Assembly (NCBI RefSeq): GCF_963921235.1
Contig: NC_086101.1
Coordinates: 28,830,001-28,894,000 of the forward strand
Direction of reading: 5' to 3'
Source: Mobula hypostoma
Taxonomy: Eukaryota
Length of the DNA stretch: 64,000 bases
A program made the translations under genes and the position numbers. Below, one piece after another: positions 1 through 64,000 of the stretch. The notes under the pieces were generated by a model, which saw only the letters and a program-made list of their open reading frames with translations, searched no databases and had not been told where the DNA came from. How positions within the stretch are numbered: position 1 is the stretch's first letter; each line of letters starts with the position of its first letter.

Positions 1-880
1 CTTGGATAGGTTAGGTGAGTGGGCAAATTCATGGAAGATGCAATTTAATGTGGATAAATGTGAAGTTATCCACTTTGGTGGCAAAAACAGGAAAACAGAT
101 TATTATCTGAATGGTGGCCGATTAGGAAAAGGAGAGGTGCAACAAGACCTGGGTGTCATTATACACCAGTCATTGAAAATGAGCATGTAGGTACAGCAGG
201 CGGTGCAAAAGGCGAATGGTATGCTGGCATTTATAGCGAGAGGATTTGAGTACAGGAGCAGGGAGGTACTACTGCAGTTGTACAATGCCTTGGTGAGACC
301 ACACCTGGAGTATTGTGTGCAGTTTTGGTCCCCTAATCTGAGGAAAGACATTCTTGCCATTGAGGGAGTACAAAGAAGGTTCACCAGATTGATTCCTGGA
401 ATGGCAGGACTTTCATATGATGAAAGACTGGATGAACTAGGCTTATACTCGTTGGAATTTAGAAGATTGAGGGGGAATCTGATTGAAATGTATAACATGC
501 TAAAGGGATTGGACAGGCTAGATGCAGGAAGATTGTTCCCGATGTTGGGGAAGTCCAGAACAAGGGGTCACAGTTTGAGGATAAAGGGGAAGCCTTTTAG
601 GACCGAGATGAGGAAAAACTTCTTCACATAGAGAGTGGTGAATCTGTGGAATTCTCTGCCACAGGAAACAGTTGAGGCCAGTTCATTGGCTATATTTAAG
701 ACGGAGTTAGATATGGCCCTGGTGGCTAAAGGGATCAGGGGGTATGGAGGGAAGGCTGGTGCAGGGTTCTGAGTTGGATGATCAGCCATGATCATACTGA
801 ATGGTGGTGCAGGCTCGAAGGGCCAAATGGCCTACTCCTGCACTTATTTTCAATGTTTCTATGTTTTCTATGTTTCTATG
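1..880 (+). mobile_element. CR1 LINE 3' fragment (RT C-terminus, 3' UTR, (TTTCTATG)n tail)
   Basis: ORFs 2..190 and 203..631 give CR1 ORF2 motifs (FNVDKCEVIHFG, RPHLEYCVQFWSP); the element ends in tttctatg repeats at ~855-880. Confidence 0.95.
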
Positions 881-1110
881 ACATCCTTATCTATTCCCAC
901 TCTCATCAGGACCACATCCAGCATGTCCAGAGAGTATTCAGATGCCTTCTTGAAAACGACCTGTATGCCAAGCCTGAAAAATGTGAATTCCATAAAGACC
1001 AGGTGTCATTTTTAGGCTATATACTTACCCCATCCAGTGTTCAAATGGACCCTAGTAAAGTTCAGGCTGTTGCAGAATGGCCCAAACCGTCTACAGTCAA
1101 ACAGGTACAG
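881..1110 (+). mobile_element. Ty3/Gypsy RT C-terminal fragment
   Basis: Translation HIQHVQRVFRCLLENDLYAKPEKCEFHKDQVSFLGY...DPSKVQAVAEWPKP is the typical post-YxDD Gypsy RT segment. Confidence 0.85.
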
Positions 1111-1164
1111 CCAACAGAAATGCAAGCACAGCTGAGAGCCATACAATTGCCCATGCTACACCTT

Positions 1165-1640
1165 TTTCTTGAAGGGAGGAGCCGAAGGAGAAGTTATTGA
1201 GAGTGAGGAACAGTTTCACTAGGTGGAGGAGAGTGGTGATGGAGGGGAGCTGGTTGGGTCTGGTGTCCAGAAAGAAATAGAGAAGTTGAGGCCATTCTAG
1301 TGGGATGTGGAGGTGTATAGGGTTGGACATCCATAGTGAAAATAAGATGATCAGGTCCCGTGAACTTGAAATTATTGAAAAGATCAAGAGGGTGTGAAGT
1401 GTCAAGGATGTAAGTGGTTAGGGACTGAATGGGGGGTTGGGGTGGGGGGGATAAAACTGAGTAGAGGACTGCAGATATACGTTCAGTGGAGCAGGAACTA
1501 GCAGAAACAATAGGTCTACCTGGACAGGCAGGGTTGTGGATCTTGGGCAGTTGGTAGAAATGGGTTGTACGGGTGCAGGAACTATGAGGTTGGTGGCAGT
1601 GGATGGGAGATCCCCAAAGTTAATAAGGTCGGTGATGGTG
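1165..1640 (-). mobile_element. Penelope-like element RT fragment
   Basis: Minus-strand FFLDTRPNQLPSITTLLHLVKLFLTLNNFSF matches the PLE RT at 60380-61312 (FFLDSRPNQFPSTTTLLRLAELVLTLNNFSF). Confidence 0.85.
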
Positions 1641-1879
1641 TGGGAGACTGTTGACAATCTTCTGAGACTCTGGAGTGGGGGACTCTACTACAATAATTGA
1701 TGGGCTCTCTCAGTGTACCTGGACACTCCCTGTCCAGTAGCAGAAGAACCCTATTCTGTGATCATTCCCTAACCAGCCCTGTTTCATGAAGTATGACTGA
1801 ATCAACGGGTCAGGCCACAGCTGTGGAGGGATCTGGACAGTGGATGTTTTGTGTCAACACTGCATTTCATAGGAAAAAA

Positions 1880-4800
1880 ACCATAGAAAATCGGTACAGA
1901 AGTCGGTCATTCAGCCCTTCGAGCCTGCACCGCCATTCAGTATAATCATGGCTGATCATCCAGGTCAGAAACCTGCACCTGCTTTCTCTCCATACCCCCG
2001 ATCCCTTTAGCCACAAGGGCCATATCTAACTCCCTCTTAAATATAGCCAATGAACGGGCCTCAACTGTTTACTGTGGCAGAGAATTCCACAGATTCACCA
2101 CTCTCTGCGTGAAGAAGTTTTTCCTAATCTCGATCCTAAAAGGCGTCCCCTTGATCCTTAAACTGTGACCCCTCATTCTGGACTTCCCCAACATCGGGAA
2201 CAATCTTCCTGCATCTAGCCTGTCCAATACCTTTAGAATTTTATACATTTCAATCAGATCCCCCCTCAATCTTCTAAATTCCAGCGAGTATAAGCCTAGT
2301 CAATCCAGTCTTTCTTCTTATGAAAGTCCTGCCATCCCAGGAATCAACCTGGTGAACCTTCTTTTTACTCCCTCTATGGCAAGAATGTCTTTCCTCAGAT
2401 TAGGGGACCAAAACTGCACACAATACTCCAGGTGTGGTGTCACCAAGGCCTTGTACAACTGCAGTAGAACCTCCCTGCTCCTGTAGTCGAATCCTCTTGC
2501 TATGAATGCCAACATACCATTCGCCTTTTTCACCACCTGCTGTACCTGCATGCCCACTTTCAATGACTGGTGTACAATGACACCCAGGTCTCGTTGCACC
2601 TCCCCTTTTCCTAATCGGCCACCATTCAGATAATAATCTGTTTTCCTGTTTTTGCCACCAAAGTGGATAACCTCACATTTATCCACATTATATTGCATCT
2701 TCCATGAACTTGCCCACTCACCTAACCTATCCAAGTCACCCTGCATCTTCTTTGCATCCTCCTCACAGCTAACACTGCTGCCCAGCTTCGTGTCATCCGC
2801 AAACTTGAAGATGCTGCACTTAATTCCCTCATCTACATCATCAATATATATTGTAAACAACTGGGGTCCCAGCACTGAGCCTTGCGGTACCCCACTAGTC
2901 ACTGCCTGCCATTCTGAAAAGGTCCTGTTTATTCCCACTCTTTGCTTCCTGTCTGCCAACCAATTCTCTAACCACATCAATACCATACTCCCAATACAAT
3001 GTGCTTTAAGTCTGCACACTAATCTAATGTGTGGGATCTTGTCAAAAGCCTTTTGAAAATCCAAATATACCACATCCACTGGTTCTCCCCTATCCACTCT
3101 ACTAGTTACATCCTCAAAAAATTCTATAAGATTCGTCAGACACGATATTCCTTTCACAAATCCATGCTGACTTTGTTCGATGATTTCACCGCTTTCAAAA
3201 TGTGCTGTTATCACATCTTTGATAACTGACTCTAGCAGTTTCCCCACCACCAATTTTAGGCTAACTGGTCTATAATTCCCCGGTTTCTCTCTCCCTCCTT
3301 TTTTAAAAAGTGGGGTTACATTAGCCACCCTCCAATCCTCAGGAACTAGTCCAGAATCTAAAGAGTTTTGAAAAATTATCACTAATGCATACACTATTTC
3401 TTGGGCTACTTCCTTAAGCACTCTGGGATGCCTTCAATTTACCTAACACCACTTCCCTACTAACATGTATTTCCCTCAGTTCCTCCATCTCACTGGACCC
3501 TCAGTCCCCCACAATTTCTGGAAGATTATTTATGTCCTCATTAGTGAAGACAGAAGGAGAGTAGTTATTCAATTGGTCTGCCATGTCCTTGTTCCCATGA
3601 TCAATTCACCTGTTTCTGACTGTAAGGGACCTACATTTGTCTTAACCAATCTTTTTCTTTTCACATATCAATAAAAGCTTTTACAGTCAGTTTTTATGTT
3701 CCCTGCCAGCTTTCTCTCATAATCCTTTTTCCATTTCCTAATTAAGCCCTTTGTCCACCTCTGCTGGACTCTGAATTTCTCCCAGTCCTCAGGTGAGCCG
3801 CTTTCTCTGGCTAATTTGTACGTTTCTTCTTTGGATTTGATACTATCCCTAATTTCCTTTGTCAGCCACGGGTGCACTACCTTGCCTGGTTTATTCTTTT
3901 GCCAAACTGTGATGAACAATTGTTGTAGTTCATCCATGTGATCTTTAAATGCTTGCCATTGCATATCCACCGTCAACCCTTTAAGTATCATTTGCCAGTC
4001 CATCTTAGCTAATACACATCTCATGCCTTCAAAGTTACCCTTCTTTAAGTTCAGAACCTTTGTTTCTGAATTAACTATGTCACTCTCTATCTTAATGAAG
4101 AATTCTACCATACTATGGTCACTCTTAACCAAGGGGCCTCGCACGACAGGGTTGCTAACTAACCCTTCCTCATTGCTCAATACCCAGTCTAGAATGACCT
4201 GCCCTCTAGTTGGTTCCTCAACACGTTGGTTCAGAAAACCATCCCGCATGCATTCCAAGAAATCCTCTTCCTCAGCAACCTTACCAATTTGGTTCACCCC
4301 AATCTATATGTAGATTGAAGTCACCCATTATTACTTCTGTTCCTTTATTGCATGCATTTCTAATTCCCTGTTTAATGCCATCCCCAACCTCACTACTACT
4401 GTTAGGTAGCCTGTACACAACTCCCACCAGCGTTTTCTGCCCCTTAGTGTTATGCAGCTCTACCCATATCCATTTTGCATCCTCCAGGCTAATGTCCTTC
4501 CTTTCTATTGCGTTAATCTTCTCTCTAACCAGCAATGGTAGCCCACCTCCTTTTCTTTCAAGTCTATCCTTCCTGAACACTGAATATCCCTGGATGTTGA
4601 ACTCCCATCCTTGGTCACCCTGGAGCCATGCCTCTGTGATCCCAACTATATCATATTCATTAATAACTATCTGCACATTCAATTCATCCACCTTGTTACG
4701 AATGCTCCTTGCATTGACACACAAAGCCTTCAGGCTTGCTTTTACAACACTCATAGCCCTTATACAATTATGTTGAAAAGTGGCCCTTTTTGATTTTTGC

Positions 4801-5205
4801 CCTGGATTTGTCTGCCTGCCACTTTTACTTTTCACCTTACTACTTTTTGCTTCTACCGTCATTTTACACCCCTCTGTCTCACTGCACTTGTTCCCACCCC
4901 CCTGCCACATTAATTTAAATCCTCCTGAACAACAGTAGCAAAACACTCCCCCAGGACATGGGTTCCAGCCCAGTCCAGGTGCAGACCGTCCTGTTTGTAC
5001 CGGTCCCACCTCCCCCAGAGCTGGTTCCAATGCCCCAGAAATTTGAATCCCTCCCCCTTGCACCATTTTCAAGCCACGTATTCATCTGATATATCCTCCT
5101 ATTTCTACTCTGACTAGCACGTGGCACTGGTAGTAATCCAGAGATTATTACCTTTGTGGTCCCACTTTTTAGTTTATCTCCTGACTCCCTAAATTCACCT
5201 TGTAG
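1880..5205 (-). mobile_element. CR1 LINE, degenerate (ORF1 esterase end, APE endonuclease, RT, 3' tail)
   Basis: Minus ORFs 2318..3421 (RT: YRPVSL, FADD), 3668..4297, 4281..5072 (EN: CVNARSIRNK, MGDFN) and 4915..5316 (SGLLPVPRAS esterase-like). Confidence 0.95.
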
Positions 5206-5550
5206 GACCCCAGCGGAGCAGGCGACGTTGTAGCGGGCAACGGAGTAGAGGGAGACAGAGTAGGAAGGCTTTGTCTCGAGAGGCTTCAACGAGCAGAGGC
5301 TGAGGATGAGCTTCACTCCAAGTGAGGTAAGCCCAGGTAAGTTCCTTTAAAGGGAGAACGGTCTGCAGCAGTATTTTATTTGAAGTAAGGAAGGTGGTGA
5401 GGCTATAGCTCATTGGTGAGCCTAGCTAAGTGAGCTAGGGCAGTAGCAATAGTTGTTTTAAGAACTCCAAGGGAAAGAGTGGCACCACTGCGCAGACACG
5501 TGATGTCAGCCGGGTGAGCGCCGAGCGTTTTGAAAAAGAGGGCCTCCCTA

Positions 5551-5850
5551 TCCTCCTCTACTGGAAAGATAAAGCCACACTCAGGTTGGAGGAACAACAC
5601 CTTATATTCCATCTGGGTAGCCTCCAATCTGAGGGCATGAAGATTGACTTCTCAAACTTCCACTAATGCCCCACCTCCCCCTCGTACCCCATCTGTTATT
5701 TATTTATATACACACATTCTTTCTCTCTCTCTCCTTTTTGTTCCTTTGCCTATACCCCTTGCCCATCCTCTGGGTTTTTTCCCTCTCCCCCTTTTCCATC
5801 TCCCCGGGCCCCCTGTCCCATGATCCTCTCATATCCCTTTTGCCAATCAA
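5551..5850 (+). mobile_element. Penelope-like element 3' end (GIY-YIG C-terminus plus pyrimidine-rich tail)
   Basis: Sequence encodes ...KATLRLEEQHLIFHLGSLQSEGMKIDFSNF, near-identical to the end of ORF 60846..61739. Confidence 0.85.
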
Positions 5851-5917
5851 CTGTCCCGCTAACACTCACAACACGCTGGAGGAACTCAGCAGGTCGGGCA
5901 GCATCCGTGGAAAAGAT

Positions 5918-5956
5918 CAGTTCACGTTTCAGGCCGGAACTCTTCGTCAGGACTGT
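5918..5956 (-). ncRNA. Minimal hammerhead ribozyme motif (probably inactive, GUG at cleavage triplet)
   Basis: Reverse complement reads AGTC-CTGACGA-AGAGTTCCGGCCT-GAAA-CGTG-AACTG. Confidence 0.6.
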
Positions 5957-6727
5957 TTGGGGAAGGGGCAGAGGCCCTATAAAGAAGGTGGGGGGAGGGT
6001 GGGAAGGAGAAGGCTGGTAGGTTCCAGGTGAAAAACCAGTAAGGGGAAAGATAAAGGGGTGGGGGAAGGGAGGCAGGAAGGTGATAGGCAGGAAAGGTGA
6101 AGAAAGAATAGGGGAAAACACAATAGGTAGTAGAAGGAAGTGGAACCATGAGGGAGGTGGTAGGCAGCTGGGGGAGGGGGCAGAGTGACATAGGGATAGG
6201 GGAAGGGAGGGGGAGGGAACTACCGGAAGTTGGCGAATTCTATGTTCATACCAAGGGGCTGGAGACTACCTAGACAGTATATAAGGTGTTGCTCCTCCAA
6301 CCTGAGTTTAGCCTCATCATGGCAGTAGAGAAGGCCATGTATGGACATATCTGAATGGGAGTGGGAAGCAGAGTTGCAGTTGGTGGCTGTTGGGAGATCC
6401 TGTCTGTTTTGTGGGAAGGAGCAGAGGTGCTCGACGAAGCGGTCCCCAAATCTGCGTTGGGTTTCACTGATGTAGAGGAGGCCGCACCGGGAGAAGCAGA
6501 TGCAATAGATGACCCCAACATACTCATAAGTGAAGTGTTGTCTCACTTGGAAGTACTGTTTGGGGCCCTGAATGGTGGCAAGTGAGGAGGTGTAGGGACA
6601 GGTGTAGCACTTGCACTTACAGGTCCAGCTCTTGGCTCCACCCCTCACCCTCCTGTCTTCTCCTATCATTTTGGATCTCCCCCTCCCCCTGCCACTTTCA
6701 AATCTCCTACTAGCTCTTCCTTCAGTT

Positions 6728-6763
6728 AGTCCTGACAAAGGGTCTCGGCCTGAAACGTCGACT
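6728..6763 (+). ncRNA. Minimal hammerhead ribozyme motif (core mutated, CUGACAA)
   Basis: AGTC-CTGACAA-AGGGTCTCGGCCT-GAAA-CGTC-GACT; stem I AGTC/GACT. Confidence 0.6.
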
Positions 6764-6860
6764 GTATCTCTTCCTAGAGATGCTGCCTGGCCTGCTGCGT
6801 TCAGCAGCAACTCTGATGTGTGTTGCTTGAATTCCAGCATCTGCAGGATTCCTCGTGTTT

Positions 6861-7402
6861 GCGACCTCCCTATCCAGCGGGCAGCGGAGTGAGTGATATC
6901 AGAGTGAAAGGGATTTGGCTGATGTGAGCAGACGCTGAGGAGGAGCTTGCTCCCAGTGAGGCCCATACCACTCCCGAGGCAGTCGGCAATGTTCCACGTC
7001 CACATTTCAAAAGTTGAGGCAACGTAATGGGTAGGTCATGGCAGCTGTGATCGGCCCCGTGGTTGTTAATCCTGCAGCATGTGGGAAATCAGGGATACCT
7101 CCAGTGTCCCTGATGACTATGTGTGCAGGAAATGTGTCCAGCTGCAGCTTCTGGCAAACCGCATTGAGCGGCTGGAGCTGTGATTGGATTCATACCGGAG
7201 CATCCGCGATGCTGAGACAGTCGTGAATAGCACGTTCAGTGAGCTGGCCACACCGCAGGTAAAGGCTACACAGGCAGAAAGGGAATGGGTGGCCACTAGA
7301 CAGCGTAGCAGTAGGCAGGTAGTGCAGAAGTCCCCTTGGGTCATCTCCCTCCTAAACAGAAACAGTATACTGTTTTGGATATTGTTGGGGGAGATGTCTC
7401 AT
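6861..7402 (+). mobile_element. CR1 5' UTR and ORF1 N-terminal Zn-finger/coiled-coil fragment
   Basis: Reads ...MWEIRDTSSVPDDYVCRKCVQLQLLANRIERLEL..., then ORF 7184..7492 (SIRDAETVVNSTFSELATPQVK), typical of CR1 ORF1. Confidence 0.8.
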
Positions 7403-8049
7403 GACCTTCATTTCCCTTCACATCTGCTGCCTGGCCCGCCCAGTTCTTCCAGAAGTTTTGTTTTACCCAGTGACTGGAGAAGGTTGTTCTGAGCAGCTTC
7501 CCACGGGCTATTGGGAGGTTCCTGAAATTTACACTCGCCGAATTTGATGCAACACGACTGGAAGTGGTTTGGCTCCGCTCCCTCCCGCGATCTGCTGACA
7601 CTCCACTCCCCCCGCAGTCCATTTCTGTCGAAGGATTTTCAGTTACTGGCTGCACCTGCACCGACTGGCCGCGTCTGTGAATCTAACTCCACCCTCAGCA
7701 CTTCACTGACTAACGATCAGGGTTCAGTCGATGCGAGGAGTTGTCGCAATGGAGAGCTGGACCGGACCGGTATCGCTCCTTGTCACCGCGTTATCTCTCT
7801 GCTCTGTCGCGGGAGGCCAGGCAGGTGAGGCGAGGGTATGTGACGGCGATGGTCGGGGTTTGTGTCGGGAAATTCACCTTTAAATCTTTTGGACTTTCTG
7901 GCTGTCGCTCCATTAGACGGGAAGACGACCTCACCGCACTCCTGTGTTCTCATTTCACTCCTGTGAAATTTCTGGAGTCGATAAACTCGGGGCAAAATGA
8001 TACTTGAATAGGTTTCACAGGTGGATAGGAATTGTCGCCAATTCCCAGA

Positions 8050-8059
8050 GGAAAGTCCC
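8050..8059 (-). promoter_or_regulatory. Perfect NF-kappaB site (GGGACTTTCC on the minus strand)
   Basis: GGAAAGTCCC at 8050-8059, in a stretch not assignable to a repeat. Function is not shown. Confidence 0.4.
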
Positions 8060-9329
8060 ACAATCTTAACAGAGGCATCACATTAAAGCAATTAATCTGA
8101 GTTTAACTATCCTGTAACTGCCACGTTACGTCAGTCTGTTTCACAATACCAGAGAAATACTCCTGTTCTACCCATTCCTCTAGGGTCTGCACACACATAG
8201 CGGTCCGAGTGGCCTCTTTCTGTGCCTTATGTGTGAATGACTTCTCTGCTACCAAAAACTAACTTGATTTCTCTCATTCCAAGTTCTGACTCAGGCTCCC
8301 GAATCTGAAACATTCATTCTTTGTCTCTCGGCAGATGCTACCCGAACTGTTCCAAGATTTCCATCTTGGTCATTAAACATTAGCCCTGTTTCTCTGTCCT
8401 TGCATGCTATCGGAACTTTCCGTCTTTAACTTGAGACATTAACAGTTCCTCTTTTCTCCAGATACTGCCTGGCCTGTTGACTATTGTCAGAACTTTTTCT
8501 TTCTATTTTCAAAGTGCATCAAGAGTTGGCTCTAAGTTTTGGTGATTAATGTGGTAATAGACTGGCAGAACATTGATGCATGTTATGTACAAGGACTTCT
8601 GGGAGGTTTTGTAAAATCGCCAGGTTAACACCGCTCATGCCAAATGATGCAGCGGGAAGTGGAAGCAGTTGCCAGTGGACATGAGTGGCGAGTTCATCAA
8701 AGCTCTAGTGTTGGGGTGGTTGGTCAGTATGTTTACACATGGCAGACTATGGAAGAGTCTGCACTGGCTGCTTACAGAAAATACAATGAAAAAGGAAGCA
8801 GAAGAAATAGAAGCAATAAATCACAAAGAGCAATATTGCTCAGTTTCAGTTAATTTTGGTAGCCGGGAATTTAGGACGCTCAGGGAGATTTTAGGTACGT
8901 TCAGTCCAATTCATCGTTACATGCATAAGAATGTTTTTTTTTCTCTCAGTGCGATACTCTGCCAGAGCCTCGGCGACCACTTTTTCAAGTGGTTGTCTTT
9001 GGAGGAAAGATTCTATGAGTGGTCCCCCAAGTCCTTCTCACAGCGCAGTGTTTTTTTACGAGGCCGAGTTGCGTACGCGACACTCAACCCGGCACGGATG
9101 GAAAGATCGAATGGCTCCGGAGTCCGGCGCCGATGTCACTGCGCCACCAGCCGGCCGATAAGAATGGTTAGATACAGATAAAATGAAAATCTCGCTTGCA
9201 GCAGCATTACAAGCAGGCATTTTCAGGGAACACACAGAATGACAGTTACGCAAAGCTTATGCAAGTCAATGAACAAAAACAGCGGCCGATTGAGACATCA
9301 GAGCTAAAAAAAAACACACAATCAGAGAT

Positions 9330-9497
9330 GGCCGGCTGCAAAAGTACACGGGGAAGCAACAGCGGTTGTGCCTCTGGCACTGAGTCTGGCCCTGTGGCTC
9401 AGAAGGGTAGGCAACTTAAGAGGATGGCCCCAGTAATAGGAGATTCTGTAGGCAGGGGGACAGATGGGTGATTCTGTAGAAGCAGAAAGGAAACACA
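9330..9497 (+). mobile_element. Host CR1 ORF1 (SGNH esterase) piece 1; continues at 25458-25708, 31978-32155 and 34115-34430
   Basis: VIGDSVGRGTDG here; EAVVHIGVNDLGRKRDEVL after the Gypsy 3' LTR; the sequence resumes after the L1 and Rex1 insertions. Confidence 0.8.
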
Positions 9498-10104
9498 CGT
9501 AGGGTTCTCAGCAATACTAGATGGACTATTAATTATTAATTGCTTATTACCAAAATGGCTTCTCGTACTGTTAACTGCTGAGGCAGGGGTTCTCTGTAAC
9601 CACATGTTTTGCTTAGTGAAAATGGAAATTGTATTCATTTGCTAGCCAATGGAAGTCATGTTATGTTATTTTGTATGTGTGTGCTGAGTTGAGGAGCGCG
9701 GGCTTTTTCGGGAGGCGAGCAGAGAGGACGGACGTGCGGGGAACGGACAGCGGTTCCAGGGCAGCAGATACCGGACCTTGGGGGTTCGGATGGTGGCCGG
9801 AGTCTCGGAAGGAAGTTGTGGATGGAATCGGAGGCGTGAGCTCCAACGTATTAAAATATGTGCACAAGACTGACGAGTTACTTATGTGGCGCCTTTTCTT
9901 TTAGTTGTTGCTACTAACCCACCACCAAAACTTGCTATAAAGTATAATTCGTTCCTCGCACTCGGTATATTGTTTGATATTTGTGTCGTGGCTGATCATT
10001 GGGTGCCTCACACCGCATCCGCACCAAAGCATTTGCACTGTTTGGCGGGGTCGACGCCTACTGACCCTAGGCGACGGGACTCAGTTGGGGCAAAGGCCGT
10101 TACA
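9498..10104 (+). repeat. 5' LTR (CGTAGGG...CCGTTACA)
   Basis: Collinear homology with 22069-22477 plus 25213-25457. Confidence 0.9.
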
Positions 10105-10107
10105 TTG

Positions 10108-10117
10108 TGGGGGCTCG
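10108..10117 (+). promoter_or_regulatory. Primer-binding site complementary to tRNA-Pro 3' end
   Basis: TGGGGGCTCG lies 3 nt after the LTR end and matches the first 10 nt of the canonical tRNA-Pro PBS (TGGGGGCTCGTCCGGG). Confidence 0.75.
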
Positions 10118-10175
10118 AGCCGCGGATTTCAATTCTGTCGGATACGGTGTAAATCGCCAGAGTTAAATAGAAGAG

Positions 10176-11548
10176 ATGGATGCGTATAAGATTGAACCTT
10201 GGTGTGAGATCTTGGATGTCCCGGTTAATCATGCCTGGGTATTAAGTGGGGTGGATATACATTTCCCGGACGATGCGTTAATTCGATGTTTGAATACGGT
10301 CAGAGCTATCGGTAAGGTTGAGATTGTAAGCAGAAAGATTGGTAAAACGGGAGACTCCGCCTTTGTGCTGATACAGACTGGTGTTGACGTCAAGGAACTG
10401 GGACTGCCCCAGTCTATCGGTGAGGTGGGTGAGGCGGGACCGTGGGCGTGCACACTGTCACGGAGGAAGGGTTTGAAGAGACACCAGAGAAGTTGCCCGA
10501 GGCTACAGGCGGAGATTTTAGAGAGCGGGTCCATTCGTTTCTGAAGGATGAAGAAAGGGGGTGGTCGGATTTGGAGAATGTAATTAGTTCTCATCCCTCA
10601 GGGAAGGCGGAGGGCTCTGAGTTGGCCTCAGCCATTAACTCTTCGGTGAACCGGGTGGTGGGTCCGCGACCGAAGTTAAGAATTTTCTCAGGGAAGACCC
10701 CCATCCCCGACGGGGAAGAGGATTATGAATCCTGGGTAGAACATACCTCTCAGCTGCTGGGTGAGTGGCAGTGTTCTGAGGAGGAGAAGCGACAAAGATT
10801 GGGGGACAGTTTGAGAGGGGCGGCAGCTGAGGTGGTAAAAGGGGTGAGAGTTAACCAGCCCCTGGCTTCTTGGAAAGAGTGTCCAGCCGCCCTAGAGGAG
10901 GCGTTTGGGCTGACGGGAAGCACGGTGGAGCTTTTCGGTGGGGGTTGCGGGGGGGGGGGCGGAATTCAGAATTTGCTTCAGGAGAAAGGGGAAAAGCTTT
11001 CTGAGCATCTTCTCCGACTAGAGCGTAGGCTAAATTGCTTGAGGCGCCGGGGGGTCATTTGGGGAATGAGGTGGATCGGATAAGTACCGATCAGGTAGCC
11101 AAAGGCGCGCAGAGATATGATGCGATGGCTACGAGTCTCCGGCAGTCCCGTAGAGCGCGTCCCCACCTCCCCACGCCCCCCCCCCCCCCCCCCCCCCCCC
11201 GCTTTGGTTCAGTTGCTCAGAGAGGTAAGGGAGGAGGAGGACGAATTGGAAGCGGAACTGGGATCCGTTAACAAGGTACAAACCTCGGTAGCAGCTCCTT
11301 GTGGTGAAATGGCCGGGGCCAGCTCTACGCGGGAGATACAAAAGGGGGTGGCGGCAGGTGGGGTTCCTCCGCAGGAGGGGACTAGCGGAGAAGGCCCCTC
11401 CCTGAAGGGACGCACGGCGCTGAGGCCAGGCGAAGGCCGGGGTCCCGCGAGGCGAGGCGTGTGCTATAACTGCGGGGAAGAGGGGCACTTCAGGCGGGAA
11501 TGTGAACGGCAGGGAGCCCCAAGGAAGGAGAGCCCCCGGGTGTCCTAG
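10176..11548 (+). pseudogene. gag: Gypsy gag, PNMA/Ma-like, frameshifted, with C-terminal CCHC knuckle
   Basis: Pieces in ORFs 10176..10544, 10442..11083 (KLRIFSG...EEDYESWVEH), 11035..11271 and 11117..11548 (CYNCGEEGHFRREC). Confidence 0.9.
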
Positions 11549-11666
11549 CAGGAAGAGGGGTCGGGAAACTTAGAAGAGACTCAGTGAGGGAACGGACTGG
11601 AGTCTCTGGAAAAATACGTTCCCAACAATGTGCAGCGGGACCATCGCAAGGAAAAGACCTTATCCC

Positions 11667-12320
11667 ATAGAACATAGAATAGTACAGCACAGTACAGGCC
11701 CTTCGGCCCACAATGTTGTGCCGACCCTCAAACCCTGCCTCCCATATAAGCCCCTATCTTCAATTCCTCCATATACCTGTCTGGTAGTCTCTTAAACTTC
11801 ACTAGTGTATCTGCCTCCACCACTGACTCAGGCAGTGCATTCCACGCACCAACCACTCTCTGAGTAAAAAACCTTCCTCTAATATCACCCTTGAACTTCC
11901 CACCCCTTACCTTAAAGCCATGTCCTCTTGTATTGAGCAGTGGTGCCCTAGGGAAGAGGCGCTGGCTATCCACTCTATCTATTCCTCTTATTATCTTGTA
12001 CACCTCTATCATGTCTCCTCTCATCCTCCTTCTCTCCAAAGAGTAAAGCCCTAACTCCCTTAATCTCTGATCATAATGCATACTCTCTAAACCAGGCAGC
12101 ATCCTGGTAAATCTCTTCTGTACCATCTCCAATGCTCCCACATCCTTCCTATAGTGAGGCAACCAGAACTGGACACAGTACTCCAAGTGTGGCCTAACTA
12201 GAGTTTTATAGAGCTGCATCATTACATTGCGACTCTTAAACTCTATCCCTCGACTTATGAAAGCTAACACCCCATAAGCTTTCTTAACTAACCTATCCAC
12301 CTGTGAGGCAACTTTCAGGG
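11667..12320 (-). mobile_element. CR1 3' fragment
   Basis: ORF 11728..12300 (RPHLEYCVQFWLP); (CATAGAA) tail at 11667. Confidence 0.9.
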
Positions 12321-15146
12321 ATTAGTGAAACAATTAGTGAAATTTATGATGTTGTAGCAATTAGTGAAACTTGGCTACAGGAGGGGCAGGACTGGCAGCT
12401 TAATATTCCAGGGTTCCGATGTTTCAGATGTGATCGAGGCAGAGGAATGAAAGGTGGGGGAGTAGCATTGCTTGTTAGGGAAAATATTACAGCAGTGCTC
12501 AGGCAGGACAGATTAGAGGGCTTGTCTACTGATTCCTTATGGGTGGAGCTGAGAAACAGGAAAGGTACGGCCACATTAATGGGATTGTATTACAGACCAC
12601 CCAATAGTCAATGAGACTTGGAAGAGCAAATCTGCAGAGAGATAGCAGGCAACTGCAGGAAACATAAAGTTGTGGTGGTAGGAGATTTTAATTTTCCATA
12701 CATTGATTGGGACTCCCATACTGTTAGGGGTCTAGATGGTTTAGAGTTTGTAAAATGTGTTCAGGAAAGTTTTCTATATAGAGGGACCAACTAGAGGGGA
12801 TGCAATATTGGATCTCCTGTTAGGTAACGAATTAGGGCAAGTGACGGAAGTCTGGGTAGGGGAGCACTTTGGTTCCAGTGATCATAACACCACTAGTTTC
12901 AATTTGATCATGGACAAGGATAGATCTGGTCCTAGGGTTGAGGTTCTGAACTGGAAGAAGGCCAAATTTGAAGAAATGAGAAAGGATCTAAAAAGCGTGG
13001 ATTGGGACAGGTTGTTCTCTGGCAAAGATGTGATTGGTAGGTGGGAAGCCTTCAAAGGGGAAAATTTGAGAGTGCAGAGTTTGTATGTTCCTGTCAGGAT
13101 TAAAGGCAAATTGAATAGGAATAAGGAACCTTGGTTCTCAAGGGATATTGCAACTCTGATAAAGAAGAAGAGGGAGTTGTATGAAATGTATAGGAAACAG
13201 GGGGTAAATCAGGTGCTTGAGGAGTATAAGAAGTGCAAGAAAATACTTTAGAAAGAAATCAGGAGGGCTAAAAGAAGACATGAGGTTGCCTTGGCAGTCA
13301 AAGTGAAGGATAATCCAAAGAGCCTTTACAAGTATATTAAGAGCAAAAGGATTGTAAGGGATAAAATTGGTCCTCTCGAAGATCAGAGTGGTCGGCTTTG
13401 TGCAGAACCAAAGGAAATGGGGGAGATCTTAAATAGGTTTTTGCGTCTGTATTTACTAAGGAAGCCGGATTGAAATCTATGGAATTGAGGGAATCAAGTA
13501 GTGAGACCATGGAAAGTGTACAGATTAAAAAGGAGGAGGTGCTTGCTGTCTTGAGGAAAATTAAAGTGGATAAATCCCCAGCACCTGACAAAGTGTTCCC
13601 TCGGACCTTGAAGGAGACTAGTGTTGAAATTGCGGGGGCCCTGGCAGAAATATTTAAAATGTCGCTGTCTACGGGTGAAGTGCCGGAGGATTGGAGAGTG
13701 GCTCATGTTGTTCCGTTGTTTAAAAAAGGATCGAAAAGTAATCGGGGAAATTATAGGCCGGTGAGTTTAACGTCAGTAGTAGGTAAGTTATTGGAGGGAG
13801 TACTAAGAGACAGAATCTACAAGCATTTGGATAGACAGGGGCTTATTAGGGAGAGTCAACATGGCTTTGTGCGTGGTAGGTCATGTTTGACCAATCTGTT
13901 GGAGTTTTTCGAGGAGGTTACCAGGAAAGTGGATGAAGGGAAGGCAGTGGATATTGTCTACGTGGATTTCAGTAAGGCCTTTGACAAGGTCCCACATGGG
14001 ACGTTAGCTCAGAAAATTTAGTCGCTAGGTATACATGGAGAGGTGGTAAATTGGATTTGACATTGGCTCAATGGAAGAAGCCAGAGAGTGGTGGTAGAGA
14101 ACTGCTTCTCTGAGTGGAGGCCTGTGACTAGTGGTGTCACAGGGATCACAGGGATCAGTGCTGGGTCCATTGTTATTTGTCATCTATATCAATGATCTGG
14201 ATGATAATGTGGTAAATTGGATCAGCAAGTTTGCTGATGATACAAAAATTGGAGGTGTAGTAGACAGTGAGGAAGGTTTTCAGAGCCTGCAGAGGGACTT
14301 GGACCAGTTGGAAAAATGGGCTGATAAATGGCAGATGGAGTTTAATACTGACAAGTGAGAGGTATTGCACGTTGGAAGGACAAACCAGCGTAGAACATAT
14401 AGGGTTAATGGTAAGGCACTGAGGAGTGCAGTGGAACAGAGGGATCTGGGAATACAGATACAAAATTCCCTAAAAGTGTCATCACAGGTAGATAGGGTTG
14501 TAAAGAGAGCTTTTGGTACATTGGCCTTTATTAATCGAAGTATTGAGTATAAGAGCTGGAATGTTATGATGAGTTTGTATAAGGCATTGGTGAGGCCGAA
14601 TCTGGAGTATTGTGTTCAGTTTTGGTCACCAAATTACAGGAAGGATATAAATAAGGTTGAAAGAGTGCAGAGAAGGTTTACAAGGATGTTGCCGGGACTT
14701 GAGAAACTCAGTTACAGAGAAAGGTTGAATAGGTTAGGACTTTATTCCCTGGAGCATAGAAGAATGAGGGGAGATTTGATAGAGGTATATAAAATTATGA
14801 TGGGTATAGATAGAGTGAATGCAAGCAGGCTTTTTCCACTGAGGCAAGGGGAGAAAAAAACCAGAGGACATGGGTTAAGGGTGAGGGGGGAAAAGTTTAA
14901 AGGGAACATTAGTGGGGGCTTCTTCACACAGAGAGTGGTGGGAGTATGGAATGAGCTGCCAGACGAGGTGGTAAGTGCGGGTTCCTTTTTAACATTTAAG
15001 AATAAATTGGACAGATACATGGATGGGAGGTGTATGGAGGGATATGGTCCGTGTGCAGGTCAGTGGGACTAGGCAGAAAATGGATCGGCACAGCCAAGAA
15101 GGGCCAAAAGGCCTGTTTCTGTGCTGTAGTTTCTATGGTTTCTATG
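12321..15146 (+). mobile_element. CR1 ORF2 (EN to RT to 3' tail), 5'-truncated, with stops
   Basis: ORFs 12303..12614, 12757..13251, 13470..14021, 14131..14358 (FADD) and 14365..15072; tail tttctatggtttctatg. Confidence 0.95.
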
Positions 15147-17225
15147 GATCTGTGTACATGTACCCCCAGATCCCTCTGCTCCTCCATACTACCAAGTATC
15201 CTGCCATTTACTTTGTACTTTGCCTTGGAGTTTGTCCTCCTAAATTGTACCACCTTACACTTCTCTGGGTTGAACTCCATCAGCCACTTCTCAGCCCACT
15301 TCTGTATCCTATCAATGTCTCTCTGCAATCTTTGACAATCCTCTACACTATCTACAACACCACCAACCTTAGTGTCATCTGCAAACTTGCCAACCCACCC
15401 TTCTACTTCCATATCCAGGTCGTTAATAAAAATCATGAAAAGTAGAGGCCCAGAACAGATCCTTGTGGGATACCACAAGTCACAATCCTCAAATCTGAAT
15501 GTACTCCCTCCACCATGACCCTCTGCCTTCTGCAGGCAAGCCAATTCTGAATCCACCTGGCCAAACTTCCCTGGATCCCATGCCTTCTGACTTTCTGTAT
15601 AAGCCTACCCTGTGGAACCTTGTCAAATGCCTTACAAAAATCGACATAGATCACATCCACTGCACTACCCTCACCTATATGCCTGGTCACCTCCTCAAAG
15701 AACTCTATCAGGCTTGTTAGACATGATCTACCCTTCACAAAGCCATGCTGACTGTCCCTGATCAGACCATGATTCTCGAAATGCCCAGAGATCCTATCTC
15801 TAAGAATCTTTTCCAACAGCTTTCCTACCACAAACATAAGGCTCACTGGTCTATAATTACCCGGACTATCCCTACTACCTTTTCTGAACAAGGGGACAAC
15901 ATTCGCCTCCCTCCAATCCTCCGGTACCATTCCCGTGGACAATGAGAACATAAAAATCTTAGCCAGAGGCTCAGTGATCTATTCCCTCGCCTCCTGAAGC
16001 AGCCTGGGGAATATTCCGTCAGGCCCCGGGGACTTATCCGTCCTAATGTATTTTAACAACTCCAACACCTCCTCTCCCTTAATATCAACATGCTCCAGAA
16101 CATCAACCCCACTCATATTGTCCTCACCATCAAGTTCCTTCTCATTGGTGAATACCGAAGAGAAGTATTCATTGAGGACCTCGCTCAGTTCCACAGCCTC
16201 CAGGCACATCTTCCCACCTTTATCTCTAATCAGTCCTACCTTCACTCCTGTCATCCTTTTTTTCTTCACATAATTGAAGAATGCCTTGGGGTCTTTCTTT
16301 ACCCTACTTGCCAAGGCCTCCTCATGCCCCCTTCTTGCTCTTCTCAACCCCTTCTTAAGCTCCTTTCTTGCTTCCCGAGATTCCTCAATAGACCCATCTG
16401 ATCCCTGCTTCCTAACCCTCATGTATGCTGCCTTCTTCCACCTGACTAGATTTTCCACCTCGCCTGACACCCATGGTTCCTTCACCCTACCATTCTTTAT
16501 CTTCCTCACTGAGACAAATTTATCCCTAACATCCTGCAAGAGATCTCTAAACATCGACCACATGTCCATAGTATATTTCCCTGCAAAAACATCATCCCAA
16601 TTCACACCCGCAAGTTCTAGCCTTATAGCCTCATAATTTGCCCTTCCCCAATTGAAAATTTTCCTGTCCTCTCTGATTCTATCCTTTTCCATCATAATGC
16701 TAAAGGCCATGGAGTGGTGGTCACTGTCCCCCAGATGCTCACCCACTGAGAGATTTGTGAGCTGCCCCGTTTCATCACCTAGTACTAGATCTAGTGTGGC
16801 ATTCCCCCTAGTCGGCTTGTCCACATACTGTGACAGGAATCTGTCCTGGACACTTTTGACAATCACTGCCCCATCTAAACCCTTGGAACTAATCAAGTGT
16901 CAATCAATATTAGGGAAGTTAAAGTCACCCACGATAACAACCCTGTTATTTTTGCATCTTTCCAAAATCTTCCTCCCAATCTGCTCCTCTGTATCTCTGC
17001 TGCTACCAGGGGGCCTATAGAATACCCCCAATAGAGTAACTGCTCCCTTCCTGTTCCTGACTTCCACCCAAACTGACTCAAAAGAGGATCCTGCTACATT
17101 ACCCACCCTTTCTGTAGCTGTAATAGTATCCCGGACCAGTAATGCCACCCCTCCTCCCCTTTTTCCACACTCTCTATCCCTTTTAAAGCACTGAAATCCA
17201 GGAATATTGAGAATCCATTCCTTCC
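15147..17225 (-). mobile_element. CR1 ORF2 fragments (EN and RT), internally deleted
   Basis: Minus ORFs 14996..15556 (FADD), 15433..15951, 15979..16896 and 16900..17355 (GDFNFPNID). Confidence 0.9.
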
Positions 17226-20200
17226 CGGAAGGTTTGGTGGGACCCCGATCCAGTGTGTCGATCCGGATAGAAGGGATAGGTGCAAAAGCCATACTCGACA
17301 CCAGGTCACAGGTCACATTACTGTACCGTCGTTCTACAATCAGTATCTGGCGCATTTACCCCTGACACCTTTCAGTGCACTGGAAATTTGGGGTATCCGT
17401 AATGGTGATTACCCGTACGATGGCTATTTGTGTGTGAAATTGGAGTTCCTGGAAGCTGAGCTGGGGTGTCTGAGGCTCATGAGGCCCTGGTACTGGTTTG
17501 CCCAAACCCCAGTGAGATGCTGGGGGGGTGAGGGGGGGCTGTCAATTCTGGTGGGGACCAACAGCCCTATTGTGCGGAGACTCCTGGGAGCCTAGAAGGA
17601 GAAGGTGGGTGAAGACTTTTTGGAGACCCTGTCGATGCACCCAGTGTTCTGAGCTGCTTTTGAGGAAGTGTGGGGTCACCCTGGGTGGGACACAGCGTGT
17701 GAATGAGGCACTGTGTGGTGTGCCCAGTCGAAGACCAGGGTGGTACAGCCGGGTGAAGTAGCAAGAGTGATGGGGATCCCTCGATTCCTGGGAGTGCTTG
17801 AGGGTGAAGCCCTTTTAGTGGACACCCTGGAAGATCTCAAGGGGGAGTCGAGATTCCCTGCTGGGGTTCTGTTGAGACACGAGTTGCAGAAGCTCTCGGT
17901 GGTACAGACTAGTGTGATCATCAGGAACACTACGGCATGGGAGGTCACCTTCAAGCGAGGAATGCCTCTGGCGCATTTGTTCCAGGTTACGGTGATGCAC
18001 AACGCCCCCGTGAGGCCAGTTGGGGGAGAGCTGTCGGGAAAAAGGCGCAAGTTGACCGCTGAAGCTTTGAACTTTGGGGCATCACCTGTGCTGGAGGCTT
18101 GGAAGCGGAGGCTGTTGGAGAAGATGTTGACGATGGCAGATGTTATTTCCCTTGAAGAGTTTGATGTGGGTTGATCCAGGAGCACTCGCCACACCATACG
18201 GGTGACTGAGGATAGTCCGTTTAGGGAACGATCACGGCGCCTGGCCCCTGCAGACGTGGAAGATGTGCGGCAGTATTTGGGTAAATTGAAGGAGGCTGGG
18301 ATCATCACGGATTCCTGAAGCCCTTATGCATCTCCTATCGTAGTGGCCCGAAAGAAGAATGGGAAGGTTCGTGTGTGTGTGGACTATGGAACACTGAACA
18401 GGCACACGGTCCCTGATCAGTACACGGTCAATAGACAATAGACAATAGGTGCAGGTGTAGGCCATTCAGCCCTTTGAGCCAGCACCACCATTCACTGTGA
18501 TCATGGCTGATCATCCAGAATCAGTACCCTTTTCCTGCCTTCTCCCCATATCCCTTCACTCCGTTATCTTTGAGAGCTCTATCTAACTCTTTTTTGAAAA
18601 AATCCAGAGAATTGGCCTCCACTGACTTCTGAGGCAAAGCATTCCACAGAACCACAACCCTCTGTGTGAAAAAGTTTTTCCTCTATTCCGTTCTAAATTG
18701 TCTGCCCCTTATTCTTAAACTGTGGCCTCTGGTTCTGGACTCCCCCAACATTGGGAACATGTTTCCTGCCTCTAACTTACAAATCTTATATGTTTCAATC
18801 AGATCCCCTCTCATCCTTCTAAATTCCAGTGTATACAACCCCATTCGCTCCAATCTTTGGTCCCACGGGCTGAAGATGCACTGGCCTGTCTGAGTGGGGC
18901 GAAGTGGTTTAGCATGTTGGACTTGAGGAGTGGGTATTTCCAGATCCTGATGAGTGAGGCCGATAAGGAGAAGACAGCCTTTATATGCCCTCTGGGATTT
19001 TACCAGTTTGAAAGGATACCCCAGGGCATATTGGGGGCCCCTGCCACTTTCCAGAAGGGTTACGGAGAAGACAGTTGGGGATATGCACTAACTCAAAGTG
19101 CTGGTATATTTGGATGACCTCATAGTATTTGGATCCACCTTGGAAGAACACGAAGCGAGACTGATGAAGGTGCTCAACTGGCTGAAGCAGGAAGGGTTAA
19201 AACTTTCCCTGGACAAGTACCAGTTCTGCCAGACATCTGTTGGCTATGTTGGACACATCGTCTCGCAGATTTGGAGTAGCTGCAGACCCGGCTAAGAGAA
19301 AAGCGGTGACCTCCTGGTCGAGGCCCCAGACCATGAGTGCTCTGTGCTCGTTCCTGAGGTTCTGTGGGTACTATCGGAGGTTCGTGAAGGGCTATGCCAA
19401 GGTAAGTTATGTCTTGAATCAACTTCTGCGTGGCTACCCGCCCCCCCCCCCCCACCCGGGATAGAGGGGGAAAGGGAGGAAAGGACGGGAGTTTGGAGAA
19501 TATTTCAACCAGTCAGATTCCTTCAGACAGAGGTGGAATGGCCAATGTGAAGCGGCTTTCCAGTCACTGAAGGAGATGCTGACTCAGGCGCCGGTACTGC
19601 CTTCTGCAGACCCACGACTGCCCTACGTGCTACACACTGACACCAGCCATGAGGGGTTAGGGGCCGTTTTATACCAGGATCAGGGAGCTGGCCTGAGGTC
19701 TGTGGCTTTTGTCGGCCGGAGTTTGTCACCCTGGGAGAGAAACTATCCCACTCATAACTTGGAGTTCCTGGCGTTGAAATGGGCCGTGGTGGATAAGCTG
19801 AGTGACTATCTCTACGCGGCCAAGTTTGAGATGAGGATAGACAACAACCCACTCACCTGCATCCTGACCTTGGCGAAACAGGATGCCACAGGCCGCCACA
19901 GGCCATCGGTGGCCGGCTGCTTTGTCTGTGGATGGTTTCAGCCTGAAGTACCGGCCGGGGAGCCGGAATGTCGCCGCAGATGCGCTGTCCCGACGGGGCC
20001 ATGAGGAGCCGGGGAGGGACGAGGAGTGGGAGAGTGTCGCTGCATCCGGGGTGAAGGCAATGTACCAGTTTGCTATCACCGTGCAGGCTGAGGAGAAGGA
20101 GAGGCCGGATCGAGCAGTGGACTCATTGGGGGCATCTGATGACACCCTGCCCCAAGATTACTGTGACCTGACTGCTCTGAAGACCACGCAGCTGCCGGGG

Positions 20201-21493
20201 TTGAGCCCTGGGGGAGTGGCTGCTGCTCAGCGAGATGACCCGGACATTGGCCCTGTCTGGCATGCCGTGGAAGAGGGGGATGTGACACGGGCGGAGAAGG
20301 CTAAGCACGTCTCAGGGTCTCTGTTACTGAGAGAATGGCTTCCGCTGAGGTTGAAGAACCAAATGTTATACTGTACCGGGTAACGTCACCCCCAGATCGA
20401 CCTCGTTGTTGGCAGCTGGTCCTGCCGGAGAAGTATCGGAAGGTTGTGTTGAAGTCATTCCATTATGACTCTGGACGTTGGGGGTGGAAAAAACCTATGG
20501 TTTGCTCAAGGATCGGTTTTACTGGCCCCAGATGAGGACGGAGGTTGAAGAGTACTGCAAGTCCTGCATTCGTTGCAAACGGCGGGAAGACGCTGCCCGG
20601 GCAGCTGCCCCTTTGTCCCACTTGCAGAGTGTGGGGCCTTTGGACCTGGTGTGTATGGATTTCCTGGCCATAGAACCCGATGCCAGCAACACGGAGAATG
20701 TCTTGGTCATCACGGGCCACTACAGCAGGTATGCTCAAGCTTTTCCTACCAAGGATCAGAGGGCGATCACAGTGGCGAAAGTGCTCTGGGAGAAGTATTT
20801 TGTGCATTATGGCCTTCCTCGGCAGATACATAGTGATCAGGGACGAGACTTTCAGAGTAAGCTCATCTATGAGTTACTGGGCATGCTGGGGGTTGAGAAA
20901 TCGAGGACACGACCTATCATCTGCAGGGCGATCCCCAGCCGGAAAGATTCAATTGGCGGCTGCTAGACATGCTCGGGACTCTGGAGATCAGCAAAAAGAA
21001 TCGTTGGAGTCGACATATTGGGCATCTAGTTCACTGTTACAACTGTACACGCAATGAAGCTACTGGTTACTCTCCCTATTGTCTTATGTTTGGGCGTGAG
21101 GCAAGGTTGCCCATTGACCTTTGTTTCGGGACTGATGCGGATGAGGTATCGCCGAAGCCTTACCTGAAGTTTGAGTCTGATATGAGGAAAGAGCGGGAAA
21201 GAGTTTACGAGTTGGCCAGGGAGGCGGCCGCCCGGCAGAATCGGGGAAATAAGAGGAGGTATGACCAGAAAGTAAAATTCTCTCAACTTCTACCGGGAGA
21301 CCGAGTCCTCATCAGGAATCTGGGATTACCGGGAAAACACAAACTGTCTGATCACTGGGCAGCCACGCCCTATGTGGTGCAGAGTCAGATGCCAAACCTG
21401 CCGGTTGTTCGGGTGCGGCCCAAGGATGGAAAAGGGCCTGTCAGGATCCTTCATGGGAATCACCTGTTGCCCTTGGGGCAAATTTACAGGTAG
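17226..21493 (+). pseudogene. pol: Gypsy pol: protease, RT, RNase H, integrase (multiple frameshifts/stops)
   Basis: AILDTRSQVT (protease, ~17290), WFSMLDLRSGYFQ and VYLDD (RT), LHTDTS...LEFLALKWAV (RNase H), CKSCIRC / VCMDF / IHSDQGRDF (integrase). Confidence 0.92.
18430..18858 (-). mobile_element. Short CR1 3' fragment inserted in Gypsy RT
   Basis: Splits PDQYTV|PRAEDAL; flanked by GGTC on both sides; (CAATAGA)n tail. Confidence 0.85.
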
Positions 21494-22054
21494 AGCGAGA
21501 GCCTGACGGGGCGGCTGCACCCAATACCAGGACTCTGCATCCCCTCAGGTTGGAGGACGTGCCTACCCCGGGAGAGACGGGCCTGAGCCCAGCCCCTTTG
21601 AGGGATACCGATTCGGAGGATGATGACTGGGATGGTTGGTACATTCTGCCGTTCGCTGATGCTCCTGTGATGGAGGCAGAGACTCCTGACCTTTCCCCCA
21701 CTGGGTTAGACGGGGCTAATGTGGGGCAGTCCGTGGTACCGCAGGGCGCTGAAGCAGAGACAGAGGGTTCCGAGGTGCAGAGGGGCCTGGGTGACCGCGC
21801 GGGGGAGGATTCGCCTCGTAGTTTTAAAGGGTCCCCTGTAGTGCCCGAAGCGGAAGGGTTAGAAGATGGGGTACGTAGGTCTCAGAGAAGTCGGAAACCC
21901 CCAGAGAGGTTGGCCTAGGTAGCACCCAGGGAACAAGGTGTGATCTCTACCATTTTGGGGAGTCAGATCACTGCTTTCTGCACGTGGATTGGATTGTGTG
22001 TTCTGCAGGAAGGGATGGCGAATTATCTGAGCGTCATGGGGCATGAAATAATTC

Positions 22055-22068
22055 GGTGGGGGGGAGAA
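22055..22068 (+). other. Polypurine tract of the Gypsy element
   Basis: GGTGGGGGGGAGAA immediately before the 3' LTR. Confidence 0.8.
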
Positions 22069-25000
22069 AGTAGGGTTCTCAGTAATACTAGACGGACAGT
22101 TAACTGTTAATTGCTTACTACCAAAGTGGCTTCTCTGAAGTGTTATACTAAAATGGCTTCTCGTACTGCTAACTGCTGAGCCGGGGGTTCTGTGTAACCG
22201 CATGTTTAGGTTATACTTAGTGATAATGGAAATGGTATTCATTTGTTAGCCAATGGAAGTCATGTTATGTTATCTTGTATGTGTGTGCTGAGTTGAGGAG
22301 CGCGGGCTTTTTCGGAAGGCGAGCAGAGAGGACAGACGTGCGGGGAACGGACAGCGGTTCCAGGACGGCAGATACCGGACCTCGTGGGTTCGGATGGTGG
22401 CCGGAGTCTCGTAAGGAAGTTGTGGATGGAACCGGAGGCGTGAGCTCCAACGTATTAAAACATTATATGCACTAGACATAGAAGCATAGAAACATAGAAA
22501 ATAGCTGCAGGAGTAGGCCATTCGGCCCTTCGAGCCTGCACCGCCATTTAATATGATCATGGCTGATCATCCAACTCAGAACCCTGCCCCAGCCTTCCCT
22601 CCATACCCCCTGATCCCCGTAGCCACAAGGGCCATATCTAAATCCCTCTTAAGTATAGCCAATGAACTGGCCTCAACTGTTTCCTGTGGCAGAGAATTCC
22701 ACAGATTCACCACTCTGTGTGAAGAAGTTTTTCCTAATCTTGGTGCTAAAAGGCTTCCCCTTTATACTCAAACTGTGACCCCTCGTTCTGGACTCCCCCA
22801 ACATCGGGAACAATCTTCCTGCATCGAGCCTGTCCAATCCCCTTAGGATTTTATACGTTTCAATCAGATCCCCCCTCAATCTTCTAAATTCCAACGAGTA
22901 CAAGCCCAGTTCATCCAGTCTTTCTTCATAATAAAGTCCTGCCATTCCAGGAATCAATCTGGTGAACCTTCTTTGTACTCCCTCTATGGCAAGGATGTCT
23001 TTCCTCAGATTAGGGGGCCAAAACTGCACACAATACTACAGGTGTGGTCTCACCAAGGCCTTGTACAACTGCAGTAGTACCTCCCTGCTCCTGTACTCGA
23101 ATCCTTTTGCTCTGAATGCCAGCATACCATTCGCCTTTTTCACCGCCTGCTGTACCTGCATGCCCACTTTCAATGATTGGTGTATAATGACAGCCAGGTC
23201 TCGTTGCACCTCCCCTTTTCCTAATCGGCCACCATTCAGATAATAATCTGTTTTCCTATTTTTGCCACCAAAGTGGATAACTTCACATTTATCCACATTA
23301 AATTGCATCTGCCATGAATTTGCCCACTCACCCAACCTATCCAAGTCACTCTGCATCCTCTTAGCATCCTCCTCACAGCTAACACTGCCACCCAGCTTCG
23401 TGTCATCCGCAAACTTGGAGATGCTGCATTTAATTCCCTCATCCAAGTCATTAATATATATTGTAAACAACTGGGGTCCCAGCACTGAGCCTTGCGGTAC
23501 CCCACTAGTCACCGCCTGCCATTCTGAAAAGGTCCCGTTTATTCCCACTCTTTGCTTCCTGTCTGCTAACCAATTCTCTATCCACATCAATACCTTACCC
23601 CCAATACCATGTGCTTTAAGTTTGCACACTAATCTCCTGTGTGGGACCTTGTCAAAAGCCTTTTGAAAATCTAAATATACCACATCCACTGGCTCTCCCC
23701 TATCCACTCTACTAGTTACATCCTCAAAAAATTCTATGAGATTCGTCAGACATGATTTTCCTTTCACAAATCCATGCTGACTTTGTCCGATGATTTCACT
23801 GCTTTCCAAATGTGCTGTTATCACATCTTTGATAACTGACTCCAGCAGTTTCCCCACCACCGATGTTAGGCTAACCGGTCTATAAATCCCTGGTTTCTCT
23901 CTCCCTCCTTTTTTAAAAAGTGGGGTTACATTAGCTACCCTCCAATCCTCAGGAACTAGTCCAGAATCTAACGAGTTTTGAAAAATTATCACTAATGCAT
24001 CCACTATTTCTTGGGCTACTTCCTTAAGCACTCTGGGATGCAGACCATCTGGCCCTGGGGATTTATCTGCCTTCAATCCCTTCAATTTACCTAACACCAC
24101 TTCCCTACTAACATGTATTTCACTCAGTTCCTCCATCTCACTGGACCCTCTGTCCCCTACTATTTCCAGAAGATTATTTATGTCCTCCTTAGTGAAGACA
24201 GAACCAAAGTAATTATTCAATTGGTCTGCCTTGTCCTTGCTCCCCATAATCAATTCACCTGTTTCTGTCTGTAGGGGACCTACATTTGTCTTTACCAGTC
24301 TTTTCCTTTTTACATATCTATAAAAGCTTTTACAGTCAGTTTTTATGTTTCCTGCCAGTTTTCTCTCATAATCTTTTTTCCCCTTCCTAATTGAGCCCTT
24401 TGTCCTCCTCTGCTGAACTCTGAATTTCTCCCAGTCCTCAGGTGAGCCACTTTTTCTGGCTAATTTGTATGCTTCTTCTTTGGAATTGATACTATCCCTA
24501 ATTTCTCTTGTCAGCCACGGGTGCACTACCTTCCTTGATTTATTCTTTTGCCAAACTGGGATGAACAATTGTTGTAGTTCATCCATGCAACCTTTAAATG
24601 CTTGCCATTGCATATCCACCGTCAATCCTTTAAGTGTCATTTGCCAGTCTATCTTAGCTAATTCACGTCTCATACCTTCAAAGTTACCCCCCTTTAAGTT
24701 CAGAACCTTTGTTTCTGAATTAACTATGTCACTCTCCATCTTAATGAAGAATTCCACCATATTATGGTCACTCTTACGCAAGGGGCCTCTCACGACAAGA
24801 TTGCTAATTATCCCTTCCTCATTGCTCAAAACCAAGTCCAGAATACCCTGCTCTCTAGTTTGTTCCTTGACATGTTGGTTCAAAAAACCATCCTGCATAC
24901 ATTCCAAGAAATCCTCTTCCTCAGCACCTTTACCAACTTGGTTCACCCAATCTACACATAGATTGAAGTCACCCATTATAACTGCTGTTCCTTTATTGCA

Positions 25001-25457
25001 CACATTTCTAATTTCCTGTTTAATACCATCTCTGACCTCACTACTACTGTTAGGTGGCCTGTACACAACTCCCACCAGCGTTTTCTGCCCCTTAGTGTTA
25101 CACAGCTCTACCCATATAGATTCCACATCTTCCCGGCTTATGTCCTTCCTTTCTATTGCATTAATCTCCTCTCTAACCAGCAACGCCACCCCACCTCCTT
25201 TTCTTTCATGACTGGTGTTAGACTGATAAGTTACTTATGTGGCGCCTTTTCTTTCAGTTGTTGCTACTAACCCATCACCAAAACTTGCTATGAAGCATAG
25301 TTCTTTACTCGCACTTGATATATTGTTTGATATTTGTGTCGTGGCTGATCATTGGGTGCCTCACACCGTATCCGCACCAAAGCATTTGCACTGTATGGCG
25401 GGGTCGATGGTTATTCACCCTAGGCAACGGGAGTCAGTTGGGGCAAAGGCCGTTATA
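22069..25457 (+). repeat. 3' LTR, split by a CR1 into 22069-22477 and 25213-25457
   Basis: The two halves match consecutive parts of the 5' LTR and end CCGTTATA followed by the TSD CACA. Confidence 0.9.
22478..25212 (-). mobile_element. CR1 LINE, 5'-truncated, long intact ORF2 segment
   Basis: ORF 23036..25189 (717 aa, partial EN plus RT with FADD) and 22673..23029; (CATAGAAA) tail. Confidence 0.95.
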
Positions 25458-25708
25458 CACAGATGGCTCCCAGCTGCCAGGGTCTGAGATGTTTCTGGAC
25501 GCGTCCACAATATCCTGAAAAGGGAGGGTGAACAGAGAGAAGCCGTGGTACATATTGGTGTCAATGATTTAGGAAGGAAAAGGGACGAAGTCCTGAGAAA
25601 AGAATACAGGAGTTAGGAAGGAAGCTGAGGAGCAGGACCTCAGGAGTAGTAAAATCTCAGGATTGCGCCTGTTCCACGTGACAGTGAGGATGGGAATAGA
25701 ATGAGGAG

Positions 25709-28700
25709 GGCTCCGGTGACGTCATCGTTCAGAATGGCAGCTCAGATCAACAGCTCCTCCGGAAAAACGGATATTTTGCCCCGTTAATGCATCAAATCTA
25801 AGATCTTTCGAACATATCTGAATTGATAAGCGGGCGGGGGGGGGGGCAAGAATGGGGAGAAAGAATGGACATTAAAGAAAGCCCCACTGTGGAGCCTATG
25901 GAAGAGAGAGGTACAGGCGAAGCGGCAAATATGATGAAGATTCTGGAAGAGATAAGTGGAGTCCAAAATGATATAAAGCAGCAACTCAATGATATGAAGT
26001 CAGAGCTCGCCAACGTCAATCTGAAAATAGCGATGACAGAGACTCGAATTGAGAAGGTGGAAGATCGCGTGCAAAACGTGGAACAGATACGAAGTAAGAC
26101 GATAAAAATATTAACTCAACAGGAAAGTAAATTGCTTGACCAGCAGGGAAGATCGCGACGGAAAAATATCAGGATTTATAATGTTCCCGAAGGAGCGGAG
26201 GGATTGTTGATGATGGACTGTGTAGATAAACTGCTGCGGGAAGCGCTGGAGATTCCCCCGCATATGGAGATGAAATAGAAAGGGCGCATCGTTCTCTCGT
26301 CCAGCGGCCTGCCGGAGACAAAGCAAACCGCGATCCATTGTACTTAAATTTCTCCGAATCAAGAGCAAGGCGGAGATTCTACGAAGGGCCTGGGGTAAGA
26401 AGAGGGTTTTCTGGAACGGGAAGTTAATATACTTCGATCATGATTACCCCCCGGTGGTCCTATAGAAACGGAAGGAGTATTCCGAAGGGAAGCGAATATT
26501 AAAGGACAAAAAGATTAAGTTTCAAACCCCGTACCCTACTAAGCTGAGAGTATTTTACCAAGAAGGGATACGACTGTAGCAGACGGTGGAAGAGGCGTCT
26601 ACAGACGTGAACAACCGAGGACTGTCTATTAGCGTGGTCAAACCAAGGGAAAGTCTGACTGAGCAGTTGTCCCGAACTGCTTGGGAAATAGTAAGAGAAC
26701 CGAGAAAGCAGGGGACAGGAACAGGACGAGAGAAGGATATTATATAGAGACTGTGAGTTCTCGGAAGACAACCCTCACCTCCTTCAGAATAGCCATAAGA
26801 TTTGGCTAACATTAAAAGTGCTGATAAACTAAACAGAAGCAAAAATAGACGGTGATATACCTATCTCGAGAAATACGTGTTATGATGTGGTTTTTATATT
26901 ACTCAATTTAAAAAAAAATCAGTTATTCATTCCTTTTTCCCCACCTAAATGAGAATATATACACGGGAGGAATACACAGGGAAATCATTTCTGCGTAATA
27001 GACGTAGTTTTTTTTAACTTACTTTTATAGGTACTGCAGCGGGGGCCCTCAACCCACAGGTAGGAGGGACTATACCCCACGGCTAGACTTTTCTTCTAGC
27101 CCAACCCAGGGTCATCTAGAGACCCCAGCCTTGGAATCACACCTTCGTTACCTTTTTTTTATTATTCGCGTTTCTTGGCTCTTATTTGTTCAGGGAGTAG
27201 ATCGATTAAGTTATATTCTGCAAATTTCAATTATATACTAACAGATAAATACACATGGCTAAGGGCAAAGTAAAATTCATTTCTTTTAATGTCAATGGGC
27301 CGTTGAATCCAGTCAAGTGCAGTAAAATTCTATCAAAAATGAAAAAAGAACAAGCCCATGTAGTATATTTACAGGAAATTCACTTAAGTGATAATGAGCA
27401 TGGAAAATTAAAGAGAATGGGCTTCACTAATTTGTTTTTTTCCTCATATAAATCAGGACATAGAATAGGAGTTGCTATTCTCATCTCAAGTAAGCTAAAT
27501 TTTGAAGAAGTATTCAAAATGGGAGAAAAGGAGGGCAGATATATTCTGGGAAGGGGAATATAGGAGGAAATCCAGTTACTTTATTGAATATATACGCACC
27601 CCCAGGAAGTGATACTAGTTTCTTCCAGAAAATTACTAATATTATGGTAACGGAAACAGAAGGTTTCTTGATATGTGGGGGAGACTTAAATTTACAATTA
27701 CAACCAAAGCTAGACTCTTCCAATAGGAAAACTTATGAAACAAAGTCCTTACATAAGAAAGTGAACACTCTTTTTGAGGATGTTGAACTAATTGATATAT
27801 GGAAGGACCTTTTCGCCGACAGAAGGGATTACACTCATTATTCTGCCCCCCATTCCATATATACAAGAATAGACTATTTCATAACATTTGGAAAAGACAG
27901 AGACAAAATAATCACCTGTGGAATTGCGACAATAGATGTAAGTGACCATGCACCTATATATTTATCTGTTGATTTTGACCTACAACCAAAGAATACTATT
28001 TGGAAACTAAATTCAAGTCTACTCAGTGATCCCTATTTTAAGGAACAAATTAAAAAAGAAATTGGTCTTTACTTAGAATTCAATGATAATGGAGAGGTTT
28101 CACCTCCCATTCTATGGGATACTCTGAAGGCTGTCTTAAGAGGGAAAATTATAGCGATATCTTCATATAAGAAAAAAAAAGGAATAGAACATTAGAGGAA
28201 TTACAAAATAAGCTGAAGGAACTAGAAAAAAACACAAACTGAGTTTGGCACAGGATATACTAGAGGCAATTAAAAATTAGGAATGAAATTAATAGTTTGG
28301 CTACACAAGAAATTAGAAAAAAATTTAATGTTTCTGAAACAGAAACACTACGAAAGTGGATCTAAATCTATGAAAATACTGGCGTGGAAACTGAAAAAAT
28401 TAGGGATCCAAGAACAAAAGTGATAAAAAGAATAAGCTAAGTGAAATTCATGAAGCTTTTGAAATGTTTTACAAAACTCTATATTCCAAAGTTACAGGGG
28501 GAAACTTAACCCAAATTGACACCTTCCTGAATTCTTTAGAGTTACCCACTTTAAGCAAAGAACAAAATAGAACGATGACTGCTGACATAACTGAAGCTGA
28601 ACTAAAAACTGCATTTAGTAGGCTTAAATTAAGCAAGTCACCAGGATCAGATGGATATACGGCAGAGTGGTATGAAGAGTTTAGAAGTGAGTTAATCCCT

Positions 28701-31700
28701 GTTTTACTCCCCACACTGAACTGGGCCCTGAGAAAAGCACAAATGCCACCCATCTGAAAGTAGGGGATAGACTCAGCTATATGGAAAGAAGGCAAGGATA
28801 AAATGGAATGTGGGTCATTTAGACCAATACCTGTTCTTAATGTGGATTATAGAATATTTACCTCCATCACGGCCAAACGATTAGAAGAGTTTCTACCCAC
28901 ACTGATACAAAATGATCAGACAGGTTTCATACAACAACGCCAAACACAAGACAATATACGAAGGACACTTCACATTATGGATCATGCAAAAAAAATGAAA
29001 TTGAAGCAATACTGATAAGCGTGGACGCTGAAAAGTCAATTGATTTAGTTAATTGGAATTTTCTCTATAGAGTTTCACATAGATTTGGTCTACATGACAC
29101 AATTATTAAAACTATACAAGCACTATACGACAATCCTACTGCCAGGATTAAAATCGATGGATATTTATCTAATAGTCTTACCCTAGAAAAGGGCACGAGA
29201 CAGGGTTGTGAATAGTCACCGCTACTCTTTGCATTATATCTGGAATCATTCGCTCAATACATCAGACAAAATGAAGATAACAGGGGAATTACTATTAAAG
29301 GGACAGAGCATAAATTGGCCTGTTACATGCGTAACCGCCCCCCCCAGACAACCTCAGGGTCGCTCAGCTCGCTGTCGTCTAGGGAAACAGCCCTCGGCCC
29401 CGCCAAACTGGGTAATTAGTTTGTGTGGATGTTGTGTGATGTACCCCACCCCACCCAAATAACAGACAAATATACCAGATACAATTAAATGATTTACAGT
29501 TTATAGATATTACCGGAACTATATAATTAATAGAGAATAAAATGTAAAAGGAAAATAAAAGGCGCCACACTTATCAAAGTTCAATCTCTTCGTACACAAA
29601 CAGTTGGAGCTCAGGACCATTCTTCTTCACCCTGCAACCCCTCGGACCACCTCGACCGGCCGCCTGGGACCAACAATGGTGGTCAACCAGATGCTCCACA
29701 CGAGTCCGTCTGGGTCTCCTCTCCTCTCTGAACGCCCCACTCGGGGTCTGACCCTGTTAGCGGTCATCACAGCACCTGGTCCGTCCTCTGTCTCTCTCTC
29801 TCTCTCCCGCCTTCTCCCTCCAAAACCCTGCGCATACAAATCTTACAGATACCAAAAGCCTAACAACTATCCCAATGGGTTCGTAACATCTTCTTATCAC
29901 AATCTAACCCAAAACAAGCTGATAGTGCAAGAACTTGCTCAGCGTTTAACATAACAAAGAAGCATTCCCAAGTATAACATAACAAAGAAGCCATTTTAAT
30001 TAGCCTACACAGTAACATAAAAGATGAAACCTCCTTACACGTGGATGACATTTTGATCTATCTTGGGCAACCAACAGTCTCTTTACCTAAATTGATGCAA
30101 TCCTTTGAACAATATGGCCAATTATCAGGATACAAGATCAACATAGATAAAACCGAACTACTTTCATATAACTATACTCCACCAAGAGAAATTGAAAGTA
30201 GATATACTTGGGCATGGCAAACAAAGTCCGTCAAATATTTGGGCATTATTATGCCAAAAGATTTGGCAAAATTATCGGAATGCAATTATCAGCCAATATA
30301 TAACAAATTAAGGAAGATATAACAAGGTGGAACCTAATCCCTTTTCTTGGTCTCAGTTCAAGGACTGAATCTATTAAAATGAATATACTGCCCAGACTAC
30401 TATATTTCTTTCAGACCCTACCAATAGAGATTAACCAAAATCAATTCAATGAGTAGAACAAGATGCTATTAAGATATATATGGCAAGGTAAAAGGCCTAG
30501 GGTTTGTCTCAAAACTTTGCAATTAGCCAAGGAAAAGGGGGCTGGGGCCTACCTCTCTTAGAGATTATTATGTTGCAGCACAGTTGAGAGCCGTGATATG
30601 CTGGTGCAATCCATCATATGACACTCAATGGAAAAACATTGAGGAGAGGATTCTTTCCATCCCCATACAGGCAATTTTGGCTGATAACAACCTACAGTTA
30701 CATAAATAATATTGACAATCCACGGGTGAAATTGACTCATAAAATATGGAAAACTATTATAAAAGAATGTAAACTGGAGAGAGACATTGCAATTCTTAAA
30801 TGGTGTGCATATGACTCGGATTTTACGCCGAATAAATTGGATGCTAGATTTAAGGACTGGACAGCAAAAGGAATAACAGCTATTTGCAATATAATGAAAG
30901 AAGGAACACTGTTCAGTTTTGAAATGCTCAAAGAGAAACACCTGTTAGAAAAACAAGACTTTTACAGATGTGACAGTATGTTAATAAGACAGTTAAAAAT
31001 GTAACCAAGGCAAGTGCATGTCTGATAGAGCTGTTTAGAAAAGCATATAATTCAGACAACGGTAGTATGATCATTTCAAGCGGTATAAGGATTTGTCAAA
31101 TCTTAAAACGCATTCAACTTCATACATTAAAACAAAATGGGATAAGGAAGGAGGGATGATAATATCTGAGGAAGGCTGGACAATAATATGGAGGTATCAA
31201 TGGAAGTGTACCAGTTCACAGAAATGGAGGGAGTTCCAGTGGAAAAACTTGATAAGATATTTTATTACACCCTCACAGAAATCCCATTATGATAACAACC
31301 CCCCTGTTTGCTGCAGAAATTGTGGAAATCAAAATGCAAACGATTATCATATTTTCTGGGAATGCCCCGTTATCAAAGACTACTGGAGTAGGATTAATAA
31401 TGTCCTACAAGACATCTTTAAATGTGAAATACCCTTAGAGAGTAAGACCATATACTTTGGGTATATACCTCAAGAACGGTTGAAAAGAGATAAATATTTA
31501 ATGAATGTACCAGGTGGTAATGAATTACCAGGTGGCTGGTAAAAAGACTTTTCCGGGGAAAAGATTATCACAGGACAGCCCAACTCTAAATGTATGGATG
31601 GAAATTACAATGGACATTTACAAAATAGAGAAGGTAACAGCATCTGTTAATCATAAGTTGGAGCAATTTTATTCATGCTGGAAAAATTGGTTTAACTACA

Positions 31701-31961
31701 TAACACCTCATAGGCCTGATTTTATTCTCACAAGTCAATGAATATGTTGTAAAAAAAAAGATCACTCCCTACTCTGTACATAGTTTTCTTCTTTCGATTA
31801 TTCTTTCTTTCCTCTCTTTTCTGTAAGTGTATACCTCAGATAAATATTATGTGGAGATTTGTGACAAATATGATTATATGATATATATGTACAGTATATG
31901 AAATACAACTTATAGAAATGTTTGATGATGAAATTCAATAAAAAATAAATTACAAAAGAAA
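25709..31961 (+). mobile_element. Full-length L1-clade LINE (ORF1, ORF2 EN-RT-Cys-rich), decayed
   Basis: 16-bp TSD GGAATAGAATGAGGAG (25693-25708 and 31962-31977); ORF1 coiled coil plus RRKNIRIYNVPEGAE; ORF2 MAKGKVKFISFNVNG, LNIYAP, SDHAPI, KSPGSDG, C-terminal CxxC..HIFWECP; A-rich 3' end. Confidence 0.93.
29330..30039 (-). mobile_element. Solo LTR inserted in L1 ORF2
   Basis: Minus strand begins TGTAAGGAGG and ends GGCGGTTACG; imperfect 4-bp TSD CATG/CGTG; L1 frame KLACY|xDDILIYLG rejoins across it. Confidence 0.8.
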
Positions 31962-32155
31962 GGAATAGAATGAGGAGACAGGTAAAGGTGTGGCTGAAGA
32001 ATTGGAGCAGGGGAGAAGGATTCAGATTTCTGGATAACTGGGCCCTCGTCTGGGGCAGGTGAGACCTGTACAAAAAGGTCATGTTGCACTTGAATCAAAG
32101 GGGGACCAATATTCTTGCGGGCAAATTTACTGGAGCTGTTGGGAGTGGTTTAAAT

Positions 32156-34114
32156 GAATACTTTATACTTTATTGTCGCCAAACAATTGGTACTAGAACG
32201 TACAATCATCACAGCGATATTTGATTCTACGCTTCATGCTCCCTGGATTACAAATATAAAATATTATAAATCTTAAAATAGTTAAATTTAGTAAATATTA
32301 AAATTTAAATTATATATCATAAATAGAAAAATGGGAAATAAGGTAGTGCAAAAAAACTGAGAGGCAGGTCCAGATTTTTGGAGGGTACGGCCCAGATCAG
32401 TCAGGATCCGTTCAGCAATCTTATCACAGTTGGAAAGAAGCTGTTCCCAAATCTGGCCATACAAGTCTTCAAGCTCCCGAACCTTCTCCCAGAGGGAAGA
32501 GGGACGAAAAGTGTGTTGGCTGGGTGGGTCGTGTCCTTGATTATCCTGGTAGCACTGCTTCGACAGCGTGCAGTGCAAAGTGAGCCCACAGACGGAAGGT
32601 TGGTCTGTGTGATGTGCTGCGCTGTGTTCACAGTCCTCTGCAGCTTCTTTCGGTCTTGGACAGGACAACTTCCATACCAGGTTGTGATGCACCCTGCTTT
32701 CTAAGGTGCATCTATAAAAGTTAGTGAGGGTTTTAGGGGACAGGCCAAATTTCTTTAGTTTCCTCAGGAAGTAAAGGCACTGGTGGGCCTTCTTGGCAGT
32801 GAACTCTGCTTGGTTGGACCAAGTCAAGTCATTTGTGATATTGACCCCGAGGAACTTAAAGCTTTGGACCTATTCCACTTGCGCCCCACCGATGTAAATT
32901 GGGTCGTGCGGTCTGCTACTCCTTCTGAAGTCAACAACCAATTCCTTCGACTTGCTGACGTTGAGGGATAGGTTATTGTCTTCGCACCATGCCACCAGGT
33001 TCTTAATTTCCTCTCTGTACCCAAACTCATCATTACCCGAGATATGGCCTACAATTGTTGTGTCATCCGCAAACTTATATATTGAGTTTGATGGAAACGG
33101 CTGCACAATCATGGGTGTACAGTGAGTACAGCAGGGGGCTGAGTACACAGCCTTGTGGGGCACCGGTGCTCAGAGTGATTGTAGAGGAGAGCTTGTCCCC
33201 TGTTTTTACAGCCTGGGTCCTGTTTGTGAGGAAGTTGAAAATCCAGCTGCAGATCTGAGTGCTAAGGCCCAGGTTCCGGAGATTAGGAATCAGTTTATTT
33301 GGAATGATGCTATTAAAGGCAGAGCTGTAGTCAATGAAAAGGTGCCTTACGTATGCGTCTTTATTCACCAGGTGTTCTAAGGAGGAATGTAGGGCCAGAG
33401 AGATGGCATCTGCCGTTGACCTGTTGCTTCGGTAGGCGAATTGCAAAGCGTCGAGGTTGACCGGTAGGCTGTGGTTGATGTGTGCCATAACCAATCTCTC
33501 GAAGCATTTCATAGCAATTGATGTCAGAGCCACAGGTCGATAGTCATTCAGGCATGCCACCTTGCTCTTCTTCAGCACTGGGATTATCGTTGCCTTCTTA
33601 AAACACGAGGGGATCTTAGACTGAAGCAAGGAGCAGTTGAAGATGTCAGTAAACACTCCAGCTAGCTCGCTTGCACAGGCCCGGAGAACCCGTCCTGGGA
33701 CACCATCTGGGCCCGACGCCTTCCTTGGATTTATCTTCAGGAAGGCACTTCTAACGTCCTCCTCGGTGACAATGAATCTCGATGCCACCAGGTCCGGTTC
33801 ATCCGGAGGGAGTGGGACGCTCCTCTTCTGTTCGAATCTTGTGTAGAATACGTTAAGTTCGTCAGGAAGAGAAGCACCACTGTTATTGATGTTCCCAGCC
33901 TTTTCTTTGCGCTCAGTGATCTCATTTAGACCCTGCCATAGTCTACCGGCACCCCTCTGGTTAGCCTTGGCTTCCAACTTGGCTCGATATTGCCTCTTGG
34001 CGCCCTTAATTGCTTTCCGGAGTTCACGCCTGGATTCCGTGTAGTGACTGGTATCCCCGGACCTAAAAGCCGCAGCTCTAGCCTTTAAAAGGGATTTGAC
34101 CTCATAATTCATCC
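32156..34114 (-). mobile_element. Rex1/Babar-clade LINE, 5'-truncated
   Basis: ORFs 33075..34274 (YRPVALTSIAMKCFERLV, LQFAYRSNRSTADAI, QGCVLSP), 32870..33163 (FADD) and 32401..32631 (IIKDTTHP). Confidence 0.88.
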
Positions 34115-34430
34115 GCAGGGAGAATGGGAACCAGGATGACAGAGCTGAGGATGAGCCTGCAGGTTTACAAGAAGATGATGGGTGTAACATGGATGTAAGG
34201 AAGGACAAGCCAATGATTGGGTACAATTGCAGACAGAGCAAAGAGTTAAATTGTACCACAGAGGCAAAATTCAAAAGGGCGAAGAATGGAGGACTGAAGG
34301 TGCTGTATTTGGAATAAGGTGGATGAACTCATGGCGCAGTTAAAGATTGGTCTGTATGGCATTGTGGGGATCACAAAGCTGTGGCTGAAGAAAGTCCAAA
34401 GCCGGGAGCTTCACATCAAGGGTGTTGTAG

Positions 34431-35795
34431 ATTGAATTGAATTGAATTGACTATTAGTTACATCCTTCATAATCTTTAAGTTACATCTCCATGTAAGTGT
34501 GCAATGTGTAATTTATAGTAATTTATAATAAATATTATGTACAACAGGATAGACAATATTATCATAGAAATTCAGTTGTATCAGCATGAATTAAGCAGTC
34601 TGATGGCCGAGTGCAAGAAGCTGTCCCTCTTGGTCCTGGCTTTTATGTTGTGGTACTGTTTCCCAAATGGTAGCAGCTGGAACATTTTGTGGTTGGGGTG
34701 ACTCAGGTCCCTAATGATCCTTCGGGCCCTTTTTACACACCTGTCTTTGTAAATGTCCTGAATAGTGGGAAGTTCACATCTACAGATATGCTTTAATAAC
34801 CCAGATCTTATTAGGGAGCTGAACATAAAGGATTCCTTAGGAGTCAGTGATCAAAATATGATTGAATTCATTCTGCAATTTGAGAGGGAGAAGCATAACT
34901 CACATGTATCAGTATCACAATGGAATAAAGGGAATGACAGAGGCATGAGAGAGGAGCTTGCCCAGGTGGATTGAAGGGGGATGACAGCAGAGCTGAAGTT
35001 TCTGGAATAGTTCACAAGGCGCAGGATAGATATGCGCCAAAGAGGAAGATGTTCTCAAATGGCAGAAGTAGGCAACTGTGGCTGACAAAGAAAGTTAAGG
35101 ATTGCATAAGTGTCAAGGAAACAGCATATAAGGTAACAAATGTGAATGGGAAGTTGGATGATTGGGAAGCTTTTAAAATCCAACAAAAAGTAACTGAAAA
35201 GACTATAAGAAGGGAAACGATGAAATATGAAGGCTGACTAGCTAATAATATGAAGCAGGACACCAAAAGTTTTTTCAGTTATATAAAGAGTAAAAGGGAA
35301 GTGAGAGTTGATATTAGACCACTAGAATATGATGCTGGTGAGGTAGTAATGCGGGACAAAGAATTGGCAAAGGACCCTAATGGGTACTTTGCATCTGTCT
35401 TCACTGTAGAAGACACTAGCAGTGTACCAGAGGTCTGTGAGTGTCAGAGAGCAGGAGTGGGTGCTTTGCTGTTACAAAGGAAAAAGTGCTAGCCAACTTC
35501 AAAGGTCTTAAGGTGGATAAGTCATCTGAGCCAGATGGACTACGTCCCAGAGTCTTGAGAGAGGTTGCTGAAGAGATAACAGATGCATTGGACATGATCT
35601 TTCAAGAAAAGCCAGGAGATAATAATAAGGCACTAATCAGGCCACACTTAAAGCATTGTGAACAGTTTTGAGCCCCATATCTCAGAAAGGACGTGTTATC
35701 ATCGGAGATAGTACAGAGGAGGTTCAGGAGGATGATTCTGGGAATGAAGGGGTTAACGTATGAGGAGTGTTTGGCAACTTTGGACCTGTAACTAT
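34431..35795. mobile_element. Rex1 3' fragment (-, ~34431-34790) followed by degenerate CR1 ORF2 (+, ~34791-35795)
   Basis: IIRDLSHPNHKMFQLLP (-); SDQNMIEF, KVDKSSEPDGL (+). Confidence 0.75.
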
Positions 35796-38700
35796 ATAAC
35801 CATATAACAATTATAGCACGGAAACAGGCTATCTCGGCCCTTCTAGTCCGGGCCGAACTCCTACACTCACCTAGTCCCACCGACCTGCACTCAGTCCATA
35901 ACCCTCCATTCCCTTCCTGTCCATATATCTATCCAATTTAACTTTAAACATCAACATCGTACCTGCCTCAACCACTTCTGCTGGAAGCTCGTTCCACACA
36001 GCTACCACTCTCTGAGTAAAGAAGTTCCCCCTCATGTTACCCCTAAACTTTTGCCCTTTAACTCTCAACTCATGTCCACTTGTTTGAATCTCCCCCACTC
36101 TCAATGGAAAAACCCTATCCACATCAACTCTATCAATCCCCCGCATAATTTTAAACACCTCTATCAAGTCCCCTCTCAGCCTTCTATGCTCCAAAGAATA
36201 AAGACCTAACTTGTTCAACCTTTCTCTGGAACTTAGGAGATGAAACCCAGGCAACATTTTAGTAAACCTCCTCTGTACTCTCTCAATTTTATTGACAACT
36301 TTCCTATAATTCGGTGACCAGAACTGCACACAATACTCCAAATTTGGCCTTACTAATGCCTTATACAATTTCAACATTACATCCCAACTCCTATACTCAA
36401 TGCTCTGATTAATAAAGGCCAGCATACAAAAAGCTTTCTTCACCACCCTATCCACATGAGATCCCACCTTCAGGGAACTATGCACCATTATTCCTAGATC
36501 CCTCTGTTCTACAGCATTCTTCAATGCCCTACCATTTACCACATATGCCCTATTTTGATTAGTCCTACCAAAATGTAGCACCTCACATTTTTCAGTATTA
36601 AACTCCATCTGCCATCTTTCAGTCCACTCTTCTAACTGGCCTAAATCTCTCTGCAAACTTTGAAAACCTACTTCATTATCCACAACGCCACCTATCTTAA
36701 TACTTACTAACTCAATTTACCACCCCATCATCCAGATCATTAGTATATATGACAAACAACACTGGACGCAGTACAGATCCCTGACGCACACCACTACACA
36801 CTGTCCTCCAATCTGACACACAGTTATCCACCACTACTCTCTGGTGTCTCCCATCTAGCCACTGCTGAATCCATTTTACTACTTCGATATTAATGCCTAA
36901 CGATTGAACCTTCCTAACTAACCTTCCGTGTGGATCCTTATCAGATGCCTTACTGAAGTCCATATAGACAACATCCACCGCTTTACCCTCGTCAACTTTC
37001 CTAGTAACGTCATCAGAAAATTCAATAAGATTTGTCAAACATGACCTTCCACACACAAATCCATTTTGACTGTTCTTAATCAGACCCTGTCTGTCCAGAT
37101 AATTATATATACCATCTCTAAGAATGCTTTCCATCAATTTACCCACCACTGATGTCAAACTCACAGGCCGATAATTGCTAGGTTTACTCTTAGAACCCTT
37201 TTTAAACAATGGAGCCACATGAGCAATATACCAATCCTCCGGCACCATCCCTGTTTCTAATGACATTTGAAATATTTCTGTCAGAGCCCCTGCTATTTCC
37301 ACACTAACTTCCCTCAAGGTCCTAGGGAATATCCTGTCAGGACCCAGAGACTTACCACTTTTATATTCCTTAAAAGCACCAGTACTTCCCCTTCTTTAAT
37401 CATCATACTTTCCATAACTACCTTTCTTGTTTCCTTTACCTTACACAATTCAATATCCTTCTCCTTAGTGAATACCGAAGAAAAGAAATTGTTCAAAATC
37501 TCCCCCATCTCTTTTGGCTCCGTACATAGCTATCCACTCTGATTCTCTAAGGGACCAATTTTATCCCTCACTATCCTTTTGCTATTTATATAACTGTAGA
37601 AACCCTTAGGATTTATTCTCACCTTACTTGCTAAAGCTGCCTCATATCTTCTTTTAGCTTTTCTAATTTCTTTCTTAAGATTCTTTTTACAATCTTTATA
37701 TTCCTCGAGCACCTCATTAACTCCAAGCTGCCTATATTTATTGTAAATCCCTCTCTTTTTCCATACCAAGTTTCCTATATCCCTTGAAAACCATGGCTCT
37801 CTCAAACTTTTAACCTTTCCTTTCATCCTAACAGGAGCATAAAGATCCTGTACCCTCAAAGTTTCACCTTTAAATGACCTCCATTCCTCTATTACATACT
37901 TCCCATAAAACAAATTGTCCCAATCCACTCCTTCTAAATCCCTTCACATCTCCTCAAAGTTAGCCTTTCTCCAATCAAAAATCTCAACTCTGGGTCCAGT
38001 ACTATCCTTCTCCATAATTATATTGAAACTAACGGTATTGTGATCACTGGACCCGAAGTGCTCCCCACCACATACCTCCGTCACCTGCCCTATCTCATTC
38101 CCTAACAGGACATCCAACACTGCCCCTTCTCTAGTTGGTACCTCTATGTATTGCTGCAAAAAACTATCTTGCACACATTTGACAAACTCCAAACCATCCA
38201 GCCCTTTTACAGAATGGGCTTCCCAGTCTACGTGTGGAAAATTAAAATCTCCCACAATCACAACCTTGTGCTTACTACAAATATCTGCCATCTCTTTACA
38301 AATTTGCTCCTCCAGTTCTCGGACCCCATTAGGTGGTCTATAATATACCCCTATAAGCATCACTACACCTTTCCCATTCCTCAATTCCACCCAAATAGCC
38401 TCCCTGGATGAGTCCACTAATCAATCCTGCCAGAGGACCGCTGTTATATTTTCTCTGACAAGCAAAGCAACACCTCCCCCTCTTGCCCCTCCTATTCTAT
38501 CACACCTGAAGCAACGAAATCTTGGAATATTTAGTTGCCAATCACACCCCTCCTGCAACCACGTTTCACTAATAGCTACAACATCGTATTTCCAGGTATC
38601 AATCCATGCTCTACGCTCATCCACCTTTCTTACAATACTCCAAGCATTAAAATAGATGAATTTAAGAATCTCTCCACCTCCTACTCTCTTTTTACGCTTA

Positions 38701-39225
38701 ATGGAGCAAACAAATTTGTTTTCTTTTTCTTCCTTGTCCCCTACATCTTTGGTCTGAGTGCTCCTGATGTCTGTCCCCTGCCTATCCTCCCTCACACACT
38801 GTCTACTAGGTTTCTCTATTTGTGAACTAACCTCCTCTCTCCTAGTCTCTTTAATTTGATTCCTACCCCCCAACCCATTCTAGTTTAAAGTCAACTCACA
38901 GCCCTCGCAAATCTCCCCGCCAGGATATTGGTGCCCCTAGGAATCAGGTGTAACCCGTCCTTTTTGTACAGGTTGCACCTGTGCCAAAAGAGGTCCCAAT
39001 GATCGAAAAACTTGAATCCCTGCCCCTTGCTCCAATCCCTCAGCCACACACTTATCCTCCACCTCTTTGCATTCCTACTCTCACTGTCGCATAGCAGAGG
39101 CAGTAATCCCGAGATTACTAGATTTGCGGTCCTTTTTCTCAACTCCCTATATTCTCCTTTCAGGACCTCTCCCCTTTTCCTACCTATATCATTGGTACCT
39201 ATATGTACCACGACCTCTGGCTCAC
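35796..39225 (-). mobile_element. CR1 LINE (EN-RT-3' end) plus ORF1 esterase fragment
   Basis: Minus ORFs 35871..36683, 36712..37317, 37530..37928, 37944..38417, 38421..38873 and 38891..39256 (EVVVHIGTNDIG). Confidence 0.9.
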
Positions 39226-42200
39226 TGGAGTTTAAAATAATGTGGAGTGATCTCATTAAAACCTACTGAATGTTGAAAGGACTTGTTGGGGTGGATGTGG
39301 AGAGGATGTTTCCAATGGTGGAATATCCAGAACTAGAGAGCACAGCCTCAAAATTGAGCGGTGGCCCTTCAGAACAGAGGTAAGGAGGAGTTTTTTTTTA
39401 GCCAGAGAGCATTAAATCTGTAGAATGCTCTGCCACAGACTGCCAAGTCTGTGCATATATTTAACGCTGAAGTTGGTCATTTCCTGATTGGTCAGATATG
39501 ACAAGAATGCAGGTGTATGGGGTTGAGTGGGATCTGGATTCAGCCATGATAGAATGCGGAAAGGACTTGACAGGCTGAATAGCCTAATTCTGCTCCTTTG
39601 TCTTATGGTCTGAAAGGTGCAAGAGGCAGTCTGTAGTGTTTCATTGCTGTTGTAGGGTTAGGATTGTGCAGGTTGGTTCAAGAACTGATGTCTGTAGGAA
39701 AGTAGCTGTTGCTGAACCTGATGTTGTGGGATGTCAGTTTTCTGTGCCTCCTGCCCGACAGTAGCAGCAAGAAGACTGCATGATGCGAATGGTGGGAATC
39801 CTTGATGGTAGATGCTGCCTTCCTGAGGCAGTACCTCCTGTAGATACTGCTAGTGTTGGAGTAGTATGTGCCCATGGTGGATCAGGCTGTGACCACCATT
39901 CTCTGCAGCTCTTGTATTCCTGTCTATTGTAGATTCTGTCCCAGGTTTTGATGCAGCTAGTCAGTAATGTCAAGATTTTAAAGAAAGTGATTCTCCTGCA
40001 GAGTCAGTACTGTCCTCCTGGGTCCGTTAACCACCCATTTACACTCATCTAATCTTATTCTTCCCTCATTCGCATCAACACCTTCCCAGATACCACCACT
40101 CACACACACCTCAGGGGTGATTTACAGCAGCCAATTAGCCCACCAATCCCCCCAACTCTGGGGTGTGTGAGGAAATCAGAGCAACCAGGGGAATCCTATG
40201 ATATCTTTCTCTGAGATGACAACACCAGGCAGTGCAGAACTGGGATATGCCCTTCAGCCCAAGATGTTGTGTCAAATTAATTAAACCGGTAACTAAATGC
40301 CTAACTAATCTAAACCCTTCTGCCAATGTCCATATCCTTCCATTCTCTGCAATTCATGAGCGTTTCTAAGTGTTTCGTAAGTACCTCTATTGTATTTGCC
40401 TCCACCACCAGCCCTCACAGCTGATTCCAGACACTGACCACTCTGTAAAATTAACATTGGCCTACAAATATCCTCTGAACTTATTCCCTTTCACTTGAAA
40501 TATATGCCCTCTACTGTTAGTTATTTTGACCCTGGGATGCTCTTGTAATCTTATAAACATCTATCAGATCTTCCCTCAGTCTCTGTCACTCCAGAGAACA
40601 ACTCCTCCTCCACATACACATCACCGAGGATCTCAAATGGTCTGAACATACCAGCTGTGTGGTGAAAAAGGCACAACAGCATCTCCTTCACCTCAGACGG
40701 TTGAAGAAGATTGGTATGGCCCCCCTCCAAATTCTAAGAACTTTCTACAGGGGCACGAATGAGAGCATCATGACTGGCTGTATCACTGCCTGGTACAGGA
40801 ACCGTACCTCCCTTAATCACAGGACTCGGCAGAGAGTGGTGACAACAGCCCTGCTCATCTGGAGATGTGATCATCCCACTATTCAGGATATTTACAAGGA
40901 CAGGTGTGTAAAAAGGGTCTGAAGGATCATTGGAGACCTGAGTCAACCCAGCCACAAACTGTTCCAGCTGCTGTAATCTGGGAAATGGTACCGTAGCATG
41001 AGAGCCAGGACCAACAGGCTCCAGGACTGCTTCTTCCATCAGAGTGCTTAGTTCATGCTGATGCAATTGTATTTCTATGTTATATTGACTATTCTGTTGT
41101 ACATAATATTTATTATAAATTACTACAATTCTACATTGCACACTTGAACGGAGACATAATGTAAAGATTTTTACTCCTCTTGTATATGAAGGATGTAAGT
41201 AATAAAGTCAATTCAACTCAATTCAGTTCAATTCTTATGTTCTCTAATCCAGGAAGCATTCTGGAAAATCTCTTCTGCACTTGGATACCTGGAACAGTCT
41301 TGTTACCATAAGACCATAAGATATAGGAGCAAAATTAGGCTATTTGGCCTAGCAAGTCTGCTCTGCCATTTCATCCAATTTTACTCTCAGCTCCAATCTG
41401 TTGCCTTCTCCCTGTATCCCTCCATATCCTGACCAGTCAAGAATCTCTCAACCTCTGCCGTAAATATACATAACGGCTTGACCTCCACTGCTGCTAAGTT
41501 GCCTGTGGCAAAGGATCCCACAGATTCACCATTCTCTGGCTAAAAAAAAATTCCTCCTCATCTCTGTTCTAAAAGGACACCCCTCTATTCTGAAACTGTG
41601 TCCTCTGGTCTTTGACTCTCCCACCATAGAAAACATCCTCTCCACATTCACTCTATAAAGGGCTTTCACAATTTGACAGGTTTCAAATAGGTCCCACCTC
41701 ATTCTTCGGCATTCTAGTGAACACAGGCCTAGAACCATCAAATGCTCTTTATGTGACAAACCTTTCAATCCAGGAATCATTTCCATGAACCTTCTTTGAA
41801 CCCTGTCCAGTTTCAGCACATCCTTCCTAAGGGGCCCAGAATTGCTCACAATACTCCACATGAGGCCTCACCAGTGCTTCATGAAATCTGAACATTACAC
41901 ATTTGCTTTTATATTCTAGTCCTCTTGAAGTGACTGCTAACTTTCAATCCCACTTGGGCTACATCACTCAGCTTCTTTCCTTTGACATTGATCACTGCAT
42001 TGGTGCTGCTCCGCACATTCAGACAGAACTGGAAATTATTATTTTCCTTGCTCCCAATTCTTAGCCTATTCTCCTCCTCATACAAGGCAATCTAAGTCTT
42101 TCCTACCCTCACTGCACTCACAAATGTCCTTTCAACCTACAGACTCCAACAACTATCTTTACTTTTCGTCCTCCCACTCTGCCTCTTGTGGGACTCCACT

Positions 42201-42320
42201 ACCTCTTTTCTGTGCTCTTTCTCTGTCACCTTTGCTGCGATGATGAGAATTTCTACACTGGTGCCCCGGAAATGTCTTCTGCTTCTCCTTGAACCTTGGC
42301 TTCCTCTCTATCATGGTGGA
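39226..42320. mobile_element. Mosaic of old CR1, Rex1, SINE-like and Penelope fragments
   Basis: CR1 3' ends (39226-39610 +, 41310-41940 -), Rex1 pieces (39615-39965 -, 40600-41230 +), degenerate PLE RT (~41950-42320 +). Boundaries are approximate. Confidence 0.6.
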
Positions 42321-42365
42321 CTTATGTTCCAGTATGTTTGCCTCTGACTTAGAAGCAACCCTATA

Positions 42366-42447
42366 GTGGGAGTTGGTGCTCCTGTTTCCCTGCTGCCCTT
42401 GACCTCCTTTGTGCTGGGGTTTGGGTCGTTCTGTTGGATTGGCTTCA
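42366..42447 (+). CDS. MHC class I-like gene, putative leader exon (5' boundary uncertain, no in-frame ATG)
   Basis: Open frame VGVGAPVSLLPLTSFVLGFGSFCWIGF ends at a strong phase-1 donor A|GTGAGT (42448), 250 bp upstream of the alpha1 acceptor. Confidence 0.6.
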
Positions 42448-42697
42448 GTGAGTATCTGCTTTGGATTTTGTAAATGGCCAGAGCAGTGAAGCAAGTTTTC
42501 ATAGTGTTGGTTGCTCGTGTTTGGGGAGCTAATAAAGGCGGGTGGGAGTGCTGCCTGATCCAGTAGGATGTCTGTTTGGATGTGTATTAATCCATTCAAG
42601 TGGCGAGTATGCCATCAAACTCCCAATTTGTGCCTTATAAATTGTGAGCATCCTTTGTTGTTTTGTGACACTTCTCTCTCTCTATTCTTTTACACAG

Positions 42698-42946
42698 GCT
42701 CACACAGCTTGATGTATTACTACTTCCAATCCATCAGCATTCCCGAAATGCCATCTTTCTTCGGGATTGGGATGCTCGATGACTTGCAGATAGACTACTA
42801 CGACAACACACTCCATGAAGTAGAAGTCAAGTACCAGTGGATCGCAGATGGCTTATCGACCGACTACCGGAAAGAACAGAAAGAAATAGCCGATCAGCTT
42901 CATGAGCTCCTCTCGACATATCTGAAGCCACTCACCTCATTGATTA
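42698..42946 (+). CDS. MHC class I-like alpha1 domain exon
   Basis: Pyrimidine tract plus CAG acceptor, GTGAGT donor, 249 nt, phase 1-1. SHSLMYYYFQSISIPEMPSFFGIGMLDDLQIDYYDN...QWIADGLSTDY matches the class I alpha1 pattern (GSHSLxY, GxxDD, W, DY). Confidence 0.93.
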
Positions 42947-44337
42947 GTGAGTGTCTTTGATCTCCACTACCCTTTGAGTATCACAGTGACTTGCATATTG
43001 CAACATCTTGATGTTCTATTAGATCCGATTATGTTGTATCTAGTTTAAAGTCTTTCAAATCTCTCAAATCTCCATTCTGCTCTCTACCTTCCTTAACTCC
43101 AATTACAAGAATTCCATCCTAATCATCTGGGTAAGTTCTGACCCTTCAAAATAAACTGATTATCCAGTCCTCATTCCCCACGGACCTCTTCAGAGAAACA
43201 GTGAAAATCAAACCCACTGTCTATACAGGCTTTGTCTGGCTCAAACCCTAATCCTAAGCCTGCTCCCCAACTCCAGACTTGGGGATGCTTCAGTCCAGGA
43301 TGGTTGGAACTAAGTCGTCTATGGTTCTTATCTAGTCACCTGCCACAATGACGCTTTCCAGATCGAATTCGGTGCGGGGACTCCGTGCATTAGAACATAG
43401 AATGCTACAACACAGGAACAGGCCCTTTGGCCCAAAATGTTCTGCTGAACTAATTATATTAATAATCAAATGCCAAACTAATCTCATCCTTTCTGCCTAC
43501 ACAATTTCCATGTCCTGCTCGCCTAAGCTTCTTGAACACCCTCTTTGTATCTGCTACTACCACAACCCCTGGAAGCACAACTTAGGAACACGCCATTCTG
43601 TAATAGTCTTACCCTGCACATCTCCATTGAACATACCCCCTTTTCCATCCCCTCTTGTATTAGACATTTCAACTGAGAGAAAAATAATACCAGCTGTCAA
43701 CTTTAAAACAGAGAAAACAGCCCAAATTGGTCAAATCTCTTGTTATAGCACATGCCATCCAATCCAGGCAGCATCTGGTAAGCATCTTCTGCACCTACTC
43801 CAAAGCCTCACCGTCACAGAGTGACCAGAACTGCTGTGTTGCACACTCTGTGCTTATTGACACTGAATACAAACATGTTGCTTTCACAATTCTCCGCCGT
43901 AACTCTCTGCAGTGGACGTGGTTCAGCGCAGACTGTACAGCGCAGTCTCTCACTGTGAGCCCCTGCTCTGACCCACATGTTGACAGAGTCCTTCAATGTG
44001 CCCCCTGCTTTGTATGTACAGTACTGTGCACTGCACAGTGTTTCAACGTGATCTCTGTACTGTGCACTCTGCATAAGTTCAAGCTCGAGTTTATTTCTGA
44101 TCGTAGGCTGACATACACAGGGCACAAATGCCATAAAATTACTGTTTTGCAGCAGCATCATGGTATATTACAGGACATATTAGCATGGAGTCAATTTTAA
44201 ATAAATATGTATAACCTGCACATGTGCAAAGGCATACAACAAAATAAATGTAACAATATTTGTGCAAGATTAAGAGAGAGAAGAATATAATCTAGGGTCT
44301 CGTTAAGGCTTTTCTAGTTGGTTAAGGAATCCGAACT

Positions 44338-46320
44338 AACATAGAAACATAGAAACATAGAAAATAGGTGCAGGAGTAGGCCATTCGGCCCTTCGAGCCT
44401 GCACCGCCATTCAGTATGATCATGGCTGATCATCCAACTCAGAACCCTGTACCAGCCTTCCCCCCATACCCCCTGATCCCTTTAGCCACAAAGCCATATC
44501 TAACTCCCTGTTAAGTATAGCCAATGAACTGGCCTCAACTGTTTCCTGTGGTAGAGAATTCCACAGATTCACCACTCTCTGTGTTTTGCCTAATCTCGGT
44601 CCTAAAAGGCTTCCCTTTATCCTTAAACTGTGACCCCTCGTTCTGGACTTCCCCAACATCGGGAACAATCTTCCTGCATCTAGCCTGTCCAATCCCTTTA
44701 GTATTTTATATGTTTCAATAAGATCCCCCCTCAATCTTCTAAATTCCAATGAGTATAAGCCTAGTCGATCCAGTCTTTCATCATATGAAAGTCCTGCCAT
44801 CCCAGGAATCAATCTGGTGAACCTTCTTTCTACTCCCTCTATGGCAAGGATGTCTTTCCTCAGATTAGGGGACCAAAACTGCACACAATACTACAGGTGT
44901 GGTCTCACCGAGGCCTTGTACAACTGCAGTAGTACCTCCCTGCTCCTGTACTCGAATCCTTTTGCTGTGAATGCCAGCATACCATTCGCCTTTTTCACTG
45001 CCTGCTGTACCTGCATGCCCACTTTCAATGACTGGTGTATAATGACACCCAGGTCTCATTGCACCTCCCCTTTTCCTAATCGGCCACCATTCAGATAATA
45101 ATCTGTTTTCCTGTTTTTGCCACCAAAGTGGATAACCTCACATTTATCCACATTAAATTGCATCTGCCATGAATTTTCCCACTCACCTAACCTATCCAAG
45201 TCACCCTGCATCCTCTTAGCATCCTCCTCACAGCTAACACTGCCACCCAGCTTTGTGTCATCCACAAACTTGGAGATGCTGCATTTAATTCCCTCATCTA
45301 AGTCATTAATATATATATTGTAAACAACTGGGGTCCCAGCACTGAGCCTTGCGGTACCCCACTAGTCACTGCCTGCCATTCTGAAAAGGCCCCGTTTATT
45401 CCTGCTCTTTGCTTCCTGTCTGCCAACCAACTCTATCCACATCAATACCTTACTCCCAATACCATGAGCTTTAAGTTTGCACACTAATCTCCTGTGTGGG
45501 ACCTTGTCAAAAGCCTTTTGAATATCCAAATATACCACATCCACTGGTTCTCCCCTATCCACTCTACTAGTTACATCCTCAAAAAATTCTATGAGATTCG
45601 TCAGACATGATTTTCCTTTCACAAATCCATGCTGACTTTGTCCGATAATTTCACCGCTTTCCAAATGTGCTGTTATCACATCTTTGATAACTGACTCTAG
45701 CATTTTCCCCACCACCGATGTCAGGCTAACCGGTCTATTATTCCACGGTTTCTCTCTCCCTCCTTTTTTAAAAAGTGGGGTTACATTAGCCACCCTCCAA
45801 TCCTCAGGAACTAGTCCAGAATCTAAAGAGTTTTGAAAAATTATCGCTAATGCATCCACTATTACTTGTGCAACTTCCTTAAGCACTCTGGGATGCAGAC
45901 CATCTGGCCCTGAGGATTTATCGGCCTTTAATCCCTTCAATTAACCGAACACCACTTCCCTACTAACATGCATTTCCCTCAGTTCCTCCATCTCACTGGA
46001 CCCTCTGTCCCCTACTATTTCCGGAAGATTATTTATGTCCTCCTTAGTGAAGACAGAACCAAAGTAGTTATTCAATTGGTCTGCCACGTCCTTGCTCCCC
46101 ATAATCAATTCACCTGTTTCTGTCTGTAGGGGACCTACATTTCTCTTAACCAATCTTTTTCTTTTCACATATCTATAAAAGCTTTTTCAGTTAGTTTTTA
46201 TGTTCCCTGCCAGTTTTCTCTCATAATCTTTTTTCCCCTTCCTAATTAAGCCCTTTGTCCTCCTCTGCTGGACTCTGAATTTCTCCCAGTCCTCAGCTGA
46301 GCCACTTTTTCTGGCTAATT
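44338..46320 (-). mobile_element. Intronic CR1 LINE (RT to 3' tail)
   Basis: ORFs 44420..44884, 45056..45265, 45362..45940 and 45941..46168; (CATAGAAA) tail. Confidence 0.93.
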
Positions 46321-46789
46321 AAGATGTCCTCAATGATGGGGAGAGCTGTGCCTGTGATGGGCCTGGTTGAGTCCAGCACCCCCGCAGCTTTTTGGCTTTC
46401 AGGGCTTTGGAGTTTACCTACCGGCTGTCATGTAACCAATCCGGATGCTTTTCACTGTACGTTTGAAAACATTACCATTCATTAATGACAAATTGAATCT
46501 CTTTAAACTTTCCCCTCCCACCCTGCCATTTGAACAGTTGCTCACATTGATTACTGATTCCACGAGACCCTGTGATCTGTGCCACAACTGACAAATGTTC
46601 TATATAGTACACTTCACCCCATGCTCTCGGCCTAAACTGTACACAGTCGCTGACCGTGACCCACTACTTGGTGCACCTCTTAGTCACATAGCATTTACGT
46701 ATTTAGCAGACCATTAGCTAGATGGATATCAGATTTAAGTATTGGAAGCTTCAGCCATTAATGTTAATTAATCTGTTGCTACTTTACAG

Positions 46790-47050
46790 ACCTCAGCTAC
46801 ATACAGGCACTCTGGGGCTGCACGCAATCTGGAAATATGGCCAATGAGATTCTAAAAATCAACGTCCCGGAAATCGGAGAGTTCAGCTGTGATTTGAACA
46901 CATTGAAATGCTCTGGTGCTCTTTTCCCAGCAATGCTCAATGATCAATTGAGCCAACTCAGTTTCACTGACATGTCTGCATTGAAGACGAACTGCATTCA
47001 GTACTTGCAATGGGCTGTTCAGCTTGGAAGAGAAGCATTGGAAAGGCAAG
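46790..47050 (+). CDS. MHC class I-like alpha2 domain exon (GC donor)
   Basis: TTTACAG acceptor, AG|GCAAGT donor, 261 nt, phase 1-1. YIQALWGC...LKTNCIQYLQWAVQLGREALERQ matches the alpha2 pattern (Q..YGC; C..WL..YL..G...L.R). Confidence 0.9.
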
Positions 47051-48295
47051 GCAAGTGGAACATCCTGCGATGGAGAGGGAACTCCCAATTCAGCAACATA
47101 AGGGATACCTCAGTCTGAGACGATTATGGGGCTCTGAGACCGAGATGGTGTGGGCTGTCATGAATCAGGATACTGAACGATTTGATGATCTAACAAATTG
47201 ATGGTGTTCCCAATCTGGGACAGAGAGGGATCTCCAGATCTGGACAGTAAGGAAGCTTCCAATCAGAGATGCAGAGGGATCTCCTCATATGGAAATGAGA
47301 AGGAGCTCCGAAAACAAAATGGTTAGGGGGTTTCCCAACCTGCAGTAATGAGGGATCTCCTAATTTGAAACAGTGAGTTGGTTGGAGTGTATGGGCTACA
47401 GGCCTGGAGGTGGACAGTGAGCCCACGATTGGCTCCATTGGTTCTCTCTGACTGAGGCGTTGAGCAAGGTTGAAGTGGACGAGGCCAAGTGCGGAGGCCA
47501 GGCTGGTGTTTGGCGCCATCTGCTGTGTTTGGCTGGTATTCCTCTCCCTTTTACTAGCTGCTGTTGGAGGAAAGTGCAGGAGGCTTGGGTTCCACATTGC
47601 AGGGATTGATCGGTGAGGCTCGTGGTTGTGACTCTTTTTGGGGGACTTTAGGGTTCGTGTATTTCTGGATTCTGGTTACCCTTTGTTTCCTGTTTCTAAG
47701 TGGTTTGATCAGGGTGCATCAGTGCGCACTGGGCGCTTCAGCGAAGACTGAATCTGCGGCCTGCATTTGGCTAGTGGCAAGGCACTGAACTAAACTGCGT
47801 ACATCTAGACTTGATAAAACCGTAAGATATAGAAGCAGAATGGGGCCATTTGGCCCATCGAGTCTGCTCCACCATTTCATCTGGTCCATTATCCCTCACA
47901 GCTCCAATGTCCTGCCTTCTCCCCGTATCGCTTCATGTCGTGACTATAAAGAATCTATCAATCTCTGCTTTAAATATAGTAAAGATGTGGCCTCCACAGC
48001 TGCCAAGTTGACTGTAGCAATGAATTCCACAGATGTACTGCTCTCTGGGTAAAGAAATACTTCCTGATCTCCATTTTAAAAGGATGCCCCTCTACCTGGA
48101 GTGTCACAAAAATTTACTATTGCTGATTAAACAAGGACACAGACTCCAGTATTCAGTTTAATTACTTAATTACATGACCATGGAGAGCCCTCTAAAAGAC
48201 TCTGCTAAAGTGAGCACAAGCATGGTCTTTTACACCTTAAAATACATGCAATTCAGCAGTTTTCAGGAGTCAGGAGTTCCTGCGTAGACCATATT

Positions 48296-49720
48296 ACCAT
48301 AGAAACCATAGAAACTACAGCACAGAAACAGGCCTTTTGGCCCTTCTTGGCTGTGCCGAACCATTTTCTGCCTAGTCCCACTGACCTGCACACGGACCAT
48401 ATCCCTCCATACACCTCCCATCCATGTATCTGTCCAATTTATTCTTAAATGTTAAAAAAGAACCCGCATTTACCACCTCGTCTGGCAGCTCATTCCACAC
48501 TCCCACCACTCTCTGTGTGACGAAGCCCCCACTAATGTTCCCTTTAAACTTTTTCCCCCTCACCCATAACCCATGTCCTCTGGTTTTTTTCTCCCCTTGC
48601 CTCAGTGGAAAAAGCCTGCTTGCATTCACTCTATCTATACCCATCATAATTTTATATACCTCTATCAAATCTCCCCTCACTCTTCTACGCTCCAGGGAAT
48701 AAAGTCCTAACCTATTCAACCTTTCTCTGTAACTGAGTTTCTCAAGTCCCGGCAACATCCTTGTAAACCTTCTCTGCACTCTTTCAACCTTATTTATATC
48801 CTTCCTGTAATTTGGTGACCAAAACTGAACACAATACTCCAGATTCGGCCTCACCAATGCCTTATACAACCTCATCATAACATTCCAGCCTTATACTCAA
48901 TACTTTGATTAATAAAGGCCAATGTACCAAAAGCTCTCTTTACAACCCTATCTACCTGTGATGCACTTATAGGGAATTTTCTATCTGTTTTCCCAGATCT
49001 CTCTGTTCTACTGCACTCCTCAGTGCCTTAACATTAACCCTGTATGTTCTACCTTGGTTTGTCCTTCCAACGTGCAATACCTCACACTTGTCAGTATTAA
49101 ACTCCATCTGCCATTTCTCAGCCCATTTTTCCAGCTGGTCTAAGTCCCTCTGCAGGCTCTGAAAACCTTCCTCACTGTCTACTACACCTCCAATCTTTGT
49201 ATCATCAGCAAATTTGCTGATCCAATTTACCACATTATCATCCAGATAATTGATATAGATGACAAGTAACAATGGACCCAGCACTGATCCCTGTAGCACA
49301 TCACTAGTCACAGGCCTCCACTCGGAGAAGCAATTCTCTTCTACCACTCTTTGGCTTCTTCCATTGAGCCAATGTCTAATCCAATTTACCAGGTCTCCAT
49401 GTATACCTAGCGACTGAATTTTCCTAACTAACCTCCCATGCGGGACCTTGTCAAAGGCCTTACTGAAGTCCATGTAGACAATATCCACTGCCTTCCCTTC
49501 ATCCACTTTCCTGGTAACCTCCTCGAAAAACTCCAATAGATTGGTCAAACATGACCTACCATGCACAAAGCCATGTTGACTCTCCCTAATAAGTCCCTGT
49601 CTATCCAAATGCTTGTAGATTCTGTCTCTTAGTACTCCCTCCAATAACTTACCCACTACGGACGTTAAACTTACTGGCCTATAATTTCCCGGATTACTTT
49701 TCGTTCCTTTGACAAGGCTC
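48296..49720 (-). mobile_element. Intronic CR1 RT/3' fragment, same subfamily as 12321-15146
   Basis: ORFs 48372..48878 and 48967..49722 are near-identical in protein to 14365..15072 and 13470..14358. Confidence 0.93.
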
Positions 49721-49779
49721 AAGATGCTTCCATACCTTACGAAAACTTAGATACACTACACTCAGTCCTCTCTTCCAGA

Positions 49780-52700
49780 TCATTAATGTATGTCATGAAC
49801 AGTTGCAGCCCCAGCACAGACCCCAATGGCACACCACTCACCACTGACTGCCAACCAGAGAAGCACCCAGGTATCCCAACTCTCTTCTTTCTATTAGTCA
49901 ACCAATCCTCTATCCATGCTAATGCATTAGCCCCAACTCTATTGTTCTATTTTGGTAAACTATCACCAAAGCCTGTACTATAACTTCTGCCATTTCGTCC
50001 TCCCATTGCGTCCATAACATCTGTACTTTGGCATGTTAGACGTGCCCTCCACCTCCACTGTGAAGACTGACACAACATAGATCTAAAGCCTCTGCCATTT
50101 CCTCATTACCCAATATTAATTCCCCTTCTCGTCTTCCAAGGGACTGATGTTCACTTAAGCCACCCTTTTCTGCTTTATATAATTATAACAACTTTTATGA
50201 TCTGCTTTTATATTTTGTGCTAGTTTATTTTCATAGTCTATCTTCCCTTCCTTCACTGCTCGCTTAGTGGTTCTATGTTGCTTTTTAAAGTTCTCTCAAT
50301 CTTGCATTTTCCCACTACTCTTGGCAAATATATACAAACGAGCTTTTAGTTTGATGCTTTCTTTCATTTCCCACCCTTGCTTACTTACTTGCTCCCCACT
50401 TTTAACTGGAATATACTTCTGTTGAACACCGTGAAAAATCTCTTTTAAAGTCTTCCACTGTTCCTCAACCGTCCCACCATATGGTCTGTGTTCCCAGTCG
50501 ACACAAGCCAAATCCTCCCTCATCCCATTGTAGTCTCCACTGTTTAGGCATACAGTAATACAGTAGTTTTCTATGGAACTATTGCGCCCTCCATTTGTAT
50601 GAGAAACTCAATCACACTGTGATCACTCTTTCCAAGAGGATCCCTAACTACAAGATCACTAATTTTACCTGATCATTGCACAGGACCAGAGCTAAGACAG
50701 CACATTTACTTGTAGGTTTAGTGACATGTTGTTCAAGAAAGCCATCATGGATGTATTCAATGAAATCCTCCTTAAGACTGCCTTCATCAACTTGATTCAC
50801 CCAATCTATACCCAAGTTAAAGTCCCCCACGATAACTGCTGTTCCATTCTTACATGCCACAGATATTTGTCTGTTGATTGCCTGTGCCACGGTAATATTA
50901 TAATTCGGTGGTCGATAGAAAACTTCCACCAGTGATTATTTCCCTTTTCTATTCCTAATCTCTGCCCAGATGGATTCAAAATTCTGCTCATTAGATCTTA
51001 TATCGTCTTTCATGATCACCCTGGTCTCATCCTTAACTAAGACCGCTAACCCACCTCCCTTACATTCCTGTCTATCCTTCCATATTACCTGATATCCTTG
51101 GATATTCACTTCCCAATCCTCTCCACCCTGCAACCACAATTCTGTAATGCCCATGAAATCATACACCTTTGTAGTGATTTGTGCCAAAAGTTCACTGACC
51201 TTATTTTGAATACTACAGGCATACAGATAAAGTGCCCTTACACTCATTGTGCTTTTAAAACCTTGTAATCTTTTTCTCTTTTGCACTTGTCTTTTCTTTA
51301 CTCCACCCTTACTTTTCTCTTTTTTATCTTTTGATTTTTCATTATCTTCATCCACAGTTTTTTCTTTTACTTTACCTATACATTTCTGATCTGTTGAACC
51401 CATTTCCCCTACTAAACCAACCCCCTACAATTTAGTTTAAAGCCCTATGCACAGCCCTTGTTATGTGATTCACGAGCAGCCAGGTCCCATCACAGTTCAG
51501 CTGGAGCCTGTCCCATTGGTACAGCTCCCTCCTTCCCCAATACTGGTGCCAATTTCCTGCGAAATCAAACCTACTCCACCCACACCAATCCTTCAGCCAC
51601 GCATATAACACTCTAATCTTCCAAACCCCATGCCAATTTGCTCGTGGCTCAGTAGTAATCCAGAGATTACCACCTTTTCTGTTCTGCTTTTTAATTTAGT
51701 CCCTAGTTGCTCAAATTCCCTCAGTAGAAGGGAAGTTGCTGTTTGCTGTTGTGTGCTGGGGCAGTAGGCTGAGGGTGGCAGACACCAACAGGATCAACAA
51801 ACTCATTCGTAAGACCAGTGATGTTGTGGGGATGGAACTGGACTCTCTCACAGTGGTGTCTGAAAAGAGGATGCTGTCTAAGTTGCATGCCATCTTGGTC
51901 AATGTCTCCCATCCACTACAGAATGTACTGGTTGGGCACAGGAGTACATTCAGCCAGAGACTCATTCCTCTAAGATGCAGCACAGAGCGTTATAGGAAGT
52001 CATTCCTACCTGTGGCCATCAAACTTTACAACTCCTCCCTTGGAGGGTCAGACACCGTGAGGCGAGAGGCTGGTCCTGGACTTATTTCATAATTTACATA
52101 TTACTATTTAACTATTTATTACTATTTTCTATTACTATTCTATTACTATTTATTATTTCTATGACTATTACTATTTACTATTTACTAATAGTAATATTAC
52201 TATTACTATTTCTATTACTATTTATTATTTATGGTGCAACTGTAATGAAAACCAATTTCCCCCAGGATCAATAAAGTATGACTATGACTATGACTATGAC
52301 TAGAACCTCTTTCCTTGTTCTACCCATGCCACACCTTGTCAAAGGCCTTCTGAAAATCCAAGTACACAACATCCACTGATTCTCCTTTGTCTATCCGGCT
52401 TGTTATTTTATTAAAGAATTCCAACAGATCTTCCGTTGAAGAAACTATGCCGACTACATCCTATTTTATCATGTGCCTTCAAGTACCCCAAAGTCCCACA
52501 TTGAACAATCAACTCCAAACAACTGAGGTCAGACGAACTGGTCTGTAGTTTCCTTTCTTCTGTGTCTCTCTCTGCTTGAAGACTGGAGAGATATTTGCAA
52601 TATTCCAATATTCCAGAACCATTCCAGAATCTAAAGATTCTTGAAAGATCATTACTAATGCCTCCATAATCTATTCAGCCACCTCTTGCAGAATCCTAGC

Positions 52701-54720
52701 AGGTACACCATCTTATATTCCATCTTATCCTTCTTAATGATTTTTTCAGTTGCCTTCTGCTGGGTTTTAAAAGTTTCCCAATTCTCTAATTTCCCACTAA
52801 TTTTTGCTCGATTATATGCCATCTTTTTGGCTTTTATGTTCGCTTTGACTTCTCGTTAGCCACCCACCTTGTGTCATCTCGCCTTTAGAATACATCTTCC
52901 TCTATGGGTTGTACATACATACCCTGCGCCTTCTGAATTGCTTCCAGAAACTCCATCCATTTATGTTCTGCCAACATTCCTTTCACTGTTATTTTCAAAG
53001 CAATTTTGGCCAGCTCCTCTCTCATGCCTCTGTAATTCCTTTACTCCACTGTAATCCTGATATATCTGACTTTAGCTCTCCTCAAATTGCATGGTGAATT
53101 CTATTATATTATGATTACTTACCCCAAAGAGTACCTTTACCTTAAGCTCTCTAAACAATTCTGGTTCATTGCACAACACTCAATCCAGAATAGCTGATAC
53201 CCCAGTGGACTCAACCATGAGCTGCTTTAAAAAGCCATCTGGCAAGCATTCTAGAAATTCCACTTCTTGGGATCCAGCACAAAACTGATTTTCCCAATCT
53301 ACCTGCATATTGAAATTCCTCACAACTATTGTAACATTGCCCATTTGGCATGCATTTTCTATCTCCCATTGTAATTTGTAGACCACATCCTTACTAGAGT
53401 TTTGGGATCTGTATATAACTCTCATCAGGGTCTTTTTACCCTTGAAGTTCCTTAGCTCTACCCACAATGATTCAATATCTTCTGACCCTACATCACCTTT
53501 CTAATAATTTGATTTCATTTTTTACCAACAGAGCAATGCCTCCACATCTCCCTACCCTTTTGATACAATGTGTATCCTTCAATGCGAATACACACAAAAT
53601 CATACATGCCATTCTGTAACTGTGCTACAAGTTCATTGACCTTATTCCATATACTGAGCACATTCAAATATATCATCTTTAGTCCTGTATTCACCATTTC
53701 GATTTTGTCCACTTTTTAACATTGCAACTCATCCTGTTGATTACAATTGTGCTCTATCATCAGCCTCTCCTTGCTAGGAGTCCCATTACACACTGCCTCC
53801 GTTTGTAAACCAACTACCTCATCCTCAGCACTATCACTCAGGCTCCTATCCCTGTGTCAAATTAATTTAATCCCTCCTGAACAACTCTAGCAAACCTGCA
53901 TGCAAGGATATTGTGCCCCCTTGGGTTCAGGTGTAACCCGTCCCTTTTGTACAGGCCATACCCAGAAGAGAACCCCTGACCTCTCCACTAAGTCCTTGGC
54001 CACACATACACCTGCCAAATCATACTATTCTTACCCTCACTGGCACGTGGCATGGTCAGAAATCCAGTGATTACTACACTGGGTCCTGTTTTACAGCTTT
54101 CTACACAGCTCCCTCAAATCTCTCTTCAGGACCTCCTCAACTTATCAACCCATTTCATTGGTGCCAAGATGCACCAAGATTTCTGGCTGCTTATCCTCCC
54201 TCCTGAAAATGCAATGGACCTGATCCGAGACATCTGTGATCCAGGCAACTGGGAGGCAACATACCACCTGGGTGTCTCCATCGTGCCCACAGAATCTTGT
54301 CTCTGTTCTCCTGCCTGTGGAATTTCCCATCAACACTGCAGTCTTCTTCACCTCTCTGCTCTTTCTGAGCCACAGCACCAGATTCAGTGCCAGAGAGGAG
54401 GTCACTGTGGTTACCCCCAGTAGGATGTCCCCCTCAACAGTATCTAAAGTGTTACATTTATATTGAGGGGTATGACCACAGGTGTACTCTGCACTGGCTG
54501 AGCATCTCCCCTCCTTCTCCTGACAGTCACCCATTTACCAATCTCCTGCAACCAAGGGTGACTACCTCCCTGTAGCTCCTATCTATCACTTCCTCTTTCT
54601 CCCATATGAAGCTAAGGTCAGTGAGCTGCAGCTCCAGTTCCTGAACACATTCTCCGAGGAGCCGCAGCTTGACGCACCTGGTGCAGATGTGTTTATCCGA
54701 GAGACTGGATGTCTCCCAGA
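49780..54720 (-). mobile_element. Old intronic CR1 fragments (ORF1 to ORF2) with a nested Rex1 3' fragment (+, ~51729-52303)
   Basis: GDFNLGIDW, LYACSIQNKV and HLGTNEMG motifs on minus; Rex1 ORF 51736..52092 with AATAAA(GTATGACT)n tail and TAGAA on both flanks. Confidence 0.8.
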
Positions 54721-55434
54721 ATACTCACATCTCACACACAGTATGAGACACTGCCCCTGGAGTCATTCTCACTACACTATGATGCCCTAACAGACAAGGA
54801 ATGGACAATTAAGAACAAAAATACCCCTGCTTGGATGTTTGATATCCTCTGTGTTGCTAGCTCACTTTTTGCTGTTTGTGCAATCTGTTCTCTCCCTGCA
54901 TCTTGCGTGTTTGATGTTTTCTTTGAACGGGTTCCTTGGTGCCTCTTTGTTCCTTCACTGCATCGGAGGATAAACCTCAGAGTTGTATTCTGTATAAACA
55001 CTTTGGAAATTAATCTACTTTGAATCTTTGAGTGAGGCCGCTCCCAAATGGAGACATTGACTGATCTCCCGGTCTGGGGCAGTGAGGGACCTTCTGATCA
55101 ATACTGCTGTGCTGAGGGCATTCTCCATCTTGCAGTTTGAGGATGATCTGAATTTGGGATATTGCACGACTGCTGGACTGGGAATAGTGCCTGTGACCTT
55201 GATCTGGACCTGTCCGATGAATGAACGTAATCTCTGTCTGTAGTCTGCATGAGCTTGGGCTGGGGAGGCTGATTTCAGATTAGATGGTGAGTGTAATAGT
55301 GAGGCAGATCAGGTTCTGAGGCCGTGAAGGATGTGAGAGTAATCCCAACATTGAACACTGTAACTTCAGTCTGTAACGGTAAGGTAACATCAGCCTGTGT
55401 TGAGGTGGTGACATAATTTTTGATTCTTCCCCAG

Positions 55435-55701
55435 TTTCTCCAAAGACTCAGGTGTTGACAAGGAGGCCAACAGCTACTGAAGGCGAGAGTCTGTCGTGCA
55501 TCATCACTCCCTTCTACCCCCGTGCTATCAATGCCACTTGGCTGAAGAATGGGCAGGTTGTCTCTGAGGGCTACAAGGTGACTGTGCTACCAAACTACAA
55601 TGATACATACTGGATGGAACTCGTCATTGAGCTGCAGGGCAACGACCCGAACATCTATGCTTGTCATGTCGAGCACAGCACCCTGCCAAAGGCGAAGGGA
55701 G
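55435..55701 (+). CDS. MHC class I-like alpha3 (Ig C1-set) exon
   Basis: TTCTTCCCCAG acceptor, G|GTAGGT donor (alternative G|GTACAG at 55717), phase 1-1. VSPKTQV...LSCIITPFYPRAINATWLKNG...YACHVEHSTLP. Confidence 0.93.
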
Positions 55702-57979
55702 GTAGGTCATCGTACGGTACAGAAATTGCTTCATTCTGCCTGTGGTGGCTCATGGACTCGTGCAGCAGAGAAGGAGGCTCTTCAGCCTGTCTGATTCATG
55801 CAAACCCTCTAGTTATCAAAAACGCTTGGCCCGTCCCCTTCTTTAACTTAATGATTCAACTGTCATCTAGATACGTCTTGAAAATTATGACGGTTTCTGC
55901 CTCCACCATCTCCTCAGGCAGTCCATTCCCAACTCCAACACGCCCTTGGTGAAAGTATTCATCTGTAGATTCCCTGTAAACCTCTTAGTCATTATCTTAA
56001 ACCTACGTCGAGTTATAGGCACCTTTACTACGGGGAAGGGTTTACAACTGTTCAAGCAAACACATGAAGTGGAAGAATAAACTGCAGCAAGTTAAACCTG
56101 TAGCATTCTTCAGAATCAGAATCAGGTTTATTGTTGCTGGCATCTGTTGTGAAATTTGTTAACTTAGCGGCAGCAGAACAATGCAATGCATGATAATATA
56201 GAAAAAATATAAAACAAGTAAGTAAATCAACTACAGTAATTATATATATGTATATTGAGCAGATTTTAAAATAGTGCAAAAACAGAAATAATATATATTT
56301 TTTAAAATTCTTCCAACATTTTCTATGTGTTTCCTATCTACACCCCTAATAAACCTGTATAACTCCATCAGGTCCATCCTCAGTCTCCTCCCATCTAAAG
56401 AAAACAAAACCTGCGTATCTATTCTCTCTTCCCATTCCATCTGAGCCACATTCCGGCGAATCTCCTCCGCACTCTGTCCAATGCAATCACATCTCTCCTC
56501 TGCTCTGGTGACCAGAACTGTAAACAATACTCAGAATGTAGCCTCACCGGTGTTTTATAAAGCTGTACCATAATTCCCATGCCCTTGTATTCTATGCACT
56601 GATAATTGGTATCTCATACACTTCCTTCACCACCCTATTTACCTCTTTGAAAGACCTAATCAAGAATCTCCACCATAAAGCTGCACCATAAGTTCCCTTC
56701 TCTTGAATTCTATGCCCTAATCAATGAAATCCAGCATCCTGTAGGCTATCTTCACCACCTTGTCCTCTACTTTGAATGACTTGCTCAAGTAGCCCCACTC
56801 CTTCTCACACACCTCTGAAAATTTCTTAATTCCAAGAACATATCCCATTTCCATTTTGGAAGTTATTATTTACCGTGCTCTTTTATCACTCGAATTAAAT
56901 CTGTTCCTTCTGCTCACCAGATGTTACAGAAGCAGTTGAGCTGTTGGTCAAAGAAATATAGTAAGAACTCAACAGAAAGAACAACTAAGAAGCAATTGGG
57001 ACTGTGGGGAAGACCTGACTGTCAAGTGGTCACTGCTTGGCTGTTGGGTGTTTGATTGTCATAGATTCATAGAATTCTGCAGCAGAGAAACAGACCCTTC
57101 AGCCCAACACACCTTTGTCAATCAAGATTCCGGTTCAAAGAAGTCCCATTTATCCTGGCCCATATCTCCCTAAACCCTTCAGATCCATGTACTGGTAGAT
57201 GTATCTTTTAAAAGATGTTAACTTGTCTGCCTCAACCACTTCTTCTGGCACCCATAAATTGACCATCATGTTGCCACTCAGGTTCCTGTTACATCTTTTC
57301 TCTCTTAACTTAAACCTATACCATCAGGAGCCCTGAAAAATTATTGTGCATTCTCTCTATGCCCCTCAAAACTTTATATACCTCTCTCTATAACTCAGCC
57401 CCCTACACTCCAGGGAAAATAATCCCAGCCTATCTTATCTCTCCTTATATCTCAAGCATTCCATTCCTGGCACCATCCTTGTGAATCTCCTCTGCATCCT
57501 TTCCATCCTAATGACATCCTTCCTTCCTCAAAGCACCTTCCATTCTCTTATGTTCCAATACTACCCACATAGGACTACCCTGCCCCGCACCCTGCGCTCC
57601 CCCCCCCCCGCCCCGCTTCTCCCGACTCCCATCAGGCACAGATACAAAAGCCTGAAAGCATGTACTACAATGATCAATGAACACGTCTGTCTTTCTCCTG
57701 TGAGAAAATTGAATGGACCCAAACATAGTAAGATAGGCATCTGACCTCACAATCGAACTTTTAATGGTCTTGCATCCTATTGCCAGCTAGCACCACACAT
57801 CCGTTGTAAAAGTAATACATTACTCTGCATTCTGTTATTGTTTTCCCTTGTACAAACTTAATATCCTGATGTAATGATCTGTATGGACGGAATGCAAACC
57901 ATGTATTTCCACGCTACCTGGTAACTGGTGACAATAATAAAATAATTTATACATTTACCGATCTTTACTTGGTGAACAG

Positions 57980-58096
57980 GAGTTGGTGAGCCCCATGGTG
58001 CAGGTCCTATGTTGGGGCTGATGACTGTGTTTGCAATAATCTTTGGAGTGATGTAGAGGTGCAGCAAGGAGAGAACCAAGGCATCACTGGAGGTGG
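57980..58096 (+). CDS. Connecting peptide/TM exon with in-frame TAG (58054-58056)
   Basis: CAG acceptor, phase 1: GVGEPHGAGPMLGLMTVFAIIFGVM*RCSKERTKASLEV, donor G|GTAAAC at 58097. Confidence 0.7.
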
Positions 58097-58182
58097 GTAA
58101 ACGTACAGATGCCTTTGTTAAACCTGTTTGCTGTGACAGTATTAGACTGTACATTCAATCTCCTCTCTTTTCTCCTTTGCAG

Positions 58183-58217
58183 ATCAGCATTTGGCTCTAA
58201 GTCAAGCACAGTTCTGA
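58183..58217 (+). CDS. Putative cytoplasmic-tail/terminal exon (DQHLALSQAQF*)
   Basis: Strong pyrimidine tract plus TTTGCAG acceptor after an 86-nt intron. It is translated only if the upstream TAG is absent. Confidence 0.55.
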
Positions 58218-58614
58218 ACACAGGGTGCAGCTTCAAACACGTTTTTTTGATGAGTGACCGCACATCTCAGCAAGCTTAGTCAGAATCAGGATCAGATTTA
58301 ATATCACTGGCATAGATCGTGAGATTTATTAACTTTATGGCAGCAGTACAATGAAATTGACAATAAATAAAAAACTGAGTTACATAAAGTATATTTATGG
58401 CTGTTAAGTTAAAATAAGTAGTGCAAAATAACAGAAATAAAAGAAGTAGGAAGTAGTGTTCATGGGTTCAATGTCCATTGATAAATCGGCTGGCAGAGGG
58501 GAAGAAGCTGTGCCTTCAGGCTTCTGTGCCTCCTTCCTGATGAGCTCCAGATGGGAAGAGGGCATGTCCTGGGTGGTGGTGGATGTAGCCTTCCTAAGGC
58601 ATCGCTCCTTGAAG

Positions 58615-58814
58615 NNNNNNNNNNNNNNNNNNNNNNNNNNNNNNNNNNNNNNNNNNNNNNNNNNNNNNNNNNNNNNNNNNNNNNNNNNNNNNNNNNNNNN
58701 NNNNNNNNNNNNNNNNNNNNNNNNNNNNNNNNNNNNNNNNNNNNNNNNNNNNNNNNNNNNNNNNNNNNNNNNNNNNNNNNNNNNNNNNNNNNNNNNNNNN
58801 NNNNNNNNNNNNNN
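58615..58814. other. Assembly gap (200 N)
   Basis: Run of exactly 200 N; the next contig begins GATC. Confidence 0.99.
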
Positions 58815-61800
58815 GATCCCAGGTACTCACATTTTATTGACTCTGCCTCTCGCCGCTTCTCCCGTCAAGCTCTGAAGGCGACGCTCTCCGCCATGAGGAG
58901 GTACTTGGTGTCCCTATCCCAGACCCTTCCACACCTTCGGGACACTTTCTTCGCCGTCTGTAATGGTCCTACCCGTTATTTCATCCTCCGTCGGATACAC
59001 GCCTGCAATCGCCGTTTTTTTGACTTTGTCATGTTACATAGAAACATAGAAAATAGGTGCAGGAGTAGGCCATTCGGCCCTTCGAGCCTGCACCGCCATT
59101 TATTATGATCATGGCTGATCATCCAACTCAGGCAAAGATCGCAAGATCCTACATCTACGGACTCCAGAGCCTGCCGGCCCCGACGCTAGCAGGCATGAAT
59201 TTCAGATTGCGGGCTCTGCCATTGATCTCGGCGGCTCCAACACCTCAGGGCATATTCAAAACCCGGACTCCAGCAACGACCAGGGACCACATTCGAAGTG
59301 ATTGCGCAACCACCAACTGCGACTCCAGCCTTGAACTCCAGGCCGGGTCTTTATGTGCTGCTATTGTGACTCCCGTCTCCCCTTCCCCCACCACCACTCC
59401 GCAGCCCCGTCTTCCTCAGATCCCACCGTCAACTCCTGGGCCCTCAGAGGCTCCATCTACCTCTCACCCCAACCCTCCCCTCTCCACTGACACCACCAGC
59501 CTCCCCCTCCCCCCTCTGATCCCAGCTCTCATCTGTGCCGGGTCTTTACCATCCCCTCCGACCTTCAACTGTCGGAGGCAGAACGCTCTGTCCTCAGTAA
59601 GGGCCTCGCGTTTGTCCCCCTTCGCCCACACCTCAGCGAGTTCCGTGTTCGCCATGATGCGGAACTTTTCTTTCCGCCGTCTCCGTCTCCGAGCCTACTT
59701 CTTTGGCAAGGACTCTTCCACCCCCACCGATGACCCCTTCTCCCTGTCTTCAACCCTCCTCTTCTTCATGGACACCCCGCTCTGGTCTTCTGCCTGCTCT
59801 GGATCTCTTTATTGCTGACTGCCGACGGGACATCAACCGTCTCGAGCTTCACCGCACCTTGTCCCCATTCCAACCTCACTCCTTCGGAACGCTCTGTACT
59901 CTCCACTCCCTCCGCGGTGACTAATCCTAACCTTTATTATTAAACCCGCCGATAACGGGGGTGCTGTTGTAGTCTGGCGTACTGACCTCTACCTTGCCGA
60001 GGCACAGCGACAACTCGCCGATACCTCCTCTTATTTACCCCTCGATCGTGACCCCACTAAGGAGCACCAGGCCATTGTCTCCCACACCATCACCGACTTT
60101 ATCCGCTCAGGTGATCTCCCATCCACTGCTACCAACCTTATAGTTCCCACACCCCGCACTTCCCGTTTCTACCTCCTACCCAAGATCCACAAACCTGTCT
60201 GTCCTGGCCGACCTATTGTCTCAGCTTACTCCTGCCCCACCGAACTCATTTCTGCATACCTCGACACTGTTTTATCACCCCTTGTTCAATCCCTTCCGAC
60301 CTATGTTCGTGACACTTCTCACGCTCTTAAACTTTTCGATGATTTTAAGTTCCCTGGCCCCCACCGCTTTATTTTCACCATGGATGTCCAGTCCTTATAT
60401 ACTTCCATCCCCCACCAGGAAGGTCTCAAAGCTCTACGCTTCTTTTTGGATTCCAGACCTAATCAGTTCCCCTCTACCACCACTCTGCTCCGTCTAGCGG
60501 AATTAGTCCTTACTCTTAATAATTTCTCCTTTGGTTCCTCCCACTTCCTCCAAACTAAAGGTGTAGCTATGGGCACCCGTATGGGTCCTAGCTATGCCTG
60601 CCTTTTTGTTGGGTTTGTGGAACAATCTATGTTCCGTGCCTATTCTGCTATCTGTCCCCCACTTTTCCTTCGCTACATCGACGACTGCATTGGCGCTGCT
60701 TCCTGCACGCATGCAGAACTCGTTGACTTTATTAACTTTGCCTCCAACTTTCACCCTGCCCTCAAGTTTACCTGGTCCATTTCTGACACCTGTCTCCCCT
60801 TTCTAGATCTTTCTGTCTCTGTCTCTGGAGACAGCTTATCCACTGATGTCTACTATAAGCCTACTGACTCTCACAGCTATCTGGACTATTCCTCTTCTCA
60901 CCCTGTCTCTTGCAAAAACGCCATCCCCTTCTCGCAATTCCTCCATTTCCACCGCATCTGCTCTCAGGATGAGGCTTTTCATTCTTGGACGAGGGAGATG
61001 TCTTCCTTTTTTAAAGAAAGGGGCTTCCCTTCCTCCACTATCAACTCTGCTCTTAAACGCATCTCCCCCATTTCACGTACATCTGCTCTCACTCCATCCT
61101 CCCGCCACCCCACTAGGAATAGGGTTCCCCTGGTCCTCACCTACCACCCCACCAGCCTCCGGGTCCAACATATTATTCTCCGTAACATACGCCACCTCCA
61201 ACGGGATCGCACCACTAAGCACATCTTTCCCACCCCCCCCTCTGCATTCCACAAGGATCGCTCTCTACACAACTCCCTTGTCCATTCGTTCCCCCCCATC
61301 CCTCCCCACTGATCTCCCTCCTGGCACTTATCCGTGTAAGCAGAACAAGTGCTACACATGCCCTTACACTTCCTCCCTTACCACCATTCAGGGCTCCAAA
61401 CAGTCCTTCCAGGTGAGGCATCACTTCACCTGTGAGTCGACTGGGGTGATATACTGTGTCCGGTGCTCCCGATGTGGCCTTTTATATATTGGCAAGACCC
61501 GACGCAGACTGGGAGACCGCTTTGCTGAACATCTACGCTCTGTCCGCCAGAGAAAGCAGGATCTCCCAGCGGTCACACATTTTAATTCCACATCCCATTC
61601 CCATTCTGACATGTCTATCCACGGCCTCCTCTACTGTAAAGATGAAGCCACACTCAGGTTGGAGGAACAACACCTTATATTCCGTCTGGGTAGCCTCCAA
61701 CCTGATGGCATGAACATTGACTTCTCTAACTTCCGCTAAGGCCCCACCTCCCCCTTGTACCCCATCTGTTACTCATTTTTATGCACATATTCTTTCTCTC

Positions 61801-62171
61801 ACTCTCCTTTTTCTCCCTCTGTCCCTCTGAATATACCTCTTGCCCATCCTCTGGGTCAACCTCCCCCCTCCTTGTCTTTCTTCCCGGACCTCCTGTCCCA
61901 TGATCCTCTCGTATCCCCTTTTGCCTATCACCTGTCCAGCTCTCGGCTCTATCCCTCCCCCTCCTGTCTTCTCCTATCATTTTGGATCTCCCCCTCCCCC
62001 TCCAACTTTCAAATCCCTTACTCACTCTTCCTTCAGTTTGTCCTGACGAAGGGTCTCGGCCTGAAACGTCGACTGCACCTCTTCCTACAGATGCTGCTTG
62101 GCCTGCTGTGTTCACCAGCAACTTTGATGTATGTTACTTGAATTTCCAGCATCTGCAGAATTCCTGTTGTT
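58815..62171 (+). mobile_element. Penelope-like element (RT plus GIY-YIG endonuclease), near full length, frameshifted; ~95-bp CR1 tail inserted at ~59036-59130
   Basis: RT 60380..61312 (MDVQSLYTSIP, GVAMGTRMGP, RYIDD), linker CKQNKCYTC, GIY-YIG VIYCVRCSRCGLLYIGKT...RFAEH (60846..61739), pLTR tail. Confidence 0.93.
62040..62073 (+). ncRNA. Minimal type I hammerhead ribozyme with intact catalytic core
   Basis: GTC-CTGACGA-AGGGTCTCGGCCT-GAAA-CGTC-GAC: CUGANGA, stem II AGG/CCU, GAAA, palindromic ACGU in place of stem III, GUC cleavage triplet (after 62070), stem I GUC/GAC. Confidence 0.75.
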
Positions 62172-64000
62172 TAGGGAACATAAAAACTGACTGTAAAAGC
62201 TTTTATAGATATGTAAAAAGGAAAAGACTGGTAAAGAAAAATGTAGGTCCCCTACAGACAGAAACAGGTGAATTGATTCTGGGGAGCAAGGACGTGGCAG
62301 ACCAATTGAATAATTACTTTGGTGCTGTCTTCACTAAGGAGGACATAAATAATCTTCCAGAAATAGTAGGGGACAGAGGGTCCAGTGAGATGGAGGAACT
62401 GAGGGAAATTCATGTTAGTAGGGAAGTGGTGTTAGGTAAATTGAAGGATATGGTCTGCATCCCAGAGTGCTTAAGGAAGTAGCCCAAGAAATAGTGGATG
62501 CATTAGTGATAATTTTTCAAAACTCGTTAGATTATGGACTAGTTCCTGAGGATTGGAGGGTGGTTAATGTAACCCCATTTTTTAAAAAAGGAGGGAGAGA
62601 GAAACCAGGAATTATAGACCAGTTAGCCTAACATCAGTGGTGGGGAAACTGCTAGAGTCAGTTATCAAAGATGTGATAACAGCACATTTTGAAAGCGGTG
62701 AAATCATCGAACAAAGTCAGCATGGATTTGTGAAAGGAAAATCATGTCTGACGAATCTCATAGAATTTTTTGAGGATGTAACTAGTAGAGTGGATGGGGA
62801 GAACCAGTGGATGTGGTATATTTGGATTTTCAAAAGGCTTTTGATAAAGTCCCGCACAGGAGATCAGTGTGCAAACTTAAAGCACACAGTATTGGGGGTA
62901 AGGTATTGATGTGGATAGAGAATTGGTTGGCAGGCAGGAAGCAAAGAGTTGGAATAAACGGGACCTTTTCAGAATGGCAGGCAGTGACTAGTAGGGTACC
63001 GCAAGGCTCAGTGCTGGGACCCCAGTTGTTTACAATATATATTAATGACTTGGATGAGGGAATTAAATGCAGCATCTCCAAGTCTGCGGATGACACGAAG
63101 CTGGGCGGCAGTGTTAGCTGTGAGGAGGATGCTAAGAGGATGCAGGGTGACTTGGATAGGTTAGGTGAGTGGGCAAATTCATGGAAGATGCAATTTAATG
63201 TGGATAAATGTGAAGTTATCCACTTTGGTGGCAAAAACAGGAAAACAGATTATTATCTGAATGGTGGCCGATTAGGAAAAGGAGAGGTGCAACAAGACCT
63301 GGGTGTCATTATACACCAGTCATTGAAAATGAGCATGTAGGTACAGCAGGCGGTGCAAAAGGCGAATGGTATGCTGGCATTTATAGCGAGAGGATTTGAG
63401 TACAGGAGCAGGGAGGTACTACTGCAGTTGTACAAGGCCTTGGTGAGACCACACCTGGAGTATTGTGTGCAGTTTTGGTCCCCTAATCTGAGGAAAGACA
63501 TTCTTGCCATTGAGGGAGTACAAAGAAGGTTCACCAGATTGATTCCTGGAATGGCAGGACTTTCATATGATGAAAGACTGGATGAACTAGGCTTATACTC
63601 GTTGGAATTTAGAAGATTGAGGGGGAATCTGATTGAAATGTATAACATGCTAAAGGGATTGGACAGGCTAGATGCAGGAAGATTGTTCCCGATGTTGGGG
63701 AAGTCCAGAACAAGGGGTCACAGTTTGAGGATAAAGGGGAAGCCTTTTAGGACCGAGATGAGGAAAAACTTCTTCACATAGAGAGTGGTGAATCTGTGGA
63801 ATTCTCTGCCACAGGAAACAGTTGAGGCCAGTTCATTGGCTATATTTAAGACGGAGTTAGATATGGCCCTGGTGGCTAAAGGGATCAGGGGGTATGGAGG
63901 GAAGGCTGGTGCAGGGTTCTGAGTTGGATGATCAGCCATGATCATACTGAATGGTGGTGCAGGCTCGAAGGGCCAAATGGCCTACTCCTGCACTTATTTT
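62172..64000 (+). mobile_element. CR1 ORF2 RT to 3' end, 5'-truncated
   Basis: ORFs 61982..62482 (C-terminal half), 62637..62909, 62807..63340 and 63353..63781. Confidence 0.95.

What the first reader, a model, noticed from the sequence alone, without database searches (positions are those of the whole stretch)
1..64000. Window start recurs at window end: ~63.15 kb repeat unit enclosing the whole MHC-I-like gene
Seen: 1-850 matches 63151-64000, and I found one difference (T286 vs G63436). Both copies share private lesions that the other CR1 copies here lack, e.g. GAAAATGAGCATGTAG and GAAATGTATAACATG. Other same-subfamily copies differ visibly. Inference: this is not independent retrotransposition but a very recent tandem segmental duplication whose unit contains leader through terminal exon, i.e. 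a birth-and-death array of this class I-like gene. The alternative is a haplotypic or assembly duplication across the gap at 58615.
Basis: partly seen in the sequence, partly recalled or inferred. Interest (0 to 1): 0.7.

Follow-up and report, generated by a model that had tools for sequence, protein, structure and literature searches.

The report
Repeated front end of ray MHC-like gene
The start of this devil-ray window does recur at its end, as a DNA-level copy and not two jumps of a mobile element, but the next gene 63 kb on is a different relative (83% alike), so only the front part was copied recently, or two parental versions were stacked by the assembly.

Summary
Observation confirmed: window 1-850 equals 63151-64000 at 849/850. 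Both stretches lie in same-strand CR1-like LINE copies. Three other copies of that subfamily here are only 92-94% alike.

The pair shares 20 private substitutions, two of them stop codons. So it arose by DNA copying of a decayed element, not by two retrotranspositions.

The window's gene is intact and already in RefSeq (Mobula hypostoma XP_062903552.1, leader at 7731, 35-kb first intron, stop at 58056). It is encoded at one place only.

An earlier scan note puts the next class I-like gene 6,899 bases beyond the window end. That is exactly 63,150 bases from this gene's second ATG, so the repeat most likely runs at least 7.75 kb, to the leader exon.

By my inference that neighbour is XP_062903553.1. 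It is 83% identical overall (leader 100%, alpha1 73%) and 95% identical to a gene on an unplaced 516-kb scaffold.

So there is no very recent whole-gene twin. There is a shared 5' module heading two different genes.

Whether both modules lie on one chromosome (about 40%) or are two haplotypes stacked across the gap at 58615 (about 42%) could not be settled. DNA beyond the window was not retrievable, and the one reads call had no power.

The scan noted a similar start-recurs pattern in another window (s1-144957).

The parts
1..880 (+). CR1-like LINE 3' part, copy A, cut by the window start. Its (TTTCTATG)-type tail ends at 880. It carries the derived T at 286.
   Evidence: unique-flank contigs of runs X1 and X2 start at 882
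62173..64000 (+). CR1-like LINE, copy B, 5'-truncated at 62173 and cut by the window end. It is a dead copy: a 25-bp deletion after 62447, 1-bp deletions at 62607 and 62795, and in-frame stops at 63338 and 63779. It has the ancestral G at 63436.
881..7730 (+). Flank between copy A and the leader exon (transposon debris, including the minus-strand CR1 at 1887-3704). I infer that it recurs without net length change at 64001-70880.
   Evidence: the place of s1-141814 lies exactly 63,150 bases from the ATG at 7749; not seen directly
7731..7824 (+). Leader exon of the class I-like gene (Met at 7731, second Met at 7749, GT donor after 7824).
42698..42946 (+). Alpha1 exon.
   Evidence: the spliced model equals P0129 exactly
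46790..47050 (+). Alpha2 exon.
55435..55701 (+). Alpha3 (C1-set Ig) exon.
57980..58056 (+). Connecting and transmembrane exon ending in TAG. This is the family's normal tail-less stop.
58615..58814 (.). Assembly gap (200 N), 558 bp after the stop codon and outside the coding sequence. It lies between the first gene and the second copy of the upstream module. Continuity across it is not shown.
58815..62172 (+). Sequence from the gap to copy B (transposon fragments). It would be the far-upstream part of the second unit. Its counterpart would lie before window position 1, so it is untestable here.

Best explanation
The 850-bp match is the visible edge of a longer, same-orientation DNA-level repeat with a period of exactly 63,150 bp. 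It is not two CR1 insertions. The repeat carries the upstream region and leader exon of the class I-like gene (CD1-like, UFA/UGA-type). It runs at least from 63151 to about 70899, which is 7.75 kb or more, and perhaps through much of the 35-kb first intron. The first copy heads the window's gene (P0129). The second copy most likely heads the neighbouring gene, which I infer to be P0133. The alpha1-to-TM part of P0133 is of another paralogue type: 83% identical to P0129 and 95% to P0002 on an unplaced scaffold. So what recurs is a 5' module shared by two different genes, and the neighbour looks like a hybrid made by non-allelic recombination in a tandem array. It is not a freshly born twin gene. 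Shown here: the match, its shared lesions, the gene model, the single place of P0129 and the protein mosaic. Inferred: that the identity continues from 850 to the leader, that the neighbour is P0133, and that it is a hybrid. Open: whether both modules stand on one chromosome (about 0.40) or are the two haplotypes of one structurally heterozygous locus stacked across the gap at 58615 (about 0.42). The confidence given is for the core claim only.
For: The match is 849/850, against 92-94% for the other copies. The pair shares 20 private substitutions in 850 bp, including two nonsense changes. That equals the private load of independent copies, and copy B also has frameshifting deletions. Such a pattern points to copying after decay. 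The spliced model from the window equals RefSeq P0129, and its coding span of 50,326 bp equals 7731-58056. Earlier finding s1-141814 is a complete class I-like gene that starts 6,899 letters beyond the window end, at 70899, which is 7749 + 63150 to the base. P0133 has the next accession number, lies on the same 199-Mb chromosome and spans 49,524 bp, against the 49,027 letters noted. P0133 against P0129: leader 100%, alpha1 73%, alpha2 74%, alpha3 91%, TM 96%. P0133 against P0002: alpha1 99%, overall 95%. P0129 is encoded at one place, and no other M. hypostoma member sits in its 90% cluster or in the family search.
Against: No base beyond 64000 or before position 1 was seen, because DNA of the NCBI records could not be fetched. 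The extension of the identity rests on one coordinate taken from an earlier AI note, and on assuming that its reader began at the second ATG. That the neighbour is P0133 is inferred from accession order, chromosome and span, not from coordinates; the noted span is about 480 bp shorter than the RefSeq span. The leader identity covers only 31 residues. The reads call had no power: contigs of 60-180 bp break at 881/882 because CR1 words are about 10,000 times over-represented.
Confidence: 0.8

Rival explanations
1. Sub-reading B of the core claim: haplotype stacking, a false heterotype duplication. One haplotype carries gene 1 (P0129) followed by a short gene (P0002). The other carries a single recombinant gene with gene 1's 5' module and a P0002-type 3' part (P0133). 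The contig ending at 58614 comes from the first haplotype and the contig starting at 58815 from the second. The rest of the first haplotype was left as the unplaced 516-kb scaffold. In that case the 5' module exists once per haplotype, and T286/G63436 is a heterozygous site.
For: A gap lies exactly between the two copies. Gaps between copies are a listed mark of false duplications, and divergent haplotypes are their main source (PMC9516828). An unplaced scaffold holds allele-like partners of chromosome genes: P0002 against P0133 at 95%, and P0018 against P0135 at about 90% in shared exons. A hybrid gene of this form needs only one unequal crossover (deletion product). In manta the orthologue of gene 1 is followed by a short gene, as in the proposed first haplotype. 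One difference in 850 bp fits ordinary heterozygosity.
Against: No depth baseline, spanning read or haplotype-specific word count was obtained. Curated HiFi assemblies keep few false duplications. The model needs an extra contig break 558 bp after the gene. A word depth of about 55 for the unique flank in single runs X1 and X2 would be high for single-copy sequence, though no baseline is known.
Confidence: 0.42
2. Sub-reading A of the core claim: a real partial duplication on one chromosome. Two neighbouring paralogues stand in tandem, and the 5' module of one has been copied in front of the other within roughly the last million years. The route would be a whole-unit duplication followed by a fusion deletion, or a very long conversion tract. 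The assembler broke at the near-identical repeat.
For: The family is a real tandem array, with six consecutive RefSeq proteins on one manta chromosome and both long (47.5-50.4 kb) and short (18.5-19.1 kb) genes. Recent segmental duplications are common in immune gene clusters and cause contig breaks. RefSeq models both genes on the same chromosome with consecutive accessions.
Against: From a 'long gene, short gene' ancestor, the arrangement 'gene 1, then gene 1's 5' module on another gene's body' needs at least two recent events. HiFi assemblers usually resolve repeats that differ about once per kilobase, so the gap is not expected from the repeat alone. No read evidence was obtained.
Confidence: 0.4
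3. One reading: a very recent tandem duplication of the whole 63-kb unit, giving a near-identical twin gene one unit downstream.
For: The match is 99.88% identical with shared lesions. A class I-like gene of similar span follows at the same period.
Against: P0129 is encoded at a single place. No other M. hypostoma protein lies in its cluster or in the family hit list. The inferred neighbour P0133 differs at 17% of residues, and at 26-27% in alpha1 and alpha2.
Confidence: 0.03
4. The identity is confined to the CR1 element. Either two retrocopies came from one dead source element, or gene conversion occurred between two old CR1 copies. The 63,150-bp agreement with the neighbour's start would then be an accident.
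For: The CR1 family is hugely abundant: word depth is 2x10^5 to 10^6, against about 55 in the flank. Young copies are noted elsewhere in this genome. Contigs break at 881/882.
Against: The source element would carry two stops within these 850 bp, and both copies would have landed 63 kb apart in the same orientation. The neighbour's start matches the period to the base. The contig break at 882 is expected from repeat words alone.
Confidence: 0.05

Closest known systems
Tandem arrays of MHC class I and class I-like genes evolving by birth-and-death and unequal crossing-over (established knowledge)
   Same: Same-orientation paralogues at a regular spacing on one chromosome. Copy number and gene size differ between manta and devil ray. 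Exons show mosaic similarity between paralogues.
   Different: The near-identical part is not a whole gene. It is an upstream and leader module, while the ligand-binding exons of the two genes differ by about a quarter of residues.
False heterotype duplications in vertebrate assemblies (Ko et al. 2022, PMC9516828)
   Same: Two copies lie side by side on one scaffold with an assembly gap between them, in a locus type with divergent haplotypes. A related unplaced scaffold exists.
   Different: The two 'copies' end in different gene bodies, so a plain allele pair is not enough; a structural heterozygote would be needed.
Fusion (Lepore-type) genes made by non-allelic homologous recombination between tandem paralogues (established knowledge)
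   Same: The neighbour combines the 5' part of one paralogue with the body of another.
   Different: The recombination point was not seen, and the partner products were not identified.
UFA/UGA CD1-like non-classical class I lineages of sharks and rays (PMC10751288, PMC12562908)
   Same: Leader-alpha1-alpha2-alpha3-TM build. The best solved relative is chain 8gm8_A, described as 'MHC class I protein' (E 7.6e-62). An earlier follow-up (s1-142239) filed what I take to be the 80%-identical P0002 under UFA.
   Different: The literature calls these genes single- or low-copy. Mobula has an array of at least six in manta and at least three in devil ray. Lineage assignment by phylogeny was not done here.

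Membership tests
Recent whole-unit tandem segmental duplication | Two same-orientation copies far more alike than family background | tested here: met
   849/850 against 92-94% for the other copies
Recent whole-unit tandem segmental duplication | Identity continues beyond the transposon into unique flank | tested here: inconclusive
   Indirect only: the neighbour gene's start lies exactly one period from the ATG at 7749. No flank sequence was seen.
Recent whole-unit tandem segmental duplication | The second unit holds a near-identical copy of the whole gene | tested here: not met
   P0129 is encoded at one place. The inferred neighbour P0133 is 83% identical. No twin appears.
Recent whole-unit tandem segmental duplication | Doubled read depth and reads spanning the junction | not testable with these tools
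   Only k=31 contigs of 60-180 bp were available, there is no depth baseline, and only one reads call was allowed.
False heterotype (haplotypic) duplication | Assembly gap between the two copies on one scaffold | tested here: met
   The gap at 58615-58814 lies between gene 1 and the second module; criterion from PMC9516828.
False heterotype (haplotypic) duplication | Half-diploid read depth and single-copy haplotype-specific k-mers on each copy | not testable with these tools
   contig word depth only, with no single-copy reference region
CR1-like LINE copies | Reverse-transcriptase reading frame and a short-repeat 3' tail shared with other copies | tested here: met
   Reading frames; alignment to three other copies including the tail
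UFA/UGA-type CD1-like MHC class Ib | Class I heavy-chain domain order with a C1-set alpha3 domain | tested here: met
   The five-exon model equals P0129. PF00129 and PF07654 are on record. Best solved match is 8gm8_A.
UFA/UGA-type CD1-like MHC class Ib | Placement inside the named lineage by phylogeny with reference UFA/UGA sequences | not tested
   No named reference sequence was at hand. The UFA label comes from an earlier follow-up (s1-142239) and from papers.

The most novel reading that the evidence does not exclude
The duplication is real and lies on one chromosome. Within roughly the last million years a module of at least 8 kb, possibly about 47 kb, was copied in front of a different CD1-like class I gene. 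The module holds the promoter region, the leader exon and the giant first intron. Two genes with different ligand-binding domains would then share one regulatory front end. This would sit inside a Mobula-specific expansion of a lineage that the literature describes as single- or low-copy.
Probability: 0.38. Interest if true: 0.45.

Novelty: new member of a known kind. Interest (0 to 1): 0.3.

Why it matters
If real, this is a clean and datable case of regulatory-module exchange between neighbouring lipid-presenting-type MHC genes in a ray. It would add to evidence that this lineage is expanded in Mobula, although papers call it single- or low-copy. If it is haplotype stacking, the public M. 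hypostoma chromosome overstates the locus by about one 5' module. In that case XP_062903552 and XP_062903553 would sit on different haplotypes, and the 516-kb unplaced scaffold would belong at the gap. That matters for anyone counting MHC genes in this assembly. Either way it is ordinary genome structure, not a new kind of element.

Tried and rejected
1. Fetching DNA beyond the window through annotated proteins. P0001, P0002, P0129, P0133, P0003, P0004, P0005 and P0135 all returned 'no DNA: the sample's file is too large'. Only gene spans and neighbours within 10 kb were obtained.

2. Reads. Reads were laid on 1-2400 at 98% likeness, to see whether contigs cross the CR1/flank border at 880. 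The runs hold only k=31 contigs of 60-180 bp. X1 and X2 show ONT adapter ends, and X4 and X6 show GATC ligation joints. The contigs break at 882 because CR1 words are about 10,000 times over-represented, so this neither supports nor refutes anything. No row showed T or G at 286. As a result the gap at 58615 could not be tested with reads.

3. Gap continuity from the window itself. Neither flank of the gap belongs to a repeat with another copy here that could show whether the two sides continue each other. No reading frame crosses the gap, because the coding sequence ends at 58056.

4. Representative-library search with the alpha1 frame. It gave only the family's 50% cluster representative and was of no help for the locus.

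5. No leader-like sequence occurs anywhere but 7731-7824.

6. Synonymous against non-synonymous counts of the shared CR1 changes: 11 synonymous, 15 non-synonymous and 2 stops. This is too noisy against a three-copy consensus to decide alone.

A paper search for 8GM8 found nothing relevant.

Full report
OBSERVATION

Window 1-850 and 63151-64000 are identical at 849 of 850 positions. The one difference is T286 against G63436. The only run of N is 58615-58814.

Both stretches are the 3' parts of + strand CR1-like LINE copies. Copy A is cut by the window start, and its short-repeat tail ends at 880. Copy B begins, 5'-truncated, at 62173 and is cut by the window end.

Three more copies of the same subfamily lie on the minus strand (1887-3704, 22498-24353, 44361-46208). 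Over the same columns they are 92.7-93.8% identical to A and B, and 91.7-93.4% to each other. G at 63436 is the ancestral state, shared by B and all three other copies, so T286 is a change in copy A.

RETROTRANSPOSITION OR DNA COPYING

- A and B share 20 substitutions against the unanimous other three copies in 850 bp. Each of those three copies has 24-33 private changes.
- The shared set includes two C-to-T changes that turn Gln codons into stops (63338, 63779) and 15 other amino-acid changes.
- Upstream of the overlap, copy B also has a 25-bp deletion after 62447 and two 1-bp deletions.

So the pair carries a normal load of post-insertion decay and shares all of it. That is what copying of an already dead element as DNA gives. 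Two retrocopies would need a source with stops in its own reading frame, and both would have had to land 63 kb apart in the same orientation. I give the CR1-limited reading about 5%.

THE GENE

Family proteins found with the alpha3 frame map five exons on the + strand:

| Exon | Coordinates |
|---|---|
| Leader | 7731-7824 |
| Alpha1 | 42698-42946 |
| Alpha2 | 46790-47050 |
| Alpha3 | 55435-55701 |
| TM, ending in TAG | 57980-58056 |

- The spliced translation is identical to P0129, which is XP_062903552.1 of Mobula hypostoma, on a 199-Mb chromosome.
- The coding span on record, 50,326 bp, equals 7731-58056.
- So the gene is intact and already annotated. Its first intron is 35 kb long, and no leader-like sequence lies next to alpha1.
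- The stop after the TM helix is the normal end in the eleven relatives inspected.
- The gap lies 558 bp after the stop. No reading frame crosses it.
- Continuity across the gap could not be shown.

BEYOND THE WINDOW

DNA of the NCBI records could not be fetched. The single reads call had no power. The runs hold contigs of only 60-180 bp, and these break at 882 because CR1 words are about 10,000 times over-represented.

Three indirect results bear on the question.

1. P0129 is encoded at one place only. Its 90% cluster and the family search hold no second M. hypostoma protein like it. So no annotated near-identical twin exists.

2. An earlier finding of this scan, s1-141814, is a complete class I-like gene of 49,027 letters. 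It starts 6,899 letters beyond my window's end, at 70899. That is 7749 + 63150 to the base, and 7749 is the second ATG of my leader exon. I therefore infer that the repeat continues without net length change from 850 to the leader, at least 7.75 kb. I could not read that sequence.

3. The protein with the next accession number on the same chromosome is P0133 (XP_062903553.1), with a span of 49,524 bp. I take it to be that neighbour.

| Domain | P0133 vs P0129 | P0133 vs P0002 |
|---|---|---|
| Leader | 100% | 97% |
| Alpha1 | 73% | 99% |
| Alpha2 | 74% | 92% |
| Alpha3 | 91% | 96% |
| TM | 96% | 92% |
| Overall | 83% | 95% |

P0002 is a 16.7-kb gene on an unplaced 516-kb scaffold.

WHAT IT MOST LIKELY IS

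It is a 5' module (upstream region, leader exon and probably much of intron 1) present twice at about 99.9% identity. The two copies head two different gene bodies. The neighbour looks like a hybrid: the front of gene 1 on a P0002-type body. This is the kind of product that non-allelic recombination makes in tandem arrays.

It is not a freshly duplicated whole gene. The array itself is old. In manta the orthologue of gene 1 is P0001 (90% identical, span 50,372 bp). It sits in a run of six consecutive family accessions, with both long genes (47.5 and 50.4 kb) and short genes (18.5 and 19.1 kb).

REAL OR STACKED

I could not decide between these two readings.

For stacking of two haplotypes:
- The gap lies exactly between the copies. 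That is a listed mark of false duplications, whose main source is divergent haplotypes (PMC9516828).
- An unplaced scaffold carries allele-like partners of chromosome genes: P0002 against P0133, and P0018 against P0135.
- A hybrid of this form is the one-step deletion product of an unequal crossover in a 'long gene, short gene' arrangement such as manta has.
- One difference in 850 bp fits heterozygosity.

For a real duplication on one chromosome:
- Such arrays do duplicate.
- Curated HiFi assemblies keep few false duplications.
- RefSeq places both genes on the chromosome.
- It would, however, need two recent events.

I put stacking at about 0.42 and a real duplication at about 0.40. Read depth and spanning reads of the assembled individual would settle it.

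COMPARISON AND NOVELTY

The closest solved chain is 8gm8_A (E 7.6e-62). Papers describe CD1-like UFA and UGA genes of sharks and rays as single- or low-copy. An earlier follow-up (s1-142239) filed what I take to be P0002 under UFA. I did not test lineage membership.

The structure is a known kind: a segmental repeat or fusion gene in an MHC class I array, or a known kind of assembly error. Interest is modest.

Noticed in passing
window 7731-58056: The class I-like gene has a 35-kb first intron full of transposons between the leader and alpha1. RefSeq (XP_062903552.1) and the manta orthologue (span 50,372 bp) share this build, while other family members span only 17-19 kb.
   Followed up: partly
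outside the window: manta XP_072113434 to XP_072113441; devil ray XP_062903552-5, XP_062905767, XP_062894931-2: This CD1-like family is an array of about six genes in manta and at least three to four in devil ray, although reviews call UFA/UGA single- or low-copy in sharks and rays.
   Followed up: partly
window 23039-25234 (minus strand): The CR1 copy at 22498 to about 25500 keeps an open frame of 732 residues through its reverse-transcriptase part, so this subfamily may still have nearly intact members.
   Followed up: no
window 58815: The first letters after the gap are GATC, the cutting site seen as ligation joints in the Hi-C runs X4 and X6. This may be chance (1 in 256).
   Followed up: no
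runs X1, X2 laid on window 1-2400: Loose ends carry an ONT adapter sequence, so the best DNA holders are nanopore runs. Their unique-flank contigs (882-1934) match the window without a single difference, at a word depth of about 47-65.
   Followed up: no
window 847, runs X1 and X2: One contig matches copy A up to 847 and then runs on for 255 letters into a different tail and flank. It is a third, very similar CR1 copy elsewhere in the genome. It is not copy B, which agrees with A through 850.
   Followed up: no
another piece of the genome (s1-144957): A second window of this genome was noted with its start recurring 62,855 bp later around an ICAM-like gene. It is worth checking together with this one for a common cause, whether real arrays or assembly overlaps.
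   Followed up: no

What the first reader, a model, noticed from the sequence alone, without database searches (positions are those of the whole stretch)
42366..58217. Hidden, highly divergent non-classical MHC class I-like gene; possibly an undescribed cartilaginous-fish lineage
Seen: six phase-1 exons spread over 16 kb of TE-filled introns splice into leader-alpha1(83)-alpha2(87)-alpha3(89)-TM-tail. By-eye alignment to classical class I keeps the structural residues H3, D28/29, the alpha1 W, Q96, C101-C164 and the Ig C-W-C. Of the peptide anchors only Y7 and Y59 look retained; the R/Y84, T143, K146, W147, Y159 (A) and Y171 (A) equivalents are lost. The alpha2 YDGxD motif is replaced by INVPEIGE. 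Established: sharks carry non-classical lineages (UBA, UCA, UDA, UEA) besides classical UAA. Inference: this molecule does not present peptides conventionally and may define a further lineage with a non-peptide ligand or stress-ligand role. I cannot assign it to a named lineage from memory.
Basis: partly seen in the sequence, partly recalled or inferred. Interest (0 to 1): 0.88.

Follow-up and report, generated by a model that had tools for sequence, protein, structure and literature searches.

The report
Devil-ray copy of shark UFA gene
The exons are real and form an intact MHC class I-like gene, but it is not a new lineage: it is a devil-ray copy of the named shark/ray "UFA" lineage, already in RefSeq, with a relative whose crystal structure is solved.

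Summary
Its residue observations hold: Y7 and Y59 are kept and the other six peptide-end anchors are lost.

Spliced with a leader exon at 7731-7824, 35 kb upstream, the exons give a 315-aa protein identical to RefSeq XP_062903552.1 of Mobula hypostoma. In all three domains the best solved relative is PDB 8GM8, "shark nonclassical MHC class I, UFA". In a tree the gene sits inside a 100/100-supported UFA clade, with sharks single-copy and rays multi-copy. Its nearest relative is a Mobula birostris gene.

- The "leader" at 42366 is a decayed relic with GTG in place of ATG.
- "Exon 6" lies after the stop and is not coding.
- The alpha2/alpha3 intron is GC-AG.
- The TAG at 58054 is the normal family stop, not a lesion.

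Every UFA protein ends in 13-15 hydrophobic residues with no cytoplasmic tail, which looks like a GPI-anchor signal.

The likely function is inferred: a GPI-anchored class I fold with a hydrophobic groove that carries lipid-like ligands.

Another agent of this scan reached the same UFA/GPI reading on other DNA of this genome (s1-141819).

The parts
7731..7824 (+). True leader (signal-peptide) exon: 31 codons plus 1 base, donor CAG|GTGAGG. The family-conserved start (MESW...) is the second ATG, at 7749.
   Evidence: tblastn of P0095 gives 100% over residues 1-32. The sequence was read. The spliced CDS equals P0095. The 5'UTR and leader of a skate mRNA align to 7684-7824 at 74%.
7825..42697 (+). 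Intron 1, 34,873 bp, GT-AG, filled with LINE copies and a Ty3/gypsy-type element. No other UFA-like exon lies inside it.
   Evidence: ORF list. Pfam RVT_1, Exo_endo_phos_2 and PNMA hits. tblastn of the gene's own exons and of paralogues finds nothing else.
42366..42446 (+). It has GTG where the family ATG was, no in-frame ATG, and diverges after PVSLL. The donor CA|GTGAGT is still present.
42698..42946 (+). Alpha1 exon (83 codons, phase 1).
   Evidence: Pfam MHC_I 22.7 bits, below the cut-off. 8gm8_A E 2.1e-13.
46790..47050 (+). Alpha2 exon (87 codons, phase 1). Cys125-Cys183 are the C101-C164 equivalents. An extra Cys148/Cys155 pair is present. The donor is GC (AAG|GCAAGT).
   Evidence: The only PDB sequence hit is 8gm8_A, E 8.6e-9.
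55435..55701 (+). Alpha3 exon, an Ig C1-set domain (89 codons, phase 1).
   Evidence: Pfam C1-set 53.6 bits. 8gm8_A E 1.3e-23.
57980..58056 (+). Last coding stretch: small-residue site G-V-G, a 7-residue spacer (EPHGAGP), a 15-residue hydrophobic end (58009-58053) and the TAG stop (58054-58056). This is a GPI-signal-like C-terminus with no cytoplasmic tail.
   Evidence: A skate mRNA has TAG at the same place.
58057..58217 (+). Not coding in the annotated product; presumed 3'UTR.

Best explanation
This is a Mobula hypostoma paralogue of UFA, a non-classical MHC class I lineage shared by sharks and rays.

Gene structure (shown):
- The gene has five coding exons over 50.3 kb.
- A distal leader at 7731 is spliced over a 35-kb transposon-filled intron to alpha1, alpha2, alpha3 and a short hydrophobic-tail exon.
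- A decayed older leader sits 250 bp upstream of alpha1.

The product (shown for the fold, inferred for the rest):
- The product has the class I fold.
- It lacks six of the eight residues that clamp peptide ends.
- Its alpha1/alpha2 domains are more hydrophobic and less charged than those of classical chains.

Inferred mechanism:
- The C-terminal hydrophobic segment is most likely cleaved and replaced by a GPI anchor. It has no stop-transfer residues and no tail.
- The protein then sits on the outer leaflet of the cell membrane.
- There it displays a lipid-like or other hydrophobic ligand to lymphocyte receptors, as reported for shark UFA.
- With no cytoplasmic tail, it cannot use the tyrosine-motif endosomal recycling that CD1 uses.
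For: Identity:
- The spliced window CDS is identical to P0095 = XP_062903552.1.
- The CDS span of 50,326 bp equals the annotation.

Lineage:
- phmmer scores 8gm8_A at 212.6 bits, E 7.6e-62. UGA (9ch4) scores 103 bits and MR1 or classical chains about 70-100 bits.
- The AF2 model has pLDDT 87.6 and pTM 0.80. Its top Foldseek hit is 8gm8_A, titled 'shark nonclassical MHC CLASS I, UFA', E 1.9e-27, TM 0.81-0.84.
- The ML tree gives a UFA clade of 29 rows at 100/100. The shark and batoid halves mirror the species tree. The window gene pairs with M. birostris P0085 at 100/97.

Groove:
- The anchor residues are lost.
- Alpha1/alpha2 hydrophobic fraction is 0.41-0.44 against 0.32-0.38 in the other chains. 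Charged fraction is 0.15-0.18 against 0.22-0.26.

C-terminus:
- All full-length UFA proteins end after 13-15 hydrophobic residues.
- In most copies, including the window's, a conserved small triplet (G-V-G or G-V-S) lies 10 residues before that stretch.
- UGA-like and classical chains have a 20+ residue TM, basic residues and a tail.

RNA:
- A 1,336-nt skate transcript contig carries the uninterrupted family CDS with the same stop.

Literature:
- UFA is called CD1-like and maps in an MHC-Ib cluster (PMC10751288).
- Crystal structure and mass spectrometry suggest lipid binding (PMC12562908, personal communication).
Against: - No RNA from Mobula was available, so the 7824-to-42698 junction and the GC-AG intron rest on the RefSeq model and on the same 50-kb layout of the M. 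birostris orthologue.
- GPI anchoring was judged by rule only; no predictor or assay was run.
- Lipid binding is known to me only from a review's personal communication about shark UFA. This ray paralogue differs from shark UFA at about 60% of positions.
- This paralogue differs from its M. birostris orthologue mostly in alpha2: 14 of 25 differences.
- CD1 chains are not among the 50 best structural matches.
Confidence: 0.85

Rival explanations
1. It founds an undescribed cartilaginous-fish class I lineage.
For: Pfam MHC_I scores below its cut-off for alpha1 and misses alpha2. RefSeq gives only borrowed names such as 'MR1-like', 'CD1d-like' and 'zinc-alpha-2-glycoprotein-like'.
Against: It nests at 100/100 in the clade holding nurse-shark UFA. 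The PDB title names 8GM8 as UFA. UFA is named for sharks and rays in PMC10751288 and PMC12562908.
Confidence: 0.03
2. It is a recently dead gene. The proximal leader decayed, and the RefSeq model merely borrows an orphan leader 35 kb upstream. The body exons are then not translated.
For: The relic leader has lost its ATG. Intron 1 is 34.9 kb, whereas whole UFA genes elsewhere span 13.5-16.7 kb. No Mobula transcript was found for the exact protein.
Against: The distal leader is intact, has a strong donor and the right phase, and has no other UFA exons to serve within the window. All four body exons are open. The M. birostris orthologue has the same 50-kb layout and an intact ORF. The 25 differences from it include no stop or frameshift.
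Confidence: 0.12
3. The hydrophobic end is a short, tail-less transmembrane anchor and not a GPI signal.
For: Hydrophobic C-termini can be either, and no GPI predictor was available. In the skate copies the stretch after the last proline is longer, at 23 residues.
Against: 13-15 hydrophobic residues are short for a membrane span. No basic stop-transfer residues follow. A small-residue triplet sits at the spacing expected of a GPI attachment site and is conserved between most shark and ray copies.
Confidence: 0.2
4. It presents nothing. Like ULBP/RAE-1 or MIC it may be a ligand for NK-type receptors, and the expansion in stingrays and devil rays reflects receptor-ligand co-evolution.
For: The likely GPI anchor resembles ULBP/RAE-1. 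There are at least 5 copies in each of two myliobatiform species against one per shark. Some stingray copies have lost groove-domain cysteines.
Against: The alpha3 domain is retained and highly conserved, unlike ULBP/RAE-1, which lack it. The review reports lipid in the shark UFA groove.
Confidence: 0.15

Closest known systems
Shark UFA (Ginglymostoma cirratum; PDB 8GM8; UniProt A0ABF7PPZ1)
   Same: It is the best match in every domain and the only PDB sequence hit for alpha2. Both share the short alpha1 helix end, the loss of YDGxD, the extra Cys pair in alpha2 and the conserved INATW alpha3 motif. They fall in the same clade. Full-length shark orthologues, such as Cetorhinus and Carcharodon, share the tail-less hydrophobic C-terminus.
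   Different: Identity is about 40%. The devil-ray and stingray main clade has a 3-residue shorter alpha2 helix region. Copies number at least 5 in each of two myliobatiform species against one per shark. This copy uses a leader 35 kb away.
Shark UGA (PDB 9CH4) and its relatives P0059 and P0077
   Same: It is the sister lineage at 100/99 support. Both are non-classical and share the alpha1 pattern (SHSL.Y.Y...LP....G.LD).
   Different: UGA keeps the DG..F motif of alpha2. It has a full transmembrane segment, basic stop-transfer residues and a cytoplasmic tail. It scores 103 bits against 213 for UFA.
CD1 (lipid-presenting class I-like molecules of tetrapods)
   Same: Both have a hydrophobic, low-charge antigen-binding domain and lack the peptide-end anchors. 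The literature calls UFA CD1-like and lipid-binding.
   Different: No specific sequence kinship was shown. No CD1 chain is in the top 50 Foldseek matches. Only 6 of 30 family members touch the MHC_I_3 Pfam model. There is no cytoplasmic YXXZ sorting tail.
GPI-anchored class I-like molecules (mouse Qa-2; ULBP, RAE-1, MILL)
   Same: Both have a C-terminal hydrophobic signal without a cytoplasmic tail (from established knowledge of these proteins; for UFA).
   Different: They are unrelated lineages. ULBP and RAE-1 lack alpha3. GPI anchoring of UFA is not shown.
MR1 (the name RefSeq gives the product)
   Same: Both have the class I fold and weak overall similarity.
   Different: MR1 chains score about 75 bits against 213 for UFA. 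The name is an automatic nearest-named-hit label, not an orthology call.

Membership tests
UFA lineage (elasmobranch MHC-Ib) | Groups with the reference UFA protein (nurse shark, 8GM8) to the exclusion of other class I lineages | tested here: met
   The clade of 29 has 100/100 support and includes P0107, the 8GM8 chain. UGA-like, classical-like, tandem and lungfish rows fall outside.
UFA lineage (elasmobranch MHC-Ib) | Best sequence and fold match is UFA in all three extracellular domains | tested here: met
   (212.6 bits). Foldseek rank 1, TM 0.81-0.84, entry title names UFA.
UFA lineage (elasmobranch MHC-Ib) | CD1-like (hydrophobic) antigen-binding region that lacks the classical peptide-end anchors | tested here: met
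   2 of 8 anchors are kept. Hydrophobic fraction is 0.41 and charged fraction 0.17, against 0.32-0.38 and 0.22-0.26. This is sequence-level only; groove geometry was not measured.
UFA lineage (elasmobranch MHC-Ib) | Binds lipid | not testable with these tools
   Known only from a personal communication in PMC12562908.
UFA lineage (elasmobranch MHC-Ib) | Maps in the MHC-Ib cluster next to the class II region | not tested
   The gene lies on a 199-Mb chromosome record. Only unchecked scan notes place class II elements about 2.6 Mb away.
Classical MHC class Ia (UAA) | Eight conserved residues that bind peptide termini (Y7, Y59, Y/R84, T143, K146, W147, Y159, Y171) | tested here: not met
   Only Y7 and Y59 are present.
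CD1 | Specific kinship to CD1, and a cytoplasmic tyrosine sorting motif | tested here: not met
   No CD1 chain is in the top 50 fold matches. There is no cytoplasmic tail at all.
MR1 | Closest named relative is MR1 | tested here: not met
   MR1 scores 74-76 bits against 212.6 for UFA.
GPI-anchored surface proteins | C-terminal signal made of a small attachment-site triplet, a short polar spacer, and a terminal hydrophobic stretch with nothing after it | tested here: met
   The window protein has G-V-G, then EPHGAGP, then 15 hydrophobic residues and the stop. This pattern is kept in most ray and shark UFA copies. The check is rule-based; cleavage and anchor addition are not testable here.

The most novel reading that the evidence does not exclude
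Stingrays and devil rays may have expanded a single-copy, GPI-anchored, CD1-like presenter (UFA) into five or more paralogues whose differences concentrate in alpha2. Without a cytoplasmic tail these molecules could not recycle through endosomes as CD1 does. They would then be a second, raft-based way of showing hydrophobic ligands, or a diversified set of NK/T-cell ligands. This copy also survives on a captured leader 35 kb upstream after its own leader decayed.
Probability: 0.25. Interest if true: 0.5.

Novelty: new member of a known kind. Interest (0 to 1): 0.2.

Why it matters
It matters little as a discovery. The lineage is named, has a solved structure, and this exact protein is in RefSeq under a misleading automatic name ("MR1-like").

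The work has three uses:
- It corrects the gene model.
- It shows that the batoid genes carrying assorted borrowed names all belong to UFA.
- It records two points I did not find in the papers I could read. The tail-less, GPI-signal-like C-terminus is conserved across nearly all UFA copies found. UFA is multi-copy in myliobatiform rays, whereas each shark in the databases has one.

These points bear on how an ancient CD1-like molecule would be trafficked and loaded.

Tried and rejected
Rejected: there is no ATG, a TGA lies upstream in frame, and similarity to family leaders is weak.
- An ATG-bearing alternative at 42240-42315 (MMRISTLV..., donor G|GTGGAC), found by my own scan. Rejected as unrelated to any family leader and having a weak donor; not excluded by RNA.
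- Atlas look-up with alpha2 alone. It returned only SAM-domain noise under 0.8.
- First AF2 run with 30 family sequences. It gave pLDDT 54 and was unusable. A 70-row alignment gave 87.6.
- Paper searches for 8GM8, 9CH4 and UFA/UGA found no primary paper. PMC7002201 and PMC8454915 are not held. The supplements of PMC10751288 do not mention UFA.
- DNA of the M. birostris, M. hypostoma-scaffold and Cetorhinus loci could not be fetched because the files are too large. No dN/dS and no cross-species check of the relic leader or the GC donor was therefore possible.
- Other UFA-like exons in the window: none found.
- Model coordinates are not exposed to scripts, so groove volume and the Cys148-Cys155 distance were not measured.
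Full report
**What is in the sequence.**
Each is a multiple of three in length, enters and leaves in phase 1, and has an AG acceptor.
- Alpha1 matches Pfam MHC_I at 22.7 bits, below the cut-off of 28.3.
- Alpha2 matches no Pfam family.
- Alpha3 is a clear C1-set Ig domain.

A fifth exon starts at 57980. It encodes G-V-G-E-P-H-G-A-G-P followed by 15 hydrophobic residues and a TAG at 58054-58056. The introns carry LINE reverse-transcriptase and endonuclease ORFs, and intron 1 also holds a Ty3/gypsy-type element. The window holds only one copy of each exon.

**The gene model needs three corrections.**

1. The leader is elsewhere.
It has no in-frame ATG, and a TGA lies seven codons upstream.
- A homologue search led to P0095, RefSeq XP_062903552.1 of Mobula hypostoma.
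- tblastn of P0095 placed its first 32 residues at window 7731-7826 with 100% identity.
- Joining 7731-7824 with the four downstream exons gives 948 nt. The translation is identical to P0095 over all 315 residues.
- The CDS span, 7731 to 58056, is 50,326 bp. This is exactly the span on record for that protein in GCA_963921235.1.
- The 42366 element aligns only weakly to the true leader, with GTG where the family's ATG (MESW...) stands. It is a relic proximal leader.
- The M. birostris orthologue (P0085, 92% identical) also spans 50 kb, so the arrangement predates the split of the two species.

2. The alpha2/alpha3 intron uses a GC donor (AAG|GCAAGT). No GT donor nearby gives the annotated ...ERQ-V-SPK... 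junction.

**What it is.**
- Each domain finds PDB 8gm8_A as its best solved relative by sequence: E 2e-13, 9e-9 and 1e-23. For alpha2 it is the only hit.
- The whole protein scores 212.6 bits to 8gm8_A, 103 to 9ch4_A, and about 70-100 to MR1 and classical chains.
- A first AlphaFold run on 30 family sequences was poor, at pLDDT 54. A 70-row alignment gave pLDDT 87.6 and pTM 0.80.
- Foldseek puts 8gm8_A first, with E 1.9e-27 and TM 0.81-0.84.
- The library gives the entry titles: 8GM8 is 'Crystal structure of shark nonclassical MHC CLASS I, UFA' (released 2024-11-27). 9CH4 is '... UGA' (released 2026-03-18).
- The 8GM8 chain is the nurse-shark protein P0107.

**Family and tree.**
Database searches found about 30 proteins, all from elasmobranchs.
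- Sharks have one each: Cetorhinus, Carcharodon, Mustelus, Pristiophorus, Heterodontus, Chiloscyllium, Scyliorhinus, Heptranchias and Ginglymostoma.
- Amblyraja and Narcine have one each, and Pristis has two.
- Mobula birostris and Hemitrygon akajei have five each.
- Mobula hypostoma has about four sequences, of which one is partial and two are 95% identical. Hypanus sabinus has two.

An IQ-TREE analysis of 40 rows gave these results:
- The family is one clade at 100/100 on a long stem.
- It splits into a shark half and a batoid half (99/98), as the species do.
- Nurse-shark UFA sits beside Chiloscyllium.
- The window gene pairs with M. birostris P0085 (100/97).
- The UGA-like proteins (P0059, P0077) form the sister lineage (100/99).

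The gene is therefore a ray member of UFA. PMC10751288 names UFA as a CD1-like MHC-Ib lineage that maps in an MHC-Ib cluster. PMC12562908 says UFA and UGA occur in sharks and rays and, from crystal and mass-spectrometry data given as a personal communication, bind lipids. I found no primary paper in the library.

I aligned the protein with a mammalian class I-like chain, a bamboo-shark classical-like chain, a lungfish chain and a UGA-like chain.
- Kept: H3, Y7, D29/D30, W51, Y59, Q96, C101 and C164.
- Lost: the equivalents of Y/R84, T143, K146, W147, Y159 and Y171.
- The alpha1 helix end is four residues shorter, and the YDGxD motif is replaced.
- UFA alpha1/alpha2 domains are 41-44% hydrophobic and 15-18% charged. 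The other chains are 32-38% and 22-26%. This is a sequence-level test only.
- The extra Cys pair (Cys148/Cys155 in P0095) is present in most family members, including nurse-shark UFA. Some stingray copies have lost it.

**The C-terminus.**
- All full-length UFA proteins stop after 13-15 hydrophobic residues (23 after the last proline in the two skate copies). No basic residues and no tail follow.
- In most copies a proline precedes this stretch, and a small triplet (G-V-G in most rays, G-V-S or G-S-S in most sharks) lies ten residues before it.
- UGA-like, classical-like and lungfish chains have a 20+ residue membrane span followed by basic residues and a tail.
- By the accepted rules for GPI signals, this pattern is that of a GPI-anchor signal. 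This is inference; no predictor or assay was available.
- The TAG is therefore the family's normal stop, not a lesion.
- A 1,336-nt contig from a skate RNA-seq run (Logan SRR13269337) carries the uninterrupted CDS of P0110 with TAG at the same place. In at least one relative the exons are thus spliced as predicted and the short end is transcribed.

**How it most likely works.**
- Shown: an intact class I-fold gene of the UFA lineage.
- Inferred: the chain is made with the distal leader. Pairing with beta2-microglobulin is assumed and was not tested. The chain receives a GPI anchor and shows a hydrophobic, probably lipid, ligand at the cell surface.
- The lack of a tail means that any loading in endosomes cannot depend on the tyrosine motif that CD1 uses.
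- Rivals: a dead gene with a borrowed leader (about 0.12), a tail-less transmembrane anchor (about 0.2), and a pure receptor ligand with no cargo (about 0.15).

**Verdict.**
It is neither hidden nor a new lineage. Another agent of this scan reached the same UFA/GPI reading on another piece of this genome (s1-141819). Interest is low.

Noticed in passing
window 58057-58092; L001 1134-1175: Just after the TAG the frame reads basic residues: RCSKERTK in the window and RRGAMRRE in a skate mRNA. This looks like the remains of a stop-transfer or cytoplasmic segment. The DNA after the stop is about 75-80% alike between skate and devil ray, which is similar to the 5'UTR, so it may only reflect slow elasmobranch evolution. 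Stop read-through was not tested.
   Followed up: partly
window 10442-21493: A Ty3/gypsy-type retroelement lies inside intron 1, on the gene's strand. It includes a PNMA-like gag ORF (94 bits) and ORFs at about 19.5-21.5 kb that looked pol/integrase-like by eye. The one tested by Pfam (20969-21490) matched no family.
   Followed up: partly
window 23036-25189 (-): A 717-aa LINE ORF2 with endonuclease and reverse-transcriptase domains, nearly full length. Most of the LINE pieces seen in the gene's introns are antisense to the gene.
   Followed up: partly
P0009 (Mobula birostris XP_072115027.1): A 654-aa predicted protein with two complete class I ectodomains in tandem. In the tree it groups with classical-like shark chains, not with UFA. 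It probably corresponds to the tandem-ectodomain gene noted earlier in this scan (s1-141773).
   Followed up: partly
P0001, P0094 (Hemitrygon akajei, Hypanus sabinus isoforms X2): RefSeq predicts UFA isoforms of 231 aa that skip the alpha2 exon in two stingray species. All exons are phase 1, so skipping keeps the frame.
   Followed up: no
P0088, P0089, P0090, P0092 (stingray UFA paralogues): Some stingray copies have lost the extra alpha2 Cys pair. Two (P0090, P0092) appear to have lost the C164 equivalent as well, so part of the expansion may be degenerating or changing function.
   Followed up: no
window 7440-7520: Upstream of the true leader lie a GAS-like TTCCAGAA, a T-rich ISRE-like stretch and a CCAAT-type box (CTATTGG). 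No clear S-X-Y module was seen by eye.
   Followed up: no
window 58615-58814: A 200-base run of N about 560 bp downstream of the stop. It was left as it is.
   Followed up: no
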